Shown here: in pieces, positions 1-64,000 of the stretch
Layout of the letters: the number at the start of each line of letters is the position of its first letter
How positions within the stretch are numbered: position 1 is the stretch's first letter
NCBI GenBank assembly: GCA_036567785.1
Contig: DATCTV010000002.1
Coordinates: forward strand, 23,038-87,037
Length of the DNA: 64,000 nt
Origin: Desulfomonilia bacterium
GTDB lineage: Bacteria > Desulfobacterota > Desulfomonilia > UBA1062
Reading direction: 5' to 3'
Position numbers and translations under genes: made by a program
Notes under the pieces: model-generated
What the model was told of the DNA's origin: nothing
The model's input: the letters and a program-made list of their open reading frames with translations, nothing else
Databases searched by the model: none

Positions 1-75
1 AAGACTTACTTTAAATTATAAAATTGGTCAGACCAATATTAGATATCCGAGTTGCCAGTCAGGAGGATATTATTT

Positions 76-510
76 ATGCAGTGGATGATCGAAAGCAATA
101 TTCCTTTGGATGAAACATTAAAGGATGCGGTACTTGACAAAATCGAGGAAGGCACATTTTCAATTGATGACCTGCCCGACTTTTTCGCGGTCTTTACACA
201 ACTCTGCAATTGCACCGAAGACATCCAGGACGAGGTCGAAGGCTTCAACAGAAAGTTCCAGTACAGGATCGACGGTAAGCCCTATGCCTGGATGAAGGTT
301 GAAAACCTTAAATTCTCAATGGGCTCCGGTGAAATTGATTCTCCGGATATAACGCTGGACATGAGTTCATCCCTTGCCGTCGGAATATTCTCGGGCGCAG
401 TGGACCCCACCGCCGCATACATGAACGGAGAACTCAAGGTTGACGGAATAATAAACGACGCCCTGGCCTTCAGAACCATCCTGGACATAGTTCAGGATGA
501 ACTCGAATAA
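76..510 (+). CDS. SCP2 (sterol-carrier) domain-like protein
   Basis: ATG at 76 is 9 nt after AGGAGG (61-66); the track ORF begins at a TTG at 52. The C-terminal '...NGELKVDGIINDALAFRTIL' resembles the SCP-2 sterol-transfer fold motif. The TAA stop lies just before the next RBS. Confidence 0.5.
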   Translation: MQWMIESNIPLDETLKDAVLDKIEEGTFSIDDLPDFFAVFTQLCNCTEDIQDEVEGFNRKFQYRIDGKPYAWMKVENLKFSMGSGEIDSPDITLDMSSSLAVGIFSGAVDPTAAYMNGELKVDGIINDALAFRTILDIVQDELE

Positions 511-527
511 TCTTTAAGGAGCCGGTT

Positions 528-2795
528 ATGAATCACGTCAGATGCGGAGTCATAGGAGGGGGCGGCGCCTGGAGCTTCCACAGCAATGCCTGCGCCGGAT
601 CCGAACTCATAAAATTCACGGCCATATACGACGTAAACATCAAGCAGGCCCGCAAGATGGCCAGGCGTTATCGCGCAAACGAAATGACAGCCTACGCCAA
701 TCTGGATGAGTTCCTCAAAAGTGATATAGATGCCGTACTTGTTCTCGTGCCGCACATGTATCACGAAGGTATTGTCGCTAAATGTGCCGCTGCCGGCAAA
801 CATATCCTCTGTGAAAAACCAATGGCCACGACTATCGAGGGCTGCGACATGATGATAGAAGCGGCGAAAAAGGCCGGAGTCAAGCTTATGATCGCCGAAA
901 ACCACCGCTTTCTGCCGGCGCACAGATACATTCATGACGCGGTTCAGCAGGGTCTCATCGGAGATGTTCTTCTCGTAAGGGCCTATGAAGGCGTAAACGA
1001 GATACCGGGCCTCAGCATGCCCGACTTCTGGAAGGGCGATCCTGTAAAGGCGGGCGGCGGTTCGTTCATAGATATGGCTGCTCACAAGTTTGCAGCAATC
1101 GAATGGATACTGAACGACAGGGTCGAATCCGTCACTGCGATGCTTGCAAAACAGGCGATTAATCTGCCGGAAAAGGCCGAAGACAATGCTCTGTCTATGG
1201 TGAGGTTTGCAGGCGGCCCCATAGCAGATATCACGGTAAGCTTCACGCAAATTACACCGCCGTTCAACAGCCTGGAAATTTACGGCACAAAAGGCACCAT
1301 ACTCGAAAACCACATGTGGGATAAGCCTGTAAGGATATTCTCTCACCACGAGGCAATGGGTGAAAACAAACAGAAATGGTTCGAACCCGACATTGAGCAC
1401 GAGCCTTTTCCCAGATATTACACCATATCGGTCAAATACGAGGACGAGCATTTCGCCAGATGTATCCTTGAAGACAGGGAGCCCGAGTTCACGCCCGAGG
1501 ATGCAAAGAGCGCGATTACCGGTGTGCTGATGGGATACCTCTCGGCTCATACGGGAAAGGCCGCCACCAGAAATGAACTGCATACGCTTGCAAAGGAGAA
1601 AGGCACCCTATCGCTTCTTGAAGACCTCAACCTGCATATTCCCATAAACAGAAACCTGCCGGAGGTGAAACGCATGAAATCCCTCGGATTCAACAAAAAA
1701 AGGGCTGCCGGGATAATGGAGAAGTACGATCTCGACCTCTTCATAGCCACGTCACCAGTCAACGTATACTATCTTACAGGGCTGCCCGTGCTGCATGCCG
1801 AGTCCAACCCCATCCTTTTCGCGCTCAATAACCAGTACCCCAGCATCGCCATGATGAAGCGCGAAGGTGACGTGATGCTTCTCAACTGGGGACTCTTCAG
1901 GAGTGTTGACGATATCTGCTGGGTGGCCGAGCACAGGGACATAAGTTCCCGGAAGGATGTCAGACGCGAGATATGGTCGAAGATAAAGAAATGGGGTCTC
2001 GTCGGCAAGCGTATCGGTGTCGAGTCGGTTGCACCCAAGTACATAACCGATCATATTGCATACAAGAACCCTGATTCGGAAATCGTCTCTGCCGACGGTG
2101 TAATGTTGGATCTGAGAATAATCAAGACCGAAGAGGAAATAGCCTGCATAGAAAAGGCGACCCTTGTTACCGAGAAGGCGATCACGGCCTGCATTGATGC
2201 CGCTGAAGTAGGCATGACGGACAACGATTTCCTCAAGATAGCACGCAGGGTGTTCGTTGACGAGGGTCTCGTCGGCTGGGACCATCTCACCATGAGCATA
2301 GGCGATTCCGATCCCGAACTCCCCGGCACCGGCAGGGTGGTTAAAAACGGCGACATAGTCCGCTTCGACTTCGGGGGAATTTACAAAGGCTATGTGGCTG
2401 ACGTGAACCGTCATGTAGTCATAGGCGGTGTTCCGGATGAAGCCGCCGGACTTGTTGAGAGGCTTATCCTTCTGCAGGAATATTTCGAAAAGCGCGTAAA
2501 ACCCGGGGTCAGCATAAAAGAGCTTAACGATGAGGCCATAGCCTATTACAAAACCATCAAGCCTGACGGGATGACGTTCGCAGTCGGGCACACCATAGGC
2601 CTTGAATGCGAAGAAACTCACCTTTTCGGTACCATGGGATTTCTTGACAGGACATATGAAAAGGGTATGGTCTTCGAAATAGAGGCATGGGAGAATTTCG
2701 GAAACACCCTCATAGGAGTAGAAGACTGCTACGAGGTTACCGGAGACGGGATAAGGAGAATGACAACGCTTGATAAGCGTATGGTCTCAAAGTAA
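528..2795 (+). CDS. Two-domain fusion: N-terminal Gfo/Idh/MocA-family NAD(P)-dependent oxidoreductase and C-terminal creatinase/prolidase-type M24 metallopeptidase
   Basis: RBS AAGGAG at 513-518, ATG at 528. N-terminus 'VRCGVIGGGGAWSFHSNA' is a Rossmann motif and '...EKP' is the Gfo/Idh/MocA signature. From about residue 380 comes a creatinase_N-like segment, then an M24 'pita-bread' domain. The metal ligands appear intact: 'FDFGGIYKGYVADVNRH', 'GHTIGLECEE', 'FEIEAWEN'. Confidence 0.7.
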   Translation: MNHVRCGVIGGGGAWSFHSNACAGSELIKFTAIYDVNIKQARKMARRYRANEMTAYANLDEFLKSDIDAVLVLVPHMYHEGIVAKCAAAGKHILCEKPMATTIEGCDMMIEAAKKAGVKLMIAENHRFLPAHRYIHDAVQQGLIGDVLLVRAYEGVNEIPGLSMPDFWKGDPVKAGGGSFIDMAAHKFAAIEWILNDRVESVTAMLAKQAINLPEKAEDNALSMVRFAGGPIADITVSFTQITPPFNSLEIYGTKGTILENHMWDKPVRIFSHHEAMGENKQKWFEPDIEHEPFPRYYTISVKYEDEHFARCILEDREPEFTPEDAKSAITGVLMGYLSAHTGKAATRNELHTLAKEKGTLSLLEDLNLHIPINRNLPEVKRMKSLGFNKKRAAGIMEKYDLDLFIATSPVNVYYLTGLPVLHAESNPILFALNNQYPSIAMMKREGDVMLLNWGLFRSVDDICWVAEHRDISSRKDVRREIWSKIKKWGLVGKRIGVESVAPKYITDHIAYKNPDSEIVSADGVMLDLRIIKTEEEIACIEKATLVTEKAITACIDAAEVGMTDNDFLKIARRVFVDEGLVGWDHLTMSIGDSDPELPGTGRVVKNGDIVRFDFGGIYKGYVADVNRHVVIGGVPDEAAGLVERLILLQEYFEKRVKPGVSIKELNDEAIAYYKTIKPDGMTFAVGHTIGLECEETHLFGTMGFLDRTYEKGMVFEIEAWENFGNTLIGVEDCYEVTGDGIRRMTTLDKRMVSK

Positions 2796-2864
2796 TCCGG
2801 CCTACGGAAGGCACCTTGCCTCAAAGAAACGTTATTGAACAGTTGAGATACAAGGAGAGGCTCA

Positions 2865-3998
2865 ATGTCAGGCGGATATGACATGACTTCGACATTAAAC
2901 CTTCTTCCTCTTGCGAAGAATTTCAAAAGGAAGCGCTTCAGCAGCTTCGACCGTACCGGAGGCAATCGGGACTGGATAGTCATAAATCCGGGACAATGCA
3001 CGACAATAGCCGACACTTCCGAAACAGGCTGCATCCGCCACATCTGGTGCACCATCGGCAGGGACAGCATCTCGAACAAGTACGACCGGGCATTTCTGCG
3101 CAGGATAATCATACGCATGTTCTGGGACGGGTCGGACAGACCTGCTGTGGAGGCGCCCATAGGCGACTTCTTCGGCATGGGCCACGGCATATGCAGAAAC
3201 TTCGTCTCCGCCCCTCTTCAGATGAGCCCGGAAAACGGCAGGGGGTTCAACTGCTTCTTTCCCATGCCCTTTTCAAATGGGGCCAGGATAGAAGTGGAAA
3301 ACCAGTGCACACATGAAATATCCCTTTATTATTATATAGACTGGGACTGCCATGACAGTCTCGATGAAAATGCGCTCAGATTTCATGCATCATGGAACCG
3401 TGAGCTGACAAAAGGAATATCTGATAAAGGCGTAGGCGGCATGGAGTTCCAGATGGATGGCGTCAATCTCTCCGATAGAGACAATTACCTCATCCTTGAG
3501 GCCGAAGGCACAGGCCATTATGTGGGTTGCAACATCAATATTCACAACCGCCGCGGCTCGTGGTTCTGGGACTGGCCAGGCGAAGGCGATGACATGATAG
3601 TTGTCGATAACGAGCCCTTCCCTCCCGCAATCCACGGCACAGGCACCGAAGACTATGTGAACATGGCCTTCTGCCCGACGCAATATTACTGTGCGCCGTA
3701 CCACGGGCTGATCATGGGCGGCGGGCCAAACTGGGGAGGAAAGATAACATACTACCGCTACCACGTCCTCGACCCCGTACCGTTTACGAAATCCATCCGG
3801 GTTTCCATTGAACACGGGCATGCGAACCGGAGGTCTGACGACTGGTCAAGCACTGCCTACTGGTATCAGAAGGGTACAGGCAATATCAAAAGGGTACCAG
3901 ACGTTACCAAGAGGCTGCCTCTCAAAAACCAGTATTCAGCGAAAAGGCTTTTCGGAGCCCTTATCATGTGGCCTATCTACCGGCTCTTCTTTTCATGA
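2865..3998 (+). CDS. DUF2961-like protein (glycoside hydrolase family 172-like), tentative
   Basis: RBS AAGGAGAGG at 2852-2860, ATG at 2865. A 377-aa soluble protein with acidic/aromatic-rich beta-type sequence ('WDWPGEGDD', 'HGTGTEDYV'), recognised from memory as DUF2961-like. The family assignment is not verifiable here. Confidence 0.4.
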   Translation: MSGGYDMTSTLNLLPLAKNFKRKRFSSFDRTGGNRDWIVINPGQCTTIADTSETGCIRHIWCTIGRDSISNKYDRAFLRRIIIRMFWDGSDRPAVEAPIGDFFGMGHGICRNFVSAPLQMSPENGRGFNCFFPMPFSNGARIEVENQCTHEISLYYYIDWDCHDSLDENALRFHASWNRELTKGISDKGVGGMEFQMDGVNLSDRDNYLILEAEGTGHYVGCNINIHNRRGSWFWDWPGEGDDMIVVDNEPFPPAIHGTGTEDYVNMAFCPTQYYCAPYHGLIMGGGPNWGGKITYYRYHVLDPVPFTKSIRVSIEHGHANRRSDDWSSTAYWYQKGTGNIKRVPDVTKRLPLKNQYSAKRLFGALIMWPIYRLFFS

Positions 3999-4008
3999 GG
4001 GAGAATTC

Positions 4009-6585
4009 ATGCGGGATGAAACGATCAGTCCACGCAACAAGCGATTGAAGGATATGATCCTCGATGCCCCGTACGAGATATGCATCGAAAGGGCTCGGTA
4101 CTACACAGAATCTTACAGAATGACCGAGGGGCTGCATCCGGCTATCCGGGCGGCAATGGCCTTCGAGCACACCCTCAAGAATATGAGCATATATATCCTC
4201 GATGATGAACAGATCGTCGGCAACCGAACATCAAAGCTTATCGCTGCCGCCATACCTGTCGAGAGAGGCGATATCAATACCGTGCTCGAACTCGATCTCG
4301 ACCTGCTCAGAAAAAGGGAAAGCCAGCCATATGTTATTTCAGATGATGAGGTCAGGGAACTGAGAGAGATCATCCTTCCCTACTGGAAAGGAAAGACTAT
4401 CAGGGTCGAAAGAAGGCGCAAAATGAAGGCTGCGGGCCTTATTTTCATCCCTTCGCTCAGGCCTTCGACACTGAAAGCTCTATATAAGAGCCTCGATTTC
4501 AGAAAGATGAGAAAAATTATCGGGCTCCCCGGAAGGAGTCTATCCGAGATTTCGGATACCCTCGTACGGATTCTGCCCCGGAAGATTGCGGATTTTAAGG
4601 TTCCGTTTTTTAATCCCGTATATGCCGTCAAGGGTCTGCGGGAGGTTCTGCTCAACAATCCTGCCTATGTCATGAATTCCTTCGATGTTCAGGGTCACTT
4701 GATACCTGGCCATAAAAACGTTCTCAGAGAAGGCTTCTCAGGTATCCGCAAAAGGGCTGAAAAGCGGCTTTCTGATTCCGAATTCAAGGGTGACAAAGAA
4801 GGCGCTAATTTTCTTAAGGCCGTAATAATCTGTTGTGATGCAATGAGGGACTTTGCACTGCGCTATTCGGTTGAGGCGGAAAGGCTCGCTGAAAACGCAA
4901 ATGAAGAAAGGAGAAGAGAGCTGCTCTCTATCGCAGAGAGATGCCGCCATGTCCCTTACCATCCGCCGCGGGACTTCAGGGAAGCATTACAAGCCTTCTG
5001 GCTCACTCATATAGCAGCCATAATAAGCTATGGCATGCCCGCCATACTTTCCACAGGCCGCCTTGATTCACATTTCGCATCCTTTTATGAAGAGGACCTT
5101 AAAAAAGGAGCTATTACAAAAGAGCAGGCGACAGAACTAATGGAAGAGCTGCTTATAAAACTAGCATGCAATCTGATATTGCTGCCTTACGGCGGCAAAG
5201 CTACGGGAAACGAACTGGGCTCCGACAACTGCACGCCGACCATAGGCGGGTTGAATCCTGACGGGACCGACGGTACAACGGAAATGACTTATGTCGTTCT
5301 AAATGCAGCCGCCAACGTCAAATCAATGGGCAACAGCTTCTCCATAAGGGTGAGCGAAAAATCACCGCCTGAATACTGGCAGAGAATCATCGACATGTAC
5401 AGGAACACGTCAGGACCTGCCCTGTTCAATGACGAGGTTGTAATCGAGGCGCTTACCCAAACAGGCATGAGAATTGAGGATGCCAGGGATTACGCAATCG
5501 TGGGCTGCGTAGAACCTACAGGCGACGGAAACACGTTCGGCTGCACCTCTGGCAATGACATATCGCTTGTTGCCGCGCTTGAGATGGCCCTCTTAAACGG
5601 CAGGCTCAGGATCATGGGCAAAAGGATCGGACCCGCCACAGGCGATCCTGTATGTTTCAGGACTTTCGATGACTTTTTTGAAGCCTATAAAAAACAGATG
5701 TCATTCATGATCTCGGTCATATCCAGGGCAGTAAACATCAAGGATGAATCGTACCGCAGTTCTCTTCCCTCGCCTTTCATATCGTGCACGCTGACCGGCT
5801 GTATTGAAAATGCCAGAGACATGACGTCAGGCGGCGCAAAATATACCTATTCATCAGTGAGCGGACGCGGCCTCGGCACGGCCGCGGATTCGCTCGCTGC
5901 AATAAAGCATTTTGTCTTCGACGAAAAGGTCTTTTCAATGGATGAGCTCGTCTCGATGCTTGACGTCAACTTCAGGGGTTTCGAAAAGGAACGGGCAATG
6001 CTTAAAAACAGAGGGCCGAGATTCGGTGCCGACATTGATGACGCCGATTTTATTGCTGCTGAGATAAGCTCATATTTCTGCACTGAAGTGGGAAAACAGA
6101 AAAACATCTTCGGCACAATGTTCAGGCCGGGCTTCTTTTCTTACGGTATGCACGTCCTGGACGGTCTTTTCCTGGGTGCTACACCTGACGGGCGGCTTTC
6201 AGGCGAACCTGTCAGCAACAGCTTTTCGCCTTCCAACGGCTCTGAAACGAAAGGCCCGACCGCGGTCATGAAATCCGCCTCGAAAATGAACCATACCCTT
6301 ATTTCAAACGGCAATGCGCTCAACGTCAAATTCCTTCCGTCGATGATCACAGGCAGAGAGCGTGCCGACAGGATGATCTCATTGTTCAAAGGCTATTTCA
6401 GACTTGGCGGCATGGAGATCTCCCCCAACTTCATCTCCAGCGAAATGCTGAGAGAAGCACAGATGAGACCTGAGATGTACCGGGACCTTGTCGTGAGAGT
6501 TTCGGGCTATTCAGCATTCTTTACCGATCTCGGCAGGCCGCTTCAGGACGAGATAATAAGCCGCACGGAATTCGGCGGGCTTTAG
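4009..6585 (+). CDS. Glycyl radical enzyme (PFL2/glycerol-dehydratase-like family), GRE1
   Basis: ATG at 4009 is preceded by GAGGGAG; the track ORF 3808..6585 carries a spurious 5' extension that overlaps the upstream gene. The C-terminal glycyl-radical motif 'RVSGYSAFF' has its Gly codon at 6505-6507. The active-site motif 'VGCVEPTGDG' has its Cys codon at 5506-5508, with Glu at +2 as in 1,2-eliminase-type GREs. Length 858 aa. Confidence 0.85.
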   Translation: MRDETISPRNKRLKDMILDAPYEICIERARYYTESYRMTEGLHPAIRAAMAFEHTLKNMSIYILDDEQIVGNRTSKLIAAAIPVERGDINTVLELDLDLLRKRESQPYVISDDEVRELREIILPYWKGKTIRVERRRKMKAAGLIFIPSLRPSTLKALYKSLDFRKMRKIIGLPGRSLSEISDTLVRILPRKIADFKVPFFNPVYAVKGLREVLLNNPAYVMNSFDVQGHLIPGHKNVLREGFSGIRKRAEKRLSDSEFKGDKEGANFLKAVIICCDAMRDFALRYSVEAERLAENANEERRRELLSIAERCRHVPYHPPRDFREALQAFWLTHIAAIISYGMPAILSTGRLDSHFASFYEEDLKKGAITKEQATELMEELLIKLACNLILLPYGGKATGNELGSDNCTPTIGGLNPDGTDGTTEMTYVVLNAAANVKSMGNSFSIRVSEKSPPEYWQRIIDMYRNTSGPALFNDEVVIEALTQTGMRIEDARDYAIVGCVEPTGDGNTFGCTSGNDISLVAALEMALLNGRLRIMGKRIGPATGDPVCFRTFDDFFEAYKKQMSFMISVISRAVNIKDESYRSSLPSPFISCTLTGCIENARDMTSGGAKYTYSSVSGRGLGTAADSLAAIKHFVFDEKVFSMDELVSMLDVNFRGFEKERAMLKNRGPRFGADIDDADFIAAEISSYFCTEVGKQKNIFGTMFRPGFFSYGMHVLDGLFLGATPDGRLSGEPVSNSFSPSNGSETKGPTAVMKSASKMNHTLISNGNALNVKFLPSMITGRERADRMISLFKGYFRLGGMEISPNFISSEMLREAQMRPEMYRDLVVRVSGYSAFFTDLGRPLQDEIISRTEFGGL

Positions 6586-6586
6586 C

Positions 6587-7288
6587 ATGAAGAGAATCTT
6601 GTTTTTTCCCTTATTACTCCTGTTTCTGTCTTGTCCGGTATTGACTTACTCAGCGGACCTTGACCCGCAGAAGGGCGACACCGGATGGATACTGAAATCG
6701 AATGGAAAGGACTACAAGACCTATTACAGAAAAAGAGAAGGCTCCTCCACTCAGGAAGTCCTTCTTGTAGGGATGACGGACAGAAGACCGGAAAAGGTAA
6801 TCGCCGCAATAACGGACTACGGACATTTTCCCGAATTCATGCCTTATGTGAAATACACCAGGCTCGTCCATTCGGAACGCAAATCCGAGGATGTCTTGAT
6901 CAATTATGTTTTTACATACCTTGATGTACCCATACCTTTTGTTTCATCAAGGTTCTATAACCTGAGATATACCGACGTTTACAATTATAAGGGCATACCC
7001 GGCATGTTCAGGTCAGACTGGGTGCTCGAAAAAGGTCCTTACAGGAAACTACCGACCGACCCTGACATCAGGGATTTCCTGAGCGATCCCGAAAGTGCAG
7101 TCGAGACGACGTTCAATCAGGGCTATTTCCTGATCGAGCCCGTGGACGAACTTCTCAGGACGCGAATCACATATTATGTCTGGACAAATCCCGGCGGCAG
7201 CCTCCCGCCATCGGCAGTAAATATTGCAAACACGGTGGCCCTGCCCGGGCTGCTTGAGGCGATTACGAAAAGGGCATCAAAATATTGA
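6587..7288 (+). CDS. Secreted START/SRPBCC (Bet v1-like) lipid-binding domain protein
   Basis: ATG at 6587, 1 nt after the GRE1 stop, which suggests translational coupling. N-terminal signal peptide 'ILFFPLLLLFLSCPVLTYSA'. The C-terminal '...YYVWTNPGGSLPPSAVNIAN...' resembles the START-domain C-terminus. Confidence 0.55.
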   Translation: MKRILFFPLLLLFLSCPVLTYSADLDPQKGDTGWILKSNGKDYKTYYRKREGSSTQEVLLVGMTDRRPEKVIAAITDYGHFPEFMPYVKYTRLVHSERKSEDVLINYVFTYLDVPIPFVSSRFYNLRYTDVYNYKGIPGMFRSDWVLEKGPYRKLPTDPDIRDFLSDPESAVETTFNQGYFLIEPVDELLRTRITYYVWTNPGGSLPPSAVNIANTVALPGLLEAITKRASKY

Positions 7289-7365
7289 TCAAAGACATCA
7301 GTATTTCTTCGAACCTCATCCTTTCAGTCGAAGAGCAATCAGATAAATTTTTAATTTTTTAGATA

Positions 7366-7406
7366 TTGACTTTGTATATTTTATTTCTATATAGATTCTA
7401 TATAGC
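7366..7406 (+). promoter_or_regulatory. Putative sigma70 promoter with tandem palindromic operator upstream of padR
   Basis: TTGACT at 7366-7371, then 17 nt, then TATATA at 7389-7394. The -10 lies inside a perfect palindrome TCTATATAGA (7386-7395), which repeats immediately in tandem (7397-7405). This is the usual geometry of an autoregulatory operator. Confidence 0.45.
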
Positions 7407-7432
7407 TAAGACTATTTAAAATCGGAGGGTTG

Positions 7433-7990
7433 ATGTCGCTGAATTATGCAGTTCTGGGTCTTCTCCAATACCGTGACATGCACGGATACCGCATCAAGGA
7501 ACATCTTGAAAATAATTTCGGTCATATGTGGTCGGTCAACTTCGGCCAGATTTATCCCATATTGAAAGACCTTGAGAAGAAGGGACTCATCAGGATGGCC
7601 AAAGTATCATCTGCAAGCAATCAGGGACCTCAACGCAAACTTTATTCAATAACTGAAAAAGGCCGCGAGGAATTTTTAAAATGGCTCAAGGAGCCCGCTG
7701 ACAAATCAATGCTTCTGCGTGATCCTTTTCTTCTGAAATTCGCATTTTTCGGGTTCGGCGGGCCTGAAGATGCATTGAGAATAATCGACAATCAGATTGC
7801 ATCCTATGAAGCTCAACTTGAAAGGCGTATGAGCAATTCCATAAGATGGGATAACCAGGGGCCGTACGTCAAGCTCCTGTCCAACCTCGGTGTCACATTT
7901 AATGAAATGTATCTCGAATGGCTGAAAGCGGCCAGAAAGCAGATCGAAGAAAACATATCAGATAAGGATTATTTTGCATTGGGTATTTGA
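7433..7990 (+). CDS. PadR-family transcriptional regulator
   Basis: GGAGGG at 7424-7429, ATG at 7433; the track starts at a TTG at 7430. The N-terminal wHTH 'LNYAVLGLLQYRDMHGYRIKEHLE...GQIYPILKDLEKKGLI' is PadR-typical. Confidence 0.8.
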   Translation: MSLNYAVLGLLQYRDMHGYRIKEHLENNFGHMWSVNFGQIYPILKDLEKKGLIRMAKVSSASNQGPQRKLYSITEKGREEFLKWLKEPADKSMLLRDPFLLKFAFFGFGGPEDALRIIDNQIASYEAQLERRMSNSIRWDNQGPYVKLLSNLGVTFNEMYLEWLKAARKQIEENISDKDYFALGI

Positions 7991-8146
7991 AATCTCCCTG
8001 AAGCAAAAATCATTCGTGATGGTACATCTCATCAGGGAGCCACGGAAATACGGGAAGAACGTGCCCCAAACATAAGCCTCAACGAAAATGCAGCAGATGA
8101 CGCTTTAAATGAATAGAGAGTCATAAAGCACGGAAGGAGGTTTAAT

Positions 8147-9142
8147 ATGGAGTTTTCCGGTATCACCCTTGTAACGGGAGCTGCGGGTTTCATGGGCAGC
8201 CACCTTGTTGAATACCTCGCTAAAAAGGGCGTCCGGGTCCGTGCCAGCGCAAGACCCAGGAAAGACCTTTCCTTTTTTGAGAATCTGGGCGTTGAATACG
8301 TCGCCGCAGACCTTACAAAACCAGAGACAATACCGCCACTGTTCAAGGGAGGTGTGGACCGTATTTTTCACCTTGGCGCCATCTGCAATTTCTCGACACC
8401 TTATGAAAAGCTTTATCCGACCAATGTGCTAGGTGTCGATCTTATTACGACGGAAGCGGCCAAGGCCGGCGTAAAATGCTATGTCCATGTCGGTTCCACA
8501 AGTGTTTACGGATATTACAAGGGTACCCCTTTCAGGGAAGACGGGCCGAGAGACCCTCAGGACAGTTACGGAAGGAGCAAGCGCGACGGTGAAGACGTAA
8601 TCTGGCGCAAGATTAAAGAGGGCTTCCCCGCAATCATAACAAGACCCTGCACGGTTTACGGCCCCCGCTGCAATGACGGAGCGGGCAAGGCCTTTTCCAG
8701 ACCCACATCGATCACGGCAATACCCGGAAGCGGCCGCCAGCTGCTTTCAAATATCAGAGCCGAAGATGTCGCAGCTGCAGTAGAACACCTTTCGCACATG
8801 GAAAGCGCCATAGGGCAAGCCTACAATATTGCGGAAGACACCTATCCCTCCATAGGCGAGGCGCTTACGCTCGCTGCTGAAACATTCGGCACGAAGCCCC
8901 CAAGCCTGCACCTGCCCCTGTGGCTGATAAAGGCGGTTGCCAGAATCGACGGTGCTGTTTCTGCAAAAAAAGGCAAAATCCCGGACCTTGAATATGATGC
9001 GGTCAAATACCTTTATTATGATTATGTCGTGGATAACTCAAAGCTCAAGGCAACGGGCTATAAGCTTATTTATCCGGATTTCAGACTGTCAATGGCTCAG
9101 ATGAAGGAATGGTACCGGAATCAATCCGGATCCGCCAGATAA
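8147..9142 (+). CDS. NAD-dependent epimerase/dehydratase family protein (extended SDR)
   Basis: RBS GGAGG at 8135-8139, ATG at 8147. Motif 'ITLVTGAAGFMGSHLVEYL' is the GxxGxxG of the extended-SDR epimerase family. Confidence 0.75.
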   Translation: MEFSGITLVTGAAGFMGSHLVEYLAKKGVRVRASARPRKDLSFFENLGVEYVAADLTKPETIPPLFKGGVDRIFHLGAICNFSTPYEKLYPTNVLGVDLITTEAAKAGVKCYVHVGSTSVYGYYKGTPFREDGPRDPQDSYGRSKRDGEDVIWRKIKEGFPAIITRPCTVYGPRCNDGAGKAFSRPTSITAIPGSGRQLLSNIRAEDVAAAVEHLSHMESAIGQAYNIAEDTYPSIGEALTLAAETFGTKPPSLHLPLWLIKAVARIDGAVSAKKGKIPDLEYDAVKYLYYDYVVDNSKLKATGYKLIYPDFRLSMAQMKEWYRNQSGSAR

Positions 9143-9161
9143 ATTAACAAGGGAGGTTATA

Positions 9162-9983
9162 ATGGGAAATGTTGTTGTAATAACAGGTCTTGCAGACGGA
9201 ATGGGAAGGCATGTCGCAAAATTGCTTGCAGAAAAGGATTACACAATAGCCGGTTTTGATATGGACGCAAAAGGAATCGAATCTCTCAAGAAAGAACTCG
9301 GCGACAAGCACTACCTTATCACGCTCGATATCACCGACAGAGCAGGCATACTTGATTTCAGGGATGAGGTACTCAAAAGATACGGCATGGTCGATACGGT
9401 ACTCTCAAATGTCGGCATCGGATTTTTCGGCCCGTTCGAAGAGGTAAGCCTTGAAAAGGCGCTTAAATGCCTCGAAATAAATGTGATAGGTGCAGCCGCA
9501 ATCTTTCAGGCGTTCATTCCCTCGATGAGAAAGCGGGGATGCGGTAAACTTATTGCAATGTCTTCCCTTGTCGGACGCATACCCTTCCCCTTTGAATCCA
9601 TTTACTCGGCAAGCAAATTTGCAGTGACCGGGATGGTGCTTTCACTGAAGCACGAAGTCGAACCTTTCGGCATTAGTGTAGGTCTTATAGAGCCCGCGCA
9701 GGTCTCCACCACGTTTGCCGCAAAGATCCATTTCCTTCCGCCTGAAGGTTCGCCTTACCGCGACCGGGTCAGGAGGTTCATCGATCGCGACAACGAATTG
9801 ATTAAAACCGCCCCTACTCCTGAATTTGCTGCAAAAAAGATAGTAAAGGTCGTAACATCTGACAAGCCGAAGATATTCAACCAGATAGACGCCGGCAGCG
9901 GGTTCCTTCAGATGCTGAACCGTTTCCTGCCGGTAAATATCAGGGATAAGATACTGGTAAGCTACATGCATATAAAAGTTTGA
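9162..9983 (+). CDS. Short-chain dehydrogenase/reductase (classical SDR)
   Basis: RBS GGGAGG, ATG at 9162. 'VVVITGLADGMGRH' is the cofactor-binding site; 'YSASKFAV' is the catalytic YxxxK. Confidence 0.75.
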   Translation: MGNVVVITGLADGMGRHVAKLLAEKDYTIAGFDMDAKGIESLKKELGDKHYLITLDITDRAGILDFRDEVLKRYGMVDTVLSNVGIGFFGPFEEVSLEKALKCLEINVIGAAAIFQAFIPSMRKRGCGKLIAMSSLVGRIPFPFESIYSASKFAVTGMVLSLKHEVEPFGISVGLIEPAQVSTTFAAKIHFLPPEGSPYRDRVRRFIDRDNELIKTAPTPEFAAKKIVKVVTSDKPKIFNQIDAGSGFLQMLNRFLPVNIRDKILVSYMHIKV

Positions 9984-10020
9984 AAAAACACTCTCACACA
10001 GATTTATTAAGGGGGACGAC

Positions 10021-12399
10021 ATGCGAAATACAAACGCGGCATTAAAACTTGAAGAAACGAGGGTCCAGAGGCTGAGAAACAGGATCATACTGGCGCCCCA
10101 GGAGGTCTGCATAGAACGGGCAAGGTATCTGACCGAATCCATGCGCAGAAACTGGGACCGCCACCCCCTTGAGCGCATCAGTCTTGCCCTTGAAAACATA
10201 CTCAGGAATATCAGCGTCATCATAAGGGAAGATGAAATCATAGTGGGGTGCCGGACAAAGAAACTCAAAGGCGCACCTTTATTCCCCGAAAACAAGTCCC
10301 GCTGGATTGAAGGCGACCTTGACGCGTTCGACCAGAGACAGTTGCAGCGAGCCCTTATCACCGAAGCCGAAAAGAACGAAATGCGTGAGAGCATCCTTCC
10401 CTTCTGGAAGGGCAGATGCGTCGAAGATGTCATGGAAAGTGTCATGCCTGAAGACGTCATGGAAGACATGGACAAATATATCTTCACAATGATGCTCGAG
10501 ATCAATTACGGGATAGGACACTTTACCATGAACCATGAAAAGGTCCTGGCAAAAGGGCTTAAAGGCATAATTGCAGAGGCCGCGGAAAAGTTTGATTCAT
10601 TGAGCCTGGATGAAAGGAAATCGGAAAAAGGGATATTCTATGAGTCCATGATACGTTCGATGAAGGCGGCTATCCTTTTTGCCAACCGCTACAGCATACT
10701 GGCAAGGGAGATGTCCGCACAAGAGACCGACAAGGAGCGTGCTGAAGAACTACGGGAAATAGCCCGTGTATGCAGCCGGGTTCCGGAAAATCCTGCGCAG
10801 ACATTCCATGAGGCCGTGCAAAGCGTATATTTCATCCATCTGATCGCGCAGATCGAATCAGGCGGCAACTCAATCTCTCTGGGACGCATCGACCAGATAC
10901 TGTATCCTTATTACATGAAGGACAAAGAGGCCGGAAATATAACGGCCCAGCGTGCTCGGGAACTCCTGTCTCTGCTATTTATTAAGACCAACGAGATATG
11001 GAATGTACTGGAAGAGGCATTCATCCCCGGAGGTGAAGGCACTGAAGGCAAGACTACTCAGAACGTGACCGTGGGCGGTATGGGCATCGACGGAAATGAC
11101 GCCACGAACGAACTCAGTATGATAGGTCTTGATGCATATGCAGACATCAGGACTGTTCAGCCGAATTTCGGGGTCAGGATATGCAGAAAAACACCGAAGC
11201 CGTTTTTCAAAAAAGCCATCGATTATGCCAGGGACGGTGTTCTCATGCATTTCTTCAATGACGAGGCCATTGTCGAGAACCTTGTCCTCGCGGGACATAC
11301 CCTTGAAGACGCCCGAAATTATGGAGTAGTCGGGTGTCTTGAGCCGAGTGCGTCCGGCAAGAATTTCGGCTCCACCTTCGCTGTGCAGTTCAACGGTGTA
11401 AAATGCGTAGAACTAGCCCTTTCCAACGGTGTAGACAATATATTCGGTTATCAATCCGGGCCCGAGACAGGAGACCCGGCACAATTCAAAAGCTTCGACG
11501 ATGTATGGAATGCATATGACACGCAGATGAACCATTTCATTAATCAGATGGTGAAAGGCATGGCCGTGCTTGACAAATCGATTGCCGAAAACGTGCCCTC
11601 TCCTTTTGCATCGGCCATGGTCGAAGGTCCGATGGACAAGGGGATCGACCTCACAAAGGGAGGCGCCGTCTATAACTCGACAGGCGTTCAGCTCATGGGT
11701 TTCGCCAATACGGCAGACAGCTTATATTCCATCAAAAAGGCTATATTCGAAGACAGGAAATATACCATCGGGCAGCTCTCGGAATGGCTTTCCACTGACT
11801 GGCAGGATGCCGAACCGAAGCGCAGCTATTTCCTGAAAAAGATCAAAAAATACGGCAACGACATCGACGAGGTGGATGAAATGGCGATCAGGGTTGCGAA
11901 TCATTTCTGCGACACGCTCAAAAAATATAAGAATTACAGGGGCGGCTCCTTCTGGCCCGGGATATTCTCGGTCGGGTTCCATATAAGCTTCGGTGCATTC
12001 TCGGCTGCTTCACCTGATGGAAGACATGCAGGCGATGTGCTCGGCAACGGCATTACCCCTACAACCGGAAACGCCGTTTCTGGACCTACCGCCATGATGA
12101 ATTCAGTGGCGAAACTCCCGCTTAAAAGAATATTCAACGGCGCGAACCTGAACATCCGTTTCCAGGGCAAAAAGATAGGCACCGAAAATCTGCTTTCTCT
12201 TGTGAGGACATATTTCAACAGGGGCGGAATGCAGGTCCAGTTCAACATGGTCGATTCCGCAACACTCAGAAAGGCGCAGAAGAACCCGGAAAAATATGCT
12301 GACCTGTTTGTCAGGGTAAGCGGCTATTCAGCTGAGTTTACGGGCCTTTCCGAAATCGCCCAGAACGAGATCATAAGCAGGACAGAATACGATCTTTAA
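10021..12399 (+). CDS. Glycyl radical enzyme (PFL2/glycerol-dehydratase-like family), GRE2
   Basis: RBS AAGGGGG, ATG at 10021. C-terminal 'RVSGYSAEF' with Gly codon at 12322-12324. Active-site 'VGCLEPSASG' with Cys codon at 11335-11337 and Glu at +2. The N-terminus 'VCIERARYLTES' is paralogous to GRE1 'ICIERARYYTES'. Length 792 aa. Confidence 0.85.
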   Translation: MRNTNAALKLEETRVQRLRNRIILAPQEVCIERARYLTESMRRNWDRHPLERISLALENILRNISVIIREDEIIVGCRTKKLKGAPLFPENKSRWIEGDLDAFDQRQLQRALITEAEKNEMRESILPFWKGRCVEDVMESVMPEDVMEDMDKYIFTMMLEINYGIGHFTMNHEKVLAKGLKGIIAEAAEKFDSLSLDERKSEKGIFYESMIRSMKAAILFANRYSILAREMSAQETDKERAEELREIARVCSRVPENPAQTFHEAVQSVYFIHLIAQIESGGNSISLGRIDQILYPYYMKDKEAGNITAQRARELLSLLFIKTNEIWNVLEEAFIPGGEGTEGKTTQNVTVGGMGIDGNDATNELSMIGLDAYADIRTVQPNFGVRICRKTPKPFFKKAIDYARDGVLMHFFNDEAIVENLVLAGHTLEDARNYGVVGCLEPSASGKNFGSTFAVQFNGVKCVELALSNGVDNIFGYQSGPETGDPAQFKSFDDVWNAYDTQMNHFINQMVKGMAVLDKSIAENVPSPFASAMVEGPMDKGIDLTKGGAVYNSTGVQLMGFANTADSLYSIKKAIFEDRKYTIGQLSEWLSTDWQDAEPKRSYFLKKIKKYGNDIDEVDEMAIRVANHFCDTLKKYKNYRGGSFWPGIFSVGFHISFGAFSAASPDGRHAGDVLGNGITPTTGNAVSGPTAMMNSVAKLPLKRIFNGANLNIRFQGKKIGTENLLSLVRTYFNRGGMQVQFNMVDSATLRKAQKNPEKYADLFVRVSGYSAEFTGLSEIAQNEIISRTEYDL

Positions 12400-12417
12400 A
12401 TCAACCGGAGTAAAATT

Positions 12418-13353
12418 ATGAGCAAGGTAATGACCATAAAGGACGCCGTCGAGAAAAATATAAATAACGGCGATTTTCTTTTCATAGGGGGCTACGTATG
12501 CAGGCCTCCTTTCTCTGCAGTCCATGAAATAATCCGGCAGCATAAAACAGATTTGACGATTGCCCGAAGCAACGCCGCCGATGACTTTGACATGCTGATA
12601 GGCGCCGGCTGCGTCAAGAGGTTCATATCGACGTTCATCTCGTTAGGGCTTTACGGGCTGGCCAGATGCTACAGGCGCTCGATAGAAAAAGGCATCCCGA
12701 ACAAGATTGAACTCGAGGAATACACGAATCTCTCTCTTCCCATGATGTTCATGGCCGGAGCAATGGGCATGCCGTTCGTTCCTGTGAAGGACATGGTGGG
12801 AACCGATATGATGAAGATAAGATCTTTCATGGGCGAAAACAAATACAGGATGATAGATTCGCCTTTTGACGGAAAACCTGTCATGCTTGTCCCTGCGCTT
12901 AATCCCGATGTCGCGATAATCCATGTCCAGCAGGCCGATGAAAACGGCAACGCACAGATGTGGGGCATAGGCGGCGATTGCAAATGGGGGGCGAATGCGG
13001 CAAAAAAGGTCATAGTAACCTGTGAGAGGATTATCAGCCGTGAAACCATCGGCAAAGACCCGTCAAGGACAATAGTCCCCGCATTCAAGGTAGCAGCGGT
13101 CTGTGAGGAGCCGTTCGGCGCACACCCCGGTTATACGCCGGGATTCTATGACGTGGACTTCTCATTCGGCTATGTCTATCAGCAGGCAACAAACACCGTC
13201 GAAGGTTTTCAGTCATTCCTTGACGAATGGGTTTTTGGTGTCAAGGACAGAAACGAGTATATCCAGCATTATATCAACAGGTTCGGTTTCGCCCAGTATA
13301 AAAAGCTTCAGGCCAGATTCGATTACGGTTATCCCGTAAGTTATTCGTATTAG
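12418..13353 (+). CDS. Family-I CoA-transferase subunit A (glutaconate CoA-transferase GctA-like)
   Basis: ATG at 12418 after GGAG. Length and sequence fit the 3-oxoacid/glutaconate CoA-transferase alpha subunit ('FIGGYVCRPPFSAVHEIIRQ', 'VPALNPDVAIIHVQQADENGN'). Confidence 0.7.
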   Translation: MSKVMTIKDAVEKNINNGDFLFIGGYVCRPPFSAVHEIIRQHKTDLTIARSNAADDFDMLIGAGCVKRFISTFISLGLYGLARCYRRSIEKGIPNKIELEEYTNLSLPMMFMAGAMGMPFVPVKDMVGTDMMKIRSFMGENKYRMIDSPFDGKPVMLVPALNPDVAIIHVQQADENGNAQMWGIGGDCKWGANAAKKVIVTCERIISRETIGKDPSRTIVPAFKVAAVCEEPFGAHPGYTPGFYDVDFSFGYVYQQATNTVEGFQSFLDEWVFGVKDRNEYIQHYINRFGFAQYKKLQARFDYGYPVSYSY

Positions 13354-13364
13354 GAGAATGAATT

Positions 13365-14165
13365 ATGAGTGAACATCCGAATGATTATATAAAGCCTGAA
13401 CTCATGGCATGCTGTGGAGCACGTCATATCAGGGACAATGATGTGGTTATAGTCGGCACCGGATTTCCGACGATGGCCGCCAATATTGCAAAACACACGC
13501 ATGCGCCCAATGCAACCATGATGCAGGAATCAGGTGTTTTTGATGCACGCCCGGCAAGGCCAGCGCTTTCAGTCGGCGACCCGTGTCTCAATCCCGGGGC
13601 TGCAATGGTTGGGGGGCTTATCGAAGTGATGGGCATGTTCCTCCAGGGCGGATGGGTTGACTGCGGATTTCTTTCAGGGGCACAGGTGGACAAGTTCGGC
13701 AACATCAATACCACGGTAATCGGCGACTATAATAAACCCAAAAGCAGGCTTCCCGGTTCAGGAGGAGCCAATCCGATAGGAGCGCTTGCGAAAAGGGTCC
13801 TTATCATTGCACTTCATGATAAAAGAAGCCTTGCCGAACGCGTTGATTTCATAACGACACCAGGCTATCTGGATGGTCCCGGGGCACGCGAGAAATGGGG
13901 GCTGCCTCCTGACACAGGTCCCGAGGTCATAGTCACGAACAAGGCCGTGATGCATTTCGATAAAGACACAAAAGAGGCGTACCTTACGAGCTGGCATCCG
14001 GACACAAACATCGACGAGGTTGTAAGCCTCACTCCATGGAAGCTCAAGGTGTCGGATGACGCACACGAAACCGAGCCGCCCACGGCTGAAGAGCTGAGGG
14101 TTCTTAGGGAGGTCCTCGATCCGTTTCGAATGATCAAGATATATGAAAAACGAGGCTACATCTGA
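13365..14165 (+). CDS. Family-I CoA-transferase subunit B (GctB-like)
   Basis: RBS TAGGAG, ATG at 13365. 'SGAQVDKFGNINTTVIG...GSGGANPIG' is the beta-subunit signature region of the two-subunit CoA-transferases. Confidence 0.7.
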   Translation: MSEHPNDYIKPELMACCGARHIRDNDVVIVGTGFPTMAANIAKHTHAPNATMMQESGVFDARPARPALSVGDPCLNPGAAMVGGLIEVMGMFLQGGWVDCGFLSGAQVDKFGNINTTVIGDYNKPKSRLPGSGGANPIGALAKRVLIIALHDKRSLAERVDFITTPGYLDGPGAREKWGLPPDTGPEVIVTNKAVMHFDKDTKEAYLTSWHPDTNIDEVVSLTPWKLKVSDDAHETEPPTAEELRVLREVLDPFRMIKIYEKRGYI

Positions 14166-14337
14166 TGCGAATCTCTGGAACTTTGCATTTCATTGTCGCT
14201 CCTAGTCTCGTCATTGCAGCGTACGTCATGTACGCCTCATTCCTCGACTTCGTCGCTCCTCGAAATGCTTTGTTCCAAAGCTCCGCACATTTTAATAATA
14301 AAACAAGTCTTTAGCTGAATGTTTATGGGAGGGGAAA

Positions 14338-15705
14338 ATGAATGAGACAAGGATTCTTGCTGATTTCTGTTATGAGCTCAAACTTAAGGATGTCCCTGAA
14401 GAAATCGTGCATAAGGCCAAGTTATGCCTTCTGGATTATGTCGCAAACATCTACGGCTCTCTTGAACTCGATGCCGTCAAATCGGTGGTAACGTATATGC
14501 GTTCGCTGGGATGCGACGGCCCTGCTTCAGCGCTCGGATGCGGGTTTAAAACATCCATACCCGGCGCCGCTTTCATCAACGGAACGACTGCGGAGGCCAT
14601 AGAGGCGCAGGACGGCCTGAGGTTCGGGGGTAACCACCCCGTATGCGCGGTCATGCCAGCTGCATTCGCTCTCGGAGAGACGAACAATTCATCAGGCACC
14701 CAACTTCTGGAAGCAATCATCGTGGGTTACGAGGCGGCCGACCGTGCAGCAGCGTCCATGCACCCGTATCATACACTTTCGGGATTCCTACCCACGGGCA
14801 CCTGCGGGACGTTCGGCGCGGCCGCTGCTGCGGCTAAGCTTTTGAAGCTCGATCAGGCAGGTATGCTAAATGCATTGGGCAATGCCGGTTACCTTCTTCC
14901 CATTTCCATGGCCGAACAGCTCATGGGGGGATATACGATAAAGATTGTACAGGGAGGACAGGCGGCCAGCGCAGGCATCACGGCGGCAGGACTAGCAGCA
15001 CAAGGTATCACAGGATGCCCCGAGGTACTTGAAGGGTCGTCATTGAAAGGCGGTTTCACTCAGATAACATCCAAGGTCGACCCGAAACCGGAACGCATAA
15101 CCGAAAGGCTCGGCGAACATTTCACCATTGAAGATCTTTACTTCAAACCGTTTACCGCCTGCCGCCATACGCACGGTGCCGCACAGGCTACACTCGGACT
15201 TTTGAGGGACAACAGGTTCTCCGCCGACGAAGTCGAAAGAGTTGACGTCTCCACATACGGCATGGCTGAAGTGGCGGTCGGCAAGGGCATGCCTGAAAAC
15301 GGCACGATTGTGTCCGCCCAGTTCTCCATTCCCTATGTCGTTGCAGCCTGCCTGATCGACAATGAACTCGGTCCGCTGCAGCTCACGGAAAAGCGCATCA
15401 CCGGTTCAGACGTGCTTGCACTGTCAAAAAAGGTATTTGTCAAGGCCGATGACGAGCTTAATAAAATCTATCCGGACAAGACCTCCAGCAGGGTAGAGAT
15501 AACCCTTAAAAGCGGAGAAAAGTTATCGAAGCAGGTCGATATTCCCAAAGGGGATCCCAGAGACCCCATGGATCAAAACGACCTTGTTGAAAAGATCAGG
15601 AGGTTTGCAGGCAATCGATTCGAATCGAGGATAGACAAGGTCTCATCCATGATAATGGATATTGAGAATCTGAAAGACATAAAGGCCCTTGCAGAGGCCA
15701 TATAA
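14338..15705 (+). CDS. MmgE/PrpD-family protein (2-methylcitrate dehydratase / cis-aconitate decarboxylase superfamily)
   Basis: RBS GGGAGGGG, ATG at 14338. Length 455 aa. The N-terminal 'ILADFCYELKLKDVPEEIVHKAKLCLLDYVAN' is MmgE/PrpD-typical. Confidence 0.75.
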   Translation: MNETRILADFCYELKLKDVPEEIVHKAKLCLLDYVANIYGSLELDAVKSVVTYMRSLGCDGPASALGCGFKTSIPGAAFINGTTAEAIEAQDGLRFGGNHPVCAVMPAAFALGETNNSSGTQLLEAIIVGYEAADRAAASMHPYHTLSGFLPTGTCGTFGAAAAAAKLLKLDQAGMLNALGNAGYLLPISMAEQLMGGYTIKIVQGGQAASAGITAAGLAAQGITGCPEVLEGSSLKGGFTQITSKVDPKPERITERLGEHFTIEDLYFKPFTACRHTHGAAQATLGLLRDNRFSADEVERVDVSTYGMAEVAVGKGMPENGTIVSAQFSIPYVVAACLIDNELGPLQLTEKRITGSDVLALSKKVFVKADDELNKIYPDKTSSRVEITLKSGEKLSKQVDIPKGDPRDPMDQNDLVEKIRRFAGNRFESRIDKVSSMIMDIENLKDIKALAEAI

Positions 15706-15721
15706 TAAAAACAAGGAGTAC

Positions 15722-16891
15722 ATGATGGATTTCAACCTTAACGACGAACAGAGGATGCTCATTCAGACACTTCGAACAATGGGGGAACGCGAAAAATTCA
15801 GAGACCTTGCCAAGCACATAGATGCAACCGGCGAGTTTCCTTATCACCTGATGCCGAAATATGCAGAGATGGGGCTTCTAGGCATGACTCTGTCCACTGA
15901 ATACGGAGGCGGCGGACAGCCTGGAATCAACGCAATTCTCGCCATAGAGGAACTGGCGAAATTCTCCCCCATGATAGCTGCGCCCGTATTCGAATCCAAT
16001 GTAGGCCCTGTGAGGGTAATAGACATATTCGGTACTGAAGAGCAGAAGCGCTCCATCATTCCCGATGTATGCAGGGGAGAGAAGAGCGTTTCGGTATGCA
16101 TGACCGAACCTGCGGTCGGTTCCGACCTGACCGCGCTGGGAACAACTGTCGTTGAAGACGGCGACGACTATATCCTGAATGGCCGCAAGACATTCATTAC
16201 AGGAGGCGGACATGCCAGCCATTACATGGTGTACACCAGGTTCGGAGACGTAAAGGGATATAAGGGAATAGGAGGAATCATCGTCGAGAAAGGCATGCCG
16301 GGCTTCACATTCGGCAAGCAGGAAGAATTCATGGGCCTAAGGGGTATGCCTTCTTGCGACCTCATCTTCGAAGACGTAAGGGTGCCAAAGAAAAACGTCG
16401 TTATCGGCCAGGGCGACTTTACCAAACTCATGACCACATTCGATATAGAACGCTGCGGCAACTCCGCAATGTGCCTGGGCGTAGCCGCAGGCGCCCTGGA
16501 AGAGGCCAAAAACTATGCAATGCAGCGTAACGCCTTCGGACGTCCGATCTGCGAATTCCAGGCCATCCAGTTCATGACGGTCGATATGGCCATGAAGCTC
16601 GATGCGGCAAGGCTGCTTGTATATCGCGCAGCGTGCGGCGCTGGACAGGGTCTTCCTTCCGTTTACGAGGCCTCGATGGGCAAGTGCTTTGCCAACGAGA
16701 TGGTTATAGAGGTGACGAACACGGCCATGCAGATTCTGGGAGGCTACGGATACAGCAAAGAATTCCCGGTCGAAAGGATGCTCAGGGACGGCCGGGCATG
16801 GTGCGTTGCAGGGGGTACGGTGCAGATGCTCCGCATCACATTGGCTTCTTTCCTTTACGGCAGACGCTTCGACCAGAGAAAAGGGAAATAA
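15722..16891 (+). CDS. Acyl-CoA dehydrogenase (classical, about 389 aa)
   Basis: AGGAG at 15714-15718; ATG at 15722 or 15725. Motifs 'CMTEPAVGSD' and 'QILGGYGYSKEFPVERMLRDGRA' are ACAD-typical. The C-terminal region includes the catalytic glutamate. Confidence 0.8.
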   Translation: MMDFNLNDEQRMLIQTLRTMGEREKFRDLAKHIDATGEFPYHLMPKYAEMGLLGMTLSTEYGGGGQPGINAILAIEELAKFSPMIAAPVFESNVGPVRVIDIFGTEEQKRSIIPDVCRGEKSVSVCMTEPAVGSDLTALGTTVVEDGDDYILNGRKTFITGGGHASHYMVYTRFGDVKGYKGIGGIIVEKGMPGFTFGKQEEFMGLRGMPSCDLIFEDVRVPKKNVVIGQGDFTKLMTTFDIERCGNSAMCLGVAAGALEEAKNYAMQRNAFGRPICEFQAIQFMTVDMAMKLDAARLLVYRAACGAGQGLPSVYEASMGKCFANEMVIEVTNTAMQILGGYGYSKEFPVERMLRDGRAWCVAGGTVQMLRITLASFLYGRRFDQRKGK

Positions 16892-16894
16892 ATA

Positions 16895-17042
16895 AGTGGT
16901 GAGTTAAGAGTGGTGAGAAACAAATCAAAAAAGATTTCCTTATTTATGCTGGATTCCAAATGACATGCAGAGCCGTAGTCATTTAGATTGAAGCGAGAAA
17001 TCTTTTTTCTTGGCTTTTTCTCACCACTCACTGCCCACCACT
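16895..17042. repeat. MITE-like / long structured-RNA-like nested inverted repeat in intergenic region
   Basis: Outer arms 'AGTGGTGAGttaagAGTGGTGAGAAA' (16895-16920) and 'TTTCTCACCACTcactgcCCACCACT' (17017-17042). Inner arms 'aaaaaagatttcc' (about 16928-16940) and 'gaaatctttttt' (about 16996-17008). About 100 bp lies between the outer arms. Confidence 0.4.
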
Positions 17043-17072
17043 CATAACCAATAATTTTTGGGGAGGATTTAA

Positions 17073-17510
17073 ATGAGCCAGTATTATAAGGACATTGACG
17101 ATCTTTACAGGATTTACGGGTACTTTCTGGACAGGATTCTGAGGGACGAGAAAATCGGCCCCAAGATGTCAAAGGCGGGTATCATAATCAAATTCATCTA
17201 TACCGAGCCTGACGGAGAGATAACGATCGATCTGAAAAACCCGCCGAATAAGCCCGGCCTTTATGGAAGCTTCTATATGGGACCGTGCAGTCTGAAGGAG
17301 GATGTCTGGTCAAAGCAGACGGCGGATCATTCGCACCGTTTCTGGCACGGAATCGAAAACCCGATCGCATCGGTCGCAAAAGGAAAGGTAAGACAGGGCG
17401 GCAAGGTCACCGCAATGCTCAAACTGCTCCCGGTTGTAAGACCTGCATTCAAGATGTTCCCGGTAGCCCTTAAAGAGATGGGGCTCGAGCACCTTATTGT
17501 TACAAAATAA
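17073..17510 (+). CDS. Small protein, possibly SCP2-like lipid/sterol-carrier fold
   Basis: RBS GGGGAGG at 17060-17066, ATG at 17073. Length 145 aa. The C-terminal 'GKVTAMLKLLPVVRPAFKMF' is weakly SCP2-like. Call tentative. Confidence 0.4.
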   Translation: MSQYYKDIDDLYRIYGYFLDRILRDEKIGPKMSKAGIIIKFIYTEPDGEITIDLKNPPNKPGLYGSFYMGPCSLKEDVWSKQTADHSHRFWHGIENPIASVAKGKVRQGGKVTAMLKLLPVVRPAFKMFPVALKEMGLEHLIVTK

Positions 17511-17517
17511 ATAAAAT

Positions 17518-17541
17518 CCCCCGGGAAATAATTTCCGGGGG
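17518..17541 (+). terminator. Putative intrinsic terminator hairpin
   Basis: CCCCCGGGAAAT-a-ATTTCCGGGGG near-perfect palindrome 8 nt after the TAA at 17508-17510. The trailing sequence is only moderately U-rich. Confidence 0.5.
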
Positions 17542-17635
17542 CAACTCAATTATTTCTCACGGCTTGACAGCCGGAGCTTGAAGAAATCCTTGTCATTCCT
17601 CTTGTAAACGCCATGAGCTTTTGCTAAGAGGTTAA

Positions 17636-18711
<1,076 letters not shown>

Positions 18712-18712
<1 letters not shown>

Positions 18713-19527
18713 TGAAGGACCACGGGCGGATAGTAATCTATATTGCCACAGCCGTTATCGTAATTCTTCTCATATCGTCAGGACATGTAAGAAATACCCT
18801 GTACGGCCTTCCCGGAGTGAGGGAAGGTTTTTACTGGATTCAGGGTGCAGTCAAAGCCCCGTTTGTCTTTACATCCGGGATTTTCAATAATTATCTAAAT
18901 CTTGTGGGTACGAAAAAGGAAAATGCGGCGCTTAAAAAAAAGATTGCCTTGATATCTGCTCAGGAAATGGTTTCACGTGATATCAGAAACGAGAATGACA
19001 GGCTGAGAAGGCTGCTTGACCTTAAGCAGGCATGGCCTTATGTGGAACTTAACGGGGCCGAGATTATAGCCCAGGACATATCACTCATGTACAAAACGGT
19101 TATCCTGGATAAAGGCTCAAAAAAAGGCTTTCATGTGGATATGCCGGTAATTGTTCCACAGGGACTGGTCGGCAGGGTAATTTCGGTTTCTGCCGACACG
19201 TCACAGGTTTTGCTCATAACCGATGTCAACAGCGCCGTACCGGCGATAGTTGAAAACAGCAGGATAAAAGGTATTATAAAAGGTCTTGGGAACGGCAAGC
19301 TTAGCTTCGATTATGTCAGAAGCGATGAAGAGATAAAGATCGGGGACAGGATAATTACATCGGGACTGCTGGAAATTTTCCCCAAAGGGCTGCTTATAGG
19401 CACCGTAAGGTCGATAAAGAGACTTGAATATAAAATGTTCGCAGAGATTATCGTCGAGCCCTTTGTAAGATTCGACACGACCGAGGAGGTATTCGGAGTT
19501 GGAAGGGTTCTGGAAAAAAAGCGCTAG
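18712..19527 (+). CDS. mreC: Rod-shape-determining protein MreC
   Basis: ATG at 18712 overlaps the mreB TGA (TGATG). N-terminal TM helix, coiled-coil, and C-terminal beta domain ('PQGLVGRVISVSADTSQVLLITD'). Confidence 0.8.
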
Positions 19528-19981
19528 CCTGACGCTCTTAGCAGTCATCTCGGTGATTTTCCAGATCATGGTATTCCCATGGATTTCATCAGATCTCAGG
19601 ATAGACCTGCTGTTATGCCTTGTAATATCCCTGTGCATATTCTGCCGGTTCCACTACGGTCTGGTCTTCGTGCTTATCATGTCATATGTGCTGCAGGCAT
19701 TCAGCGGCGCCAGGGCCGGATTTCTGCCGTTCTGTTACCTGGGTTCATTTATGCTGCTGGATATCATAAGAAACATCCTTTTTCTTGACAGCATAGCTGC
19801 ACAGATGGTTCTTTCTTTTGTACTTTGCATATTTATCAACTTGAGCGCTGTTCTTTTTTCGGACATGCTGATCTCTGATGTCAGATGGATTCCAGTTATC
19901 ACAGGTTCAATCCTGACGGCCTTCATCTGCCCATTTATCATAAAACTCAGCAGGCGTATTCTGGTGAACCATGAAAATTAG
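19499..19981 (+). CDS. mreD: Rod-shape-determining protein MreD (polytopic membrane protein)
   Basis: Sits between mreC and mrdA and is hydrophobic throughout. Likely TTG start at 19499, 10 nt after GAGGAGG; the start is uncertain. Confidence 0.6.
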   Translation: MEGFWKKSASLTLLAVISVIFQIMVFPWISSDLRIDLLLCLVISLCIFCRFHYGLVFVLIMSYVLQAFSGARAGFLPFCYLGSFMLLDIIRNILFLDSIAAQMVLSFVLCIFINLSAVLFSDMLISDVRWIPVITGSILTAFICPFIIKLSRRILVNHEN

Positions 19982-21785
19982 CTACTCAGGTTCATCTGTT
20001 GAAGAGGAGTTCAGGAAAAAATCGAGAATCCTGATTGTCGTTATCGGACTTCTCTTTGCAGCCATCCTTCTGGGACTGTTCAACATGCAGATACTTAAAA
20101 GAAGGCAATATGAGGAACAGGCGGCAAACAACAGGCTTCGATTTATGGAGATAAGGGCTCCGAGGGGCAGGATCATGGACAGAAACAGGGTAATCCTTGC
20201 CGACAACAGGCCGTCATACAGCATTGTCGTGATTCCCGAAGACATTACAGATATCAAAACAATTGCACCGAATCTTGCAAAACTTCTGGGCAGCGACCCT
20301 AAGGAAATCGAGGATAAGTTTACCAAGGCCCTCTCAAAACCATTCGAGGCAGCCTATATTGCCAGAGATATCCCTTTTGAAAAAATGGCCAGAGTGGAAA
20401 TGGAGCTTGTCAACCTCCCCGGTATATCGATAGAGGCCGAGAGCGAGCGTGACTATGTATACAGCGATCTGCTTTCACATACTCTAGGTTACCTCGGAGA
20501 GATATCCGACAAAGAGCTGAAAGACCCGGATAAGGCGAATTACAGAAAAGGCGATCTTGTCGGCAGGTCTGGCGTTGAAGCAGCATGTGAGAAAGATTTA
20601 AGAGGAATCAAAGGACAGATAGCCTTCGAGGTTGACGCAAAGGGCAGAAAGTTGAGGATTGTAAGAGAACGCCCCCCTCAAAAGGGAAAGGACATCGTCC
20701 TCACAATAGATTCAAGACTTCAGGCCAAGGCCCGGGATGCACTCGGAGACAAGACCGGTGCCGTTGTCGTTATGGTCCCGTCAACCGGAGAAATTCTTGC
20801 GATGGCAAGTTCTCCAAGCTTCGACCCTGCAATATTTCTTACCCCGATGACCTCGGCCATGTGGAAGGAAGTGGTTGACAATCCGAAACACCCCCTTGAA
20901 AACAGGGCATTAAGGGGACAGTATGCACCGGGCTCGATATTCAAGGTTCTCATCTCCTTTGCAGGTCTGAAAGAAGGGGTGATAAAACCGGAGCAGACAG
21001 TTTTTTGCAGCGGAAAATTCAGTCTGGGAAACAGGGATTTCATGTGCTGGAAAAAGACAGGGCACGGCAATGTAAACTTTCTGAAAGGCCTGGGCGAATC
21101 ATGTGACATATATTTTTATACCAAAGGCCTTGAACTCGGGATCGACAGGATCGCCCGGTATGCAATCGACATGGGATTCGGCAGAAAGACTGGGATAGAA
21201 TTGAATGATACGACCGGAATTATCCCTTCAAGGGAATGGAAAATGAAACGGTTTCACAAGGGATGGCTCCACGGGGAGACCGTTAACGCCTCGATAGGTC
21301 AGGGTTATGTCATGGTCACGCCGATCCAGGTCGCAAAGGTCATGAGCGCCGTCGTAAACGGCGGCAGGGTTATGGTGCCGCACATACTTACCTCCACACC
21401 CCAGAAAGTCGAGATGCTTCTGAACCTTCCGGATTCACAGCTCAATATAATCAAAAACGCACTCAAGCATGTCGTGGAGGGTGACAGGGGCACAGCGAAG
21501 GTACTTCAGGACCCCATGTTTTCAATAGGAGGAAAAACGGGTTCGGCTCAGGTGGCAAAGGTAATCAGGTCAAAGAGAGGAGATGAATCGGACATACCAT
21601 ATAAGATGAGAGACCATGCATGGTTCTTCGGAGTCTCCCCTGTGAATACACCGGAAATTGTTGTCGTCGCCATAGTGGAGCACGGAGGGCACGGCGGAAG
21701 TGTCGCCGCTCCGATTGTAGGAGAGATAATAAAGGAATATTACTTCCTGAAGGGATACAAAAGTGGGCAGGGTCTCGGATCTTAA
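19971..21785 (+). CDS. mrdA: Penicillin-binding protein 2 (peptidoglycan D,D-transpeptidase MrdA)
   Basis: N-terminal TM anchor, PBP dimerisation domain and transpeptidase motifs (SxxK context 'GSIFK', 'SCD'?, 'KTGSAQ' = KTG). Conserved mreBCD-mrdA-rodA order. Confidence 0.85.
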   Translation: MKISYSGSSVEEEFRKKSRILIVVIGLLFAAILLGLFNMQILKRRQYEEQAANNRLRFMEIRAPRGRIMDRNRVILADNRPSYSIVVIPEDITDIKTIAPNLAKLLGSDPKEIEDKFTKALSKPFEAAYIARDIPFEKMARVEMELVNLPGISIEAESERDYVYSDLLSHTLGYLGEISDKELKDPDKANYRKGDLVGRSGVEAACEKDLRGIKGQIAFEVDAKGRKLRIVRERPPQKGKDIVLTIDSRLQAKARDALGDKTGAVVVMVPSTGEILAMASSPSFDPAIFLTPMTSAMWKEVVDNPKHPLENRALRGQYAPGSIFKVLISFAGLKEGVIKPEQTVFCSGKFSLGNRDFMCWKKTGHGNVNFLKGLGESCDIYFYTKGLELGIDRIARYAIDMGFGRKTGIELNDTTGIIPSREWKMKRFHKGWLHGETVNASIGQGYVMVTPIQVAKVMSAVVNGGRVMVPHILTSTPQKVEMLLNLPDSQLNIIKNALKHVVEGDRGTAKVLQDPMFSIGGKTGSAQVAKVIRSKRGDESDIPYKMRDHAWFFGVSPVNTPEIVVVAIVEHGGHGGSVAAPIVGEIIKEYYFLKGYKSGQGLGS

Positions 21786-22857
21786 GGAAAATATAGACTG
21801 GGGGCTGCTTGCTATCCTGGCCGCACTGCTTATCTGCGGACTGGTTACACTGTTCAGCGCAACTCATCTCACACACGACACAACATTCATCAGGCAACTT
21901 ATCTGGACCGGTGGCGGACTGACAGCCATGGTACTGATAATGCTGTTCATAGACTATCGCTGGCTTCTTAAACTTGCCTGGCCATTATACATAATCATCG
22001 TGATACTGCTTGTTGCAGTGTTCGGTGCGGGCAAAGAGGTTATGGGAGCCAGACGATGGATACCTCTGGGCTTCTTCAACATGCAGCCTTCGGAACTTGC
22101 AAAGATCATGGTTATAATATGGGTCAGCTACTGGGGATCAAAAAAAGACAGCACTGTCGATTATGATTTCAGAGACCTCATCCCCCCCCTTCTTGTTCTC
22201 ATTTTGCCCATCATGCTCATACTCCTTGAACCTGATCTAGGGACCGCCTGCCTCACCGGTCTCATCTGTGCAGGCATGTTTCTGATGCTTGGCATAAGAA
22301 AATCCACACTTATCAAAACAGGTGCCGTATTGATCTGCATAATGCCCCTTTCATGGTTTCTACTGAAGGAGTATCAGCGGCAGAGAATCCTCACCTTTCT
22401 CGACCCTGAACTGGACCCTCTAGGCAAAGGCTATCATGCGATACAATCCAAGATCGCTGTCGGTTCGGGCGGGTTATACGGCAAAGGTTTTCTTCACGGA
22501 ACACAGACACAGCTTAAATTCCTGCCCGAGCATCACACCGATTTCATTTTCTCCGTAATCGCAGAAGAATGGGGTTTTGCAGGCTGCACCCTCATCATTG
22601 TCCTTTATTTCCTTCTTGCCGCTCAGATAATAACAACCGGCCTCAAGACAAAAGACCGGTTCGGCGCTTTGCTCTGTTTCGGAATAGCGCTTTTTATAAG
22701 CCTTCATGCCTTCATAAACATCGCCATGACCATGGGCATGTTCCCTGTCGTAGGAGTTCCCCTTCCCTTCATAAGCTATGGCGGTTCATTCATGTTCATC
22801 AACCTGTGCTGCATCGGCATCGTTCTGAGCGTCTCATGGAGAAAATCGATGTTCTGA
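21763..22857 (+). CDS. rodA: Peptidoglycan glycosyltransferase RodA (FtsW/RodA/SpoVE family)
   Basis: GTG at 21763 overlaps the mrdA end. Ten-TM protein with 'GSGGLYGKGF' and 'PEHHTDFIFSVIAEEWGF' SEDS-family motifs. Confidence 0.85.
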   Translation: MGRVSDLKENIDWGLLAILAALLICGLVTLFSATHLTHDTTFIRQLIWTGGGLTAMVLIMLFIDYRWLLKLAWPLYIIIVILLVAVFGAGKEVMGARRWIPLGFFNMQPSELAKIMVIIWVSYWGSKKDSTVDYDFRDLIPPLLVLILPIMLILLEPDLGTACLTGLICAGMFLMLGIRKSTLIKTGAVLICIMPLSWFLLKEYQRQRILTFLDPELDPLGKGYHAIQSKIAVGSGGLYGKGFLHGTQTQLKFLPEHHTDFIFSVIAEEWGFAGCTLIIVLYFLLAAQIITTGLKTKDRFGALLCFGIALFISLHAFINIAMTMGMFPVVGVPLPFISYGGSFMFINLCCIGIVLSVSWRKSMF

Positions 22858-22866
22858 ACCTTTCAT

Positions 22867-25800
22867 TCAGGCTGCGGTAACATCCCCCCTGTTTTTAACC
22901 TGTCTGGCATGATCGGTCGCAAGCACAAGATACATGGACGGCACCACGAAAAGGGTGAACAGTGTCCCAACTGAAAGCCCCGTCGCAATAACAAGCCCCA
23001 TGTTATACCGGCTTTCAGCACCCGCTCCATCCGCAAGCAGCAGTGGTATGACTCCCAGCACCATGGCCGCCGTTGTCATGAGGATAGGCCTCAAGCGAAT
23101 TCCGGCAGCCATTTCTATGGCTTCTCGCTTCGAATGGCCCTGCTTTTGAAGGTTGTTGGCAAATTCGACAATTAATATGCCGTGTTTGCTGATCAGGCCT
23201 ATCAGAGTGACAAGTCCGACTTCGGTATAGATGTTGAGGCTTGCACCGCCCACTCCGAGGTTGATGAAAATCATGGCCCCGCATATGGACATGGGCACGG
23301 TGATGAGTATGATGACGGGATCTCTGAAACTCTCGAACTGTGCGGAAAGCGCAAGGAAAATGATTATGAGCGCAAAAAAGAACGTGACTGCCAGCGCGCT
23401 GGATTCCTGAACGAACTGCCTGCAGGGACCGGAATAGTCAACGGCATAGGACTGAGGCAGAAGTTTGTCTGATAGGCCCTTGAGATATTTAAGTGCTTCG
23501 CCCTGTGTCACGCCTGGAAGAGTAACTCCTGAAATTGTAGCGGCATTCTGCTGCTGGAAGTGATTTAGCGCCTCGGGAACGGTATTTGTCTCAAGGCTGA
23601 CAACTGTCGAGAGAGGGACGCTTCCGCCTTTGCCGGTTTCTATATAGTAGTTGTTCAGCTGGTCCGAGTTGAGGCGGTATCTCTGCTGGATTTGCGGTAT
23701 GACCTTGTATGAACGGCCTTCCATGGAAAAATAGTTTACATATCCGCCGCCAAGCAATGCCGAAAGCGCATATCCGATATCCTTCATGGAGAGCCCCAGC
23801 TGGGAGGCCATATCCCTGTCGATGATAACACTGGTCTGGGGAAGGTCGTATTTAAGGTCATTATCGAGGAACATGAACATTCCGCTTGCCTGGGCCTCTT
23901 TCATGAAATTGTTTGAAATTTCTTCGAGACGTTCAAACGGATCGGTTGTCTTTATCACGAACTGTATCGGCATTCCCCTGCTGCCTGGGAGTGCGGGGGG
24001 AATAAATGCAACCGCCTTCACTCCCGCTATCTTATCAAGTTCATTCTGAATTACGGGTAGAAGCTGCATTGATGTCTTATTTCTTTCATCCCAGGGTTTG
24101 AGCACCATGCCCGTAAAAGACATTCCGGGCATATCCGCCTGAAACAACCTGTCAAATTCATCATGTTTCTGAAGGTCCTTGAATATCGCCTCAGCATAAA
24201 GAGTTCTCTGGTTTATAGTGGCGTCCGGTGAAGGTGTTGAAATAGCCATGAAGAAGCCCTGGTCTTCCGTGGGTGCAAGTTCCGACTTTGATGTCATGAC
24301 AAGGAAATACAGGCTCCCGATAATGATAACTGCGAACACAAGAACGACCGGTATGTAATTTAGTGATGAGTTCAGAAGGTGTTCATACTTTTTTCTGAGC
24401 GACTCGAACTTCGAATCCAGATAACGGACAAACCTGTCCTGAATGCCGTTTCTAGTGGCGTCGTGGGGCTTGAGCATCCTTGAACACATCATGGGAGACA
24501 GCGTAAGAGCGATAATGCCGGATATGGTGACCGCACCTACAAGCGTGAATGCGAATTCCGTGAAAAGCGCTCCTGTAAGGCCGCCCATGAAACCAACCGG
24601 TATGTAAACCGCAATGAGAACGACCGTCATGACGATGATGGGGTTTGCAAGTTCCCGAGCAGCCTGTATCGCTGCATCGAAGGGTTTCATGCCCTGTTCC
24701 AGGTGTCTGTCGACATTTTCGACAATGATGATTGCATCGTCCACAACAAGACCGATTCCCAGGACAAGTGCGAGGAGGGTCAGTAGATTTATCGAGAATC
24801 CGAGGATAAGCATCAGGGTGAAAGCGCCAATAAGTGAAAGAGGAATCGTGACAGTCGGTATCAGGACCGTCCTGAACGATCCCAGGAACAGGAACACGAC
24901 AATGGTCACAATGATCAGGGCCTCGATCAGTGACTTGATAACCTCGTTTATGGAACTGTTAATGTATACAGTAGCATCATATGCAATCTGAGCCTTAAGC
25001 CCTTCGGGAAGCTGGGTCTGTATATCGGGAAAGACCTTTTTGACCCTTCCGATGACCTGGAGAAGATTGGCCGTAGGAGCAATCTTTATTCCCAGGAAAA
25101 CACCCTTCTCTCCGTTCAGGGTCACGGCCGATTCATAATCCTCTGCTCCAAGGGTAACCTTGCCGACATCCGAAAGCCTGACCACCGCCCCGTTCTGCTC
25201 CTTGACGATCATGTTCCTGAATTCTTCAAGAGATTTGAGATTAGTCGTGGCCGTAAGATCAACCTGGACCATTAGACCCTTGGTCTGTCCTATGGCTGAA
25301 AGATAGTCATTGGCGCCAAGGACATTCCACACATCGGTGGGGGTGAGAGAGTATGCTGCGAGCTTCTCGGGATCAAGCCAGATTCTCATCGCAAAAGATT
25401 TGCCTCCCATGATCTCGACTGTTTGAACGCCTTCGACAGCCTGCAGCTGAGGCTGAACGACCCTTATCAGATAGTCGGTTATCTTGTTGAGCGGCATGGT
25501 CTTGCTGGAAAAGGTGATTATCATGGAATCGATCGTTTCACCGACGGCGATCTCGATTACAGGGCGCTGTGCGTCCTGTGGAAGCTGGTTCATGACCGCA
25601 TTGACCTTGGTATTGATCTCGGTAAGGACTTTTCCCGAATCGGAATTGAGCCTTAAATTCGCAGTTATTACGCTTGTGCTCTGTCTGCTTTCTGATGTCA
25701 TGTAGTCTATACCGTTCGCCTGGGCAATGGAGTTTTCAAGCGGTGTGGTGATGAAACCGGCCACAAGTTCGGGATCAGCCCCGGTGTAAACAGTCGTTAC

Positions 25801-25962
25801 CGTCACCACAGCATTTTCGGTTCTGGGAAACTGCAGTACGGGCAGCATGTTTATTGAGCGCAGACCGAGTACAAGAATAAAAAGACTTATGACTATAGCC
25901 AGAACAGGGCGGCGTATGAATATGTCTGTAAATTTCATCAGAGTCTGCCCGTTATTCGTCAA
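22867..25962 (-). CDS. RND efflux permease (AcrB/MdtB/HAE1 family)
   Basis: 1031 aa, 12-TM architecture with two large periplasmic loops. The N-terminal 'FIRRPVLAIVISLFILVLG' is the classic AcrB start. Confidence 0.9.
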   Translation of the reverse strand: MTNNGQTLMKFTDIFIRRPVLAIVISLFILVLGLRSINMLPVLQFPRTENAVVTVTTVYTGADPELVAGFITTPLENSIAQANGIDYMTSESRQSTSVITANLRLNSDSGKVLTEINTKVNAVMNQLPQDAQRPVIEIAVGETIDSMIITFSSKTMPLNKITDYLIRVVQPQLQAVEGVQTVEIMGGKSFAMRIWLDPEKLAAYSLTPTDVWNVLGANDYLSAIGQTKGLMVQVDLTATTNLKSLEEFRNMIVKEQNGAVVRLSDVGKVTLGAEDYESAVTLNGEKGVFLGIKIAPTANLLQVIGRVKKVFPDIQTQLPEGLKAQIAYDATVYINSSINEVIKSLIEALIIVTIVVFLFLGSFRTVLIPTVTIPLSLIGAFTLMLILGFSINLLTLLALVLGIGLVVDDAIIIVENVDRHLEQGMKPFDAAIQAARELANPIIVMTVVLIAVYIPVGFMGGLTGALFTEFAFTLVGAVTISGIIALTLSPMMCSRMLKPHDATRNGIQDRFVRYLDSKFESLRKKYEHLLNSSLNYIPVVLVFAVIIIGSLYFLVMTSKSELAPTEDQGFFMAISTPSPDATINQRTLYAEAIFKDLQKHDEFDRLFQADMPGMSFTGMVLKPWDERNKTSMQLLPVIQNELDKIAGVKAVAFIPPALPGSRGMPIQFVIKTTDPFERLEEISNNFMKEAQASGMFMFLDNDLKYDLPQTSVIIDRDMASQLGLSMKDIGYALSALLGGGYVNYFSMEGRSYKVIPQIQQRYRLNSDQLNNYYIETGKGGSVPLSTVVSLETNTVPEALNHFQQQNAATISGVTLPGVTQGEALKYLKGLSDKLLPQSYAVDYSGPCRQFVQESSALAVTFFFALIIIFLALSAQFESFRDPVIILITVPMSICGAMIFINLGVGGASLNIYTEVGLVTLIGLISKHGILIVEFANNLQKQGHSKREAIEMAAGIRLRPILMTTAAMVLGVIPLLLADGAGAESRYNMGLVIATGLSVGTLFTLFVVPSMYLVLATDHARQVKNRGDVTAA

Positions 25963-27079
25963 CCGGCTCCGGAGATGCCTGGTTCGAAATCGTTACGGCG
26001 TTGTTGATCTCCACCGGAGTGTTGTTTTTCAGCTTGTTCTGCCCAGATGTAACCACCGTATCTCCTTTTTTTACACCATCAAGTATCGCCACCTGATCGC
26101 CTCTCTTATCGCCTGCATCTATAAAGCTTTGTTTTACCATCAGCTGCGGGTTGCCATTAGCATCCTTGCCCTGAATGACTATATAAACATAATCTCCATA
26201 GGGGTTATATGTTATCGCGGTCTGTGGAATCGTGATCAGATTCTGTTTCGTTCCGATCTCCACGCTTGCAGTAGCGAACATTCCGGGCAGAAGCTTCTTC
26301 TCCGGATTTCTGATTCTCGCCCTTACCGGAACATTCCTTGTACTTTCATCCACCTTCGGGTTTATTGATGAGACCTCACCTGCAAATGTTTCTTCAGGGA
26401 ATGCGTCCACCTTCACGCTTATTTTCTGTCCGACCTTGAGTTTGCTTATGCTTTTCTGAGGAAGAAAAAAGTCTATGAATATAGGGTCAAGGGCCTGGAG
26501 CGTTACAACCTTCTGCCCGGGACTTATATATTGACCAAGATTGATTGCCCTGATGCCAAGCCTGCCGTCGAAAGGTGCCCTCAGAAATTTCTTTTCAACC
26601 ATGGCCTTCTGCTCTGCGACCTGAGACTGCGCGCTTTTCAGGCTGGCCGTATCCGCATCGATAGTAGCCTGACTCACGGCCTGGACCTTGAACTGCTCCC
26701 TGTCCCGTGTAAGTGTCTTTCTTGCAAGGTCTTCCATGGCCTTTAAAGATTCAAGTCTTGCAATATCCGCATCCGCATTCAATTCGACAAGCAGTTCTCC
26801 TTTTTTCACGTCCCGTCCCGATTTGAAATATATCTCTTTTACAATGCCGTTAACTTCAGGGGCGATATCGGCCCCGAGCACTGCAGTAAGCGTTCCGACT
26901 GCAATGAAATGGGGCTGCCATTCCATGAAATCCGCCTTATAGGTTGACACGGTCTGCTTCTGCTGCCCCTGGCCGGCCATGTATTTTTTGATCATTCTGG
27001 ACTTGAATGCCTGATAGCCGAATATCCCGCCGAAAAGGACGGCAAGACATATTATCATAATGATCATGCGTTTTTTCAT
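25952..27079 (-). CDS. RND efflux periplasmic adaptor (membrane fusion protein, HlyD/AcrA-like)
   Basis: Signal/TM segment, coiled-coil hairpin, lipoyl and beta-barrel segments. Overlaps the pump gene by 11 nt. Confidence 0.85.
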   Translation of the reverse strand: MKKRMIIMIICLAVLFGGIFGYQAFKSRMIKKYMAGQGQQKQTVSTYKADFMEWQPHFIAVGTLTAVLGADIAPEVNGIVKEIYFKSGRDVKKGELLVELNADADIARLESLKAMEDLARKTLTRDREQFKVQAVSQATIDADTASLKSAQSQVAEQKAMVEKKFLRAPFDGRLGIRAINLGQYISPGQKVVTLQALDPIFIDFFLPQKSISKLKVGQKISVKVDAFPEETFAGEVSSINPKVDESTRNVPVRARIRNPEKKLLPGMFATASVEIGTKQNLITIPQTAITYNPYGDYVYIVIQGKDANGNPQLMVKQSFIDAGDKRGDQVAILDGVKKGDTVVTSGQNKLKNNTPVEINNAVTISNQASPEPVDE

Positions 27080-28608
27080 TTCTGTTTCTCCTTGTATTTA
27101 ACTTCTTCCTTTGCCTTTGAATTGTCATGATTATTTACTCCGGTGCTGTCAGGCCCGGAGTTTTCGCGATTCCACCAGCCGCCTCCAAGAGACTGGAAAA
27201 GCGCGGCTGTATCAGCATACCTTCTGGCCTGCGCTTCGATCATGCTCATCTGTGCCTTGTTGTACCCGATTTGAGATATAAGAAGGCTTATGTAGTTCAC
27301 GGCACCGAGCTCGAACTGCTTTATTGTCAGGTCAAGGTTCTGTCTGGCTGCAAGTTCGGATTCCTGGTAATTTTTAAGCACCCTTGCATCCGTTTCCAGA
27401 GCCCTCAATGTATCCGCCACGTTTGAAAAAGCATTCAACACTGTCTGTTTGTAAAGTGATGACGCCTGATCATAGGCTGCAATCGCGCTTCTTCTTTGGG
27501 CAGTAAGCTGTCCTGCATGAAAGAGTGGCTGAAGCAGGTTTGCGCCCAGATTCCAGACCGTGCTCTGTCCTGCGAACAGAAGATCTGTCCCTATTGCCTG
27601 AGTGCCGTATCCCGCCCCGATTGTAATCTGCGGATAGAGGTTGGCGGTAGCAACACCCACACCTGCGCATGCCTGATGGAGCAATGCTTCGGAAGCCTGG
27701 ATGTCAGGCCGCTGCCTTACGAGAGATGAAGGGATCGAAACGGGCAGATCCACGGGCAACGTCAGCGACTCCAGAGTGAATGACGGGAGCTTGTTGTCTG
27801 TCGGAAACTGTCCGGTCAACACCGACAGGGCATGTCTTGTTACGCTGAGTTCCTTCTCAAGCTCCGGGAGGCTAGCCTTTGTTGCCGACAGTTCGCTCTG
27901 CTGCAACAAAACGGAAGCCTTTAGTCCTGCGCCTAAAATAAACTGGCTGTTTACCACATCAAGCTGCTTCTGTTCTGCGGCAATCATCTCTTTTGTAGAT
28001 TCTATCTGAGCCCTCAGCATGGCCTCGCGAATGGCTGTGGTTACTATGTTCGAGGTAAGCGTGAGATAGGCTGCCTCATACTGATAACGCTGATAGTCGA
28101 CTTTTGCCTGATAGGCTTCTATCTGCCGGCGGTTTGCGCCGAACAGGTCCAGCGTATATGTAACACCGACAGATGCATTGTAGAGCGTATACAGGCTTGC
28201 CTGTCCCATCCCGGTATTTCCCGAAGTCTGCTGGCGGTTTATGCCGAGCGTTCCGTCTATACCCGGATACAGGAGCCCCCCCTTTATCGCTTTCAGGTCC
28301 TCCTGTGCACCTTTCAATGCATATTCGGCTGCAGCCAGTGTGGGGTTGTCCCTGACGGCCCTTTCGATAAGGCCGTTCAGCTCATCCGAGTGAAACAGTG
28401 TCCACCACTGTGCGGGCAGGTCCTGAGCAAACCTGAAATTCTGAACCTGTCCCCCGGTTACCGGGGCACTCTCGGTTTTCTCAGGCACTTTCAAATCGGA
28501 ATAAGCCGGCGGCAGTTCTGTGCCGGGTGATTTGAAATCCGGTCCCACTGCACAGCCTGAAGCAGAAACAAGAAGAAGAAACATCAAACAACCCAGAATT
28601 TTTTTCAT
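27076..28608 (-). CDS. Outer-membrane efflux lipoprotein (TolC/NodT family)
   Basis: Lipobox 'LVSASGCAV', two-repeat coiled-coil/beta structure. Overlaps the MFP gene by 4 nt. Confidence 0.85.
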   Translation of the reverse strand: MKKILGCLMFLLLVSASGCAVGPDFKSPGTELPPAYSDLKVPEKTESAPVTGGQVQNFRFAQDLPAQWWTLFHSDELNGLIERAVRDNPTLAAAEYALKGAQEDLKAIKGGLLYPGIDGTLGINRQQTSGNTGMGQASLYTLYNASVGVTYTLDLFGANRRQIEAYQAKVDYQRYQYEAAYLTLTSNIVTTAIREAMLRAQIESTKEMIAAEQKQLDVVNSQFILGAGLKASVLLQQSELSATKASLPELEKELSVTRHALSVLTGQFPTDNKLPSFTLESLTLPVDLPVSIPSSLVRQRPDIQASEALLHQACAGVGVATANLYPQITIGAGYGTQAIGTDLLFAGQSTVWNLGANLLQPLFHAGQLTAQRRSAIAAYDQASSLYKQTVLNAFSNVADTLRALETDARVLKNYQESELAARQNLDLTIKQFELGAVNYISLLISQIGYNKAQMSMIEAQARRYADTAALFQSLGGGWWNRENSGPDSTGVNNHDNSKAKEEVKYKEKQK

Positions 28609-28623
28609 TATTTCATTCTCGCT

Positions 28624-29250
28624 TTATTCTTTATGTGAATTTTCATCTTTTGGTTCAAGTCCTCTCATAAGTGTTTGTATTACCCCTTTCAGTTCCATCT
28701 CAGCCTCATGCCTGTCAGGGTCGAGCCCGAGAAACCAGTCATTCATGCCGGAACGCAAGCTGTATGCAACCAATATCCTGGCGGCCATATCAGGGTTGAT
28801 ATCCCTGTTAACACGGCCCAGACGCTGTTCAGCCGATAGATATATGGCAATGCCCTCAATTTCTTTTTTCGGTCCTATATCCTTGAGTTTTATTATTTCA
28901 CGCATGCGTTCACGAATGCCATTGTCTGCAAAGGCCGAACTCGCCAGGGGCGCAATGCTGTACTGGACTTTGTATGTAATAATCATCATGTTTTCGAGAT
29001 TTTCGGCAACCGTATTCAACCCGATACTTGCCGGCAGCTTTTCGACGGCATCCCGAATATCATTAATATGCTGCTCGATAACCTCATGAATAAGTTCCGC
29101 CTTGTCTTTGAAATAATGGTAAATCAGTCCTTCTGCAACACCGGCCTCACGCGCTATCATGCGCGTTGTAAGCCTGGCCACTCCGTTTGATTCAAGGAGT
29201 TGCTCGGTAACATTAATAAGTTTCTGTTTGGTTGTAATCAATTTCTCCAT
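28624..29250 (-). CDS. TetR/AcrR-family transcriptional repressor (efflux operon regulator)
   Basis: The N-terminal HTH 'LLESNGVARLTTRMIAREAGVAEGLIYHYFKDK' is TetR-typical. It is the first gene of the minus-strand efflux operon. Confidence 0.8.
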   Translation of the reverse strand: MEKLITTKQKLINVTEQLLESNGVARLTTRMIAREAGVAEGLIYHYFKDKAELIHEVIEQHINDIRDAVEKLPASIGLNTVAENLENMMIITYKVQYSIAPLASSAFADNGIRERMREIIKLKDIGPKKEIEGIAIYLSAEQRLGRVNRDINPDMAARILVAYSLRSGMNDWFLGLDPDRHEAEMELKGVIQTLMRGLEPKDENSHKE

Positions 29251-29270
29251 ACAACAGCCCTAAATATATT

Positions 29271-29310
29271 ATTGAGCGATTGCTCAATATAATTAATCAA
29301 TCGCTCAATC
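29271..29310. promoter_or_regulatory. Putative TetR operator: imperfect palindrome plus extra half-site
   Basis: ATTGAGCGATTGCTCAAT (29271-29288, 16/18 palindromic). The half-site CAATCGCTCAAT recurs at 29298-29309. Lies 21-60 nt upstream of the minus-strand tetR start. Confidence 0.45.
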
Positions 29311-29442
29311 GAAGTCAACAATTTATTTTATTTTCAAAGTCTTTCGGCAGATAGCCTAAATAAATTAAATATTTAAAATTTATTTTTATCATAAAAAAAT
29401 GGATATTATTCAAATCAATACTATTCAGACTTATTTTCGTTC

Positions 29443-29495
29443 TTGACATACAGTATGCCAGACATAATAATATACAATAATGAAGTTTCATTATT
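29443..29495 (+). promoter_or_regulatory. Putative promoter and operator for the plus-strand TetR gene and the large operon
   Basis: TTGACA at 29443-29448, then 17 nt, then AATAAT at 29466-29471. Immediately followed by the perfect palindrome AATAATGAA-g-TTCATTATT (29476-29495). Confidence 0.4.
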
Positions 29496-29579
29496 TTATA
29501 TTGCAGTCTTTCATGAGCCGCATCTGAGACAGAGTCATTATCTTCAAAATAATTGAATTTCAGCGTTAAAGGAGATTCC

Positions 29580-30278
29580 GTGCCCAAGATCTCGGATGCA
29601 AGAAGGCAGGAGACACTCGATAAGATCGAACGGTCGGCATCTGAGCTTTTCAGCAAACAGGGATTTCACAACACCCAGGTCATGGACATAGTAAAGGCCG
29701 TGGGCATTTCGGCGGGCACCTTCTATTTATACTTCAAGGACAAGCGCGATCTTTTCAAAAAGATAACCGGCGGCAGTTTCAGAAATTTGCGAGACTATCT
29801 TATAGACCTCAGGCGTCCTGTAAACATATGGGAACGCTCCGAACGGGAACTGAAACTCAAGGAAACATATACGGCTCTATTCGATTACGTGGATTCCAAT
29901 CCTGAACTCATTCTCATGCTTCTCAGGGGAAGCTATGGTGTAGATGAAGATTTTGACGCCAGTTCATGGTTTTCCTTCAACAGCTGGGCGCATGACCTTG
30001 CCGAGGATGTGCAGAACTGGCTTGACCTGGGCATCATATCGGGAATCGATCCCATGATATTCGGTCATGCGGTAGTCGGTATGGCCATGCAGGTCATACA
30101 CAGCTATATCGTGGAAAAACAGTTTACGCGGGAAAAGGCCATAGATGCAATAATCCGCATGAACATGTCCATGTTCGACACCTACATGACCAGTGCGGGC
30201 AGAGACCTTCTCCGAAAGTCCGGTCCGCATGCCGCGGTAGTTGATACCGAAAAGAGTTCCCCTTCCAGCGTGAAATGA
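29580..30278 (+). CDS. TetR-family transcriptional regulator
   Basis: AAAGGAG at 29568-29574, GTG at 29580; the track's ATG at 29553 lacks an RBS. HTH 'FSKQGFHNTQVMDIVKAVGISAGTFYLYFKDKRDLF'. Confidence 0.75.
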   Translation: MPKISDARRQETLDKIERSASELFSKQGFHNTQVMDIVKAVGISAGTFYLYFKDKRDLFKKITGGSFRNLRDYLIDLRRPVNIWERSERELKLKETYTALFDYVDSNPELILMLLRGSYGVDEDFDASSWFSFNSWAHDLAEDVQNWLDLGIISGIDPMIFGHAVVGMAMQVIHSYIVEKQFTREKAIDAIIRMNMSMFDTYMTSAGRDLLRKSGPHAAVVDTEKSSPSSVK

Positions 30279-30324
30279 AGACGAAAATATAAAAATGGTA
30301 TTTTAAAAATATCAGGGAGGTTGC

Positions 30325-31557
30325 ATGAAAAAAAATCTTGACGGGCTCTTTCTCTTCCCTCAGCAATGGGTGGACGTCGAGGCCAGGCGTTTTGCCGCTA
30401 CCGCCCGGCAATGGGCGGACAAAGAGATTATTTCCAGGCGGCTCGATTATCAGAAGGACTATGATACCCTTTTCACACTCATGCGCAAAAAACTCATGGA
30501 CGATATAGGCTTTGAACGCCTGGTGCTTCCTGAGGAAAACGGGGGATACGGCTGGAACAGCCCTGCAAGCGCTCCCGGCATTCTTACTGTATTCACCGAG
30601 ATAGGCCGTGCTGATGCGGCAATCGGATTCACCGCCGCAGTTAAATATGCGATATTCGCCGTAATATCCATGAAACCCAATATCGACAAGGACCTGTGCG
30701 ACAAACTGGCACCGCTCTACTGCGGGGATACACTCAAGAACATTGCCCTCATACTTCCATCGGCCGGATCAGCAGGAACGGATACACCTCTTTTTCACGG
30801 CCGGTCAATCGGGGCTTCACTGAGACCTTCGGGAGACGGATTCATTCTTAACGGTTCAGCACTCCGTCCTGTCGGGCCAGGCTATGATGCCGATCTCTTC
30901 GGGATTGTGGCAGCGGATACAGGCGGCAAAACATGCCTGGCATTCATTCCTGCCGATTTGAAGGGTGTAATAAAAGATCATCCGATAAAGACCACCGGTC
31001 TCAACGGATTTAAAAATACCGACGTAACCTTCAAAGATGTCAGGATACCCGGGAGCTTGGTTGTCATGCGTAATAGCGCAATAAACGAACTTTACTGTTG
31101 GCTTAACCTCCTCCTTGGGGGCACAAGCCTGGGGGCTACTATGAACTTCTTTGAAATCCTCTCGGACTGGTCCGAAAACAGGACGATAAAGGGAAGTTCG
31201 ATCATGAAGGATAATCCGTTGTGCGCGTCAGTCCTTGCGGCCGTCGCGGATGAAATAGCCTGTGTCCGTCTCAATGCATACAGCCTGGCCCATATCATGG
31301 CCAGCTCGGAAGACATCGGCGGACCTGATGTATATACCTTTGCACAAATGCTTGGCTCACGCATACAGCAGTCCTGCATGAACGCTATAAACAGGGGTAT
31401 GGAACTCATGGGTTCCGCCGGGTATTCCAAAGAATGGCATGTTGAAAAACACTGGCGTGACATAAAGACCATCCAGTCATATCTGTGCGGCACCGGATCG
31501 GATGTGCCGGTCAAGATGGATATCGCCCGTTTCTTCTTTGACTTGAAGGAGGTCTGA
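30325..31557 (+). CDS. Atypical acyl-CoA dehydrogenase-like protein (ACAD fold, divergent)
   Basis: RBS GGGAGG, ATG at 30325. The C-terminal 'GSAGYSKEWHVEKHWRDIKTIQ' matches the ACAD C-terminal helix-domain motif but lacks the usual 'IYEGT'. The N-terminus is unlike classical ACADs. Confidence 0.65.
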   Translation: MKKNLDGLFLFPQQWVDVEARRFAATARQWADKEIISRRLDYQKDYDTLFTLMRKKLMDDIGFERLVLPEENGGYGWNSPASAPGILTVFTEIGRADAAIGFTAAVKYAIFAVISMKPNIDKDLCDKLAPLYCGDTLKNIALILPSAGSAGTDTPLFHGRSIGASLRPSGDGFILNGSALRPVGPGYDADLFGIVAADTGGKTCLAFIPADLKGVIKDHPIKTTGLNGFKNTDVTFKDVRIPGSLVVMRNSAINELYCWLNLLLGGTSLGATMNFFEILSDWSENRTIKGSSIMKDNPLCASVLAAVADEIACVRLNAYSLAHIMASSEDIGGPDVYTFAQMLGSRIQQSCMNAINRGMELMGSAGYSKEWHVEKHWRDIKTIQSYLCGTGSDVPVKMDIARFFFDLKEV

Positions 31558-31559
31558 TT

Positions 31560-32834
31560 ATGCGGCACTTTGATGAATTTTCGGTTTCACTGGAACATGT
31601 ATCGCCGATGGAGAAGCACCTTCGCCGTATCGTGCGAAACTGGGCTGAAAAAGAGGTCATGCCCAACCGCCGCAGATATGACGAAGACTGGAAGGAACAT
31701 ACTATCATCGAACCTGCATTCGACAAGCTCATGGCGGGTCTGGGCATGCAGAAGGCGCTGTTTCCCGAAGAGCTTGGCGGCTGGGGGATAGGACACTCGG
31801 ATTATGTCTTCCGCATCTGTTATGCATTGAGCGAAGAGATCGGGCGTGCCGACACTGCCATTGCAGTAGCCTTCCTTGTGACCCTCTGGCCCCTTACAAC
31901 CATTCTTGTCGAGCCTCATGTCAACATGCGTCTGGCCCGTGAACTTGCACCCATATTCTGCAATGCGAAAAAGGCCGTCTTCTCCGCTCTCACAATGACC
32001 GAACCGCAGGGTGGCGCAGACATAGAAAACATGGGCCTGCTTGGCGGCAGGACGCTTCGCACCACCGCACGTCTTGAAGGCGACGAATGGGTGATAAACG
32101 GCCACAAGCTCTGGCCCACAAACTCCGGGGGCGTCTCAAAGCTCTTCGGGGTTCCATGCACTACAAAACCCGGCTCCAGCGACAAAAACGACTTTGCGAT
32201 CATATTCGTACCGACCGACCTCCCCGGAGTGAGCGAGGGAAACCCCTATGAAAAGGCCGGCATGGCTGCGGACAAGAACAGCGACATCTGGTTCGACAAT
32301 GTCCGCGTCCCGTCATGGTACCGTGCACACGGCCCGGGCCTTGACGCCCAGACCTTTGCCGAAATCATCCCCTGGGGACAGATAGCCAGCATCGGATTCA
32401 TGACCGGGGCCATGCTCAACCTGTACGAAAGGCTCTATGAATTTGTCTCGACCCGCACTTACAATAACCGCCCCCTGAAAGAGAATGACGCCATCGCCGG
32501 GGTCATAGGCCGCATTGCCGGCGACATAGATATATGCCGCATCCTGGGGTATGAAACCGCCTGCATCGGAGACCGCAGAAACAAGGCCTATGGCAGGCCG
32601 ATACACGACGAGGAGGTAATTGCAAAAGTACGCAACATAAAGGACTTCGTCTCTGACAGGACGGTCGAAAACTTCGGCCGCGCAATGGATGTGCTGGGCG
32701 TCTACGGTGCCGATAGGGACTGGGATATTGAGAAGCACTGGCGCGATGTCAAGATCATCCAGCTCTGGATGGGCGGCAAACAACTCTGCCAGATGGAAGC
32801 GGCCCGCTATTATTTCAACTGCGAAACCCTGTGA
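31560..32834 (+). CDS. Atypical acyl-CoA dehydrogenase-like protein, paralog of the previous gene
   Basis: RBS GAAGGAGG, ATG at 31560, 3 nt after the upstream stop. C-terminal 'GVYGADRDWDIEKHWRDVKIIQLWMGG'. Paralogous to 30325-31557. Confidence 0.65.
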   Translation: MRHFDEFSVSLEHVSPMEKHLRRIVRNWAEKEVMPNRRRYDEDWKEHTIIEPAFDKLMAGLGMQKALFPEELGGWGIGHSDYVFRICYALSEEIGRADTAIAVAFLVTLWPLTTILVEPHVNMRLARELAPIFCNAKKAVFSALTMTEPQGGADIENMGLLGGRTLRTTARLEGDEWVINGHKLWPTNSGGVSKLFGVPCTTKPGSSDKNDFAIIFVPTDLPGVSEGNPYEKAGMAADKNSDIWFDNVRVPSWYRAHGPGLDAQTFAEIIPWGQIASIGFMTGAMLNLYERLYEFVSTRTYNNRPLKENDAIAGVIGRIAGDIDICRILGYETACIGDRRNKAYGRPIHDEEVIAKVRNIKDFVSDRTVENFGRAMDVLGVYGADRDWDIEKHWRDVKIIQLWMGGKQLCQMEAARYYFNCETL

Positions 32835-32859
32835 TTAAATGCGGCATGTGGAGGTAATC

Positions 32860-33267
32860 ATGTCAGAAGAAAAAAGCCGGTTTGCGGCAGGCAGTATATT
32901 ATCAGAGTTATTGAAGAAGCCTGGATTCAAGGATGATGTAAGGGATGCGCTCAAAAGCATCGACCCGGATGCAGGGCGCGAACTGGTGAGAACCTTTTTA
33001 TGGCAGGATCTGGAATTCAGCCTGGGTCTGATGGGAGGCCTGCCGGCCATAGCCAATACCTTTATCCGGGCTATTGATGAACTCCTTATCGAGATAAATG
33101 AAAAATATCCCATGGAACTCCTTAAAGGCTTTGCAGATTCGCTCATTAAAGATACCGACACCGAATCCCTCGGGCGGGCACTCAGGAATGCCCGCCCCTA
33201 TATTGACGCCCTGGGGCCCATTTTTAAAAAGGCCTGGCAGGACGCACGAGATGGAGAGAGAACATGA
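32860..33267 (+). CDS. Hypothetical alpha-helical protein, paralog family member 1
   Basis: GGAGG at 32850-32854, ATG at 32860; the track's ATG at 32839 lacks an RBS. Shares 'ELVRTFLWQDLEFSLGLMGGLP' with the next gene ('SLVRTILWQDIEVVFGVMGALP'). Confidence 0.5.
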   Translation: MSEEKSRFAAGSILSELLKKPGFKDDVRDALKSIDPDAGRELVRTFLWQDLEFSLGLMGGLPAIANTFIRAIDELLIEINEKYPMELLKGFADSLIKDTDTESLGRALRNARPYIDALGPIFKKAWQDARDGERT

Positions 33268-33881
33268 GCGGAATAATCAAAGAACTTATCAAGAGTCCGT
33301 TTATCAAGGGCATGATCAGGAGAAGGCTTAAGGAAATCACGCCAGAAGAGGCCCGCTCCCTTGTCAGAACGATCCTATGGCAGGACATCGAGGTCGTTTT
33401 CGGTGTAATGGGCGCCCTGCCCTCCTGTATCAATGCCGCAGCAGCAGCCATGGGCACACTTGCTCATGAGCTTAAGGCAAAGGTCTCGCCTGAAATGTCA
33501 AAAGGATTTGCCATGAGCATCATTCAAGACATCGATACAGCCATCATCAAAGACAGCACACATGCATTGGCAGAACTTTCGGGCAGCATAATAGAAGCAT
33601 CGCCCGAACTCAAAAATTTCATAATCGATAAGTTGCCGGGGATAATCGCCACAGGCATAAATTCAACTGCATCCGGAATAAACAAGCTCTGCAAAGAAGA
33701 CCCGGCATTGATTGGCAGCTTTGTCAATTCATTGGCCGGCAGTCTTGACAAGCAGGCTCTGAACGAGGCCACTCTCAATATCACTGAAGCCTTCCTCGAC
33801 ACGGGGCCCGGTCTTGCCGGCTGGACACTGAAGCTCATCAAGCGCCGTGCTTCAAAGCGTTTCAAGCGTACGGGCAAGTAA
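33264..33881 (+). CDS. Hypothetical alpha-helical protein, paralog family member 2
   Basis: ATG at 33264 overlaps the upstream stop (ATGA); RBS GGAGAGA. 205 aa, no recognisable domain. Ends with a basic tail 'KLIKRRASKRFKRTGK'. Confidence 0.55.
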   Translation: MSGIIKELIKSPFIKGMIRRRLKEITPEEARSLVRTILWQDIEVVFGVMGALPSCINAAAAAMGTLAHELKAKVSPEMSKGFAMSIIQDIDTAIIKDSTHALAELSGSIIEASPELKNFIIDKLPGIIATGINSTASGINKLCKEDPALIGSFVNSLAGSLDKQALNEATLNITEAFLDTGPGLAGWTLKLIKRRASKRFKRTGK

Positions 33882-33919
33882 ATTTATTGAAGAATAAAAT
33901 TAAAGGGGGTCTTCCTGCA

Positions 33920-35218
33920 ATGAACAGAAGCAATTATCAAGACCAGATCAATGAGATTACAGGCCGCATCGGCGCCGGAATTCTGCATGCGGGATGCACG
34001 GCTCGCATTTTCGCCGCTGTGGCCGGAAATATCATCAATAGCTGGTCAGGTGCGAGTGCAATAAAAAAGAAGGTGACATCACCTCTTACATACCTGATCG
34101 CAAAGATCCAGAAAAACAATAAGCATGTAATATCCGCTCATAAAGCATCCATACCGGCGGATGCCGCCAGACTCATCACCCTCTTTGCAATAATGTTCAA
34201 CAATACTCATCCGAAAGGTCAGACCGTTGAAAATTCCAATGATGGCGCAGCTATAAAGGCCTTTATCGAAAACCTAGACTTCGGAGAGATCATGGAGATG
34301 GCCGAGAAATCTGACCCGTGCATCCTTAAAGCCATTCGGTCCTTCAATGATGAGATATGGAAATATCCCGCCAAGGTCGGATCTCTTATAGCGACTGTTA
34401 TTGCGTTAATGAACACTACGTTAAAGGCTTTCCGTGAACTGCTCCTTCCTATCGAGCAAACCATCGGACCGGACCTTCTGGCAGACATGCTGCTTTCGGT
34501 TATCCGGGGGCTTGACGGTTCACAGACTGCAAAACTCGTAAATACCGCAGGAGAGGTCATCAGAAGGCTGCATACAGGGAGCCTTCTCCTGGGCAAAGGC
34601 GGCAAGCCCCTGTTGCAGCACTATCTGACAGACCTTCTTAAAAACTGCTTTTCCGGACTCGACCATGAACTCATGAAAAAGCTGCACATAATCTTCTCGG
34701 AAGACCTCCTGAGCATTGCAAATGCAGTATCCGATGCAAAGAATGACAATCCCGGGATCATTCTGTCATCTCTGGCTTCAATGGGGTCGGTGCAGAATTC
34801 CCGTGTCAGGGCCAAATCCCGCAGATTGCGCATTTATGAGGATATAGATCAAAGAGATTTCAATACCGCCATCTCTGAGAGCATATCCGATCTCGACTCA
34901 TACGAAATCGCAGAACTCGTAAACGGCCTGTGCAGGGTCTTCAACAGAGTCCATTCTGTAAAGCCTGATATCGTCAATTCTCTTGCCTGCGGAATTGTGG
35001 ATTCAATAGACCCCGGAGAAACAGAGAAAACTCTCAAGTGGCTCATTCCCGGTCTGGTACAGGCCGTCAAACCGCTTGCTCCTGCAATCATGCCGGAGAT
35101 TATCCGCGGACTGAGTGAGCTTATCAGACCTGATGGCGGATATCAGAGTTCAGAACAGACCGGGGCGATCAGAGAACTCAGGGAGGCGATTGCCCTTGCC
35201 GCCGGAGGTGATGAATGA
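33920..35218 (+). CDS. Hypothetical alpha-helical protein (433 aa), possibly a distant relative of the two preceding genes
   Basis: AAAGGGGG at 33902-33909, ATG at 33920; the track begins at a TTG at 33887. No recognisable motifs. Its stop overlaps the next start. Confidence 0.5.
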   Translation: MNRSNYQDQINEITGRIGAGILHAGCTARIFAAVAGNIINSWSGASAIKKKVTSPLTYLIAKIQKNNKHVISAHKASIPADAARLITLFAIMFNNTHPKGQTVENSNDGAAIKAFIENLDFGEIMEMAEKSDPCILKAIRSFNDEIWKYPAKVGSLIATVIALMNTTLKAFRELLLPIEQTIGPDLLADMLLSVIRGLDGSQTAKLVNTAGEVIRRLHTGSLLLGKGGKPLLQHYLTDLLKNCFSGLDHELMKKLHIIFSEDLLSIANAVSDAKNDNPGIILSSLASMGSVQNSRVRAKSRRLRIYEDIDQRDFNTAISESISDLDSYEIAELVNGLCRVFNRVHSVKPDIVNSLACGIVDSIDPGETEKTLKWLIPGLVQAVKPLAPAIMPEIIRGLSELIRPDGGYQSSEQTGAIRELREAIALAAGGDE

Positions 35219-36348
35219 TCGACAAACTTAAATCAGCCGCGACATCCCTCGAGAATGAATTTCTCGTCAAATGGAAAAATAAAGGCAGGTCGGTCATGGG
35301 CTACACATGCACCTTCATACCTGAAGAGATAATGCACGCGGCAGGCCTGCTTCCGTACCGGATCAGGGGCATAGGAACCACGTCGCTTTCTATCGGCGAC
35401 TCATATTTCGGACCTGTCAACTGCAGCTTTCCCAAGTGCATGCTGCAGCTCGCCGGCATAAATGCCTACAAATTCCTTGACGGCGCCATAATCTCCAACG
35501 GCTGCGACTCCATGCGCAGGCTCGAAGAATGCTGGAGAAAGGCCGGCGATGACTATCCCGGCATACTTCCCGGATATTATGAGTTCTTCTCGGTGCCGCA
35601 CAAGGCAGTTGACTACAGCATCGACTTCTTCACTGAAGAGCTTCAGGACATGATTGCAACTATCGAGAATCATTTCGGGAAAAAAATCGAAGAGTCTGAC
35701 CTCAGGAAATCGATCAGACTCTATAACACCGGAAGAAAGCTCCTAAAAAATCTCGATGAGCTGAGATACGGCTGCAATACGCCAATCACCGGAGAAGATG
35801 CGCTCTCGATACTTATTGCCGGCCATGCAATCCCCAGAGAGGACTTCAACCGCATCCTGAAAAGAATACTGGCTGCGCTAGAAAAGGCGCCTCATCTCAC
35901 GGAAGGGAAAAAACGCATCATGCTCATCGGAAGCGCAAGCGACGATCTGGACTTCATCAGGGTAATCGAAGAGGCGGGCGCGGTGGTGGTGGCGGATACC
36001 GTATGCTTCGGCTCGAGACTTCATGCAAGCCTTGTTGACGAAACAGACGAGCCTGTTCACGCCCTTGCCTCCCATTATCTCAGCAACAGCATATGCCCGC
36101 GAATGCTGGGCAATTATAAAGACAGGAGATCCTACATCAGGGACATCGTAAAAAAGGCTGATGTCGACGGTCTCATTCTTCAGAATATAAGGTTCTGCGA
36201 CCTGCACGGTTCGGAAAACGGCGTCCTTGAAAGGGACTTCGAGGCCGAAGGCATACCCTGCATGAGGCTAGAAAGGGAATACGGTCCGCTGGTCGAAACC
36301 GGCCGGATAAGAATGCGCGTGGATGCGTTCATGGAAAGAATTTCTTAA
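35215..36348 (+). CDS. 2-hydroxyacyl-CoA dehydratase / benzoyl-CoA reductase family subunit (HgdB / BcrC / BzdN-like)
   Basis: GGAGGTG precedes ATG at 35215, which overlaps the upstream stop. 'VMGYTCTFIPEEIMHAAGLLPYRIRG' is the hallmark N-terminal motif of the HgdB/BcrC family. 377 aa. Confidence 0.75.
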   Translation: MIDKLKSAATSLENEFLVKWKNKGRSVMGYTCTFIPEEIMHAAGLLPYRIRGIGTTSLSIGDSYFGPVNCSFPKCMLQLAGINAYKFLDGAIISNGCDSMRRLEECWRKAGDDYPGILPGYYEFFSVPHKAVDYSIDFFTEELQDMIATIENHFGKKIEESDLRKSIRLYNTGRKLLKNLDELRYGCNTPITGEDALSILIAGHAIPREDFNRILKRILAALEKAPHLTEGKKRIMLIGSASDDLDFIRVIEEAGAVVVADTVCFGSRLHASLVDETDEPVHALASHYLSNSICPRMLGNYKDRRSYIRDIVKKADVDGLILQNIRFCDLHGSENGVLERDFEAEGIPCMRLEREYGPLVETGRIRMRVDAFMERIS

Positions 36349-36360
36349 GGAGGACCAGGA

Positions 36361-36603
36361 ATGTGTCAGAACGACAGGGAAGAAATTGCAATGGAAGTCC
36401 TTTGCGGCATCGCCATGGATGACGCCAGGATGGTTGCGGAACGCCAGCGTGCGATCGATGCGCTCACTCTGTTTCAGGCGGATGCGCTTAAGTCTCTCGA
36501 ATATATCGCACGCCGTACCGACTTGGATATCCTGAGAGAGCGCGCAAGGCTCTACATCGATAGAATAAAATCAGGGGCCGTCCTCAGCATGACCTCGGTT
36601 TGA
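36361..36603 (+). CDS. Small hypothetical protein (80 aa) inside the operon
   Basis: Strong RBS TAAGGAGG at 36347-36354, ATG at 36361. No homology recognised. Confidence 0.4.
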   Translation: MCQNDREEIAMEVLCGIAMDDARMVAERQRAIDALTLFQADALKSLEYIARRTDLDILRERARLYIDRIKSGAVLSMTSV

Positions 36604-36616
36604 AAGGTATGGGCAT

Positions 36617-38026
36617 ATGAAAAAGGAAACGCGCGAATATAACTATGACTGGATGCTCTGGAGCATCTTCAATGCCGGGAGCAAGGCCCTTGACGGGACC
36701 ATCAAGGAATTTGGCGGACTTGTAAAGGTCATGCCGAACTTCTCGCCTGTCATCAACAATTTTCTCAGGCACGGCGAACCGGGTAAGCTGTTCCTCAAGA
36801 TGATCAGCGAATATACGAACGACATTATGACGGCGCATAAAGAGGGGAAAAAATTGTGCCTCGGTACATTTGTTACGGCCAAGCATCTCTTCTTCTCGTT
36901 CGACAATGTGGTTCCTGTATGGGCCGAACCACTGACGGTGTTCGGGACGCTCGGTTTTCGTAAAGGGACTTCTGAGTACATGGACTACTGCTGCGAGGTG
37001 GGGTTTACTGAAACTTCCTGCTCTGCCCAACGCGGATCAATCGGTGCGGTTCTGGCTGGTCTTACTGAAAAGCCCGATTTCGTCATATGCACCGCACCCG
37101 GCATATGCGATACGAATGCAAACGCCGTGCAGTTCCTATCATCGTACCTCGACCTGCCCTTCTTCCAGTGCAACTTCCCGGCAAAGCTCACGGGAGACCG
37201 GATCAATGAATACCACCACCGTGACTTCAAGGCGCTCATTTCATTTATCGAAGAACAGTCAGGTTCGCGTCTGAATGTGGAAAAGCTCAAGGATATTCTG
37301 GAAGAACAGCGGCATCAGGATGAGATCACCGATGAGCTCTATGATCTCATCAGGCTTAAGCCATGCCCACTGCCGCCTATATTCATACTCATGATGTACG
37401 CCGGAAGACTTACGATGTCCGGCCGAAAATCGTACACAGCCGTGCTCGAATCCATGCTCGGGGTCGTGAAGGAGAATGCCGCCCGGGGTCATGCAGGAAC
37501 GGCATCGAAGAAAGAGCGGGCCCGGCTTCTCATGTGTTATATCGATCATTACACTACAGATGCGAGATTCTGGGAATGGCTGGACTCCGAGGATATAAGC
37601 CTCATGCCATCCCTCATATTCAGTTTCTGGAACAAGGGGGTAAACTATGCAGAGGGCCGTGCTGAAGAAAGCTACGGCGTCATAGACACCTCGAGCCTTG
37701 ATACCATGATAGACTCGCTTGCTGACATCAATTCGCGCATGCCCATGATCAAACAGTTGAGGGGGCCGTATGACGCACCTGGAATGTGGCGCGATGATCT
37801 TCTCTGCATGGCTAAAATCATGGACCCGGATTTTATGGTCTATATCGGAAGCATGGGATGCCGGAACAGCTGGGGAGTCAATAAACTGCTCCAGCGCGAC
37901 TGCGAACGCGAGGGCATTCCCACGATGCTTCTCTTCGCAGATGCATTCGACGACAGGGTTGCTTCCTGGGAGCACTGCATAGACAAGATCAGCGAGTTCA
38001 TGCATGTCAGAGGCATAAGGTCATGA
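36617..38026 (+). CDS. 2-hydroxyacyl-CoA dehydratase / benzoyl-CoA reductase family subunit (HgdA / BcrB / BzdO-like)
   Basis: 469 aa. 'GSMGCRNSWGVNKLLQRDCEREGIPTMLLFADAFDD' matches the C-terminal conserved region of the HgdA family. Conserved Cys residues that could ligate a cluster are present. Confidence 0.75.
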   Translation: MKKETREYNYDWMLWSIFNAGSKALDGTIKEFGGLVKVMPNFSPVINNFLRHGEPGKLFLKMISEYTNDIMTAHKEGKKLCLGTFVTAKHLFFSFDNVVPVWAEPLTVFGTLGFRKGTSEYMDYCCEVGFTETSCSAQRGSIGAVLAGLTEKPDFVICTAPGICDTNANAVQFLSSYLDLPFFQCNFPAKLTGDRINEYHHRDFKALISFIEEQSGSRLNVEKLKDILEEQRHQDEITDELYDLIRLKPCPLPPIFILMMYAGRLTMSGRKSYTAVLESMLGVVKENAARGHAGTASKKERARLLMCYIDHYTTDARFWEWLDSEDISLMPSLIFSFWNKGVNYAEGRAEESYGVIDTSSLDTMIDSLADINSRMPMIKQLRGPYDAPGMWRDDLLCMAKIMDPDFMVYIGSMGCRNSWGVNKLLQRDCEREGIPTMLLFADAFDDRVASWEHCIDKISEFMHVRGIRS

Positions 38027-38805
38027 TAGCTGCAGGCTGCGATGTAGGTTCGCTCACCACCAAGGCGGTCATACTCAACAACACGCGAATCATAAGCCAT
38101 GCCCTTATCCCTTCAACCTTCGACCCTGCAAAATCCGCAGAAGAGGTGATGGAAAAGGCCCTTTCCACGGCCGGACTTCAAATGAAGGATATCGGGTTCT
38201 GCGTGGGCACCGGTTACGGACGGGAACGCATTCCTTTCGTGCACAAGTCGGTCTCGGAGATAGCCTGCCATGCCAGGGGCGCGCATTGGCTGCTGCCTTC
38301 GGTGCGCACCGTCATTGACGTGGGCGGCCAGGACTGCAAGGCAACCCGTCTCGATGAGAAAGGCAATATCGTCAGATTTTTTACCAATGACAAATGTGCA
38401 TCAGGAACCGGGCGCTTCCTCGAGGTAATGGCTGGTATTCTCGGACTCGATCTCAAGGAGCTGGGGGATATTTCAGTGCAGGCCCGTAACCCCGTAACCC
38501 TTGCAGCCACATGTACGGTCTGGGCGCAGGCCGAGGTGATCATGCACCTCAACAATAAAACCCCGAAGGCTGATCTGGCGGCAGGCATCAATGACGCCAT
38601 GGCGGCGAGGATCGCGATCCTGGCAAAATCGGCAGGCCTCGAAAAGGATGTCTGCATGACTGGCGGTGTGGCCAAAAACACGGGCGTTATAGAGGCAATG
38701 GAAAAGCAGCTTAATGTCCCGATACGCAGGCTCAGGGTCGATCCCCAGGTCATAGGCGCCCTGGGCGCGGCCATCTTTGCCAGAGAAAAAATGGGAGGCG
38801 GATAA
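38023..38805 (+). CDS. BadF/BadG/BcrA/BcrD-type ATPase (HgdC-like activator / BCR ATPase subunit)
   Basis: ATG at 38023 overlaps the upstream TGA. 'AAGCDVGSLTTKAVIL' (ASKHA phosphate-1), 'DVGGQDCKA', 'NDKCASGTGRFLE'. The Cys-Cys pair that bridges the [4Fe-4S] cluster is present. Confidence 0.8.
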   Translation: MIAAGCDVGSLTTKAVILNNTRIISHALIPSTFDPAKSAEEVMEKALSTAGLQMKDIGFCVGTGYGRERIPFVHKSVSEIACHARGAHWLLPSVRTVIDVGGQDCKATRLDEKGNIVRFFTNDKCASGTGRFLEVMAGILGLDLKELGDISVQARNPVTLAATCTVWAQAEVIMHLNNKTPKADLAAGINDAMAARIAILAKSAGLEKDVCMTGGVAKNTGVIEAMEKQLNVPIRRLRVDPQVIGALGAAIFAREKMGGG

Positions 38806-39590
38806 TGTTTGCTGCAGGCTGTGATGTCGGCTCATTAAGCGCGAAAGCGGTCATCATGAAGGATGATGAAATACTCGCCACCGAGGTGATATTTTCCAAG
38901 CCTGACCCGGGTGACTCGGCCCGGACAGTCATGGAGAATGCCCTCATCAAGGCGGGTATTTCTTTAAACGATATCGGATACTGCATCGGCACCGGCTATG
39001 GAAGAAACTCCATTCCCTTTGCCGACAGCGTCGAGTCCGAAATCACGTGTCACGGAAAAGGGGCGCAGTGGCTCATGCCTGACGTGCGCATGGTGATTGA
39101 CATAGGCGGTCAGGATGCCAAGGCAATCAGGCTGGACGATACCGGAAAGGTGGTCCGTTTCGCATATAATGACCGCTGCGCATCGGGTACTGGCAGGTTC
39201 CTGGAGGTGATGGCGGCTGCAATGGGGATAAGGCTCGAAGACATGGGTATGATATCCGCGCAGGGAAGGAACCCTGTCGCCATATCAAATCAGTGCGTGG
39301 TCTTTGCCGAAACAGAGATCATATCACTTGTAAATGCCGGCAAGGACCTGGCCGACATAGTGAGCGGCCTGCACAAGGCACTGGCCCACAGGGTGGCGTC
39401 GCTTGCCCATGGAGTGGAACTCGATAAACGACTCACCATGACCGGTGGTGTGGCTAAAAACCGGGGCATGTTTCTTGCCCTGCAGGAGGCGCTCGGGGTG
39501 GATATCACCCCCGTTGAAGCCGACCCGCAGATTATCGGCGCCCTCGGAGCGGCTGTTCTGGCACGTACGAAAGTGAACGGGGCCGGATAG
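38805..39590 (+). CDS. BadF/BadG/BcrA/BcrD-type ATPase, second tandem paralog
   Basis: RBS GGGAGGCGG, ATG at 38805. 'AAGCDVGSLSAKAVIM', 'DIGGQDAKA', 'NDRCASGTGRFLE'. Paralogous to the previous gene; two different ATPase subunits, as in class I BCR. Confidence 0.8.
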   Translation: MFAAGCDVGSLSAKAVIMKDDEILATEVIFSKPDPGDSARTVMENALIKAGISLNDIGYCIGTGYGRNSIPFADSVESEITCHGKGAQWLMPDVRMVIDIGGQDAKAIRLDDTGKVVRFAYNDRCASGTGRFLEVMAAAMGIRLEDMGMISAQGRNPVAISNQCVVFAETEIISLVNAGKDLADIVSGLHKALAHRVASLAHGVELDKRLTMTGGVAKNRGMFLALQEALGVDITPVEADPQIIGALGAAVLARTKVNGAG

Positions 39591-40336
39591 TGTCTGAGAT
39601 GGAACTCTTTACGGATACCATCGCAGCTGTAAGGTCATTTGTGGCGCAGTCATCTGCCATAAAATCCTGGAAAGAGGACTCCTCATGCCTTTGGCCTTCC
39701 GGCGGAAGCCGCAACATTGTCCTCAAAGACGACACCGGGCTCGAACTTGGCAGTCCTGAAATGGATTCCGTGAGCTGCCTTTTGTGGACACAGGACAAAA
39801 GCCTGGTTGAAGACGGCAGGATAACCGTTATCGGGCGTGATTTTCCTGAATGCAAAGATGAAAGCCTGCCCTTCGGCAAGGTAGTCATAGCAGGAGTCGA
39901 AGGCTTCAACGAGGATAACGCCTATGAGAGGCACAAGGATATGGATTTTCTGCGTTATGATCTTGACCTCAAGGGCTTCATGCTGCGTGCAGCTTCACAG
40001 TTCATGCGCGAATGGTGCCGCATCAGCAGGGATGCGCTGCAAAAAGGCTTCTCTGCACTTATACTGGGTTCGGCCCTGATGCGGCTCTTTCGAGCGCAAC
40101 CATTTGTCAAATCGGTAGAGGTCATCTACCTTACTTCCAGCACCGAAGATATACTCAGGCTCAGGGAAATAACGACGCCTGCGGAAATGATCATTGCCGC
40201 AATGAACAAGATGGCCGTTGAGATGGATTTCGAATGCGACAGCTGCGATTACAGGACTGTCTGCGATGATGCGACCCAGCTCAAGAGCATGCGCGAGAGC
40301 CTGATGAAAAAATCAGTGGAGGCGGCCCGTGGCTGA
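39590..40336 (+). CDS. Hypothetical protein with C-terminal Cys cluster (CDSCDYRTVCDD)
   Basis: GTG at 39590 overlaps the upstream TAG; an alternative ATG lies at 39599. 248 aa; possible metal-binding motif 'DFECDSCDYRTVCDD'. Confidence 0.5.
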   Translation: MSEMELFTDTIAAVRSFVAQSSAIKSWKEDSSCLWPSGGSRNIVLKDDTGLELGSPEMDSVSCLLWTQDKSLVEDGRITVIGRDFPECKDESLPFGKVVIAGVEGFNEDNAYERHKDMDFLRYDLDLKGFMLRAASQFMREWCRISRDALQKGFSALILGSALMRLFRAQPFVKSVEVIYLTSSTEDILRLREITTPAEMIIAAMNKMAVEMDFECDSCDYRTVCDDATQLKSMRESLMKKSVEAARG

Positions 40337-41090
40337 AACCGGAATAATAGCGCTTTGCGGCAAGGGCGGCGTGGGCAAGACTTCGGTATCGGCCATTATG
40401 GTGAAGCTTCTGGCGAAAAAGCATCACGCAAAGATACTCGCAATCGACGCCGACCCGGCAGTGGGTCTGGCCACAGCACTTGGCGTAAGTGTAATGAGGA
40501 CGGTGAATGATATCCGCAATGATCTCATCTCGAACCTTAAAAACGGCGGTAAGGACCGCGAGACTATAAGAAATCTCGATTACGAGGTGTTCGGTGCCCT
40601 CAAGGAGCAGGACGGTTACGCCCTGCTTGCCATAGGAAGACCCGAGGATGAAGGGTGTTTCTGCCGCGTGAATTCCCTTCTGAAAGACATCATCCGTGAC
40701 CTTGCAGGAAATTTCGATATTGTCCTCATCGACGGCGAGGCCGGGATAGAACAGATCAACCGCCGGGTAATGAAGACTGTCGATCATCTGGTACTTGTTT
40801 CTGATACTTCGGCAAAAGGCATCAATGTGGCCAATACCGTTGCTTCGGTTGCCAAAGACAGAAACGCGGTTGATTTCAGCGATATCGGCCTCATCCTAAA
40901 CAGGGTGAGAAGCGAAACGGAAGTCATGGATATCGGCACCAGGACCAGCCTCAGCATACTGGGCGCAATCGGTGAAGACGAGTTTATCAGGGATTACGAT
41001 TTCAGAGGCATCCCCCTTGCCGGCATACCTGATACCTCGCCCTCGGTGACTGCGGTTAACGGCATCCTTGAAAAAATGCACATTATTTGA
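40329..41090 (+). CDS. CooC/AcsF-like MinD-superfamily P-loop ATPase (metallocentre maturation-type)
   Basis: GTG at 40329. Deviant Walker A 'CGKGGVGKTS' right at the N-terminus, and a 'GCFC' Cys-X-Cys motif at about residue 108, as in the nickel-insertion ATPase CooC. Confidence 0.65.
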   Translation: MAETGIIALCGKGGVGKTSVSAIMVKLLAKKHHAKILAIDADPAVGLATALGVSVMRTVNDIRNDLISNLKNGGKDRETIRNLDYEVFGALKEQDGYALLAIGRPEDEGCFCRVNSLLKDIIRDLAGNFDIVLIDGEAGIEQINRRVMKTVDHLVLVSDTSAKGINVANTVASVAKDRNAVDFSDIGLILNRVRSETEVMDIGTRTSLSILGAIGEDEFIRDYDFRGIPLAGIPDTSPSVTAVNGILEKMHII

Positions 41091-41103
41091 AGAGGAGCCT
41101 TTC

Positions 41104-42237
41104 ATGGCAGAAAAGACCTCAATACTGAAAGAATTCGATAAGCTCCTTGAGACCCCTTTGAACCATCTGGTCGAACAGGCTGCTTCGAACGGCCGCATTC
41201 CTATTGGATATTCCTGCTCCTTTGTGCCCGAAGCACTTCTGATGGCGGACAGGCTTTTCCCGGTGAGGCTTCAGGCCCCGGGCATTGCGGGCACCGAGAT
41301 TGCTGACAATTATCTTTCAAGCCTGACATGCTCTTACACACGAAGCCTTCTCGAATTCGCGATTGACGGCCGCTATGACCTTATAAAGGGATGGGTTTTT
41401 GTGCCTTCATGCGCACACATGCAGCGTCTTTACGACAACCTGGATTATCTCACAAAACCCGCATTCAATCACATCCTCGATGTCCCGCGCAAGGTGAACG
41501 AAGCGGCGATTGCATGGCAGGCCGATGAACTGAGGATACTCTCCCGGCGGCTTGCATCACATTTCGATATCGACATGAGCGACGCCGCGCTTATGAAGGC
41601 AATCGCTGAGTGGAACGAATTTTCAGCAGAAATCGAATCGATTGGTGAACTCAGGAAAAACCCTGAACCTCCCCTGACCGGAGCGGAGTTCCACCGCATC
41701 GTAATGGCGTCTCTTGCATCACCCAGGGATTTGATAATGCCTTACATAAGAGAACTGCGCACCGAAATCGAAAAACGGACCGAGCGGAAAAAATACCGGG
41801 CCAGACTGATGCTGGCAGGCTCTCACCTGCATGATCCTGAATTCATAAGGATCATCGAATCGCAGGGAGGCCTCGTCGTTGCCGACAGGATATGCACAGG
41901 CTCAATCCCCGGGCTCATGCCTGTCATATCCGATGGTGATCCCGTAAGGGCTCTTGCCGAACACACTTTCAGAAAAACCCTTTGTCCCCGGATGATGGAG
42001 AATTTCGACCTCAGGCTTAAGAATATTGTCGAAACCGTTAAAGAATACAGGGTGGACGGTGTAGTAATCGAGATAATCAAGTTCTGCGACCTCTGGGGGG
42101 TTGATTCCATGCCTCTTGTAAGGTCACTGCGTGCACAGGGTATTCCCGTGCTCAAACTCGAGCGCGAATACCGTCAGGGAGGAGAAGGACAACTGCGCAC
42201 CAGGGTGCAGGCCTTCATCGAAAGCATGGGAAAATGA
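41104..42237 (+). CDS. Second HgdB/BcrC-family subunit
   Basis: GAGGAG at 41092-41097, ATG at 41104; the track starts at 41068 without an RBS. 'IPIGYSCSFVPEALLMADRLFPVRLQ' parallels 35215-36348. C-terminal 'QLRTRVQAFIESMGK'. Confidence 0.7.
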   Translation: MAEKTSILKEFDKLLETPLNHLVEQAASNGRIPIGYSCSFVPEALLMADRLFPVRLQAPGIAGTEIADNYLSSLTCSYTRSLLEFAIDGRYDLIKGWVFVPSCAHMQRLYDNLDYLTKPAFNHILDVPRKVNEAAIAWQADELRILSRRLASHFDIDMSDAALMKAIAEWNEFSAEIESIGELRKNPEPPLTGAEFHRIVMASLASPRDLIMPYIRELRTEIEKRTERKKYRARLMLAGSHLHDPEFIRIIESQGGLVVADRICTGSIPGLMPVISDGDPVRALAEHTFRKTLCPRMMENFDLRLKNIVETVKEYRVDGVVIEIIKFCDLWGVDSMPLVRSLRAQGIPVLKLEREYRQGGEGQLRTRVQAFIESMGK

Positions 42238-42277
42238 AAATCATAAAAATGCGTTTACAAAGAATCTGAGGCGAAAA

Positions 42278-43591
42278 ATGGGACATCTCGCAGGCAAGGA
42301 CATATTCAACAAAGTCGGCAATAAAATCGACAGCCTTCATGTTCGTTGTACGAATAATGATAACCTCAGAGAAATTGCAAGGGCCCTTTTTACCGAAGAA
42401 GAGGCCGGGGTTTTTGTAAAGCTGCCTTATGTATTTTCCACTCTTGAAAGGATTCACAAGATCACAGGGCTTCCGGAAAAGCATCTTGAACACATGCTGA
42501 ATGGTCTCAGCGGCAAAGGGCTTGTCGTAGATATATGGGCCAATGGCCGCTATCATTACATGCCCTCCCCCATGATAATAGGCATCTTCGAGTTCACCAT
42601 GATGCGCACCGGCAAAGACAGCAGGCCAGATGAATGGGGGCCTCTCTTTTACAGGTACCTTGAAAACCCGGACAGCATTTATAATGTCAATCTGGGTGAC
42701 GGCCAGTTCATGTCTCCCGCACGGGTACTGCCCAATGACGAATCCACCCTGCCCGATGAATACACCCGCATCCTCGATTATGAATCGGCTGCAAGCATAA
42801 CTGAAAGGGCCTCACTTTGCGCAGTAGGATTGTGCTCGTGCCGGCATGAAAAGCTTCATGCCGGAGTCAAAACATGTGACCTGCCGCTCGATACCTGCGC
42901 CAGCTTCGGTTGGGCCGCCGATTACCTCATCCGGCACAATATGGCCAGAAAGGTCTCCGCATCCGAAATGAAGGAGACACTGGCGCTGTCCGGAAAGAAG
43001 GGTCTCGTGCTCTGCGCGGACAATGTCAGGTGGAATGTGACCTTTATCTGTCAGTGCTGCTCATGCTGCTGCAACCTGCTGAGAGGCATTACGAAACACG
43101 GTTATCCCAATACCGTTGTCACCTCAAGCTTCATCGCAAATGTAATGAGCGACAACTGCAACGGTTGCTCGAAATGCGAAAAGGCATGCCCGGTGAACGC
43201 GATAACAATGCTTGAAGACGGGTCATCTTCTGTTCCAAAAACAAAAAAGGCCTCTGTCAATGAGGATTTTTGCCTGGGATGCGGCGTATGCACACTTCTT
43301 TGCAAAACAAAATGCCTGACGCTTAAAAAGCGAACAAGCCGTTTCATTCATCCAGAGACGACATTTGAAAGAGTTATCCTACAGTGCCTTGAACGCGGAA
43401 CGCTGCAGAACCAGATATTCGATAACCCTGAAAGCCTGACGCAAACCTTCATGCGCGGGCTCATAAAAGGTTTTCTGAAGCTCGTTCCGGCCAGACAGAT
43501 CGAGATGAGCGAAACTCTGAGATCGGCCTTCCTTGCATCTGCAAGGCTCATCGTAAGAATTCAGGGCAAGGGATGGATAACAGAGATTTAA
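42278..43591 (+). CDS. Poly-cysteine iron-sulfur protein with two ferredoxin-type CxxCxxCxxxCP motifs
   Basis: GAGG, then ATG at 42278; the track's 5' extension overlaps the previous gene. Motifs 'CNGCSKCEKACP' and 'CLGCGVCTLLC', plus Cys-dense 'CQCCSCCCN' and 'CAVGLCSCRHEKLHAGVKTCDLPLDTC'. Probable electron-transfer partner. Confidence 0.6.
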   Translation: MGHLAGKDIFNKVGNKIDSLHVRCTNNDNLREIARALFTEEEAGVFVKLPYVFSTLERIHKITGLPEKHLEHMLNGLSGKGLVVDIWANGRYHYMPSPMIIGIFEFTMMRTGKDSRPDEWGPLFYRYLENPDSIYNVNLGDGQFMSPARVLPNDESTLPDEYTRILDYESAASITERASLCAVGLCSCRHEKLHAGVKTCDLPLDTCASFGWAADYLIRHNMARKVSASEMKETLALSGKKGLVLCADNVRWNVTFICQCCSCCCNLLRGITKHGYPNTVVTSSFIANVMSDNCNGCSKCEKACPVNAITMLEDGSSSVPKTKKASVNEDFCLGCGVCTLLCKTKCLTLKKRTSRFIHPETTFERVILQCLERGTLQNQIFDNPESLTQTFMRGLIKGFLKLVPARQIEMSETLRSAFLASARLIVRIQGKGWITEI

Positions 43592-43631
43592 GAGAAACAT
43601 GAAATATAAACTATGATCACCGGGAGGAGAT

Positions 43632-44429
43632 ATGGCGAAGAAGTACTTCGGCGGCTGTGATGTGGGTTCGACAACTGGCAAGGTCGTTATCCTTGATGAA
43701 GACGGCTCGATCGCCGCGACTATTATCATACCCAGCGAGATCGACCCTGAACTTACATCAAAGCTGGCGCTTGAAAAAGCCTGCGCACAGGTTCCGGGCC
43801 TTGGCGCATACACTGAACTGGCCTATCTGGTGGGCACCGGCTACGGCAGGAACGAGGTCGTATTCGCCGATGAGAATGTCTCGGAGATCAGCTGCCATGC
43901 CATGGGCGCTTTTTTCTGCGACCCGGAGATCAAGACCATCGTGGACATAGGCGGGCAGGATGTCAAAACCATAGCACTGGATGGCGACGGCTCGGTGCTG
44001 GAATTCGCCATGAACGACAAATGCGCTGCAGGAACGGGACGCTTCTTCGAGGCGATGAGCCGGATATTCCGCATGGACCTCGACGAGTTCTCCCGGCTCT
44101 CCCTGAACGCGGTAAAATCAATACCCGTAACGGCTCAGTGCAGCGTCTTTGCCGAAAGCGAGGTGATCAGCCTTTTAGCCAGGCGCAATCCGCCTGAAGA
44201 TATAGCTGCAGGCATACAGACTTCCGTGGCAAAACGCTGTTTCACCCTCCTCAAGAGAATCGGGATGAACCCCAGGATAACCGTAACCGGAGGCTGCGCC
44301 AAAAACCAGGGCCTCATAAAAGCTCTCACAAAAATAATTGATATGGATGTGACCCGGCTCTCCGTTGACCCGCAGATCATCGGCGCCCTCGGTGCGGCGG
44401 TCTTTGCAAGAAGAAAGGGGATGTCCTGA
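43632..44429 (+). CDS. BadF/BadG/BcrA/BcrD-type ATPase (HgdC-like activase), third copy
   Basis: RBS GGGAGGAG, ATG at 43632. 'FGGCDVGSTTGKVVIL', 'DIGGQDVKT', 'NDKCAAGTGRFFE'. Confidence 0.8.
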   Translation: MAKKYFGGCDVGSTTGKVVILDEDGSIAATIIIPSEIDPELTSKLALEKACAQVPGLGAYTELAYLVGTGYGRNEVVFADENVSEISCHAMGAFFCDPEIKTIVDIGGQDVKTIALDGDGSVLEFAMNDKCAAGTGRFFEAMSRIFRMDLDEFSRLSLNAVKSIPVTAQCSVFAESEVISLLARRNPPEDIAAGIQTSVAKRCFTLLKRIGMNPRITVTGGCAKNQGLIKALTKIIDMDVTRLSVDPQIIGALGAAVFARRKGMS

Positions 44430-45988
44430 TGATGAGCGTCCTTAAAGGGGAGTACGCGAAAGGAGTAAAAATGGGGATAAGGAAAAACATAACTCAAATA
44501 AAAGCCCTTATTAAAATTCTGCCCGGACTGATCAAGGGTCTCATGCAGAATACCCTGGCAGGCTATCTCGTTAATGCAGCGAACCTCAGGGATGCATCAG
44601 TCTATGTAAAATACTGGTCGCTCAACTGGATCTTTATCCTCAGACTCGGCCTTATGCTGCTTGTTAAAAAAGGGCCTCTCGGGCTTGTGCGCGTTATTCT
44701 CAATTCCCCCTGGGTGCTTATCCTCTTAAGGGTGAACGGCCTGTGCTGCAGGCTTGCCAGAGGAAGGAGCGGCATATATCTCGAGGCCATCTGCACAACG
44801 GTTCATACCATAACCATGACCCTGGAAGAGCAGCTTGAAGATATATTCCTTGACCATGATAACCTTGTAGTCAACGAGGACCTTGTGCCGACCGATATAG
44901 TCCGCGCGATGGGACTCAAGGCCTGGCTTCTGGAGGCCATGGGAATACTGCTTCCGATTCTTGCACCGGAGGCGGATCTCAGATACATCGACGAGGCGGA
45001 AAACGCTGGCATCAACCCCGATGCATGCAGCCTGCCCAAGGCTACAGTCGGCATGGTCCTCAAGGGGCATATGCCGAGCGGGGTAGCCCTTGTCAGTTCG
45101 AACATGCCATGCGATGCGGGAGCGGCTTCATATTCCCTTATCCAGCAGGAGCTCAAGGTGCCTATCTACAGGCTGGATGTGCCTTTTAACTTCTACAACG
45201 AACGTGCGGAAAAGCACTTTGCAGGAGATCTGAAAGACATGATAGCGTGGCTTGAGGAAAATACTCCCGGCCGCATGGACTGGAAACGCCTGCGTGAGAT
45301 ATGCGAGGGGCGAAACAGGATGCGCGAACTTGAGCTGGAGCTGTGGGATCTTATCAGGATCCGTCCGGCGCCTCTGGCCGGCGAGGCGGTTATATTGAGC
45401 CATCTCTGGCATTTCAACCTGATGCCCGGACACAAGACCGCAATCAGACACTATGAAAATCTTGTAAGGCTCGCGAAAAAAAATCTCGAACAGGGCATCC
45501 CCGCAACCAAAAACGAAAGATACCGTGCAGTCCTGTGGAATCCTCCCTTCTGCCAGTTCATCGACCTTCTGAACTGGGCTGAACGCACTTATGGGCTCAC
45601 GCTCATCAACGACAGCATGACGTACAACAGACACAGGGCAATCGACACCTCCACCCCGGATTCAATGCTCCTTGGTCTGGCCAGTACAATCATGCAGGGG
45701 CCCATGGTAAGGCACACCAGGGGGCCGGCCGAAAACTATCTGGATGATATCTTCCGCATGTACAAGCAGTTTGACCTGGATATGGTCTGGATAGCGAATC
45801 ATGTCGGATGCAAGACCGGGCAGGCGATGAACGGGATCCTCCGCGAAAGATGCCGTGCCATGAAAATACCGCTTCTTATCCTTGATTATGACCTGCTGGA
45901 TAACCGTATCGTATCGCATGAAGGCATGATGAATCAGGTGGAGCATTTCATGGAGAACGTCATGAAGGCAAAGCGGCTTGATCAATAG
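44429..45988 (+). CDS. Second HgdA/BcrB-family subunit with atypical hydrophobic N-terminal extension
   Basis: ATG at 44429 overlaps the upstream TGA. The C-terminal 380 aa parallel 36617-38026 ('CSLPKATVGMVLKGHMP...', 'IANHVGCKTGQAMN...'). The first roughly 130 aa, with two hydrophobic stretches, are unusual. The start is uncertain. Confidence 0.65.
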   Translation: MMSVLKGEYAKGVKMGIRKNITQIKALIKILPGLIKGLMQNTLAGYLVNAANLRDASVYVKYWSLNWIFILRLGLMLLVKKGPLGLVRVILNSPWVLILLRVNGLCCRLARGRSGIYLEAICTTVHTITMTLEEQLEDIFLDHDNLVVNEDLVPTDIVRAMGLKAWLLEAMGILLPILAPEADLRYIDEAENAGINPDACSLPKATVGMVLKGHMPSGVALVSSNMPCDAGAASYSLIQQELKVPIYRLDVPFNFYNERAEKHFAGDLKDMIAWLEENTPGRMDWKRLREICEGRNRMRELELELWDLIRIRPAPLAGEAVILSHLWHFNLMPGHKTAIRHYENLVRLAKKNLEQGIPATKNERYRAVLWNPPFCQFIDLLNWAERTYGLTLINDSMTYNRHRAIDTSTPDSMLLGLASTIMQGPMVRHTRGPAENYLDDIFRMYKQFDLDMVWIANHVGCKTGQAMNGILRERCRAMKIPLLILDYDLLDNRIVSHEGMMNQVEHFMENVMKAKRLDQ

Positions 45989-46059
45989 ACTCGTTCAGAT
46001 GAACTTGACTTTAGACAAGAAATCCCATATTGATAAGCATTATCAATATGGAGAATTTT

Positions 46060-46566
46060 ATGAAAGCAAAATCCGTCAAGGAAACTTCATTGTCAATGTC
46101 ACACCTCATGACCCCGCAGGATGCCAATATCGCGGGCAATGTTCACGGAGGCGTCATAATGAAACTTATCGACGATGCAGCCGGTACTGTGGCTGCAAGG
46201 CATTCGACAGGAAATGCTGTTACGGCATCAATCGACAGGCTGAGCTTCTTCAGCCCTGTTTTCATAGGGAACCTCCTTACATTAAGGGCAAGCATCAACC
46301 ATGTCGGCAGGACTTCAATGGAAATAGGAGTAAGGGTCGAGGCTGAAGACATCTTCACCGGTGTTGTCAGACATACAGCATCGGCTTATCTCACTTTTGT
46401 GGCTCTGGATGAAAATTTGAAACCGAAAGAAATCCCGGGGTTGATACTGGAAAACGATAACGAGAACAGACGCTACCGCGAAGCCATTGCAAGAAGACAA
46501 AACCGTCTGAATGAAAGAAAAAAGGAGGAAGCCTGCCAGAAAGGCCCGGATTCATGCAGTCTATGA
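46060..46566 (+). CDS. Acyl-CoA thioesterase (hotdog fold, YciA-like)
   Basis: ATG at 46060 is 6 nt after GGAG. '[28 protein letters not shown]' is the hotdog thioesterase active-site region. Confidence 0.7.
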
Positions 46567-46917
46567 TTTTTTTTCAAGTTTTTTAAGACCCCATGCCTGG
46601 CGCGATTTGTCGCATTTCTCCTCGGGCAGACCGTCCGCCCATGAAAAAGGTATATCCCGGCAGACCTGTGGACGTCTCTCATAAATAGTGCAGCGGACCG
46701 CCTTGCCTATTTCTCCTTCAAGTGCAATGCATCTGGGTTCCGGGCGGTTCGTGCCTTTCATAACGGCCCTGAAATCGTTCAGCTTTTCTGTAAGCCCTGC
46801 AGGCACACCGCCCTCTTTTGCATCGTCGCATTCACCCCAGTAAAAAGATACCCTGAAATATGCACAGCAAGCACCGCATGCAAGACACGGATTATATTCT
46901 TCTCTTTTTTCTTTCAT
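46561..46917 (-). CDS. YkgJ-family (CxxCxxCC) zinc/iron-chelating Cys-cluster protein
   Basis: '[19 protein letters not shown]' matches the UPF0153/YkgJ CxxCxxCC motif. Convergent with the thioesterase, overlapping it by 6 nt. Confidence 0.65.
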
Positions 46918-47059
46918 AACAAGAGGCTCATTAGACTATATCCATAAGCATAATCAAGCACGATCAGAACGCATGATATAATTATCTAAAGTAGATTATG
47001 GAATAATCCGTTATAACCATTATGGATTCAAAAGGTTTAAAGGTTTTCAGGAGGTTTCA

Positions 47060-48454
47060 ATGAAGACTAGAATCGGCAGTATCAATGCACTGTACCCGAT
47101 GCCTGTCGTTCTTGTAGGAGCCCTTGTCGGCGGTAAACCAAACTTTATCACCGTCGCACATGTAGGGATATTGAATGCCAGTGCTCCCCACCTCGTATCC
47201 ATAGGTCTGGGAAAAGTACATTTTACCAACAAGGGCATAAAGGAAAACAGGACATTCAGTATAAACATCCCTTCAGAGGATATGATGCGCAAGGTCGACT
47301 ACGCCGGTCTTGTTTCAGGGAAAAAAACCGACAAATCAAATCTCTTTGACATAACCACGGGTGAACTCGGAACCGCGCCCATGATAAACGAATGCCCGGT
47401 ATCCATGGAGTGCAAGGTGGTAAACATTATAGAGCTCCCCACTCATGATGTTTTCATTGGAGAAATAACATCTACATATTCCGATGAATCGGTAATGAAA
47501 GGCACCCGCATAGACATCGGCAAGATACGCCCCATTCTTTTCGATATGGCAAGTCGTATGTATTATTCACTGGGACGTCCCATCGGCAATTGCTGGGATG
47601 AAAAGAACAGAACCCTTTTCGAGGAAGAGCTTCAGAACAGGGGTGAAGAAAAAACATACAAATGGAACGCACATGATTATGCCAGAAATTCCTCGGTCCA
47701 GAAGGCGTTCGGGGTCGAATTGATCGAGAAGATGCAGTTGAAAGGCAATGAATCCATCCTTGATATCGGCTGCGGCGACGGCAAGCTCACCGAAATGATC
47801 GCCGAAAGGATACCTGACGGTCATGTAATCGGCATAGACAATTCCCCGGACATGATCAGCTATGCGAAGGAAACCTATTCAAACATCCGTAACCTCAAGT
47901 TCATGCAGGTCGATGCCCAGAAGATGCTCTTTGACGATACCTTCGATATAGCTTTTTCAAATGCGGCGCTTCACTGGGTGAAAGACCACAAGGCGCTTCT
48001 TGCAGGTGTCAAGAAAGGGCTCAAACCTGGCGGCAGGATCCTTTTCCAGATGGGTGGCAGGGGCAATGTAAACGAAATCATGGCGGCGATTACAGAGACC
48101 ATATCATTGCCTGAATGGAAGGAATATTTCAAGGATACAGGCTCCCCTTATAATTTTTACGGGCCTGACGAGTACCGCATGCTTCTCAAACATGCCGGTC
48201 TTGAACCGGTCAGGATGGAGCTTATCCCCAAAGAAATGAAGTTTGATTCAAGAGACGGCCTTGTAAGCTGGGTTAGGACTACCTGTCTCCCCTACACTCT
48301 TATCGTCCCTGAAGACAGGAGAGACGCCTTTATCGAAGGCATCGTTGAACTGTATCTGTCAAAAAATCCGGCCGATATTGACGGAACCATTCACCTGAAG
48401 GCCGTAAGACTTGAGATAGAAGCGACAAAACCGATTTCCAACGGCTTGATTTGA
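47060..48454 (+). CDS. Fusion of flavin-reductase-like FMN-binding domain and class I SAM-dependent methyltransferase (Tam-like)
   Basis: RBS AGGAGG, ATG at 47060. The N-terminal approximately 190 aa have a flavin-reductase-like split-barrel signature ('LYPMPVVLVGALVGGKPNFITVAHVG'). The C-terminal domain 'ILDIGCGDGKLTEMIAE...AFSNAALHWV' is a SAM methyltransferase motif I/post-I. Confidence 0.65.
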   Translation: MKTRIGSINALYPMPVVLVGALVGGKPNFITVAHVGILNASAPHLVSIGLGKVHFTNKGIKENRTFSINIPSEDMMRKVDYAGLVSGKKTDKSNLFDITTGELGTAPMINECPVSMECKVVNIIELPTHDVFIGEITSTYSDESVMKGTRIDIGKIRPILFDMASRMYYSLGRPIGNCWDEKNRTLFEEELQNRGEEKTYKWNAHDYARNSSVQKAFGVELIEKMQLKGNESILDIGCGDGKLTEMIAERIPDGHVIGIDNSPDMISYAKETYSNIRNLKFMQVDAQKMLFDDTFDIAFSNAALHWVKDHKALLAGVKKGLKPGGRILFQMGGRGNVNEIMAAITETISLPEWKEYFKDTGSPYNFYGPDEYRMLLKHAGLEPVRMELIPKEMKFDSRDGLVSWVRTTCLPYTLIVPEDRRDAFIEGIVELYLSKNPADIDGTIHLKAVRLEIEATKPISNGLI

Positions 48455-48528
48455 AGACCGGGCCTGCAGCAGTCTGCAGCCGGTATATTTTAATTAATAA
48501 AAATTTATTTTAAATGGAGGGGTGAAGT

Positions 48529-50163
48529 ATGAACATGTTCGGCAGATTTACAGTTAATGCGATTTTATTTGCGGTATTTTTAATTCCTTCTGCGGCTTAT
48601 CCGGCAAAATCCAAGTTCTCCATCTGGACAAAAGAAGAGATTTCAGCTCTGCCTGAAAGCTTCTTAACAGCTCAAAAAAATACTGAAAGGCAATGGAATT
48701 CATACAGGGACTCCATATCAAAGGCATACAAGTCGGAATACGGCAACGATATCAACAGCGGGTTTGACCTCTTTCTCAAAGAACAGGGCCTGCCTAAAAT
48801 GGCGAATTCGAATGTATTGGAGTCAAAGAACCTGGGCCGTCCTACCGATATCGTATGGATTGAAGGGAAGCAGGCAAAGGCATTTTCCGGCCAGCCTGTA
48901 TTTTCTTTGAAGATCCTTTCCTTCAGGGAAAACAGGCTTCACATAATCCCGGCTGACATCATCGAATTCACAAAAGACGGAAAAATTGTGCTTCCATTCG
49001 GTCCGGAAGCCAACATGAAGGATGCCGACGGGGTCTTGAGCGATAATGACAGGATATTCTTTATGGCAATGGATGCAGGCCACCGTATAAACCGGGATAT
49101 CATAACATCCGCATACAGAAATATCGGGGCAATCCAGGAAATCGAGATATCTTCACCTTCCGAAAAGGAAAAAGCCTGGGTATATCTCGTCTCGTTTACA
49201 TCCGATATACCGAAATGCGGTTTTGACCTTGTCAGCCTTTTCCCTGATGCATCAGTAATTTACACCCCGTACATGTTCATTCAGGCAAGACCTCAGAAGA
49301 ACGGCGGCAGGATATACCCCACAGTCAATGTATGTTCATGGCTTATAAGCCCCGAGGCGGGCGGCACGATGGCAGATGTGCATAACAGGTTTTATATCAA
49401 TATTGCCATGGCATACCGCATGGGAATAACCAAAACGCAGGATCAGGATGCATTCGATCTGAGATGGCGCGCCTGGTATGACGGACAGGTAATAGGCATG
49501 ATACGCGTCTCCTGGAAGCTTTCCACACCACTAGGAATCGGCGCCCCCACGATTTTTACCGATGTCCTTATCACTCCTTTTACATTGCGCGACGAGAACT
49601 TCATTGCAACCCCCTTTGATCCTGGAATAATAATTAAAACCTATACGCAAAGCATTGGTGAAGACCTTAACCGCACAGTGCTCTCTCCCGACTCCAGGCC
49701 TGCCCTCATACTGACATCCGCGAATAAAAAAGGCTGTGCAGTCGAAGGAAAGATGAAGTCTTCCGAGGTCATTGAAGAGAAGAAGGGGACGAAAAGCTAT
49801 CTCTGGCATGCCCTGACCTCCCAGTTCGGATCGATGTGCGTTATCAGCGGCCTCAATCCTTTTCTTTCCGAATATGCGAAATTCAGGCTTGAATATTTCG
49901 ACGGTGCAAACAATCCCGGAAGATATATGTACGATCTTGAGCTTTCAAATTTCAAGAACCGCCAGGAAAACATGTATATCGAGTGGAATGTGCTGCCGTT
50001 CTTTAATGAAAACAACAAGCTTGATATGAAAATGCTTGACCTGGTGCTCAAGCATGCCGGCAACCCCCTGAGCATAAAAACCGGCATGGAGCAGCCGGTT
50101 CAGCTGCCCCAATTTACCCATATACCCAATATAAAGAATGAGATGAAAAACTATAAGTACTAG
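48529..50163 (+). CDS. Hypothetical secreted protein (544 aa)
   Basis: RBS GGAGGGG, ATG at 48529. Signal peptide 'ILFAVFLIPSAAYPA'. No recognised domain. Confidence 0.5.
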   Translation: MNMFGRFTVNAILFAVFLIPSAAYPAKSKFSIWTKEEISALPESFLTAQKNTERQWNSYRDSISKAYKSEYGNDINSGFDLFLKEQGLPKMANSNVLESKNLGRPTDIVWIEGKQAKAFSGQPVFSLKILSFRENRLHIIPADIIEFTKDGKIVLPFGPEANMKDADGVLSDNDRIFFMAMDAGHRINRDIITSAYRNIGAIQEIEISSPSEKEKAWVYLVSFTSDIPKCGFDLVSLFPDASVIYTPYMFIQARPQKNGGRIYPTVNVCSWLISPEAGGTMADVHNRFYINIAMAYRMGITKTQDQDAFDLRWRAWYDGQVIGMIRVSWKLSTPLGIGAPTIFTDVLITPFTLRDENFIATPFDPGIIIKTYTQSIGEDLNRTVLSPDSRPALILTSANKKGCAVEGKMKSSEVIEEKKGTKSYLWHALTSQFGSMCVISGLNPFLSEYAKFRLEYFDGANNPGRYMYDLELSNFKNRQENMYIEWNVLPFFNENNKLDMKMLDLVLKHAGNPLSIKTGMEQPVQLPQFTHIPNIKNEMKNYKY

Positions 50164-50172
50164 GAAACATAT

Positions 50173-51375
50173 ATGGACATTAAAGACCTGATTACGAATC
50201 TTGAAGACTGGAAGATGAGCTGCCTGATAGAAACAACCTCCGAATTCGGCGCATCTGCCGCGGTCATGTACAGATTCGACAATGATATGTTTGTGTTCGA
50301 AATGGGCTGGCCTAGAGACCTGCCTGACTTTCTTCTCAAGCTCGACATTTCCCGTTCGCACCCCAGGGCCCTTGAAAAGCTGAAAACCAATTTTCCCTAT
50401 GCGGAAAGCATCGATATGTACCCTCACGATTTGAAGGAGATTCTCTTTTCAAACGGAACGAAGGAGATGCTTTTCACTCCGATCTTCATCAATAACAGGC
50501 TCTGGGGATGCCTTTGCATCATATATAAGGAAAACCGGCTGCACATCAATCATATCCCTGCAGCAACCGTGATAGCGGACAGGATTGCAAGACAGTTTAA
50601 CCTTTACGATCTTGCTCATAAATCGAAAGAAGCTGATGACAGACTGAGAACCTTTCTTGAACTGATCGGAGAGGCCTATTGCACAATCAATGAAGACGGC
50701 ATCATAACCAGTATCGCCGACAATATTGCACATTTCAATGATATGAAAAAGGAGGATATGGTCGGACAGAACTTCCTTAACTTCATTCATCCGGAAGACC
50801 ATTCACGGATATTGAAGATAGTTGACATGTCAAAGCTCGGCAAAATAAACACGGAAGGCAGACTTCGGATCAGAGGCGGCAACTGGATATGGTGCAAGGC
50901 GTACTTCATGCCCATATTCGAGACCTGTGACGGCAACAAGATTTTCAGGGGTAACATCATAGTGATGATTTATATCCACGATCTCAAGACCCAGATTCTT
51001 GAGATGACCTCATCCCTTAATGAATATGAAGCATTCTTTACAAATATGGAGGCGGCCTTTATGTTCCTGGATCAGGATTATAATATCTTCAAGGCCTCAC
51101 CCCAATGTTCGCGGCTGATCGGTTATGAACAGGCTTATATTCTTGGAAAATGCATGAAGGATATAATCCACCCTGAAGACATCGATAAACTTCCTGTGTT
51201 TTCAGACGAAACATCCTACAGGTTCATTGTTCCAGGCGGATGCCGGCTCCTTATGAATGACGGGACATACAGGCCGTTTTTATGTGAATTCGGACCATGT
51301 TCTATCGGAACGGGCGGCATAGTATATCCGCTCATTATCAAGAAGACAGGTGCAACACAGGGAAATGGAACATGA
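50173..51375 (+). CDS. PAS/GAF-like sensor-domain protein without recognisable output domain
   Basis: ATG at 50173. The internal repeats are PAS-like ('INEDGIITSIADNIAHFNDMKKEDMVGQNFLNFIHPED', 'IGYEQAYILGKCMKDIIHPEDI'). Tentative. Confidence 0.45.
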   Translation: MDIKDLITNLEDWKMSCLIETTSEFGASAAVMYRFDNDMFVFEMGWPRDLPDFLLKLDISRSHPRALEKLKTNFPYAESIDMYPHDLKEILFSNGTKEMLFTPIFINNRLWGCLCIIYKENRLHINHIPAATVIADRIARQFNLYDLAHKSKEADDRLRTFLELIGEAYCTINEDGIITSIADNIAHFNDMKKEDMVGQNFLNFIHPEDHSRILKIVDMSKLGKINTEGRLRIRGGNWIWCKAYFMPIFETCDGNKIFRGNIIVMIYIHDLKTQILEMTSSLNEYEAFFTNMEAAFMFLDQDYNIFKASPQCSRLIGYEQAYILGKCMKDIIHPEDIDKLPVFSDETSYRFIVPGGCRLLMNDGTYRPFLCEFGPCSIGTGGIVYPLIIKKTGATQGNGT

Positions 51376-51483
51376 TGCATTCATCATGAATGTGCATCAC
51401 CATGACCCCGATTCCGGATACTCCCGTTACAATACCTGATAAAATAAGCCTTGAATTTTTGATATTCTGATATATCTGAAGGC

Positions 51484-52137
51484 ATGGAAAGAAAATTCCA
51501 CAAGGTCACGTTTGACAGAATACCCGAGGAAAAGCGCGAGCGCATACTGGCCGCTTCGCTTATTGAATTTGCGGCTAACGGATTCAAAGGCACAAATGTC
51601 AGCACCATAGCCAGAGCGGCAGGCATAAGCATAGGCGCGGTTTACAAGTATTTCCCGTCAAAGGAAGACCTCTTCATGACCGTTATCGATTACGGTTATC
51701 AGGACCTCGATAAAGTGCTCCTTGAGATCGTAGGCCATGAAGGCGACATCTTTGATAAAATTGAACGCATCCTAAGGGCCGCAATAAATTATTCAAGGGA
51801 AAAGCCCCAGGTGATACAGGTTTATCTGCACTGTACAACCGAAGGGCTGCCGGAGCTCGCCAAAAAAATGTCCCAGAAGATAGAAACCATATCCGCCAGA
51901 TATTACAGAGAGCTTGTCGCAGAGGCTTCCCGAAGCGGGGTCATAGCACCAGATATCGATGAAGGGGCCGCAGCCTTTTTCCTTGACAGCCTGTTTCTTA
52001 TCTTCCAGTTTTCCTATGCCTGTACATACTATAACGAGCGCATGCAGATCTTTGCAGGCCTCAGCGCCGATGACGACGAAACCATGATAAGCCGCTTCAT
52101 GCAGTTCGTAAAAAAAGGCCTTGGCGCGAAGTTTTGA
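51484..52137 (+). CDS. TetR-family transcriptional regulator
   Basis: ATG at 51484. HTH 'RILAASLIEFAANGFKGTNVSTIARAAGISIGAVYKYFPSKEDLF'. Confidence 0.75.
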   Translation: MERKFHKVTFDRIPEEKRERILAASLIEFAANGFKGTNVSTIARAAGISIGAVYKYFPSKEDLFMTVIDYGYQDLDKVLLEIVGHEGDIFDKIERILRAAINYSREKPQVIQVYLHCTTEGLPELAKKMSQKIETISARYYRELVAEASRSGVIAPDIDEGAAAFFLDSLFLIFQFSYACTYYNERMQIFAGLSADDDETMISRFMQFVKKGLGAKF

Positions 52138-52265
52138 ATATCCTTGTTTCAGCCGACCTGGACAATATGGCAACTGATATAGTCATTCGTACGACACTTT
52201 CTTTAATGGAAATTTCTGAATATTTTCTGGGTTCAGCAAGAATTTTTAAATTATAATTTTTCCGG

Positions 52266-53156
52266 TCAGGGTTTAACTGCCATAATCTTTAACCTGTGGC
52301 CCAGCAATGTATGTCTTACAACCCGATCTGTTACCTTCTCAATAGGCTTTATAATCTTATCTTGAAGCAGTTCAAACTTTGTCCTGTCTTTGTTATGATG
52401 CTTCGGAGCCAAATGAGTTCCTTTTGTCTGTATACTTATGATTTCAAAACCGGCTTCATTAAGCATTCTCTTTAGGGTCTCAGGCGAAAAAAGGTATATA
52501 TGGTCATCCCCTCCGAAATATTGCCATTTTTTACCGCACATCTTCACCGAGATTGAATCGATATTCGGTGTGGACAGGACAAACAGCCCTCCAGGCCTAA
52601 GAATTCTGAAGATTTCTGAAACAACACGTTTCGGATCGGACAGATGCTCAATGACATTATTGAGTCTTGCTACATCAAAATGATTTTCCTGCAGATAGGT
52701 ATCCTCGACAGGCTTGGTATGAACAGGGAAAAATTTACGGGCGTATTCTGCAATGGTTTCAACTATTTCAATCCCTTCGGGGTAATTCCAGCCTGTATCT
52801 CTTGCTGCTTTGAGAAATCCACCTGTTCCGCATCCGATATCGATGATATGCCCTTTTGTTTTATATTTCAGATATCCTCTGGCTTCCCTTTGAAGTCTGA
52901 GCATTCTTTTGCCGGAGTAATCAATTTGCGCAGTTTCATTAATCCCGTCATGCTCGCTGATGAAATTATTCCCAATTATGTTCTGGTTATTGATTATATC
53001 ATCAAGCCTGGGATTAACGTAAACCAGCCCGCAGATTTTACACTTTACATGACTGAACCCGTCTTTTTCAAAAACAAGCTCAGTATTGTCAGCCCCACAT
53101 AGATTGCACCTGACATATGACATGTTTGATTCAGACTCTTTGTTATGTAAATCCAT
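52266..53156 (-). CDS. Class I SAM-dependent methyltransferase with N-terminal zinc-ribbon
   Basis: 'CNLCGADN...CKICGLVY' is a 4-Cys ribbon. 'IIDIGCGTGGFLKAARD' is motif I; 'LRPGGLFVLSTPN' is motif III. Confidence 0.7.
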   Translation of the reverse strand: MDLHNKESESNMSYVRCNLCGADNTELVFEKDGFSHVKCKICGLVYVNPRLDDIINNQNIIGNNFISEHDGINETAQIDYSGKRMLRLQREARGYLKYKTKGHIIDIGCGTGGFLKAARDTGWNYPEGIEIVETIAEYARKFFPVHTKPVEDTYLQENHFDVARLNNVIEHLSDPKRVVSEIFRILRPGGLFVLSTPNIDSISVKMCGKKWQYFGGDDHIYLFSPETLKRMLNEAGFEIISIQTKGTHLAPKHHNKDRTKFELLQDKIIKPIEKVTDRVVRHTLLGHRLKIMAVKP

Positions 53157-53342
53157 TTAGTATCTATCCTTTATTGAATTAATTTGATTATAATAATTAT
53201 GATCAATAGTATTAATTTCTTAACACTTATCTCATTGAAAATATACCTAATTATAAAAAGGGATTGGCTTCTATATGTTAAAAAAGAAGCCAATCCTCAA
53301 AATCTTTAAAAAATATTTGTTGAAAAAACTTTAATACAAATA

Positions 53343-54548
53343 CTAGTATTCCTTGATAGGATTACACTTTAACAAATGTCCAGCGTTATCAACATAAGAA
53401 CTATGCCCTGTACCTCCTGCAAAGCCTGTAATAACGTTTCCTGGTGGACAACATATTGTTTGAAATATATTAGCATTGGTGTCAATGATAGTAGAATTTT
53501 CATAATCAATATAAAGATTATAGTTTGATGTGAAATACCTTGATAGTATATCGTGTGGTAAATTGTACCAACGACTGTGACCAAAACCACCAGACAAGCC
53601 AATCATAACATAATTATAAGGCACAAGAGTAAGATCCCATGTATCAACGCCAGTACTTTGTCTATAGGGATCATATTTGAGAGATATGTTTATATCAGGT
53701 CTGTTAGGTGATACTATTTTACAGCATTTAATTTTATGTGGAGAATTATCTCCATCACAATGCCCCATTCCTTGTCTGATTCCTGATAGAACATATCCAT
53801 CAGGACACTTGGTCATTTCATCTGTATCAACCCCAGTATCAATCTCAACACAATCAGAATATACAAAATCAGGTTGAGGTGTCTTGATAAAAATCTCAGA
53901 CTGACCTCCTGTCCATTTTAATGATAAACGAGGATTCTTGGTGGGGTCCATTGGTGTTTTCCAAATTACTTCACCAAGACTTACTGTTACATTGTAGGGT
54001 TTTATTGTAATTCCCAAATGTGGGAATATGATTTTATCGTCTTGCACAATTGATGCTTTCATATCATCCTTATGTTGAGCATCATACAAATCAAAATTAA
54101 AACCTTGAAATTTTACAGGGTTAGGATATGCATATGGAATAACTGTATCAGGTTCTGTTAAACAAATCCATGGTTTTATTTCAGGAGGGTCGCAACGATT
54201 AGGAAATCGATTGTATCTTATTAGCTGTACTTGTTGTTTTGTCCTTTCTGCAACAAAATCAACAGAACACATAAATTCCATGCCTACAGCCATTGTTGTT
54301 TCATTCAATAATTTCCTTAAATCTTCTGCAATTTGTTTAGATAATGTGGTTCCCATTTTTTCAAATCGATCAATAGCTTTAATCAAAGTATCTTCCCATT
54401 GATCAGGCCATCTATCAAGAGTAGCAATAAGATCATTTAATGCATCCAACTCCCCGCATGCTGTTAATGAAAATCCTGTTACAATAACCATTGAAACAAT
54501 AATAAACTTTGAAATTCCAGATTTAATTTTATTCAAACTCAACATCAT
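53343..54548 (-). CDS. Hypothetical lipoprotein with three internal 'G-x-G-H-S/C' repeats, in a low-GC islet
   Basis: Lipobox 'FSLTACGE'. The repeats are 'YVLSGIRQGMGHCDGDN', 'YVMIGLSGGFGHSRWYN', 'NVITGFAGGTGHSSYVDN'. GC is clearly lower than the flanking sequence, and the flanking intergenic regions are extremely AT-rich. Confidence 0.5.
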   Translation of the reverse strand: MMLSLNKIKSGISKFIIVSMVIVTGFSLTACGELDALNDLIATLDRWPDQWEDTLIKAIDRFEKMGTTLSKQIAEDLRKLLNETTMAVGMEFMCSVDFVAERTKQQVQLIRYNRFPNRCDPPEIKPWICLTEPDTVIPYAYPNPVKFQGFNFDLYDAQHKDDMKASIVQDDKIIFPHLGITIKPYNVTVSLGEVIWKTPMDPTKNPRLSLKWTGGQSEIFIKTPQPDFVYSDCVEIDTGVDTDEMTKCPDGYVLSGIRQGMGHCDGDNSPHKIKCCKIVSPNRPDINISLKYDPYRQSTGVDTWDLTLVPYNYVMIGLSGGFGHSRWYNLPHDILSRYFTSNYNLYIDYENSTIIDTNANIFQTICCPPGNVITGFAGGTGHSSYVDNAGHLLKCNPIKEY

Positions 54549-54698
54549 ATGAAACCTCCTTAATTATATTTTATTTTATATCATAATATTAATAACATAT
54601 AATTATTTTTTATTCTATGCTAAAATCAATTAAAAGATTTATTTCTAAACATATTTATCTATCTGGTTTTAAATCTATGAACCTAACAATAAACCAGC

Positions 54699-55718
54699 CT
54701 ACCAATCTTTTACGATTACGCCTATTCCCAGGCTGTTGTCGAAATGGTCATAATCGATCAGGCTCTGACCATATCCGGCAAAGTATTGCACATAGCCGTT
54801 TATGGAGTGAACCAGTGGAAAACTCAGATCCAGTTCGAGGCCGCTTCTGTTGTCATTAAGCTTCAGGTTGTTGCGAAACATGAGACCGACGGCCCAGTCT
54901 TTGTAGTGATAACCCATAACTATCTCGCCATGCCCCAGATAGTCGATTATGTCGGGATTGTCGTCATCGTCTTCATTCTCTGGAATACGCAGCCATGTTT
55001 TGAGCACCAGGTCGAAAGGCCCGCGTTCGAATCCGAAATTGGCGACTATGCGGTTCCAGCTTCTGGAAAGAGACCCGCCCAGCCCGTTGGACTGGTGATC
55101 GAAACCCACCTGGATGAATCTGTTCCTCATGATGCCAAAAATATCCGCATCCATCCTGTAGTTTATTAGAATCTCGGGCTCGTAATTTGTCTCAAGAAAA
55201 GGACATGACTCGCTTGTGTTGTAAAGTTGCCAGAAGCTCAACTGCGTATAGCCGAACCAGAGGTCAGCCTTACTCTTGAACATGCTTTCCCAGAGCTTGA
55301 CCTTGAGGCTCAACTGGAATTTAACCTCTTCGTTCTGCATGTCGAAATTCGGAAAGGCCTTTTTATAGGGTTCGGTGTTCGGATTGAAGTTGTAGTCCAG
55401 AAGGAGAATGTAGTTTGCCCTGTGGGTCATTATTGCAAAGGGATTTTTTCTGCTCTCCTCATCGAGCTGCCATTTTTTCGAGAGATAGCTTATTTGTTTT
55501 TGGGACTCTTGCGTCATGGCTGTTGCTTTCTCACTGTCTGCAGACACCTCCGGCTTGAGCCTGGCTTTTTCATCATAGCAGTTAAGCCTTGCCTTATCAT
55601 CAGTGATTGCCGCACAGGAATCGGGGTTCTCATCAGCCATGACGAGTACCGGCAACCCCGTCACCATAAGCAGGCATGTCAGAAAGATTGTCCTTGAAAG
55701 ATTTTTGCAACGGATCAT
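54699..55718 (-). CDS. pldA: Outer-membrane phospholipase A (OMPLA)
   Basis: ATG (reverse complement) at 55718, with GAGAGGG RBS. Signal peptide present. 'GFDHQSNGLGGSLSRSWNRI' contains the catalytic His-x-Ser-Asn triad motif of PldA. Confidence 0.75.
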   Translation of the reverse strand: MIRCKNLSRTIFLTCLLMVTGLPVLVMADENPDSCAAITDDKARLNCYDEKARLKPEVSADSEKATAMTQESQKQISYLSKKWQLDEESRKNPFAIMTHRANYILLLDYNFNPNTEPYKKAFPNFDMQNEEVKFQLSLKVKLWESMFKSKADLWFGYTQLSFWQLYNTSESCPFLETNYEPEILINYRMDADIFGIMRNRFIQVGFDHQSNGLGGSLSRSWNRIVANFGFERGPFDLVLKTWLRIPENEDDDDNPDIIDYLGHGEIVMGYHYKDWAVGLMFRNNLKLNDNRSGLELDLSFPLVHSINGYVQYFAGYGQSLIDYDHFDNSLGIGVIVKDW

Positions 55719-55917
55719 TTCGCCCTCTCATCAATCGTCCCTGCAAAAGGAACAGGCTCAAAAATTAATAAAGTAATACCTGTTACCCTGCGTATAACAA
55801 TTCGATTAACAGGCAAAGAGGGGGCTTTTCAAGGTCAATATCAAAAATAGCGGTGACAGAACGAATTTACATCAATCAGAGAAATTACAAACTTTTTAAA
55901 ACAAGGACTGTAAGAAA

Positions 55918-55952
55918 AGTAGCTGGAGACCTTTTTCAGGGTCTCCAGCTAC
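55918..55952 (-). terminator. Rho-independent terminator downstream of the 55964-58063 gene
   Basis: Perfect 14-bp stem AGTAGCTGGAGACC / GGTCTCCAGCTACT with a 7-nt loop. On the minus strand it is followed by TTTTCTT. Sits 12 nt after the stop codon. Confidence 0.65.
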
Positions 55953-55963
55953 TGTTGAACTTT

Positions 55964-58063
55964 CTATAAACCAAATGCGTGACCTGCAGCTTCCTGGCCG
56001 TTATATCTCACCGTAACCGTTCCTGCACCTATAGTCTTGTTGACGACTGGCAGGTTTATATTCGTAAATGTGCCCGCATAATTGCCGGTGAAGGCAAGAT
56101 TCCCTGTAAACGTGCCGTTGAAGCTTGTATTGACTGTACCGGAAACCGTACCGTTAATGATAATCCTCCTGTTTCCAGTACAATCCACCGAGTGTAGCGC
56201 CGTTATGTAGATAAGAGAATCCACATAATTTGTGAATATTACCTTGATGAGCCCGCTCAATCCGCTTAGAGCAACGGTAAAGTGCACATTCCCGTCGCCG
56301 CAGGTATCATAATAGGTTTCGTCCGTACCTATGTTCGGGTTAGGATCCTGTATCATTACCCTTGCAAGAGGCGCACCCGCCGCAAGCTTTGCCACCATGT
56401 AGAATTCCTCGAGAGTGTAATCGATGCGACCCTCGTCATAGCTGCTGAGAATGCTGTTTGTATATGATGGCGATGTGCTGCATGCCTTCACCTTGTAGTA
56501 TTTGAAGTTCTTGAAGTCGTTCATGATCGGACGGGCAATCAGCTCATAGGCATCAATGTTTGCAGCGGTAAGATCGGTCGGCAGGTCGGGCAGAGTTAGC
56601 GTCTCCGTCTGCATATCGTCATAGGTTGTTGTCGGAGCATCCACCGTTCCAATGAGGTTGTATGTGCCTATCGGTGAATCGGCGCGGTAGATCTCATACT
56701 TGCCCGCATTGGCCACGGCATTCCATGTTATCCTCACCCTGTCGTTCAGATTATGGTTAAGGAGCGGGTTCGTAACCGAGGTCAATATGACATCGGAAGC
56801 CTTGACGTTCTGCGGAGCAGGCAATTCCTGGGCGCATACACCGCTTGAAATTATCAGTTGAACGGTTGACCCCGGAGTCACCATCGTACCCGGGGCAGGA
56901 GACTGGCTGATCACACCACCTGCCGGAATACTGTTGCTGCACGTTGAACTTGTGCTGCATACAAAGCCTGCTGCCGTCACATCGTCGCAGCTCGCCGCAT
57001 CAGGTACGGGAACCGTGCAACGGCCGTTCGAGAGGATCAGGTTGACTGTGGAGCCGTATGTTAAACCTGTACCCGGCGGCGGACTGATTCCTATCACTCC
57101 GCCCTGAGGAACTTCGTCGCTGCAATAGAACACCCTGTTGCATATGAGTCCGGCGGCAGTTATTTCCTCGCAGGTTGTTGCGTCAGGAACCGTTGCACCA
57201 CACAATCCGGTTGAAATTGCCAGCTGTATTGTAGAACCGGGAAGCACCATAGCCCCTGCCTCAGGTGACTGGGTTATTACATAGCCTGCCGGCACCGTGT
57301 TGCTGCAGAGCCTGGTCCTGCTGCATACGAATCCGGCTTCCTCGACATCATCACAGCTTGTTACTATCGGGACCGGCTTCTCTATGGTGCAGGGACCCGT
57401 CGAGATCAGAAGACTCACGGTGGTGCCGGGCTGAACCATGGTACCTGCTGGTGGAGACTGCCTGATCACGATTCCTGCAGGAATCGACGGACTGCAGCTC
57501 TGCTGGATCTCGCAAACAAGTCCGGCGGCAGTTATGTCCGAACATCCGATGGCGGCAGGCACCTCAACCTCGTTCGAGCAGATGCCGCTCGAAATGGTGA
57601 GAGTCACTGTTGCTCCCGCAGGCGCGTAAATCCCTGCTTTTGGCGACTGGCTGATCACGGTCCCCTTAGGATAAGTATCGCTGCAGTTCTGCACCTTGGA
57701 GCAGACAAGGCCTGCGTTTACTATATCGTCGCAGTTATTGGCGGCCGGAACTACAGAGGGAGGCAGTTTCACGATGACCTTCCATGTTCGTTCTGCATTT
57801 ACCACAAAAATTGACTTCACCTTGATTTCGTATGTGCCCAGACCGTAATCCATGCTGTTGAATGTAAATACGGCCTGAGTCGCGCCGGATACCGGTGCAT
57901 CGTTCACATACCACTGGTAGGTCCCAAGGCCTTTCACATTGAACGTCTGGGTACTTCCCCATGTAAGCGGGATATTGCCCTCGGGCGGCGAGGACGAGAA
58001 TATGCACCCGGCCAAAAGAACCAGCGGCATCATGATCAGAATGAGCTTCATGTTTCGCTGCAT
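55964..58063 (-). CDS. Surface lipoprotein: N-terminal Ig-like module, five Cys-rich PASTA-like repeats, Fn3-like domain, C-terminal beta domain
   Basis: The true start is the ATG (reverse complement) at 58063, 7 nt after AAGGAG; the track's 23 aa further upstream lack an RBS. Lipobox 'LLAGC'. Five repeats of about 62 aa each, e.g. 'C..I..AGLVC.....CS...P.G.VI.QSP.AG..V.PG.TV.L.IS.G.C', match the PASTA consensus tail. 'RVRITWNAVANAGKYEIYRA' is Fn3-like. Confidence 0.6.
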   Translation of the reverse strand: MQRNMKLILIMMPLVLLAGCIFSSSPPEGNIPLTWGSTQTFNVKGLGTYQWYVNDAPVSGATQAVFTFNSMDYGLGTYEIKVKSIFVVNAERTWKVIVKLPPSVVPAANNCDDIVNAGLVCSKVQNCSDTYPKGTVISQSPKAGIYAPAGATVTLTISSGICSNEVEVPAAIGCSDITAAGLVCEIQQSCSPSIPAGIVIRQSPPAGTMVQPGTTVSLLISTGPCTIEKPVPIVTSCDDVEEAGFVCSRTRLCSNTVPAGYVITQSPEAGAMVLPGSTIQLAISTGLCGATVPDATTCEEITAAGLICNRVFYCSDEVPQGGVIGISPPPGTGLTYGSTVNLILSNGRCTVPVPDAASCDDVTAAGFVCSTSSTCSNSIPAGGVISQSPAPGTMVTPGSTVQLIISSGVCAQELPAPQNVKASDVILTSVTNPLLNHNLNDRVRITWNAVANAGKYEIYRADSPIGTYNLIGTVDAPTTTYDDMQTETLTLPDLPTDLTAANIDAYELIARPIMNDFKNFKYYKVKACSTSPSYTNSILSSYDEGRIDYTLEEFYMVAKLAAGAPLARVMIQDPNPNIGTDETYYDTCGDGNVHFTVALSGLSGLIKVIFTNYVDSLIYITALHSVDCTGNRRIIINGTVSGTVNTSFNGTFTGNLAFTGNYAGTFTNINLPVVNKTIGAGTVTVRYNGQEAAGHAFGL
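56824..57757 (-). repeat. Five tandem PASTA-like coding repeats, about 186 bp each
   Basis: Periodic protein repeats with conserved Cys positions and a 'G.VI.QSP.AG' core. Confidence 0.5.
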
Positions 58064-58176
58064 ATCATGTCTCCTTTTAATGATGATCTTTATTATCCCG
58101 GGGCTTTTCCGACGCCCCTCACATTGCCTCAAACATCAGGGAAGGAGTATTCATCCCTCCCTGATAACTCATATTA

Positions 58177-60645
58177 TTAATCCCAGACTGTGACAGAGAT
58201 GTCATCGAACCACATGGCATGGGGCACCCAGGTGGCGCCGCCGTTGCCGTTGAGCCTGAAATTAAGGTTTGTTACGATCTTGTTTGCAGTCCAAGAATAC
58301 TGGGTCCAGAAATTTGTACCTTCATAATTTACCCGTATTGTATCACCCTCGAAAAGACCGGAAGCAAGGCTCGGGAACTTGTCATATATCGGAGTGACTG
58401 CATAAAAGGACACCGAGTAGATATATCTCCCCGAATAGTTGGTCAGCTTGTGCCACCCGGAACCACAGTCGCCCAGGAAATTGTTGCAGTCCTTCATCCT
58501 GTATCCATAGCTCCCGGAATTCTTTTCATCAGTCGTTGTCCCTACCGGTCCCATGACCCCGTAGCTCGTAAGCACCCAAGTGTTGCCTGCACTGTCGTTC
58601 AGGGACCCGCCCTCGAAACCGGTTGTATATGTTGCCTGCGGCGTGGTGAATGTGACGGTATCGACGCTGCTGTTAATCGTTCCGTCGTCCACGACCAGGC
58701 TTATCACATAGGTTCCCGGTACATCCAGGGTTATTACCGGATTGACCGTCAGCGGGTTTGATATGATTGCTGAGCTGCCTGACGGTTTTGTGGTGAGTGT
58801 CCATGTATAATGCAGCGTGTCTTCAGGGTCGAGGTCGGAAGAGCCTGATCCGTTAAGCTGCACCACCCTGTTCGCAAAGCGAACTGACTGATTGGCGCCG
58901 GCCTCGGCCACAGGGGTGTTATTTGTCGCGTTTATCTGCACGGTATCCTGCAGACTGTAGTCCTCGCCGTCATATACCACGAGTCCCAGTGTGTATATGC
59001 CCTTCCTGTCAGGCGTAAATGTCGGATTGTATATTGCCGGATTGGAGAACGAGGCGGTGCTTCCTGCCGGGGCCGTGACAACCGTCCACGCATAGGTAAG
59101 CGTATCCCCGTCAAGGTCCGAGCCGTTGCCGCTAAGCTGCACCAGATGATTATTGAGTATGTTGACGTCGATTCCCGCTTCCGCCACGGGAACATGATTT
59201 GTGGTCGTTACAGTGACAGTGTCGGGAACACTCGAGATGTTCTCGTCGTCCTTAACAGTGAGGCTGAAGGTGTAGATGCCCTTCTTGTCAGGCGTGAATG
59301 TCGGGGTCACTGCAGTCGAGCTTGAGAGTGTAGCCGTACTCCCATCAGGACGTCCGGTTATTGTCCACGCATAGGTCAGCGGGTCGCCGTCCGGGTCATA
59401 GCTGGCACTGCCGTTGAGCTGTGCCGTCTGGGTGAACGGGATGGTGATGGGATTGCCGGCCACTGCAACCGGTGTGTGGTTCGAGCAGGTGACCGTTACA
59501 GTGTCTTCAGCAGTGAGATCGCCGTCGGTGACGACCAGCTTGATCACGTATCCGCCCTTCTTGTCAGGCGTAAAGGTCGGCTTGTCGCTCGTGGGGTTGA
59601 CGATCTGCGCGTTACTGCCGCTCGGCCTGTTGATTACAGTCCATGTATAGGTCAGCGGCGTACCGTCAGGGTCGGTGCTTAAGCTGCCGTCAAGATTTGC
59701 CGTGCCGCCAACGTCGGAGATCGTTATGTCATCTCCAGCATGAGCGACAGGTGCCGTGTTGAAGACTTCGATGATTACAGTGTCTATACCGCTATTGAAT
59801 GTGCCGTCGTTTACGACCAGCCTTATTGTATAAACTCCTTTCCTGTCCGGCATGAAACTGGGATTGACACTGGTCGGGTCCACCAGCGTAGCACCGCTGC
59901 CCGCAGGCATGGTCTCCATCGACCATTGATAAGTCAGCGGGTCATGTTCGGGATCGCTGCTGGCGCTGCCGTCGAGAAGCACGACGTTGCCGAACAGGAC
60001 TCTCTGGTCAGGACCTGCATTGGCAGTCGGCGGGAAGAAACTCGTACCGACATTAATGACAACTGCATCGGCCGCGCTGTTCTGCTCGCCGTCGTTTACT
60101 ATAAGCCGGATTGTGTATGCACCTTCCTTGTCAGGGGTAAAGCTCGGGTTTACGGTATATTGGCCAACAAGTTCCGCAGAACTGCCCGCCGGCCTGGATA
60201 CCATGCTCCATAGATAGACCAGAGAATGGGCCTCGGGATCCGAGCTTGCGCTGCCGTCAAGATAGACGTTGTTGCCGAAATAAACATTCTGATCAGGACC
60301 TGCATTTGCGATCGGAGGCATGTTGTAGTAGACCTCGACCGTCCATTCCTTTGTCAGTATCTTGTTCTGGAGCTGATCCTTGGTCTGAACCCTGAACTTG
60401 TTAGTACCCTTGTCAAGTACTTCCGCAATATAGGTGTAGGATGATCCTGAGACCCCGCTTAAGAGGGTATCGTTCTTATACCATTCATAGGGGCCGTTCA
60501 TCGCACCGTTCACTTTGAACGTCTGCGATTCGCCAACCTTCAATGTAATGACTGAAGTCGTCGATGGACTTACTGACATGATGCAGCCGCTCAACCACAA
60601 GGCCGTTAAAAACAGCGTGGCCAACACCAAATAGCATCTCTTCAT
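58177..60645 (-). CDS. Surface lipoprotein with N-terminal Ig-like module, six PKD-like (K319L-type) repeats and a conserved about 154-aa C-terminal domain
   Basis: Start is the ATG (reverse complement) at 60645, 5 nt after AGGAGG. Lipobox 'WLSGC'. Repeats of about 93 aa with the pattern 'P.A.AG.DQ....LDGS.S.DP...L.Y.W.......GS.A.L.....P.F.PD..G.Y...L.V.DG'. The C-terminal domain ('GFEGGSLNDSAGNTW...HAMWFDDISVTVWD') is shared with the next gene. Confidence 0.65.
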   Translation of the reverse strand: MKRCYLVLATLFLTALWLSGCIMSVSPSTTSVITLKVGESQTFKVNGAMNGPYEWYKNDTLLSGVSGSSYTYIAEVLDKGTNKFRVQTKDQLQNKILTKEWTVEVYYNMPPIANAGPDQNVYFGNNVYLDGSASSDPEAHSLVYLWSMVSRPAGSSAELVGQYTVNPSFTPDKEGAYTIRLIVNDGEQNSAADAVVINVGTSFFPPTANAGPDQRVLFGNVVLLDGSASSDPEHDPLTYQWSMETMPAGSGATLVDPTSVNPSFMPDRKGVYTIRLVVNDGTFNSGIDTVIIEVFNTAPVAHAGDDITISDVGGTANLDGSLSTDPDGTPLTYTWTVINRPSGSNAQIVNPTSDKPTFTPDKKGGYVIKLVVTDGDLTAEDTVTVTCSNHTPVAVAGNPITIPFTQTAQLNGSASYDPDGDPLTYAWTITGRPDGSTATLSSSTAVTPTFTPDKKGIYTFSLTVKDDENISSVPDTVTVTTTNHVPVAEAGIDVNILNNHLVQLSGNGSDLDGDTLTYAWTVVTAPAGSTASFSNPAIYNPTFTPDRKGIYTLGLVVYDGEDYSLQDTVQINATNNTPVAEAGANQSVRFANRVVQLNGSGSSDLDPEDTLHYTWTLTTKPSGSSAIISNPLTVNPVITLDVPGTYVISLVVDDGTINSSVDTVTFTTPQATYTTGFEGGSLNDSAGNTWVLTSYGVMGPVGTTTDEKNSGSYGYRMKDCNNFLGDCGSGWHKLTNYSGRYIYSVSFYAVTPIYDKFPSLASGLFEGDTIRVNYEGTNFWTQYSWTANKIVTNLNFRLNGNGGATWVPHAMWFDDISVTVWD
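58642..60318 (-). repeat. Six tandem PKD-like coding repeats, about 280 bp each
   Basis: Periodic protein repeats; see the CDS call. Confidence 0.55.
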
Positions 60646-60793
60646 TGTATCCTCCTGCATTTGATTTTTTTTCATGCCGCCCTATTGGAGGCATGTTAAT
60701 TCCTTCCTAACAATCCAAAATTTCTGTTTCAAAAAATCTTTAACCGGTTACAAAAAGGGAAAGCCTGTGCCTTCCCCTTTTACCAAGCTGAAT

Positions 60794-63700
60794 CTAATTC
60801 CATAGAGTTACACTTATATCATCGAACCACATGGCATGTGGTAACCAGGCGCCACCCCCGTTGCCGTTGAGCAGGAAATTAATATCTGTTACTACCCGGT
60901 TTGGAGCCCATGAATACTGCGTGTAGAAGTTGACGCCGGTATATGCGACCCTCTGTGTAGCCCCCTCGTACAGACCGGCTGCAAGATTCGGAAACTTGTC
61001 GTATGTTGGTGTAACAGCCCAGTATGACACCGATATCACGAATCTGCCTGTATAATTGGTCAATTTATGCCAGCCTGACCCGCAGTCACCCAGGAAATTG
61101 TTGCAGTCTTTCATCCTGTAGCTGTAGCTTCCTGTATGGGCTTCTGCATCATAAGCCCCGACAGGACCCATGATCCCGTATGAGGTTGGAGTCCATGCAT
61201 TGCCGCCGCTGTCGTTCAGGGAGCCGCCCTCGAAACCGGTGGTGTAAGTGGCCTGTGACGTGGTGAGCGAGACGGTATCAGCTGCACTGTTCGTCTCGCC
61301 GTCGTTGACCGTAAGGCTGATCACGTATGTGCCGGGCAGATCCAGAGTAATAGTCGGATTAACTACGGTTGTACTGGAAAGGACTGCAGAGCTTCCTGAC
61401 GGACTCGATGTAACTGACCAGCTGTAGGTAAGCGGGTCGTTGTCAAGGTCGGAGCTGCCGCTTCCGTTGAGCTGGACCGTGCGGTTCGCATACCTTATTG
61501 CGGTCTGATTGGCGCCTGCTTCAGCTGTCGGAGCGAAGTTTGCCTGTCTGGTGAGTATCATCGTATCAATGGTGTAGGTCGTGCCGTCATAGACCTGGAG
61601 CTGAATTGTGTAGACTCCTCCCTTGTCCGGCTTGAAGGTTGCGCCGTTAAGGCTTTCCGGGTTGGAGATGACGGCTGTGCTGCCGGAAGGCGCTGAAAAG
61701 ACCGACCACATATAAGATAACGAGTCACCGTCAGGGTCGGAGGCGGTTCCGCTGAGGCTTGCTGTAACGCCCTTGTTGATTGTCTGGTCGTTACCGGCCC
61801 ATGCATAAGGTGCACGATTGGGAACGGTAATGCTCATACTGTCAGGAGAACTGTATTGCACGCCGTCATCAACGACAAGCTGTATCACATATGTGCCCTT
61901 CATATCCGGCGTGAACGTGGGCTTCATGACATATCTGTTTGAAAGCACGGCCGCACTTCCGGCTGGCGCAGAGGTTATGGTCCACACGAAATTGAGCGGC
62001 TGGCTTTCCGGGTCGTAGCTGGCACTTCCGTCCAGCTGCGCCGTTGTACCGAGATAGATGCTGTTCTGGTCCGGGCCAGCCGAAGCAACTGGCAGGTTAT
62101 TATAGACCGTCAGCATGACGGTATCCTCTCCTGAAAGATCGCCGTCGCTCACGATCATTCTGAACACATACACGCCTATGACATCGGGAGTAAAAGTCGG
62201 GTTAAGAATTGCAGGATTTGACAGCGCAGCAGAGCTTCCATAAGGGGCTGAAACGATTGACCAGGAAACGGTAAGCGGCGAACCCTCGGTGTCCATACCA
62301 CTGCCGCTGAGCTGGACTGCCTGACCTCCGCCGGTAAAGAACAGATCAATGTTGTCCCCTGCCTCGGCTGTCGGGGCATTGTTGTACACCACCAGCTTGA
62401 CTGTATCAGCCACACTGTCGTCTTCACCGTCATTTACGATCAGCTGGAATACATATTCGCCCTTCATGTCCGGCAGGAATGTAGGGTTTGCTATCGCTGG
62501 GTTGGAGAGCACAGCAGAGCTGCCCTCAGGCCTTGAGAGAATTGTCCACGAATATGCTAGCGGGTCACCGTCAAGATCGGTTCCACTCCCGTTAAGCTGA
62601 GCCGTGAAATCGGGGAAGGCAATGGACTGGTCATCACCCGCCTCGACCGTTGGCGCATGGTTTGTGATGCTTATGATGAACGTGTCGGGCGCACTCACAA
62701 GTTCGCCGTCGCTCACGATCAGCTGCACCGTGTATCTTCCTTTCTTGTCCGGGGTGAACTGCGGATTGATAATCGCCGGATTTGAAATCAAAGCCGTGCT
62801 GCCTGCAGGCCTTGATATGATGGACCATGAATAGGTAAGAGTATCTCCGTCAGGATCATGGCTCAGGTTGCCGTTCATGTGCACGGTGGTGCCCAGCGAT
62901 ATGGTGATATCGGAGCCTGCCTCGGCAACCGGAACGTTGTTCGAGGATGTCAGCGTCACTGTATCCTCGCCTGAAAGATCGCCGTCGCTCACGATCAGCT
63001 TGAAGACGTATGAGCCTTTCCTGTCCGGTGTGAAGCTGGGCTTCGCGGCGGTATCATTGGATAGTGCAGCAAGGCTCCCAGCAGGTTTTGAGATGATAAG
63101 CCACAGATAGGTTACCGGGGTGCCGTCCGGGTCGTTGCTGAGGCTGCCGTCAAGTGTTGCAGTGCCTCCGAACGGAATCGTCATGTCGGTCCCGGCATCA
63201 GCAACAGGCGCGTTGTTGAAAACGTAAATGTCCATTGTATCCTGTCCGCTGGTAAGCACACCGTCAGAAACTGTCAGTCCTATTACGTAATGTCCCTTCC
63301 TGTCCGGCGTGAAGCTGGGTGTCTTGCCGGAAGGATCAGATATCTGAGCAATGCTGCCGTCAGGCTTTGAAATAATCGACCAGGCATAGCTTAATGGTTC
63401 ATTTTCCGGGTCTGAACTCAGACTGCCGTCCAGGTTAACGGTCGATCCCAGCAGAACTGTCTGGTCAGGACCTGCATTTGCAGACGGCGGGAAGTTGCTG
63501 AGATAAGCGGTTATTGTCACGGTATCCGAGGCAGATTTCTCACCGTCGCTCACGAAGAGTATCAAGGTGTAGCCTCCTGCTATGTCAGGTTTAAAGGTTG
63601 GTCTTGCTGCAGTCGGGTCTGAAAGGGAGACCGTGCTGCCTGCAGGTTTTGCCGTGAAGTACCATGTATATGTCAGCGGCATGTCTTCGGGGTCAGAGCT

Positions 63701-64000
63701 CAGGCTGCCGTCAAGCTGAACAGTTGTCCCGAGAAGGATGTTCTGGTCATTGCCGGCCTCTGCGACAGGCGGCAGGTTTCTGATTACTTCAACCGTCCAT
63801 GACACGGCAAGGGTCTGATTGGTCATGCTGTCCACGGTCTGTACCATGAGGGTGAATTTGCCCACATCCCCGTTGACCGCGGTGTATGTATATGAGGAGG
63901 CGGTGGATACACTGACGAGTCTGGTGTCCTTGTACCACCTGTATTGTCCGTTTAGCGAACCCGTCACTTTGAAGGTTTTGCTCTCGCCCACCTTAAGAGT
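60794..64000 (-). CDS. Paralogous surface protein with at least 9 PKD-like repeats and the same C-terminal domain; N-terminus lies beyond the window
   Basis: The ORF is open to the window edge. The track's 'M' at 63991 is an internal GTG (Val) within '...TLKVGESKTFKV', which matches the N-terminal Ig-like module of the neighbouring gene. The C-terminal domain 'GFEGGSLNDSGGNAW...HAMWFDDISVTLWN' is paralogous to that of 58177-60645. Confidence 0.65.
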   Translation of the reverse strand, partial: TLKVGESKTFKVTGSLNGQYRWYKDTRLVSVSTASSYTYTAVNGDVGKFTLMVQTVDSMTNQTLAVSWTVEVIRNLPPVAEAGNDQNILLGTTVQLDGSLSSDPEDMPLTYTWYFTAKPAGSTVSLSDPTAARPTFKPDIAGGYTLILFVSDGEKSASDTVTITAYLSNFPPSANAGPDQTVLLGSTVNLDGSLSSDPENEPLSYAWSIISKPDGSIAQISDPSGKTPSFTPDRKGHYVIGLTVSDGVLTSGQDTMDIYVFNNAPVADAGTDMTIPFGGTATLDGSLSNDPDGTPVTYLWLIISKPAGSLAALSNDTAAKPSFTPDRKGSYVFKLIVSDGDLSGEDTVTLTSSNNVPVAEAGSDITISLGTTVHMNGNLSHDPDGDTLTYSWSIISRPAGSTALISNPAIINPQFTPDKKGRYTVQLIVSDGELVSAPDTFIISITNHAPTVEAGDDQSIAFPDFTAQLNGSGTDLDGDPLAYSWTILSRPEGSSAVLSNPAIANPTFLPDMKGEYVFQLIVNDGEDDSVADTVKLVVYNNAPTAEAGDNIDLFFTGGGQAVQLSGSGMDTEGSPLTVSWSIVSAPYGSSAALSNPAILNPTFTPDVIGVYVFRMIVSDGDLSGEDTVMLTVYNNLPVASAGPDQNSIYLGTTAQLDGSASYDPESQPLNFVWTITSAPAGSAAVLSNRYVMKPTFTPDMKGTYVIQLVVDDGVQYSSPDSMSITVPNRAPYAWAGNDQTINKGVTASLSGTASDPDGDSLSYMWSVFSAPSGSTAVISNPESLNGATFKPDKGGVYTIQLQVYDGTTYTIDTMILTRQANFAPTAEAGANQTAIRYANRTVQLNGSGSSDLDNDPLTYSWSVTSSPSGSSAVLSSTTVVNPTITLDLPGTYVISLTVNDGETNSAADTVSLTTSQATYTTGFEGGSLNDSGGNAWTPTSYGIMGPVGAYDAEAHTGSYSYRMKDCNNFLGDCGSGWHKLTNYTGRFVISVSYWAVTPTYDKFPNLAAGLYEGATQRVAYTGVNFYTQYSWAPNRVVTDINFLLNGNGGGAWLPHAMWFDDISVTLWN
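61259..63770 (-). repeat. At least nine tandem PKD-like coding repeats
   Basis: Starts of successive repeats: 'NLPPVAEAGNDQ', 'NFPPSANAGPDQ', 'NAPVADAGTDM', 'NNVPVAEAGSDI', 'NHAPTVEAGDDQ', 'NNAPTAEAGDNI', 'NNLPVASAGPDQ', 'NRAPYAWAGNDQ', 'NFAPTAEAGANQ'. Confidence 0.55.

Follow-up and report, generated by a model that had tools for sequence, protein, structure and literature searches.

A putative furanoside operon that includes a glycyl radical enzyme

The window analysed here is a 64,000-nucleotide stretch of Desulfomonilia bacterium DNA, in which the five genes at 76–7288 are all real and constitute one operon, pieced together from three modules that are each conserved on their own. We tentatively propose that in this Desulfomonilia-like anaerobe they may serve to break down an alpha-D-furanoside, probably amphipathic and of the D-arabinofuranoside type, with the glycyl radical enzyme GRE1 acting on a metabolite derived from the sugar. 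This lineage has placed a member of the GRE1 family inside a putative sugar (furanoside) utilisation cluster. The features are as follows:

76–510, + strand: first gene of the operon, sterol-carrier-type lipid-binding protein (SCP2; Pfam SCP2 E 9.1e-10)
528–2795, + strand: Gfo/Idh/MocA–M24 fusion, 755 aa (Pfam)
2865–3998, + strand: GH172 (DUF2961) protein, 377 aa (Pfam E 6.7e-79)
4000–6675, + strand: block present or absent relative to the related locus L091 (blastn)
4009–6585, + strand: GRE1, 858 aa (Pfam, PDB comparison, NCBIfam, signature table, codon check)
4546–4620, + strand: 25-aa insertion of the GRE1 subclade, E180–V204 (alignment with 831-aa family members)
6587–7288, + strand: START-fold (SRPBCC) protein, predicted to be exported, 233 aa (AF2 model and Foldseek)
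7430–7990, + strand: PadR-family regulator (Pfam PadR E 3.7e-21)

All five genes lie on one strand with intergenic gaps of 17, 69, 10 and 1 nt, and SCP2 is preceded by a divergent gene on the opposite strand. Module 1 consists of SCP2 and the fusion, module 2 of GH172 and the START gene, and module 3 of the GRE1 cassette. The features named in an earlier sequence-only reading were all confirmed in place (Pfam, codon check), with the start of GRE1 corrected, and the SCP2 gene, absent from that reading, was added to the operon.

Proteins flanking GRE1

The SCP2 start at ATG 76 matches the one called for the counterpart gene in the near-identical contig L085, where the same arrangement is found at 97–100% identity. 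Elsewhere, Gfo–M24 fusions come with an SCP2 gene or an N-terminal SCP2 domain, to which the protein is 48–60% identical. In the fusion itself, a Gfo/Idh/MocA NAD(P) sugar-type oxidoreductase (aa 4–344; Pfam GFO_IDH_MocA N-terminal domain E 4.9e-26, plus C-terminal domains; best PDB match 1,5-anhydro-D-fructose reductase 2glx, E 3e-28) is followed by a creatinase_N/M24B metallohydrolase (aa 391–738; Creatinase_N 9e-09, Peptidase_M24 2e-24). The latter is intact, as the sequence-only reading had it, with all five metal ligands present (D614, D625, H688, E719 and E732; codons 2367, 2400, 2589, 2682 and 2721) and aligned with D209, D220, H284, E313 and E327 of P. furiosus prolidase 1pv9. The fusion has over 150 full-length homologues, which are 53–99% identical to it. 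The suggestion that the two domains might occur as separate neighbouring genes did not hold, since Gfo and M24 are joined in virtually every case; it is SCP2 that gives the informative link, being fused to Gfo–M24 in about a third of the homologues and encoded here by its own gene upstream of the fusion. The module is widespread, and at homologous loci elsewhere its usual context (BKACE, SDR, GntR, NAD-epimerase, PfkB and MFS genes) holds no GRE and no GH172.

The ORF at 2865–3998 is, judging from aligned residues, a GH172 retaining alpha-D-furanosidase with a complete catalytic apparatus. The DUF2961 assignment, for which an HMM check had been suggested, was upheld by a match over the full length, and the closest structures were 4kq7 (1.4e-75), alphaFFase1 7v1v (1.2e-69) and the D. 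gadei enzyme 8ah3 (5.9e-65). The acid/base E270 and the nucleophile E291 align with E240 (codon 3582–3584) and E262 (codon 3648–3650), respectively, and the -1 subsite is intact (W267, D292 and Y187 conserved). Known GH172 activities are exo-alpha-D-arabinofuranosidase or alpha-D-fructofuranosidase (PMC8605356, PMC10115798, PMC10509167). The protein is predicted to be cytoplasmic, with no signal peptide, and no other D-arabinan endo-enzymes (GH183, DUF4185) were seen.

The START gene starts 1 nt past the GRE1 stop codon, in agreement with the sequence-only reading, and codes for a predicted signal peptide at aa 1–23 (6587–6655), which would make the protein periplasmic. The hydrophobic N-terminus and the A|[YLF]DLSP site are conserved among the homologues, a tiny family of 18 database clusters, while the Cys is not. 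Pfam alone did not carry the START-domain call (Polyketide_cyc 16.7 bits, below the 23.4 cut-off), which gained support from the predicted structure: for the AF2 model (pLDDT 83.9, pTM 0.80), all of the 41 best PDB matches were START lipid-transfer domains (Foldseek, E ~4e-11), headed by 3qsz, STARD10, STARD4 and CERT.

GRE1 and its candidate substrates

A mechanical ORF at 3808–6585 overlaps GH172, and the real start of GRE1 is ATG 4009, with GAGGGAG 5 nt 5' of it and a resulting length of 858 aa, the same as in the identical database cluster P0001. Pfam matches were obtained to PFL-like (3.7e-167) and Gly_radical (3.2e-27). The glycine and cysteine codons reported earlier proved correct, Gly833 being GGC at 6505–6507 within VRVSGYS and Cys500 TGC at 5506–5508 within VGCVEP. 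Together with Glu502 (codon 5512) and His230 (codon 4696), these residues mark GRE1 as a CXE (eliminase/isomerase-like) type glycyl radical enzyme. His230 aligns with His164 of glycerol dehydratase (GD) and His160 of HypD, the general acid used by GRE dehydratases, where CutC has Asp. The specificity residues of HypD, GD and CutC are all missing from GRE1, which also stays under every NCBIfam equivalog cut-off.

One of two readings offered from the sequence alone was hydroxyproline-peptide salvage, in which the M24 prolidase would free Hyp for a HypD-like GRE1. HypD is indeed nominally the best match of GRE1 in both the PDB (E 3.5e-141) and the NCBIfam equivalogs, and the metal-intact M24 domain finds prolidases as its best PDB matches. 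However, identity to HypD is 37% over 624 aa, with GD and CutC scoring almost the same, and the HypD model gives 565 bits (cut-off 1100), the PepQ model 69 (cut-off 630). GRE1 shares with HypD (PDB 6VXC/6VXE) the GRE fold, the RVxG glycine loop, the GCVE(P/T) loop with the CXE Glu and His 160/230, but the strictly conserved and essential Asp278 is Ala345 in GRE1, and the residues that bind the carboxylate and ring of Hyp are replaced (Ser334 by Asn, Phe340 by Asn, Tyr450 by Asp and Thr645 by Tyr). In addition, GRE1 is longer by about 67 residues in the stretch from aa 133 to 227 and has no adjacent activase, the fusion family never adjoins a GRE elsewhere, and genes for P5C reductase or the proline pathway are absent from the window. 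The active sites already speak against GRE1 as a hydroxyproline dehydratase; that assignment was rejected, and the salvage route as a whole is highly improbable.

It is also unlikely that GRE1 dehydrates short-chain diols that come out of a D-arabinose/L-fucose-type route, in which an aldolase would yield glycolaldehyde or lactaldehyde, reduction of these ethylene glycol or 1,2-propanediol, and dehydration by GRE1 the aldehyde. Such a role would fit the FucI-like and FGGY genes of related loci, the CXE motif and general-acid His shared with glycerol and 1,2-propanediol dehydratases (PDB 1R8W and 5I2A; E 6.8e-136 and 2e-126), and the alcohol dehydrogenase genes near two GRE1 homologues, an Fe-ADH (FucO/DhaT-type) upstream of the one in Desulfatibacillum alkenivorans and a Zn-ADH beside the one in Phycisphaerae. 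Set against this, His281/Ser282 and Asp447 of GD are Ala345/Ile346 and Ser514 in GRE1, the TIGR01774 subfamily cut-off is missed (587 against 678 bits), and GRE2 of the same window is a much closer relative of GD (E 2.6e-176). Unlike these dehydratases, GRE1 has no activase, microcompartment or aldehyde dehydrogenase in its context, and no aldolase or microcompartment genes were found in the window. The many invariant polar or charged residues of GRE1 (E402, D406, T513, S514, N516, D517 and R706) may further point to a larger polar substrate. The comparison that had been suggested with HypD and GD thus found the specificity residues of neither. Of the other reading offered from the sequence alone, an anhydro-sugar or polyol dehydrating GRE, the sugar context stands (GH172, loci with FucI-like, FGGY and MFS genes, CXE plus His), while a specific substrate does not emerge.

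Related loci and the question of chance

The arrangement is more than chance, as it recurs in L085, and the GH172, GRE1 and START genes recur in locus L005 and in the P0002 contig. The L005 proteins are 87% (GH172), 78% (GRE) and 69–74% (START) identical to those of the window, and the GRE of the P0002 contig 77%. Both have a fucose-isomerase-like gene upstream of GH172 and an Amidohydro_2 gene downstream; in L005, 7 kb of other genes, including GH30 and YdjC genes, part GH172 from GRE1.

The close relative L091 has the order fusion–MFS–FGGY–FucI-like–GH172–START, with no GRE1. Its flanks are 84–86% identical to the window at the nucleotide level (blastn; L091 7126–8273 corresponds to window 2852–3999 and 8399–9014 to 6676–7291), and the missing block comprises the GRE1 gene and the signal-peptide-coding start of the START gene. 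L091 shows that the fusion, GH172 and START genes stay together, with GRE1 as the variable block; GH172 and START form a pair that travels as a unit. The two strains also differ, separately from GRE1, in the isomerase/kinase/transporter block.

A possible explanation, only slightly less likely than the furanoside role, is incidental juxtaposition: GRE1 would carry out the same general reaction as its stand-alone relatives, on a small common metabolite such as a short diol or amino alcohol, and would owe its place between GH172 and START to cassette-like insertion into a recombination-prone locus rather than to a shared pathway. GRE1 belongs to a large, stand-alone, uncharacterised and activase-less family of ~831-aa proteins that extends to Asgard archaea, all its signature residues are identical in that family, and the motif FGCTSGND (5536–5559) is invariant across it. 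Among 52 loci from many phyla no conserved neighbour was found, any one Pfam family occurring in at most 3 of the 140 flanking ORFs, which makes a general metabolite the probable substrate; the sugar link is seen in one lineage only. No activase gene adjoins the family members. The surroundings of P0004, the nearest stand-alone relative (60% identity), contain no carbohydrate genes. Moreover, GRE1 is present or absent between strains at 85% nucleotide identity, with two further indels in the same 15 kb. On the other hand, the 10-nt and 1-nt gaps around GRE1 suggest that it is probably co-transcribed with its neighbours, and three loci keep the GRE1–START pair despite divergence to 77–78% GRE identity, always within a GH172 cluster. 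The insertion E180–V204 is found only in the GH172-linked subclade (GRE1 and P0002 against the 831-aa members), which suggests adaptation; it sits in an N-terminal region (~aa 133–227) that is longer than in characterised GREs and is skipped by the PDB alignments.

The PadR gene, flanked by gaps of 142 and 157 nt, separates the operon from that of GRE2 (8147–16891), and the two operons adjoin in the window, L005 and L091. This adjacency, the two lipid-carrier folds, the CoA-transferase and ACAD genes after GRE2, and the best NCBIfam matches of the epimerase (HpnA, SdmB) and SDR (KdsR) would suit a glycolipid or lipid catabolic island at 52–16891. There, SCP2 and START would carry the lipid, GH172 would strip a furanosyl head group, GRE1 would act on its polar remnant, and the second operon (epimerase, SDR, GRE2, CoA-transferase, PrpD, ACAD) would degrade the acyl or isoprenoid part. 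This is quite unlikely: the lipid-enzyme matches are all far under their cut-offs, the GRE2 operon occurs in L082 without GRE1, GH172 or START, and SCP2–Gfo–M24 elsewhere stands beside MFS, PfkB and GntR genes, a sugar-acid-like setting. L082 and L091 both keep PadR, epimerase, SDR and GRE2 side by side while lacking GRE1.

Proposed role of the operon

Under the favoured reading, that GRE1 has a sugar-derived substrate, the periplasmic START protein and cytoplasmic SCP2 would handle the hydrophobic part of the substrate, GH172 would release the furanose, and the Gfo domain would oxidise or reduce the sugar. GRE1 would then break a C–O bond by radical chemistry, through dehydration or ring opening, in a small, polar hydroxylated metabolite that derives from the sugar. 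It may give an ATP-independent alternative or supplement to the isomerase–kinase route (FucI-like, FGGY kinase, MFS) that L091 carries at this locus; E. coli FucI and FucK also process D-arabinose. No activase gene was found near GRE1, which would have to be activated in trans by one encoded outside the 64-kb window.

The furanoside reading, though held as a possibility rather than a probability, draws on the operon structure, the intact GH172, the recurring triad, L091, the GRE1 chemistry, and the START and SCP2 genes. Against it stand the signatures that GRE1 shares with a neighbour-less family, the 7-kb spacing in L005, the usual context of module 1, the M24 domain, to which no sugar-pathway role could be assigned, and an operon without a transporter, kinase or activase gene (Pfam, window ORFs).

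Comparison with known systems

GH172 beside a GRE and a START gene is an arrangement not described in the literature searched. The earlier statement that neither proposed arrangement had been described agrees with that literature, although the fusion itself is common in sequence databases. Compared with the uncharacterised SCP2–Gfo/Idh/MocA–M24 proteins (labelled 'predicted dehydrogenase/Xaa-Pro aminopeptidase/putative sterol carrier protein'), the fusion found here belongs to the family over its whole length and has its SCP2 partner directly upstream, but the canonical neighbours are swapped for GH172, GRE1 and START genes.

The START protein has the helix-grip fold in common with the START/SRPBCC domains of Xanthomonas 3QSZ, STARD4, STARD10 and CERT (TM-score 0.61–0.85), but is 10–20% identical to them and carries a predicted cleavable signal peptide. 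The window GH172 has both catalytic Glu (nucleophile and acid/base) and the -1 Trp, Asp and Tyr in common with Bifidobacterium dentium alphaFFase1 (7V1V) and with the exo-alpha-D-arabinofuranosidases of Dysgonomonas gadei, Mycobacterium and Microbacterium. The segment with Lys147 (+1 subsite, needed for inulobiose and DFA I) is missing, so that the protein is probably not a DFA I synthase/hydrolase.

The YbiW/PflD isomerases (8ID7, 8ID0, 8YJO) are more distant from GRE1 (E 1e-91 to 5e-125), differ in the Cys-loop neighbourhood (PflD GCVELSIPGRTYGLH, GRE1 GCVEPTGDGNTFGCTSGND), and have adjacent activases, PTS/kinase genes and phosphorylated substrates, whereas the window operon has no kinase. 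They nevertheless open the rings of 1,5-anhydroglucitol-6-P and 1,5-anhydromannitol-6-P, and so provide a precedent for a CXE-type GRE that cleaves a C–O bond of a sugar derivative, like the step proposed for GRE1.

Organisation of the operon

ORF calls combined with Pfam searches showed that the region is made up of five genes on one strand, separated by intergenic gaps of 17, 69, 10 and 1 nt.

Genes of the GRE1 operon and the gene that follows it (window positions)
52–510, start at 76, plus strand: SCP2
528–2795, plus strand: Gfo/Idh/MocA–M24 fusion, 755 aa (Pfam: GFO_IDH_MocA N- and C-terminal domains, aa 4–344; Creatinase_N, aa 391–532; Peptidase_M24, aa 540–738)
2865–3998, plus strand: DUF2961/GH172 protein, 377 aa, full-length (Pfam E 6.7e-79)
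From ATG 4009, plus strand: GRE1, a glycyl radical enzyme (GRE), 858 aa
6587–7288, plus strand: START-fold protein, 233 aa
7430–7990: PadR gene, intact in the window

SCP2 is the first gene of the operon, since in L085, a database locus 97–100% identical to the window, the gene upstream of it lies on the opposite strand; the SCP2 gene call in L085 begins at the ATG equivalent to position 76. The mechanical ORF of GRE1 opens at a TTG at 3808, within the GH172 gene, but GAGGGAG stands just ahead of the ATG at 4009, and a start there yields the length of an identical database cluster; an exact database look-up of the window GRE1 returned no record. The PadR gene, flanked by gaps of 142 and 157 nt, divides the GRE1 operon from a second GRE operon. 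A promoter and terminator scan of positions 1–8400 gave counts no higher than in shuffles, and no riboswitch was found by Rfam in L085 and the related loci L091 and L005, or by a sensitive scan upstream of SCP2.

The GH172 enzyme

The DUF2961 assignment, made before from sequence alone, was confirmed by HMM (PF11175, 265 bits, E 6.7e-79, profile 1–235 of 235). Matches in the PDB are 4kq7, alphaFFase1 (7v1v, 1.2e-69) and the Dysgonomonas gadei enzyme 8ah3. The catalytic residues are intact, with the alphaFFase1 nucleophile E291 conserved as E262 and the acid/base E270 as E240, and the −1 subsite residues W267, D292 and Y187 are kept as well. The window enzyme lacks the segment that would hold Lys147 of the +1 subsite, a residue that alphaFFase1 requires for inulobiose and DFA I, and the +1 residue Glu85 lies outside the aligned region. 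The window enzyme has no signal peptide. GH172 enzymes cleave alpha-D-arabinofuranosides and alpha-D-fructofuranosides (PMC8605356, PMC10115798, PMC10509167).

GRE1 is a CXE-type glycyl radical enzyme

Both catalytic codons named in the sequence-only reading are borne out. Gly833 (6505–6507) sits in VRVSGYS, which contains the superfamily glycine loop RVxG(Y/F) (Pfam Gly_radical, E 3.2e-27), and Cys500 (5506–5508) sits in GCVEP, the catalytic cysteine loop of the PFL-like barrel domain (E 3.7e-167). C500-V-E502 represents the CXE motif of GRE 1,2-eliminases and isomerases, which is kept by every such enzyme (PMC13450708), whereas pyruvate formate-lyase (PFL) has an adjacent Cys-Cys pair where the single Cys of GRE1 is followed by Val-Glu. 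GRE1 is roughly equidistant from the solved structures of trans-4-hydroxy-L-proline dehydratase (HypD; 3.5e-141), CutC (9.7e-141) and the B12-independent glycerol (6.8e-136) and propanediol (2e-126) dehydratases, with 37% identity to HypD across 624 aligned residues, and about 95 residues (133–227) align to none of the four. His230, which is invariant across the family, aligns with His164 of glycerol dehydratase and His160 of HypD, the histidine that protonates or positions the leaving hydroxyl group, while CutC has an aspartate there (Asp216, D. alaskensis numbering). The glycerol-binding residues of glycerol dehydratase (PDB 1R9D), His281/Ser282 and Asp447, are Ala345/Ile346 and Ser514 in GRE1.

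One of the two functions first proposed for GRE1 was that of a HypD-like enzyme in the salvage of hydroxyproline from peptides. Alignment with HypD speaks against this: Asp278, the essential and strictly conserved catalytic acid/base, is replaced by Ala345, and of the further residues that are required and strictly conserved in HypD (PMC7077986), Ser334, Phe340, Tyr450 and Thr645 are replaced by Asn401, Asn407, Asp517 and Tyr712, respectively, Asp339 (Asp406) alone among those compared being kept. GRE1 scored 565.4 bits on the HypD equivalog NF043068 (cut-off 1100), and no NCBIfam equivalog cut-off was reached, with 502 bits on the HpfG model (cut-off 1000), 466.9 on the CutC model TIGR04394 (1050) and 120 on the PFL model TIGR01255 (994); the score on the subfamily model TIGR01774 was 587 (678). 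With its key residues replaced and its curated model scores low, the salvage route is contradicted, and we regard it as highly improbable. Since these cut-offs are missed and the residues of both HypD and glycerol dehydratase are replaced, GRE1 is a CXE-type GRE without assigned specificity.

The cognate radical-SAM activating enzyme that usually lies adjacent to a GRE is absent beside GRE1. Pfam annotation of every ORF of at least 150 aa, tblastn and an HMM built from 17 activases all came back negative for the 64-kb window; an activase could be encoded elsewhere in the genome.

A widespread family annotated as pyruvate formate-lyase

A database search with GRE1 yielded 748 proteins at E ≤1e-50, most of them about 831 aa long and 50–60% identical to GRE1, from Desulfobacterota, Myxococcota, Planctomycetota, Hydrogenedentota, Nitrospirota, Chloroflexota and Asgard archaea (including Jord-, Atabey-, Frey- and Hodarchaeia). 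Two GRE signatures were derived from an 81-locus alignment. Family A, comprising GRE1 and its relatives at ≥44% identity, carries the nearly invariant positions Q228-G-H230, E402-L-G-x-D406, F510-G-C-T-S-G-N-D517 and R706-P-x-F-F-S-Y-G-x-H715, while its sister clade B (36–43% identity) has H402, [FY]GATGG[TS]KY and K706...N715. A radical-SAM activase lies directly downstream in clade B, in contrast to family A, where 52 loci have no clear activase alongside, only three weak radical-SAM-like matches (E 1.7e-07 to 1.5e-04). The clade B loci (L054 and L056–L084; e.g. L066, 8428–11909), likewise uncharacterised, come mostly from Myxococcota, Bacteroidota and Promethearchaeota and share a conserved upstream gene of about 200 aa.

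Family A is large and strongly conserved, at 50–68% identity across phyla and domains; many GRE clades are without known function (PMC13450708). No Pfam family was seen more than three times among the 140 ORFs flanking the 52 family-A loci, and the family is therefore regarded as a stand-alone gene. Only two differences separate GRE1 from the stand-alone members, namely three conservative changes at signature positions and a 25-aa insertion (E180–V204) that is common to the database cluster P0002, which suggests that the substrate is probably the same family-wide. The sequence-only reading had also proposed a Rosetta-stone test of whether the Gfo and M24 domains occur as separate neighbouring genes in other genomes. 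Beside GRE1 relatives such a link found no support: across about 75 loci, M24 genes lay within 8 kb of the GRE only in L011, L038 and L072, and Gfo genes only in L018, L038, L055 and L072. These genes, present in 3–4 of the loci, share only about 25% identity with the fusion domains, and we treat their occurrence as near chance level rather than as orthologous linkage. One of the few further carbohydrate-linked family-A contexts is L003 (Hydrogenedentota, 10001–15004), where the GRE is directly followed by an 816-aa glycosidase (NPCBM, weak GH31, melibiase, GH36C).

Members of family A are routinely labelled "formate C-acetyltransferase". Those on the Atabeyarchaeia and Freyarchaeia chromosomes (L032 and L033, 10001–12493; 50–52% identical to GRE1) were named "pflD, pyruvate formate-lyase" in an Asgard genome paper, from which formate production was inferred (PMC11291895). 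Both have the CXE loop GCVEP rather than the PFL Cys-Cys pair, and in view of this loop and the PFL model score the label is unlikely. Metabolic reconstructions that rest on it are probably wrong.

GRE1 is a presence/absence cassette

The close relative L091 shares 84–86% nucleotide identity with the window, and six of its genes exceed 90% identity at the protein level. Its gene order is fusion – MFS – FGGY kinase – FucI-like – GH172 – START ... PadR – epimerase – SDR – GRE2, GRE2 being the GRE of the second operon. GRE1 is absent from L091. The window has a 2.7-kb block (4000–6675) that L091 lacks, holding GRE1 and the stretch of the START gene that encodes the signal peptide, whereas a 4.8-kb MFS/FGGY/FucI block of L091 is missing from the window. 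GRE1 is thus a cassette that is present in some versions of the locus and absent from others, while the fusion, GH172 and START genes are its constant members. The PadR gene of L091 is split into two ORFs of 72 and 131 aa (14422–14978), an apparent frameshift or assembly error.

In L005, from a Desulfomonilia MAG, the GRE and GH172 are 78% and 87% identical to those of the window, and the gene order is FucI-like, GH172; YdjC, GH30, ADC, DUF362, ADC, DUF3108-like; GRE, START, Amidohydro_2; a 149-aa ORF without Pfam match, TPP enzyme, PadR, epimerase, SDR and GRE2. On the P0002 contig, whose GRE is 77% identical, the order is FucI-like – GH172 – GRE – START – Amidohydro_2. The L-fucose isomerase and L-fuculokinase of E. 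coli also act on D-arabinose and D-ribulose, and some Amidohydro_2 members are L-fucono/D-arabinono-lactonases. Seen together with the activities of GH172, this makes the accessory genes of L091, L005 and the P0002 contig consistent with a pathway for a D-arabinose- or L-fucose-configured sugar.

SCP2 and the Gfo/Idh/MocA–M24 fusion

The M24 domain of the fusion is intact, as had been claimed, with Creatinase_N and pita-bread domains and all five metal ligands: D614, D625, H688, E719 and E732 align with those of P. furiosus prolidase 1pv9. In the motif GHxxGLxxHE, the second His is Glu. The domain falls short of the curated equivalog cut-offs, with 69.2 bits on NF040821, the model of the Xaa-Pro dipeptidase PepQ proper (cut-off 630), and 72.8 bits on the ectoine hydrolase model (cut-off 575). 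The Gfo part consists of an N-terminal Rossmann and a C-terminal alpha/beta domain (PF01408, E 4.9e-26; PF22725, E 8.4e-23; PF02894, E 2.9e-14). It meets no equivalog cut-off (IolG, 151 bits against 355); its best PDB match is 1,5-anhydro-D-fructose reductase (3e-28), closely followed by aldose oxidoreductases, DgpA and inositol dehydrogenases.

Full-length homologues of the fusion number more than 150, at 53–99% identity, and come from Spirochaetota, Chloroflexota, Actinomycetota, Anaeromyxobacter, Lachnospiraceae and Promethearchaeota. Of these, about one third measure 870–950 aa, and an SCP2 domain is on record for 17. In L087 and L088 this domain is N-terminal in the fusion and 48% identical to the separate SCP2 of the window, which provides a Rosetta-stone link between the two genes. 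The context SCP2 – Gfo/M24 – BKACE (beta-keto acid cleavage enzyme) – SDR – (GntR – NAD-epimerase – PfkB/MFS) is common to four independent lineages and includes neither a GRE nor a GH172. SCP2, Gfo/Idh/MocA and M24 thus form a conserved functional module that is also seen in the window. The multi-phylum operon, SCP2 – Gfo/Idh/MocA–M24 – BKACE – SDR – GntR/FCD – NAD-epimerase – (PfkB) – MFS (L086, 3280–11972; L087, 10001–15362; L092, 9380–14607; L102, 9481–17033), looks like a complete, undescribed catabolic pathway. The epimerase and SDR of the window were ruled out as orthologues of those in the canonical SCP2-fusion operons, at only 26–31% identity.

The START-fold protein

From sequence alone, the 233-aa protein gave a Pfam match below threshold. 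Its START fold was upheld by modelling (AlphaFold2 with a 17-homologue alignment; pLDDT 83.9, pTM 0.80), START lipid-transfer domains making up the first 41 Foldseek matches (top matches: probability 1.00, TM 0.61–0.85), and its distant homologues P0255 and P0257 have PF03364. The hydrophobic N-terminus closes with a conserved Ala|[Y/L/F]-D-L-S-P site, the Cys is not conserved, and the protein is predicted to be periplasmic and SPase-I-processed. A 79% identical homologue stands alone beside a HigB/HigA-like toxin–antitoxin pair in L094 (492–2017), so the START gene is also found outside GH172 clusters. In L089/L090, where the homologues are more distant, they are arranged as tandem pairs and stand behind an SDR and a sigma-54 two-component system. 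A metagenome scan for the family found only six short loci, one beside a HigB/HigA-like pair, and added no GRE context.

Other gene clusters in the window

Behind PadR, the second GRE operon (8147–16891) encodes a NAD-epimerase/3beta-HSD-like protein, an SDR, GRE2, CoA-transferase A and B, MmgE/PrpD and an acyl-CoA dehydrogenase. GRE2 (792 aa) has a GCLEP loop and glycerol dehydratase 1r8w as best PDB match (E 2.6e-176); an adjacent activase is likewise absent in the window. The gene order is kept in L082 (49–79% identity, without GRE1), L005 and L091, and the coupling of a GRE to CoA-transferase, PrpD and acyl-CoA dehydrogenase is unusual.

Further downstream, a TetR gene and two acyl-CoA dehydrogenase-like genes (29553–32834) precede two HGD-D/BcrAD-type gene sets (33264–46566; 2-hydroxyacyl-CoA dehydratase or class I benzoyl-CoA reductase-like), which are accompanied by a CdhC-like protein, a CbiA/MinD-type ATPase, a ferredoxin-domain protein and a 4HBT thioesterase and probably serve anaerobic aromatic or alicyclic CoA-ester metabolism. 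The stretch 52000–56000, with a GC content of 0.37–0.40 against about 0.50 elsewhere, carries on the minus strand a methyltransferase gene, a gene for a 401-aa protein without Pfam match and an outer-membrane phospholipase A1 gene, and may be a horizontal acquisition. Surface-type proteins of very large size, three in all, are encoded on the minus strand at 55964–63991: five PASTA repeats mark a 722-aa protein, while K319L-like PKD/Big_9 repeats make up the other two, of 832 aa and at least 1065 aa.

A proposed role in furanoside degradation

Furanoside degradation is the best-supported reading of the window operon. The earlier proposal of a sugar-directed GRE has support from its context (GH172, and FucI-like and FGGY genes in relatives). 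GRE1 would carry out radical C–O cleavage on a sugar-derived metabolite. Two proteins of the operon have lipid-carrier folds, the cytoplasmic SCP2 and the predicted periplasmic START protein, which suggests that the substrate may be amphipathic. The gene content, the integrity of the catalytic residues, the conservation of the modules and the polymorphism of the cassette are established here; the steps assigned to the Gfo, M24, SCP2 and START proteins and the type of substrate assigned to GRE1 are put forward as proposals.

The strongest argument against a sugar substrate is that family A is free of conserved context elsewhere, so that the link could be lineage-specific, or else incidental. 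We consider an incidental juxtaposition somewhat unlikely, though to be taken seriously. A family-A member in a furanosidase operon, together with the isomerase/kinase/transporter block that L091 carries without GRE1, offers a concrete, testable hint at the substrate class. A bolder and still less likely proposal is that family A, defined by QGH, ELGxD, FGCTSGND and RPxFFSYGxH and spread from Desulfobacterota and Myxococcota to Asgard archaea, represents a new GRE reaction class, which would cleave a C–O bond in an unphosphorylated pentose or hexose derivative (such as a pentitol, aldonate or anhydro-alditol) and would rely on a shared, non-adjacent activase. If so, anaerobes would have in it an alternative to the isomerase–kinase route that does not depend on ATP, and the Desulfomonilia operon would provide the first hint from genomics at the family-A substrate.

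Searches of the published literature on GRE with GH172, on BKACE/Gfo/M24/SCP2 and on GRE with sugar and gene neighbourhood returned nothing relevant, and none of the three elements named as new below turned up in them. The main value of the operon lies in a lead for enzyme discovery and in the correction of "PFL" annotations. Mechanistic precedent for the step proposed for GRE1 is provided by YbiW/PflD, which opens the ring of anhydro-sugar phosphates. All parts of the operon come from known superfamilies; what is new is a GRE family marked as distinct by its own signature and by having no adjacent activase, the recruitment of one of its members into a GH172/START operon, and the conserved SCP2–Gfo–M24 module.

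Follow-up and report, generated by a model that had tools for sequence, protein, structure and literature searches.

Layout and control of the operon

In the window, that is, the whole 64-kb stretch of DNA analysed here, a unit of nine genes runs on the + strand from the padR promoter and operator at 7366 to a hairpin past orf145 at 17541. The gene order is PadR, an extended short-chain dehydrogenase/reductase (SDR, the "epimerase"), a classical SDR, the glycyl radical enzyme (GRE) GRE2, the CoA-transferase subunits CoAT-A and CoAT-B, an MmgE/PrpD-like protein, an acyl-CoA dehydrogenase (ACAD) and orf145. The earlier note on this DNA had named all but the last, and ORF calling together with Pfam found each of them on the + strand. 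The unit it proposed is thus borne out, but its extent was drawn too small, as orf145 also belongs to it and is the most faithful partner of GRE2 (45 of the 46 related loci with enough downstream sequence). The 172-nt spacer given there before the PrpD-like gene is correct, while GRE2 and CoAT-A are separated by 18 nt and CoAT-A and CoAT-B by 11 nt, where the note gives 19 and 12. The next gene after the operon is mreB, at 17675. No paper describing the cluster was found in the literature.

The comparison covers 80 related loci, 63 of them with upstream sequence and 46 with enough downstream sequence. They come from at least six phyla (Desulfobacterota, Spirochaetota, Chloroflexota, Actinomycetota, Firmicutes and SAR324), and every relative found is an uncultured metagenome-assembled genome. 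Since gene order and a TATATA-type operator recur across these phyla next to unrelated flanking genes, and since the phyla are interleaved in the GRE2 tree, we read the cluster as a functional unit.

The padR promoter and operator (7366-7405, +) comprise a -35-like TTGACT at 7366-7371, upstream of two palindromic CTATATAG boxes at 7387-7394 and 7398-7405 that are spaced by 11 nt; the operator TATATAGATTCTATATAG occupies 7388-7405, close 3' of the TTGACT. The motif is the sole site of its kind in the window, against 0.00 expected, and almost every related locus, whatever its phylum, has TTGAC(A/T) and then two to three [C/G]TATATA[G/A/C] boxes, 11 nt apart, ahead of padR. The claim that the PadR gene has its own operator is therefore real and specific. 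The regulator gene itself (7430-7990, +; the start may be ATG 7433) is the first of the operon and matches Pfam PadR (3.7e-21) and Vir_act_alpha_C. It is found in 53 of the 63 loci with upstream sequence, at 50-66% identity, and its absences are mainly in Dehalococcoidia.

Both the epimerase and the SDR gene said to stand ahead of GRE2 are located there (ORFs, Pfam). The former (8147-9142, +) encodes an extended SDR of the NAD-dependent epimerase/dehydratase family, 3beta-HSD/thioester-reductase-like, with Pfam matches to Epimerase (1.7e-30), NAD_binding_4 (3.4e-19) and 3Beta_HSD (3.8e-14); no NCBIfam model passed. Its structural model is of low confidence (pLDDT 65) and has its closest matches in Gox2253, thioester-reductase domains and cinnamoyl-CoA reductase. 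The classical SDR (9162-9983, +; Pfam adh_short 2.2e-42) has as best solved relatives the putative dehydrogenase 3m1a and human 17beta-hydroxysteroid dehydrogenase 1, at about 100 bits each. The two genes are present in 61 and 62, respectively, of the 63 loci having upstream sequence.

GRE2 and its partner proteins

GRE2 (10021-12399, +) is a GRE of the 1,2-eliminase type from an uncharacterised clade, with Pfam scores of 678 bits for PFL-like and 98 bits for Gly_radical. Its translation contains G438-C439-L440-E441-P442 and R765-V766-S767-G768-Y769, and the codons previously assigned to the catalytic Cys (11335-11337) and the radical Gly (12322-12324) are exact. In NCBIfam it passes the generic PFL2-3 subfamily model alone (701 against a cut-off of 678), and none of the curated enzyme-specific models was reached (score/cut-off: HpfG 581/1000, HypD 552/1100, HpsG 489/1000, CutC 489/1050). 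In an exhaustive search, the clade forms one 50%-identity cluster among 1.84 billion cluster representatives, with members 67-93% identical to GRE2, the next relative at 46% and the rest at 42% or less. GRE2 thus lies outside the characterised clades, and we infer a new GRE specificity, as the earlier note had proposed. That it is not an X-succinate synthase also holds, with low similarity to BSS (275 bits) and MasD (295 bits), compared to 591 bits for glycerol dehydratase (GD).

Of the solved structures, the three closest to GRE2 belong to diol dehydratases (about 40% identity). The catalytic Cys439, Glu441 of the CxE motif and His167, the equivalent of GD His164, are retained; the roles of the CxE motif and of His164-type residues are discussed in a 2026 review (PMC13450708). 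This motif, this histidine and the diol dehydratase relatives together argue for eliminase chemistry. Apart from the catalytic ones, the aligned positions have mostly turned hydrophobic, with the clade-invariant replacements D447F, Y640F, S642V, Q636W and Y339T. The Phe at the Asp447 position (Phe453 in GRE2) is specific to the clade, and neighbouring clades have Asp or Asn there. By analogy with GD and propanediol dehydratase (PD), the altered positions would line the pocket.

Downstream of GRE2 follow the genes of the CoA module. CoAT-A (12418-13353, +; Pfam CoA_trans) is the GctA-like alpha subunit of a family-I CoA-transferase, with Acidaminococcus GctA (1poi_A, 207 bits) as its best solved relative, and occurs in 40 of the 46 loci at a median identity of 78%. 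The GctB-like beta subunit CoAT-B (13365-14165, +; Pfam CoA_trans) scores 190 bits against 1poi_B with the ESG motif aligned, and its Q-E-S-G-V, carrying the catalytic Glu55, is kept in 35 of 35 clade members. The MmgE/PrpD-family protein (14338-15705, +; Pfam N and C domains) is not a PrpD orthologue, as the PrpD-specific models give only 30-43 bits against cut-offs of 458-950. It is closer to iminodisuccinate (IDS) epimerase (115 bits) and IRG1 than to PrpD, and its best solved relatives are that epimerase, B. subtilis IRG1 and cis-aconitate decarboxylase. His100, Lys202 and Lys270 are invariant, and the position of the decarboxylase His159 is Leu151 in 43 of 44 of these proteins.

For the ACAD (15722-16891, +; all ACAD domains), the listed ORF begins at TTG 15689. 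The true start is most likely ATG 15722, which lies 16 nt beyond the PrpD-like stop; locus L001, 93% identical, is called with this start, and the protein then has 389 aa. Among solved structures, clostridial butyryl-CoA dehydrogenases come closest (280 bits); the top specific models, 3-sulfinopropanoyl-CoA desulfinase and acryloyl-CoA reductase, score 347 bits each against cut-offs of 600-640. The usual Y-E-G glutamate is replaced by Gly (VAGGT) and FDIERCG carries a Glu, both features being kept in 39 of 40 sequences; the catalytic Glu is at the isovaleryl-CoA-dehydrogenase-type position. Because the transferase ESG glutamate is kept and the ACAD has this alternative Glu, the CoA module is predicted to be catalytically competent. 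CoAT-A, CoAT-B, the PrpD-like gene and the ACAD gene follow GRE2 in this order in 39 of the 46 loci, which places them in the same unit, as previously suggested. In methylsuccinate utilisation, a CoA-transferase, an MmgE/PrpD protein and an ACAD have already been described together (PMC12290011).

Between the ACAD gene and orf145 there is a palindromic element of ca 150 nt (16892-17045, +) with an inverted repeat at 16892-16920 and 17017-17045 and a very stable hairpin (RNA fold -56.3 kcal/mol, z = -7.1). Its left arm is shared with locus L004 and the element is missing from L001; it is a lineage-specific insertion. The gene orf145 (17073-17510, +) encodes 145 aa. Its product has no Pfam match even at E<=1, the SCP2 family included, but the AlphaFold2 model (pLDDT 93.4) has the SCP2 (sterol-carrier) fold, with Foldseek matches to SCP2 domains at E 4e-7 and TM 0.63/0.78. 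Among 5.8 billion proteins it has 404 homologues; in the 120 of these that were listed, identity is never below 72% and any name given is "hypothetical". An invariant polar patch consists of D77, W79, S80, D85, S87, H88, W91 and H92. In several loci lacking the CoA module (L014, L028, L046 and L056), orf145 directly follows GRE2. Eight nt past its stop, the GC-rich hairpin CCCCCGGGAA / TTTCCGGGGG (17518-17541, +) is the probable end of the transcription unit; the terminator scan does not list it, there being no clear T-run.

Substrate and proposed route

We now turn to the function of the operon. On balance, we favour a horizontally mobile catabolic operon under PadR control, whose substrate is a hydrophobic compound bearing either a terminal 1,2-diol or a primary alcohol with a beta substituent. 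The operon would then probably mark an undescribed oxygen-free breakdown route for a greasy, hydroxyl-bearing compound. The hydrophobic substrate is suggested by the SCP2 fold of orf145, the constant partner of GRE2, by the hydrophobic replacements in GRE2 and by the classical SDR being near 17beta-hydroxysteroid dehydrogenase 1. It is important to point out that SCP2-fold proteins bind acyl-CoAs too, so orf145 need not reflect the GRE substrate, and that the known substrates of GctAB-type transferases and MmgE/PrpD enzymes are small polar dicarboxylates, which agrees poorly with a lipid-like one.

Without inducer, PadR would sit on the TATATA boxes overlapping its own promoter and keep the operon repressed. 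GRE2 would be activated by a radical-SAM activase encoded elsewhere in the genome; no GRE-activating enzyme was found anywhere in the window, and in just three of about 80 related loci one lies beside the cluster. Gly768 and Cys439 would take a hydrogen atom from the carbinol carbon, Glu441 would deprotonate the hydroxyl, and the neighbouring OH, OR or NR group would depart with the assistance of His167. The product would be an aldehyde, as in the B12-independent diol dehydratases. Such a product is suggested by the aldehyde-oxidising enzymes of sister loci: of 44 loci, 21 have a tungsten aldehyde oxidoreductase gene no more than 3.5 kb past orf145 (directly adjacent in 20), and an aldehyde dehydrogenase occurs in 9 loci. 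An iron alcohol dehydrogenase, found in 2, points the same way. In the window, no aldehyde oxidoreductase or aldehyde dehydrogenase adjoins the cluster.

The pathway would presumably run from the aldehyde to the acid, by one of these oxidising enzymes where they adjoin the cluster, while orf145 may solubilise or deliver the poorly soluble substrate or product. The MmgE/PrpD-like enzyme could tailor the acid by isomerisation or dehydration of a succinate-like moiety, the GctAB-like transferase would then activate it, and the ACAD would desaturate the acyl-CoA, its displaced catalytic base suiting an acyl group that is branched or bulky. What the two SDRs do is a matter of guesswork; they might interconvert alcohol, aldehyde or ketol forms, or stereoisomers.

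Another option considered was a polar dihydroxy acid or deoxy-sugar acid, whose terminal diol GRE2 would dehydrate to a semialdehyde. Oxidation of the latter would yield a C4-C6 dicarboxylate, either a substituted succinate or a glutarate, on which the PrpD-like enzyme, the transferase and the ACAD would naturally act. If true, the operon would encode an oxygen-free, radical equivalent of a Weimberg-type route. The clear GctAB homology of the transferase (207 and 190 bits) speaks for it, as do the retained His100, Lys202 and Lys270 of the PrpD-like protein and the fact that every MmgE/PrpD enzyme characterised so far has a substrate with a succinate backbone (PMC12290011). Sugar or lactol dehydrogenase activity is conceivable for the SDRs, and a paraoxonase/gluconolactonase-like beta-propeller gene lies inside the cluster in 8-9 loci. 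However, these loci are a minority, no sugar-acid transporter recurs around the related loci, the altered GRE2 positions are hydrophobic with no Arg or Lys gained for a carboxylate, and the SCP2-fold partner is hard to account for. We therefore consider this reading unlikely.

It is more doubtful still that GRE2 is a divergent glycerol or 1,2-propanediol dehydratase, its neighbours converting 3-hydroxypropionaldehyde or propionaldehyde to propionyl-CoA or acryloyl-CoA with a methylcitrate link via PrpD. The nearest solved structures, the two best specific ACAD models (347 bits) and the aldehyde-oxidising and alcohol-forming enzymes of sister loci are all consistent with it. On the other hand, the identity to GD is just 40% with Asp447 among the changed positions, the ACAD scores are far under their cut-offs of 600-640, and the PrpD-like protein, besides falling short of the PrpD models (30-43 against 458-950 bits), misses the conserved His. 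The cluster also has no PrpC, PrpB, microcompartment shell gene or activase, and a lipid-carrier-fold protein would have no role. Finally, a fumarate-adding, X-succinate synthase-like GRE2 is hardly credible: the trio does resemble benzylsuccinate or methylsuccinate processing, with a CoA-transferase, an ACAD and an epimerase for a substituted succinate, and would here carry out beta-oxidation of the substituted succinate formed by GRE2, but GRE2 scores far lower against BSS and MasD than against GD and has the eliminase CxE motif and His, no small-subunit gene recurs in the clustering of ORFs of at least 90 aa, the transferase is of family I rather than III, and the aldehyde oxidoreductase association is left unexplained.

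Comparison with known systems

GD (C. butyricum, 1r8w) and PD (5i2a and 9rco, the latter a GRM3 propanediol dehydratase) share fold, length and 40% identity with GRE2, which has their glycyl radical site, catalytic Cys, CxE Glu and the equivalents of GD His164 and Ser282. As in diol-dehydratase operons, aldehyde-oxidising or -reducing enzymes are found in its sister loci. GRE2 differs from GD in Asp447 to Phe, Trp445/His446 to Ser/Thr, Tyr339 to Thr, His281 to Asn, Tyr640 to Phe and Gln636 to Trp, and in a two-residue insertion within the invariant EEAFIPGGEGTEGKTTQN loop. Its cluster has neither adjacent activase nor microcompartment genes, its partners being instead the SCP2-fold protein, the Gct-type transferase, the PrpD-like protein and the ACAD.

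In the itaconate cluster of pseudomonads and Cupriavidus, the same three families occur together as Ict, the MmgE/PrpD methylsuccinate isomerase, which acts on the free acid, and methylsuccinyl-CoA dehydrogenase (PMC12290011). The PrpD-like protein of the GRE2 operon stands far from that group, with IDS epimerase as its best match at 115 bits and Leu for the conserved His. The GRE2-operon hosts are anaerobes, itaconyl-CoA hydratase and citramalyl-CoA lyase are missing, and the coupling to a GRE is absent from the pseudomonad cluster. GctAB of Acidaminococcus fermentans (1poi) likewise has two subunits of matching sizes (207/190 bits) with the ESG catalytic Glu kept, whereas the operon has no 2-hydroxyglutaryl-CoA dehydratase or glutaconyl-CoA decarboxylase.

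The SCP2 domains of human MFE-2 (SCP-2L, 1ikt), of alkylsulfatase C-termini and of UbiJ have the same alpha/beta fold as orf145 (TM 0.63-0.79), and as in the alkylsulfatases, orf145 goes with an enzyme whose substrate may be hydrophobic. In contrast to these domains, orf145 has no detectable Pfam SCP2 sequence similarity and is a stand-alone protein of 145 aa with an invariant polar patch, from a small family that within the fetched loci is placed in the GRE2 block in 45 of 46.

Family placement and active site of GRE2

The glycyl radical enzyme (GRE) under study, GRE2 (792 aa, 10021-12399, + strand), has both features of its superfamily, a PFL-like domain (PF02901, 678 bits) and a glycine-radical domain (PF01228, 98 bits). 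Translation puts Gly768 of the RVSGY motif at codon 12322-12324 and Cys439 of the GCLEP motif at codon 11335-11337, exactly where the earlier note had located them, and both are invariant in the clade. Cys439, on the Cys loop, aligns with Cys433 of glycerol dehydratase (GD), and C439-L440-E441 constitutes a CxE motif aligned with C433/E435 of that enzyme. In GRE eliminases, the glutamate of this motif hydrogen-bonds to the substrate hydroxyl and deprotonates it (PMC13450708).

The suggestion that GRE2 stands outside the characterised GRE clades holds up against the NCBIfam models. It passes the generic subfamily TIGR01774 (PFL2-3) alone, with 701 against a cut-off of 678, and remains under every enzyme-specific cut-off: HpfG (581/1000), HypD (552/1100), PRK09983 (534/1109), HpsG (489/1000), CutC (489/1050), IAD (381/1100) and HPAD (297/1150). 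With scores this far under the curated cut-offs, HpfG, HpsG, IslA, HypD and CutC do not appear to be its identity. The nearest solved structures are C. butyricum GD (591 bits, 40% identity) and the propanediol dehydratases (PD) 5i2a and 9rco (GRM3 enzyme); the remaining characterised eliminases and isomerases score below GD and PD, and BSS, MasD and PFL far below.

The clade is also sharply separated in sequence space. When HMMER was run exhaustively against 1.84 billion representatives of 50%-identity clusters, a single one (68% identity, 1266 bits) covered the clade, the next sequence outside the clade has 46% identity and 811 bits, and the other representatives form a continuum at no more than 42% identity and 642 bits. 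That nearest outsider, P0362 (46%, 828 aa), has GGVEL in place of GCLEP and RFGGYP in place of RVSGYS; with Gly for the catalytic Cys, it may be a non-catalytic GRE homologue.

We turn now to the active site. The alignment with GD shows that Cys433, Glu435, His164 and Ser282 (GD numbering) are kept, the first three of which are assigned to hydrogen abstraction, hydroxyl deprotonation and leaving-group protonation, respectively (PMC13450708). Several other positions are changed: Asp447 is Phe453 in GRE2, Trp445/His446 are Ser/Thr, Tyr339 is Thr346, His281 is Asn283, Tyr640 is Phe649, Gln636 is Trp645, and Ser642 is Val651, the last being likewise Val (Val696) in propanediol dehydratase. The GWHD motif of GD and PD thereby reads GSTF, and a 2-residue insertion relative to GD lies within a loop that is invariant across the clade. 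The compared active-site residues do not vary among 17 clade members. At position 453, the residue of neighbouring clades is Asp or Asn rather than Phe. From the GD and PD structures, we take the changed positions to line the substrate pocket. If they do, the pocket of GRE2 would be roomier and more hydrophobic, with the catalytic apparatus kept.

Organization, regulation and spread of the unit

GRE2 belongs to a string of nine closely packed genes, all co-directional on the + strand according to ORF calls and Pfam. The string starts with padR (7430-7990; Pfam PadR), an NAD-dependent epimerase-family extended SDR (8147-9142) and a classical SDR (9162-9983). GRE2 is followed by the CoA_trans subunits CoAT-A (12418-13353) and CoAT-B (13365-14165), an MmgE/PrpD-family protein with both Pfam domains (PrpD-like, 14338-15705), an acyl-CoA dehydrogenase with three ACAD domains (ACAD; 15689-16891 as an ORF, ATG 15722 being the likely start) and orf145 (17073-17510). 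The 172-nt spacer ahead of the PrpD-like gene was measured as the earlier note gave it, but those ahead of CoAT-A and CoAT-B are 18 and 11 nt rather than 19 and 12. Directly 3' of orf145 there is a GC-rich hairpin (17518-17541), and from 17675 the genes mreBCD, the PBP2 gene and rodA follow.

Upstream of padR, a TTGACT element (7366-7371) precedes two palindromic CTATATAG boxes placed 11 nt apart (7387-7405). This pair occurs once in the window, against 0.00 expected occurrences, and nearly all related loci, in any phylum, have TTGAC(A/T) followed by 2-3 [C/G]TATATA[G/A/C] boxes with an 11-nt period at the same place. The idea of a PadR gene with an operator of its own is thus strengthened. 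Both hallmarks of a PadR-family autoregulated operon are present, namely the Pfam PadR winged-helix domain and a palindromic predicted operator at its own promoter, and no TATATA-type site is found ahead of the gene after padR. The simplest reading is that the string would form one PadR-autoregulated transcription unit. Promoter and terminator consensus scans of the window returned counts equal to the shuffled expectation and are uninformative, and an Rfam scan of the whole window gave no match.

Between ACAD and orf145 lies a palindromic element of about 150 nt (16892-17045; hairpin -56 kcal/mol, z = -7.1). The left arm, with its GTGGTGAG repeat, also occurs in a Desulfomonilia locus (L004), while the element is missing from the closest related locus (L001, 93% identical). 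Two possible readings are an intercistronic RNA element and a mobile palindromic insert.

GRE2 has a large set of relatives among 5.8 billion proteins, the best 120 of which are all at least 70% identical. A scan with one genome per species yielded 80 loci with relatives of 67-93% identity, all from metagenome-assembled genomes. They come from Smithella/Syntrophales, Desulfobacterales, Desulfomonilia, other Thermodesulfobacteriota, Spirochaetota/Leptospirales, Dehalococcoidia, other Chloroflexota, Geothermincolia/Anoxymicrobiaceae, Syntrophomonadaceae, SAR324 and Fibrobacteres, and the clade occurs widely in anoxic sediments, peat, groundwater and digesters.

Co-occurrence was evaluated by tblastn with the proteins of the window, counting downstream genes in loci with at least 7 kb of sequence (n=46) and upstream genes in those with at least 2.8 kb (n=63). 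Downstream, orf145 is present in 45 of 46 loci, ACAD in 41, CoAT-A and CoAT-B in 40 each and the PrpD-like gene in 39. All four enzymes occur together in 39/46, so that the downstream genes, as had been proposed, do belong with GRE2. Upstream, the classical SDR is found in 62 of 63 loci, the extended SDR in 61 and PadR in 53. The order of the genes is unchanged, and the median identity to the window proteins ranges from 57% (PadR) to 80% (CoAT-B). The CoA-transferase and the PrpD-like gene are absent in 6/46 loci (L008, L014, L019, L028, L029 and L046), and a shorter locus, L056, looks like a reduced form without the CoA module; most of the reduced loci keep SDR-SDR-GRE2, with orf145 adjoining GRE2.

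Genes outside the block are not conserved. A search for recurrent flanking functions, such as transporters, electron-transfer flavoprotein (ETF) or thiolase, found none in more than 2-4 of 139 proteins. The phyla also interleave when GRE2 is placed in a neighbour-joining tree. The conserved block, the unrelated flanks and the interleaved phyla together indicate a self-contained operon that has spread horizontally.

We have also considered the second GRE gene of the window, GRE1 (3808-6585), as part of the system. It was rejected, since it shares no more than 37% identity with GRE2 and the 93%-identical locus L001 lacks it. GRE1 has an insertion of about 100 aa and a divergent N-terminal third, its PFL-like match starts at residue 292, and it stays below every enzyme-specific model. 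Next comes orf233 (6587-7288), a signal-peptide protein with a faint START/polyketide-cyclase-like lipid-binding signal, and GRE1 is preceded by a GH172/DUF2961 gene and a GFO-IDH-MocA::M24 peptidase fusion (528-2795). GRE1 and orf233 are kept in L004 and missing in L001. A Desulfobacterales locus (L073) has an extra divergent GRE paralogue (4948-7329) immediately 5' of padR, about 35% identical to the GRE2-clade representative.

Two other regions of the window can be mentioned. A large cluster at 30325-45988 contains two atypical ACAD-like genes (30325-32834), four genes for 2-hydroxyacyl-CoA dehydratase D-component (HGD-D), a BcrAD/BadFG-type ATPase (38023-38805), a ferredoxin-domain protein and a CdhC-like protein; this set resembles a radical dehydratase or reductase system driven by ATP and is unrelated to the GRE2 unit. 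The stretch 52000-56000, with a GC content of 0.37-0.40 compared to about 0.50 elsewhere, encodes a methyltransferase, an unassigned 401-aa ORF and an outer-membrane phospholipase A1, and may be foreign DNA.

Partner enzymes and accessory genes

The two CoA-transferase subunits, each with a CoA_trans domain, have GctA and GctB as their best solved relatives, which places the enzyme in family I, with the glutaconate CoA-transferases. CoAT-B carries a QESGV sequence kept in 35/35 clade members, and the Glu of its ESG motif corresponds to the catalytic Glu of GctB. By sequence, the assignment as a GctA/GctB homologue with a conserved catalytic ESG glutamate is clear.

The PrpD-like protein fails every PrpD model, with 43, 35.5 and 30 bits against equivalog cut-offs of 575, 458 and 950, and 2-methylcitrate dehydratase PrpD was discarded as its identity. 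Among proteins of solved structure, it is closest to iminodisuccinate epimerase, B. subtilis IRG1 and cis-aconitate decarboxylase. His100, Lys202 and Lys270 correspond to His103, Lys207 and Lys272 of the decarboxylase and are invariant; they are three of the conserved residues with which the superfamily binds its 1,4-dicarboxylate. Tyr333 is mostly kept, while the position of the conserved His159 is occupied by Leu151 in 43/44 sequences.

In ACAD, the Glu of the MCAD-type YEG motif is gone (VAGGT) and a Glu is found in FDIERCG instead, both features being present in 39/40 sequences. Set beside the sequence of isovaleryl-CoA dehydrogenase, the latter presumably occupies the position used in enzymes of that type, which by analogy suggests a branched or bulky acyl group as the substrate. 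The cluster contains no gene for an ETF partner.

Of the two dehydrogenases, the classical SDR has the putative dehydrogenase 3m1a and 17beta-hydroxysteroid dehydrogenase 1 as best solved relatives, at about 100 bits each. The extended SDR gave a model whose closest matches are thioester reductases and cinnamoyl-CoA reductase; since its confidence is low (pLDDT 65, worst in the substrate-binding half), this likeness is only a lead.

The product of orf145 has no Pfam match at E<=1, the SCP2 model included. It has 404 homologues, the best 120 of which are all at least 72% identical and are unnamed or called "hypothetical". Its predicted structure (pLDDT 93.4) matches the SCP2 fold in Foldseek with an E-value of 4e-7, a probability of 1.00 and TM-scores of 0.63/0.78, the neighbours being SCP2 sterol-carrier domains, the substrate-recruiting domains of alkylsulfatases, and UbiJ. 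The model thus points to an SCP2-fold protein, and orf145 represents an unnamed SCP2-like family that lacks a Pfam model.

The sister loci contain a number of additional genes. A tungsten aldehyde:ferredoxin oxidoreductase is located directly 3' of orf145 in 20 of the 44 loci with room for it (within 3.5 kb in 21), an NAD-dependent aldehyde dehydrogenase is found in 9 loci, and an iron alcohol dehydrogenase in 2. Because aldehyde-handling enzymes recur in this way, which is the main evidence, we infer that the product of GRE2 is an aldehyde. A membrane-anchored paraoxonase/lactonase-like (arylesterase-like) beta-propeller lies between ACAD and orf145 in 8-9 loci, a 472-aa DUF362 protein lies between CoAT-A and CoAT-B in four spirochaete/Leptospirales loci (L005, L006, L020 and L024), and 4 loci have an MFS transporter. 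In two loci, L049 and L055, a GRE activase is encoded 3' of the aldehyde oxidoreductase; with 325 and 306 bits, these two proteins exceed the TIGR02494 cut-off of 174. A third, putative activase is in L081. The window has none of these accessory genes. Among all its ORFs of 120 aa or more, a scan for CxxxCxxC detected no activase in the 64 kb, despite the two GRE genes. Outside the three loci named, the gene for the activase would have to lie away from the cluster.

Proposed pathway, alternatives and precedents

The best-supported model is a PadR-controlled operon built around a diol-dehydratase-like GRE. GRE2 would convert a hydrophobic terminal diol or beta-substituted alcohol to an aldehyde, with the SCP2 fold of orf145 handling a poorly soluble substrate or product. 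The aldehyde would be oxidized to the acid, followed by modification by the PrpD-like protein, CoA activation by the Gct-like transferase and desaturation by ACAD.

There is a tension in the evidence concerning the substrate. The Gct and PrpD types are known for small dicarboxylates, whereas a greasy molecule is what the SCP2 fold and the residues changed in GRE2 hint at. We consider it unlikely that the substrate is a polar dihydroxy acid; both hints would fit a hydrophobic molecule that has a substituted succinate- or glutarate-like group at its end or acquires one by conversion. Less probable again is an ordinary glycerol or propanediol dehydratase: GD and PD are the nearest relatives and, of the residue set of the B12-independent enzymes, His164 and Ser282 stay, but Asp447, Tyr640 and Tyr339 are replaced. 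A fumarate-adding enzyme is hardly credible, as GRE2 scores 275 bits against BSS and 295 against MasD compared to 591 against GD, and the small subunits of X-succinate synthases are indeed absent, as previously stated, with no room for them between the annotated genes at 7.4-17.5 kb of the window and no recurrent small-subunit gene among ORFs of at least 90 aa in the related loci. A microcompartment-associated GRE was likewise rejected, the operon having no room for shell genes.

A more far-reaching version of the hydrophobic-substrate model, to which we give only a small chance, is that GRE2 and orf145 make up a lipid-acting radical eliminase, which would be the first GRE on a membrane-lipid-sized substrate. 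One candidate is the glycerol end of alkyl-glycerol or archaeal ether lipids, giving a 3-alkoxypropanal, the derived CoA ester of which could lose the second alcohol. Others would be the terminal diol of bacteriohopanepolyol side chains and long-chain or aryl 1,2-diols, lignin beta-aryl-ether units among them. In such a system, orf145 might serve as a GRE accessory subunit of a new kind, with the delivery of substrate as its task. If true, this would mean an oxygen-free dismantling of lipids or lignin fragments regarded as recalcitrant, to the benefit of syntrophs, spirochaetes and Dehalococcoidia of methanogenic and sulfidic sediments. More generally, a hydrophobic diol or ether as the substrate of GRE2 would extend GRE chemistry to lipid-like molecules and could account for part of the anaerobic turnover of compounds regarded as persistent.

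GRE eliminases are the fastest-growing GRE class, and a 2026 review emphasizes that whole GRE clades are without functional assignment (PMC13450708). We found no description of the GRE2 clade or its gene association in full-text literature searches or in that review (PMC13450708). The clade is a sharply defined target for GRE discovery, with an unusually informative conserved gene set that comprises a regulator with its operator, two dehydrogenases, a carrier protein, a CoA module and often a tungsten aldehyde oxidoreductase. Experimental handles are the PadR operator for the inducer, the SCP2-like protein for the ligand, and the L049 and L055 activases for reconstitution.

Two papers matched by the literature searches were set aside: the enzyme of a limonene paper is an X-succinate synthase and unrelated, and a Hermodarchaeota paper matched through the text string "mmgenome", not MmgE. 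Among the GRE eliminases, GRE2 represents a variant whose set of partners is undescribed. A CoA-transferase, an MmgE/PrpD protein and an ACAD do act together in the methylsuccinate system (PMC12290011), which provides a precedent for the last three enzyme families of the GRE2 unit.

Follow-up and report, generated by a model that had tools for sequence, protein, structure and literature searches.

A conserved operon with a class I benzoyl-CoA reductase-like core and unusual partner proteins: a candidate family of ATP-dependent iron-sulfur reductases

A row of genes in an uncultured Desulfomonilia bacterium (contig DATCTV010000002.1) combines subunits resembling benzoyl-CoA reductase (BCR) with proteins of quite different families, which raises the question of what kind of enzyme the locus encodes. 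Analysis of the surrounding window, a stretch of 64,000 nucleotides, and of related loci supports placement in the superfamily of benzoyl-CoA reductases, 2-hydroxyacyl-CoA dehydratases and double-cubane proteins, as a preliminary description had it, and the BCR-like enzyme has partners that have not been described for enzymes of its kind. We somewhat favour the reading that the locus represents a hitherto undescribed family of low-potential iron-sulfur reductases that depend on ATP, with a class-I-BCR-like core and CoA thioesters as the probable substrate class.

Organization of the operon

The ORF layout and translations place 18 consecutive genes on the + strand between 29553 and 46566, 16 of them tightly packed between 30325 and 45988 (Table 1). 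Gene calls made independently on the identical public contig reproduced this set, confirming the gene row first described, which is flanked on its 5' side by a TetR gene, a promoter and a palindrome and on its 3' side by a thioesterase gene. With the likeliest start codons, the successive intergenic distances are 46, 2, 4, -4, 38, -4, 12, 13, -4, -1, -1 (or +8), -8, 13, 40, 40, -1 (or +2) and 59; the long listed starts of u443, hgdB2 and the polyferredoxin gene are upstream ORF extensions. The TetR gene likewise stands, but its start was put at 29553, where the ORF opens, and GTG 29580, preceded by AAAGGAGA, is likelier. The palindrome at 29469-29502 is a candidate TetR operator.

The Pfam assignments, which bear out the family calls made initially, run TetR_N, Acyl-CoA_dh twice, three proteins without family, HGD-D, the 80-aa protein without family, HGD-D, BcrAD_BadFG twice, CdhC, a CbiA/MinD-type P-loop protein, HGD-D, the ferredoxin-domain protein, BcrAD_BadFG, HGD-D and 4HBT, with HGD-D in four proteins and BcrAD_BadFG in three.

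Table 1. Features of the locus, in window coordinates
Feature	Position	Strand	Evidence or remark
Promoter-like site TTGACA-17-AATAAT	29443-29471	+	11/12 matches
Palindrome, 16-nt arms	29469-29502	+	Overlaps promoter-like site
TetR-family regulator	29580..30278	+	Pfam TetR_N 3.7e-15; gene call on identical contig
ACAD-like protein 1	30325..31557	+	Pfam Acyl-CoA_dh
ACAD-like protein 2	31560..32834	+	Pfam Acyl-CoA_dh, all three ACAD domains
Helical protein u142, no known family	32839..33267	+	Pfam
Helical protein u205, no known family	33264..33881	+	Pfam
Helical protein u443, 432 aa	33920..35218	+	No known family
HgdB/BzdN-like beta subunit 1 (hgdB1)	35215..36348	+	Pfam HGD-D; Cys alignment
Conserved 80-aa protein, motif ERQRAIDALTLF	36361..36603	+	In 25/38 complete loci
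HgdA/BzdO-like alpha subunit 1	36617..38026	+	Pfam HGD-D; Cys alignment
HgdC/BcrAD-type ATPase 1	38023..38805	+	Pfam BcrAD_BadFG; cluster Cys125 and Cys164
HgdC/BcrAD-type ATPase 2	38805..39590	+	Pfam BcrAD_BadFG; 53% identical to ATPase 1
Free-standing acetyl-CoA-synthase (ACS) middle (A2) domain protein	39590..40336	+	Pfam CdhC 2e-12
CooC-type P-loop ATPase	40329..41090	+	CbiA/MinD-type P-loop; GKGGVGKT; CxC at Cys110 and Cys112
HgdB/BzdN-like beta subunit 2 (hgdB2)	41104..42237	+	Pfam HGD-D; Cys alignment
Cys-rich polyferredoxin-type protein	42278..43591	+	Pfam ferredoxin domain
HgdC/BcrAD-type ATPase 3, sole activator of module 2	43632..44429	+	Pfam BcrAD_BadFG
HgdA-like alpha subunit 2 (hgdA2)	44429..45988	+	Pfam HGD-D
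Near-perfect palindrome, 12-13-bp arms	46025..46051	.	Between hgdA2 and thioesterase gene
4HBT-fold thioesterase	46048..46566	+	Pfam 4HBT; gene call on identical contig

Promoter-like and terminator-like matches across the region, internal ones included, are no commoner than in shuffled sequence, so that co-transcription rests on gene spacing and synteny. This chance-level result would suit a chance neighbourhood of genes that do not form one functional system, a reading that we regard as most improbable: start and stop codons overlap throughout the row, and the gene order recurs in 78 related loci, which belong to different orders and phyla and whose alpha subunits are as little as 44% identical. 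The TetR-linked set is thus confirmed as a genuine operon.

Two related modules outside the characterized clades

The preliminary description correctly distinguished one module with two distinct ATPases (module 1: HgdB1, HgdA1 and ATPases 1 and 2) from one with a single ATPase (module 2: HgdB2, the Cys-rich protein, ATPase 3 and HgdA2). Cysteines 32, 70, 97, 264, 294 and 328 of HgdB1 are conserved and correspond in the alignment to the [8Fe-9S] ligands in BzdN and in the double-cubane cluster protein (DCCP), while HgdB2 contains six cysteines in total, every one aligned to a double-cubane ligand; these six positions are 100% conserved among the 15 hgdB1 and 11 hgdB2 sequences compared, window included. 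In the alpha subunits, Cys135, Cys164 and Cys415 of HgdA1 align with Cys95, Cys128 and Cys380 of BzdO, and the equivalents in HgdA2, which carries a hydrophobic N-terminal extension of ~130 aa, are Cys200, Cys228 and Cys461. With ligand roles taken from structural work on BzdNO (PMC11971306), the alignments predict, in the alpha subunit, a [4Fe-4S] cluster that is bound by three Cys and has a free iron site and, in the beta subunit, a six-Cys [8Fe-9S] double-cubane cluster. Two cluster cysteines are retained in all three ATPases. Because ATPases 1 and 2 co-occur in 37 of the 38 complete loci, they are predicted to form a heterodimer, which would share one bridging [4Fe-4S] cluster.

At the sequence level, module 1 thus follows the subunit plan of a class I BCR. 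It resembles BzdNOPQ (Azoarcus type; BzdNO structure 8S02) and MbdONQP in the open three-Cys alpha cluster, the six-Cys double-cubane beta subunit, the two different HgdC-type ATPases and the gene order beta, alpha, ATPase, ATPase. An ordinary class I aryl-CoA reductase operon, which dearomatises a ring CoA ester such as substituted benzoyl-CoA or tetrahydronaphthoyl-CoA, would account for this four-subunit arrangement, for cysteine patterns identical to those of BzdN and BzdO, and for BzdN being the top solved-structure match of both beta subunits. We nevertheless consider it unlikely, since the bzdN, bzdO, bzdQ and bcrA-D equivalog scores lie two- to twenty-fold under their cut-offs, and the beta subunits are equally close to HadC, DCCP and BzdN and fall outside all of them. 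Their identity to BzdN is only 25-27%, the match of the alpha subunit to BzdO is weak (E = 2.8e-5), and both module 1 ATPases are short (~260 aa, HgdC size). The residues of BzdO associated with Birch chemistry are only partly retained in HgdA1, where His131 is replaced by an invariant Asn167 and Tyr97 by Ala, and the position of Glu65 is not alignable. The ORFs of the window that were scanned include no dienoyl-CoA hydratase, ring hydrolase, thiolase or small ferredoxin; the lack of a linked crotonase hydratase or ring hydrolase had been remarked on before, and a crotonase gene occurs in only 4 of 78 loci. BzdNOPQ also differs in that a small ferredoxin, dienoyl-CoA hydratase and ring hydrolase are not linked here, and an ACS middle-domain protein, a CooC-type ATPase and a ~430-aa helical protein are obligatory extra partners. 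The alicyclic or tetrahydronaphthoyl-type substrate once suggested found no support, as the thn operon has ferredoxin, hydratases and thiolases and lacks CooC-like or ACS-like genes.

Genes for acyl-CoA dehydrogenases (ACADs) adjoin the dehydratase genes in the had and fld operons. The ACAD genes beside HgdAB-like genes here could accordingly point to 2-hydroxyacyl-CoA dehydratases of amino-acid or 2-hydroxy-acid fermentation, with the ACAD-like proteins as enoyl-CoA reductases (cf. hadAIBC-acdB-etfBA). HadBC with HadI, like HgdAB/HgdC and FldBC/FldI, shares the HGD-D fold pair and an ASKHA-type ATPase with the present system, and HadB is the best solved-structure match of the HgdA1 family profile (7.7e-15). 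Some related loci are also suggestive, with a D-2-hydroxyacid dehydrogenase (three loci), a GMC oxidoreductase, or FAD_binding_4 and CCG lactate/glycolate-dehydrogenase-like genes as flavoprotein partners, and with divergent polar amino-acid ABC transporter genes at about seven loci. However, both beta subunits have the six cysteines of double-cubane reductases, two of which are missing in HadC; dehydratases have a single homodimeric activator, whereas two different ATPases always accompany module 1; and dehydratase operons carry CoA-transferase and Etf genes, which are not linked here, and a canonical ACAD, whereas both ACAD-like proteins here have lost the catalytic Glu. HadB and HadC equivalog scores are far under cut-off as well, and a dehydratase role is in our judgement improbable. 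The cysteine pattern is no strict divider between reductases and dehydratases, since MbdN, a true reductase subunit, lacks three of the six double-cubane cysteines present in both beta subunits here.

DCCP is built as a homodimer from one kind of subunit, without a separate alpha subunit. DCCP (6ENO) and DCCP-R (NF040772) have the six-Cys motif in common with the beta subunits, and DCCP, like module 2, is served by a single HgdC-like ATPase, from which it receives electrons in an ATP-dependent manner. DCCP-type reductases with a small or non-thioester substrate, whose ACAD-like or GMC flavoproteins and ACS-like protein would have nothing to do with CoA, would be in keeping with the double_cubane model as the best NCBIfam match of both beta subunits, with an exchangeable ACAD block and with a self-contained unit. 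We hold this to be quite unlikely: the scores, 170 and 162 bits, do not reach the cut-off of 350, the system always includes a separate alpha subunit whose open [4Fe-4S] site is of BzdO/HadB type, and several features link it to CoA, namely an ACS A2 domain with a conserved adenine-stacking Trp, the ACAD fold, CoA ligases and a thioesterase.

More generally, no locus protein reaches the curated NCBIfam equivalog cut-off for BcrABCD, BzdNOPQ, HadBC or double-cubane proteins, all scores being far below. The beta subunits, 20-28% identical to four structural references, form a separate clade, and across 1.84 billion representative proteins scores for the HgdA1 family fall steeply, from >400 bits to <=273 bits. 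In the phylogeny, both HgdB-like subunits lie outside BzdN, MbdN, HadC and DCCP, and modules 1 and 2 are sister clades. As mutual closest relatives, with six cysteines in both beta and three in both alpha subunits, they are not one BCR-type reductase plus one dehydratase or DCCP-type enzyme, as had been proposed.

A conserved core with exchangeable partners

The operon is conserved in many uncultured anaerobes: a genome scan revealed 171 related loci, all from metagenome-assembled genomes, of which 78 were fetched, all with the gene order kept, and 38 were complete; relatives outside the 78-locus set widen the range further (L086). The invariant core of the complete loci comprises the helical protein, the HgdB-like and HgdA-like subunits, two different ATPases, the ACS middle-domain protein and the CooC-type ATPase, each found in 35-38 of 38; a ferredoxin gene is absent from it. 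Both atypical ACAD-like genes are present in about 80% of the complete loci, a GMC flavoprotein replaces the ACAD block in 16 of the 78, and the second HgdAB module, ATPase included, is optional (about 55%). The thioesterase, found in two of 38 complete loci and only in close relatives, is incidental. Rather than the fixed 16-gene unit originally proposed, the conserved system is a core of 7-8 genes, to which a second module may be added, and a flavoprotein block whose place a GMC oxidoreductase can take. More distant HgdA relatives show the same partnership again in different gene orders. No beta-oxidation genes are conserved around the locus, and the unit is self-contained.

The core gene initially listed as a 'Cys-protein' does have a Cys motif, a conserved C-terminal C216-x2-C219-x5-C225, and proved to encode an ACS middle-domain protein. 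Its AlphaFold model (pLDDT 84) gave 23 significant Foldseek matches, all 23 to acetyl-CoA synthase, and its invariant Trp142 lies, in the alignment, no more than one residue from the Trp against which the adenine of bound acetyl-CoA is stacked. The middle, CoA-binding fold of ACS/CdhC is retained with the conserved Trp and R-I-S motif, whereas the N-terminal and A-cluster domains and the Cys-Gly-Cys nickel site are absent, only the C-x2-C-x5-C tail being present, and the genomic context is an HgdAB-type enzyme. As with AcsF/CooC, a CooC-family ATPase (P-loop, CxC) is encoded immediately 3' of the ACS-like gene; CooC1 is its best solved-structure match, as expected from its first assignment, with the CxC motif aligned and conserved in 54 orthologues. 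The genes scanned in the window include neither CO dehydrogenase nor a corrinoid protein. The ACS-like and CooC-type proteins are probably a co-opted acetyl-CoA synthase/nickel-insertase pair. BzdNO with its clusters was reportedly produced in E. coli (PMC11971306), so that a CooC-type maturase is not obviously required for a double cubane.

The helical proteins u142, u205 and u443 are paralogous, as first noted (hhalign probability 97-100%). For u443, neither a family nor a fold match was found; it lies directly 5' of hgdB1 in all 38 complete loci and is likely a core-enzyme subunit or scaffold.

The ACAD-like proteins are atypical, as described earlier. In ACAD-like protein 1, Leu stands at the catalytic Glu position and the W-I-T-N flavin motif is missing, and the protein is probably the non-flavin partner within a heteromer; in ACAD-like protein 2, Met replaces the catalytic Glu of the Y-E-G motif (QLWMGG) across 45 orthologues. 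The latter is the most conserved gene product of the cluster, with 67-95% identity across most ACAD-type loci and only 52-55% in three distant ones. Steroid side-chain ACADs such as ChsE1-ChsE2 are heteromeric (alpha2beta2) and encoded by adjacent divergent genes, one product lacking flavin-binding motifs. The paired divergent ACADs here, one of them without flavin motifs, recall that description, but both lack the canonical catalytic Glu, which leaves a dehydrogenase role uncertain.

Proposed reaction and substrate class

For the favoured family of low-potential reductases, we propose that reduced ferredoxin or flavodoxin would reduce the ATPase cluster, that ATP hydrolysis would push the electron via the double cubane to the alpha-subunit cluster, and that bound substrate would be reduced there. 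The loss of the BzdO residues His131 and Tyr97 from HgdA1 and the want of a ferredoxin gene in the invariant core count against this reading. A CoA thioester is suggested as the substrate class because a stand-alone CoA-binding ACS middle domain is an obligatory partner, the flavoproteins that usually accompany the enzyme adopt the acyl-CoA dehydrogenase fold, CoA ligases (seven loci) or a thioesterase are linked at times, and the regulator is of TetR type. To our knowledge, the GMC oxidoreductase family does not act on CoA esters, and its substitution in 16 loci weakens this suggestion.

The ACS-like protein may serve as a CoA-binding, metal-bearing fifth subunit with the CooC-type ATPase as its maturation factor, and the flavoprotein block (an ACAD-like heteromer with u142 and u205, or a GMC oxidoreductase elsewhere) may carry out a neighbouring redox step. 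Module 2 would be a paralogous reductase equipped with one ATPase and a polyferredoxin of its own, and probably performs a second reduction, either of the same intermediate or of the one that follows. The Cys-rich protein is a candidate electron carrier for this module; it joins an N-terminal domain of no known family to a C-x-CC-x-CCC motif and to a 2x[4Fe-4S] ferredoxin domain, and has 23 cysteines in the 437-aa gene product from 42278 and 26 in the 486-aa ORF from 42131.

Operon layout and modular conservation

Eighteen successive plus-strand genes make up the operon, with gaps of −8 to +59 nt when the most plausible start codons are used and with overlaps of 4 nt or 1 nt between several neighbors. 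The same genes were called on an identical public contig (Logan assembly, run SRR2059973), in agreement with the tightly spaced 16-gene operon of the preliminary description, and their products match those of a Desulfomonilia metagenome-assembled genome with full identity. Pfam likewise recovered every family named there, in the order TetR, two acyl-CoA dehydrogenase (ACAD)-like proteins, three proteins without a family (u142, u205, and u443), HGD-D (hgdB1), an 80-aa protein without a family, HGD-D (hgdA1), two BcrAD_BadFG ATPases (ATPases 1 and 2), a CdhC match (the acetyl-CoA synthase-like, or ACS-like, protein), a CbiA/MinD-type ATPase (CooC-like), HGD-D (hgdB2), a Cys-rich ferredoxin-domain protein, BcrAD_BadFG (ATPase 3), HGD-D (hgdA2), and a 4HBT thioesterase. 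A promoter-like TTGACA-17-AATAAT element (11/12 matches), directly followed by a palindrome, precedes the genes; promoter-like and terminator-like matches across the whole operon region occur at chance level, and thus the case for an operon rests on gene spacing and synteny. No RNA families or riboswitches were found with Rfam in 28,500–47,500, and hydropathy revealed no clear membrane span in any operon protein, the N-terminus of hgdA2 alone being moderately hydrophobic. The gap from the end of hgdA2 to the start of the thioesterase gene contains a near-perfect palindrome with 12–13-bp arms, CCATATTGATAAGCATTATCAATATGG, a possible operator or attenuating hairpin.

Features of the window by position
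Feature	Position	Strand
Glycyl-radical gene cluster	2865–16891	+
Glycyl-radical enzyme	3808–6585	+
Glycyl-radical enzyme	10021–12399	+
CoA-transferase A/B	12418–14165	+
MmgE/PrpD	14338–15705	+
Canonical ACAD	15689–16891	+
RND efflux operon, divergent	22867–29309	
TetR gene of the RND operon	28624–29250	−
Palindrome, 18-nt arms	29271–29309	
Promoter-like element	29443–29471	
Palindrome after promoter-like element	29469–29502	
Operon, 18 genes	29553–46566	+
hgdA1	36617–38026	+
hgdB2 to hgdA2 (module 2)	41104–45988	+
Palindrome before thioesterase	46025–46051	
CxxCxxCC-domain protein	46561–46917	−
Flavin-reductase/SAM-methyltransferase fusion	47060–48454	
Low-GC segment	52000–56000	

Relatives of the first HgdA-like protein were sought in one genome per species, which revealed 171 related loci, 78 of which were fetched. 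All of them come from uncultured genomes, mostly of Desulfomonilia, Smithella/Syntrophales, and other Thermodesulfobacteriota, with a few in Leptospirales/Spirochaetes and Bacillota, and 11 genomes carry two loci each. The HgdA1 family itself is narrow: in a set of 1.84 billion representative proteins, scores above 400 bits were limited to about seven full-length clusters, and the next reach at most 273 bits. For gene counts, locus ORFs were assigned to the window genes, and the 38 loci whose flanking DNA sufficed were used. Apart from the 80-aa gene, the genes from u443 to the CooC-like gene (the core, which includes catalytic module 1) were present in 35–38 of these complete loci.

Presence of window genes in related loci with enough flanking DNA
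Gene	Loci
u443, hgdB1, hgdA1, ATPase 1 (each)	38/38
ATPase 2 (ATPase 1 also present)	37/38
CdhC-like	36/38
CooC-like	35/38
Two ACAD-like genes	30/38 and 31/38
u142	26/38
u205	28/38
80-aa gene	25/38
hgdB2, hgdA2	22/38
ATPase 3	20/38
Polyferredoxin	12/38
Thioesterase	2/38

This pattern of gene presence indicates that the system is modular: the core is invariant, the flavoprotein block exchangeable, and the second HgdAB module optional. The ACAD-u142-u205 block is missing in 16 of the 78 fetched loci, where a GMC-family flavoprotein is found instead, either adjoining u443 or just past the ATPases. The flanking genes provided no consistent pathway context, other neighbors being sporadic: a flavodoxin-ferredoxin fusion (8 loci), a CoA ligase (7), a crotonase (4), a D-2-hydroxyacid dehydrogenase (3), an aldehyde:ferredoxin oxidoreductase, and a geranylgeranyl-reductase-like flavoprotein. 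In three loci (L009, L019, and L039), the CdhC-like and CooC-like genes are separated by a gene of the URO-D family, whose fold is that of uroporphyrinogen decarboxylase/methylcobamide methyltransferase.

Gene duplication was also observed. Three related loci (L003, L008, and L028) contain two hgdA2 paralogs in the order hgdB2-hgdA2a-(polyferredoxin)-ATPase3-hgdA2b; module 2 of the window keeps the post-ATPase copy alone, which accounts for its unusual gene order. In many of the loci L017–L045, a second hgdA1-like gene adjoins the first (hgdB1-hgdA1'-80aa-hgdA1), which suggests alternative alpha subunits for a single beta subunit.

Predicted ligands and kinship of the catalytic modules

Both the HgdA-like (alpha) and HgdB-like (beta) subunits of module 1 are clear HGD-D proteins (hgdA1, 1e-38; hgdB1, 1e-84). 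Among solved structures, hgdB1 is equally near the benzoyl-CoA reductase subunit BzdN (9e-40) and the dehydratase subunit HadC (2e-39), and hgdB2 is nearest BzdN (1e-29). In the BzdNO structure, six BzdN cysteines are ligands of the [8Fe-9S] double cubane, and BzdO Cys95, Cys128, and Cys380 bind a [4Fe-4S] cluster that has a water ligand near Glu65 and His131 (PMC11971306). HMMER alignments place hgdB1 Cys32, 70, 97, 264, 294, and 328, as well as hgdB2 Cys38, 76, 103, 264, 294, and 328, on the six cysteines of BzdN and of the double-cubane cluster protein (DCCP), and a combined alignment found all six to be 100% conserved in the sampled orthologs of both beta families; HadC lacks two of these positions and MbdN three. 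Similarly, hgdA1 Cys135, 164, and 415 are invariant and coincide with the three BzdO ligands in the alignment; the hgdA2 equivalents are Cys200, 228, and 461. ATPases 1 and 2 share 53% identity, ATPase 3 is 43–45% identical to either, and all three keep two cysteines, 125 and 164, which are taken to be predicted cluster ligands. The HgdA1 family also keeps Cys125, Cys158, Cys307, and an invariant His311 (YIDHYTTD), which may form an additional metal site.

Thus, the core shares with class I benzoyl-CoA reductase (BcrCBAD/BzdNOPQ) two HGD-D-fold catalytic subunits, two different ATPase subunits and, by alignment, the six-Cys beta and three-Cys alpha ligands. However, the replacement of BzdO catalytic residues, His131 by an invariant Asn167 and Tyr97 by Ala137 in hgdA1, speaks against a classical ring reductase; an invariant Glu104 is a candidate equivalent of Glu65, whose region falls outside the alignment. 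Moreover, all alpha-subunit, beta-subunit, and ATPase proteins fell short of the curated NCBIfam equivalog cut-offs for BcrABCD, BzdNOPQ, HadBC, or the double-cubane family (NF040772). Scores in bits against cut-off were 148/454 for bzdN, 23/449 for bzdO, 199/380 for bzdQ, 146/421 for bcrC, 150/700 for HadC, and 36/750 for HadB, and the double_cubane model gave 170 and 162 against 350. No small ferredoxin, hydratase, or ring-hydrolase gene was found among the window ORFs scanned, whereas the tetrahydronaphthoyl (thn) operon contains such genes and has no CooC-like or ACS-like gene; identity with that operon was therefore rejected on composition, and the alicyclic or tetrahydronaphthoyl-type substrate once raised as a speculation for the locus is unsupported.

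The 2-hydroxyacyl-CoA dehydratases (HadBC, HgdAB, FldBC, and LcdAB) provide the other classical reading. Those enzymes rely on one homodimeric activator, and their beta subunit holds one [4Fe-4S] cluster. Here, module 1 always has two different ATPases, only module 2 has a single one, and both beta subunits have six cysteines by alignment. Neither CoA-transferase nor Etf genes are linked to the operon. DCCP (NF040772) also differs, being homodimeric with one subunit type; the present loci always have an additional gene for an alpha subunit, and the scores lie under the cut-off. The selenium-linked double-cubane "SAO" system has a different gene set and was rejected as unrelated.

Comparison between the modules revealed that hgdA1 and hgdA2 (E = 9e-35) are nearer to each other than to any solved reference. 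In a neighbor-joining tree whose references were BzdN, MbdN, HadC, and DCCP only, transcribed from HMMER alignments, the hgdB1 and hgdB2 families formed sister clades outside these four solved references, with 20–28% identity. By this kinship of alpha, beta, and ATPase proteins, modules 1 and 2 are paralogs of one new family, not a reductase plus a dehydratase. The preliminary description was right to see a benzoyl-CoA-reductase-like superfamily and core, and its assignment of the second module to a dehydratase or DCCP type gives way before the sister clades and the six cysteines in both beta subunits. At the sequence level, the core has been shown to combine a benzoyl-CoA-reductase-like subunit and ligand architecture in a separate family, within a conserved modular gene system that includes partners related to the ACS middle domain and to the CooC family.

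Acetyl-CoA synthase-like, CooC-like, and flavoprotein partners

The 248-aa ACS-like protein matches the middle (A2) domain of acetyl-CoA synthase alone (Pfam CdhC, 2e-12; archaeal CdhC structure, 1.8e-7), its NCBIfam cdhC score being 44 against a cut-off of 356. Its AlphaFold model, built with 31 homologs, has a pLDDT of 84, and all 23 significant Foldseek matches (23/23) were to chains of acetyl-CoA synthase and spanned about 170 residues. In the Clostridium autoethanogenum enzyme, acetyl-CoA contacts mainly the A2 domain, and its adenine is stacked by Trp405 (bioRxiv 10.1101/2024.08.05.606187); the invariant Trp142 of the ACS-like family aligns with the corresponding Moorella Trp and falls, by offset, within one residue of Trp405. 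Although the CoA-binding A2 domain is shared with ACS/CdhC, the chain stops at residue 248 and includes neither the A-cluster domain nor the Cys-Gly-Cys nickel site. Its C-terminal tail contains a conserved C216-x2-C219-x5-C225 motif, and both the sequence and fold alignments with ACS stop before reaching it.

Immediately downstream, the CooC-like gene encodes a protein whose best solved-structure match is CooC1 (3kje, 4e-16, CxC aligned). Both hallmarks of CooC/AcsF, the MinD-type deviant Walker A (here a GKGGVGKT P-loop) and the CxC metal-binding motif (EGCFC), are present and conserved in 54 orthologs. Neither CO dehydrogenase nor complete acetyl-CoA synthase was found as a CooC target among the window genes scanned. 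According to work cited in PMC10134865, AcsF inserts nickel into acetyl-CoA synthase. Around more distant HgdA relatives (170–273 bits), HgdB, HgdA, two ATPases, and a CdhC-family protein recur together in clusters with other gene orders; one repeats the full ACAD-to-CooC architecture, and in others the flavoprotein is a GMC oxidoreductase or resembles lactate dehydrogenase. This pairing makes the ACS-like protein a recurrent partner of the wider clade. The protein is probably a subunit of the enzyme, and we infer co-option of a gene pair for acetyl-CoA synthase and a nickel insertase.

In the flavoprotein block, acad2 shows the highest conservation in the whole cluster (67–95% identity in most ACAD-type loci) and has the N-terminal, middle, and C-terminal ACAD domains, with solved-structure matches to 6e-30; acad1 has the N-terminal and C-terminal domains, with matches to 1.6e-12. 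The three-domain fold of acyl-CoA dehydrogenase is thus shared, but the canonical catalytic Glu is missing. At the Y-E-G position, acad2 reads QLWMGG, with Met for Glu (conserved in 45 orthologs), and its helix-G position, used by the isovaleryl-CoA dehydrogenase type, has Gly-Gln and no Glu. For acad1, the Y-E-G position was the one checked and reads SYLCG, with Leu for Glu and Cys-Gly conserved in 41 orthologs; its flavin-contact motif is lost. The proteins u142, u205, and u443 are mutually homologous (hhalign probability 97–100%), and searches with them gave no family and no fold match. As GMC replaces ACAD in some loci and the ACAD catalytic base is missing, the substrate class is uncertain.

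We propose an ATP-coupled electron transfer in which the ATPase cluster would pass electrons by way of the double cubane to the cluster of the alpha subunit, with a CoA thioester as the probable substrate. The ACS-like/CooC pair would serve as a CoA-binding, metal-bearing subunit and its maturation factor, and the flavoprotein block would carry out a neighboring redox step. As the core is invariably paired with a CooC-type ATPase and an ACS remnant, a new enzyme class could also be envisaged that would depend on a nickel or other heterometal site on the ACS-like or Cys-rich alpha subunit and would use low-potential electrons, driven by ATP, for organometallic or thioester C-C/C-S chemistry on a CoA-bound substrate, but we consider this improbable. 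To our knowledge, no such reaction type occurs in the BCR/HAD/DCCP superfamily.

ATP-driven "archerase" iron-sulfur enzymes catalyze the most reducing reactions known in biology, and we know of only three functional types that have been characterized, namely aryl-CoA reductases, 2-hydroxyacyl-CoA dehydratases, and double-cubane proteins. The locus adds to these a fourth, well-conserved archerase architecture whose obligatory partners are new. The finding is genuine and goes beyond a curiosity of annotation: this variant of a known enzyme superfamily is new and occurs widely among uncultured anaerobes, and its ACS-like and CooC-type partners are without precedent in that superfamily. No description of the cluster was found in the searchable literature, absence from which is no proof of its being unpublished. 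Syntrophales, Smithella, and Desulfomonilia, the groups that drive terminal carbon degradation in digesters, peat, and sediments, commonly carry the system, and a single genome often has at least two copies. Its substrate, once identified, would expose an unrecognized energy-costly step in anaerobic carbon turnover. In addition, co-option of CooC together with the acetyl-CoA synthase domain would add a new case of metallo-enzyme module reuse.

Neighboring genes in the window

Upstream, a divergent RND efflux operon encodes an AcrB-like protein, a membrane-fusion protein, and an outer-membrane factor. Its own TetR gene and that of the 18-gene operon are separated by an AT-rich spacer of 330 bp, each facing the promoter of the other. 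Two genes after the operon, for the CxxCxxCC-domain protein and the flavin-reductase/SAM-methyltransferase fusion, are both kept in the related locus L008. The low-GC segment (0.37–0.40 against about 0.50 elsewhere), which may have been acquired, contains a methyltransferase, a phospholipase A1, and a 401-aa ORF without a family. A separate gene cluster at the start of the window may constitute an uncharacterized glycyl-radical catabolic pathway; besides the enzymes listed in the table of positions, it encodes a DUF2961 protein, a PadR regulator, and two SDR/epimerase proteins.
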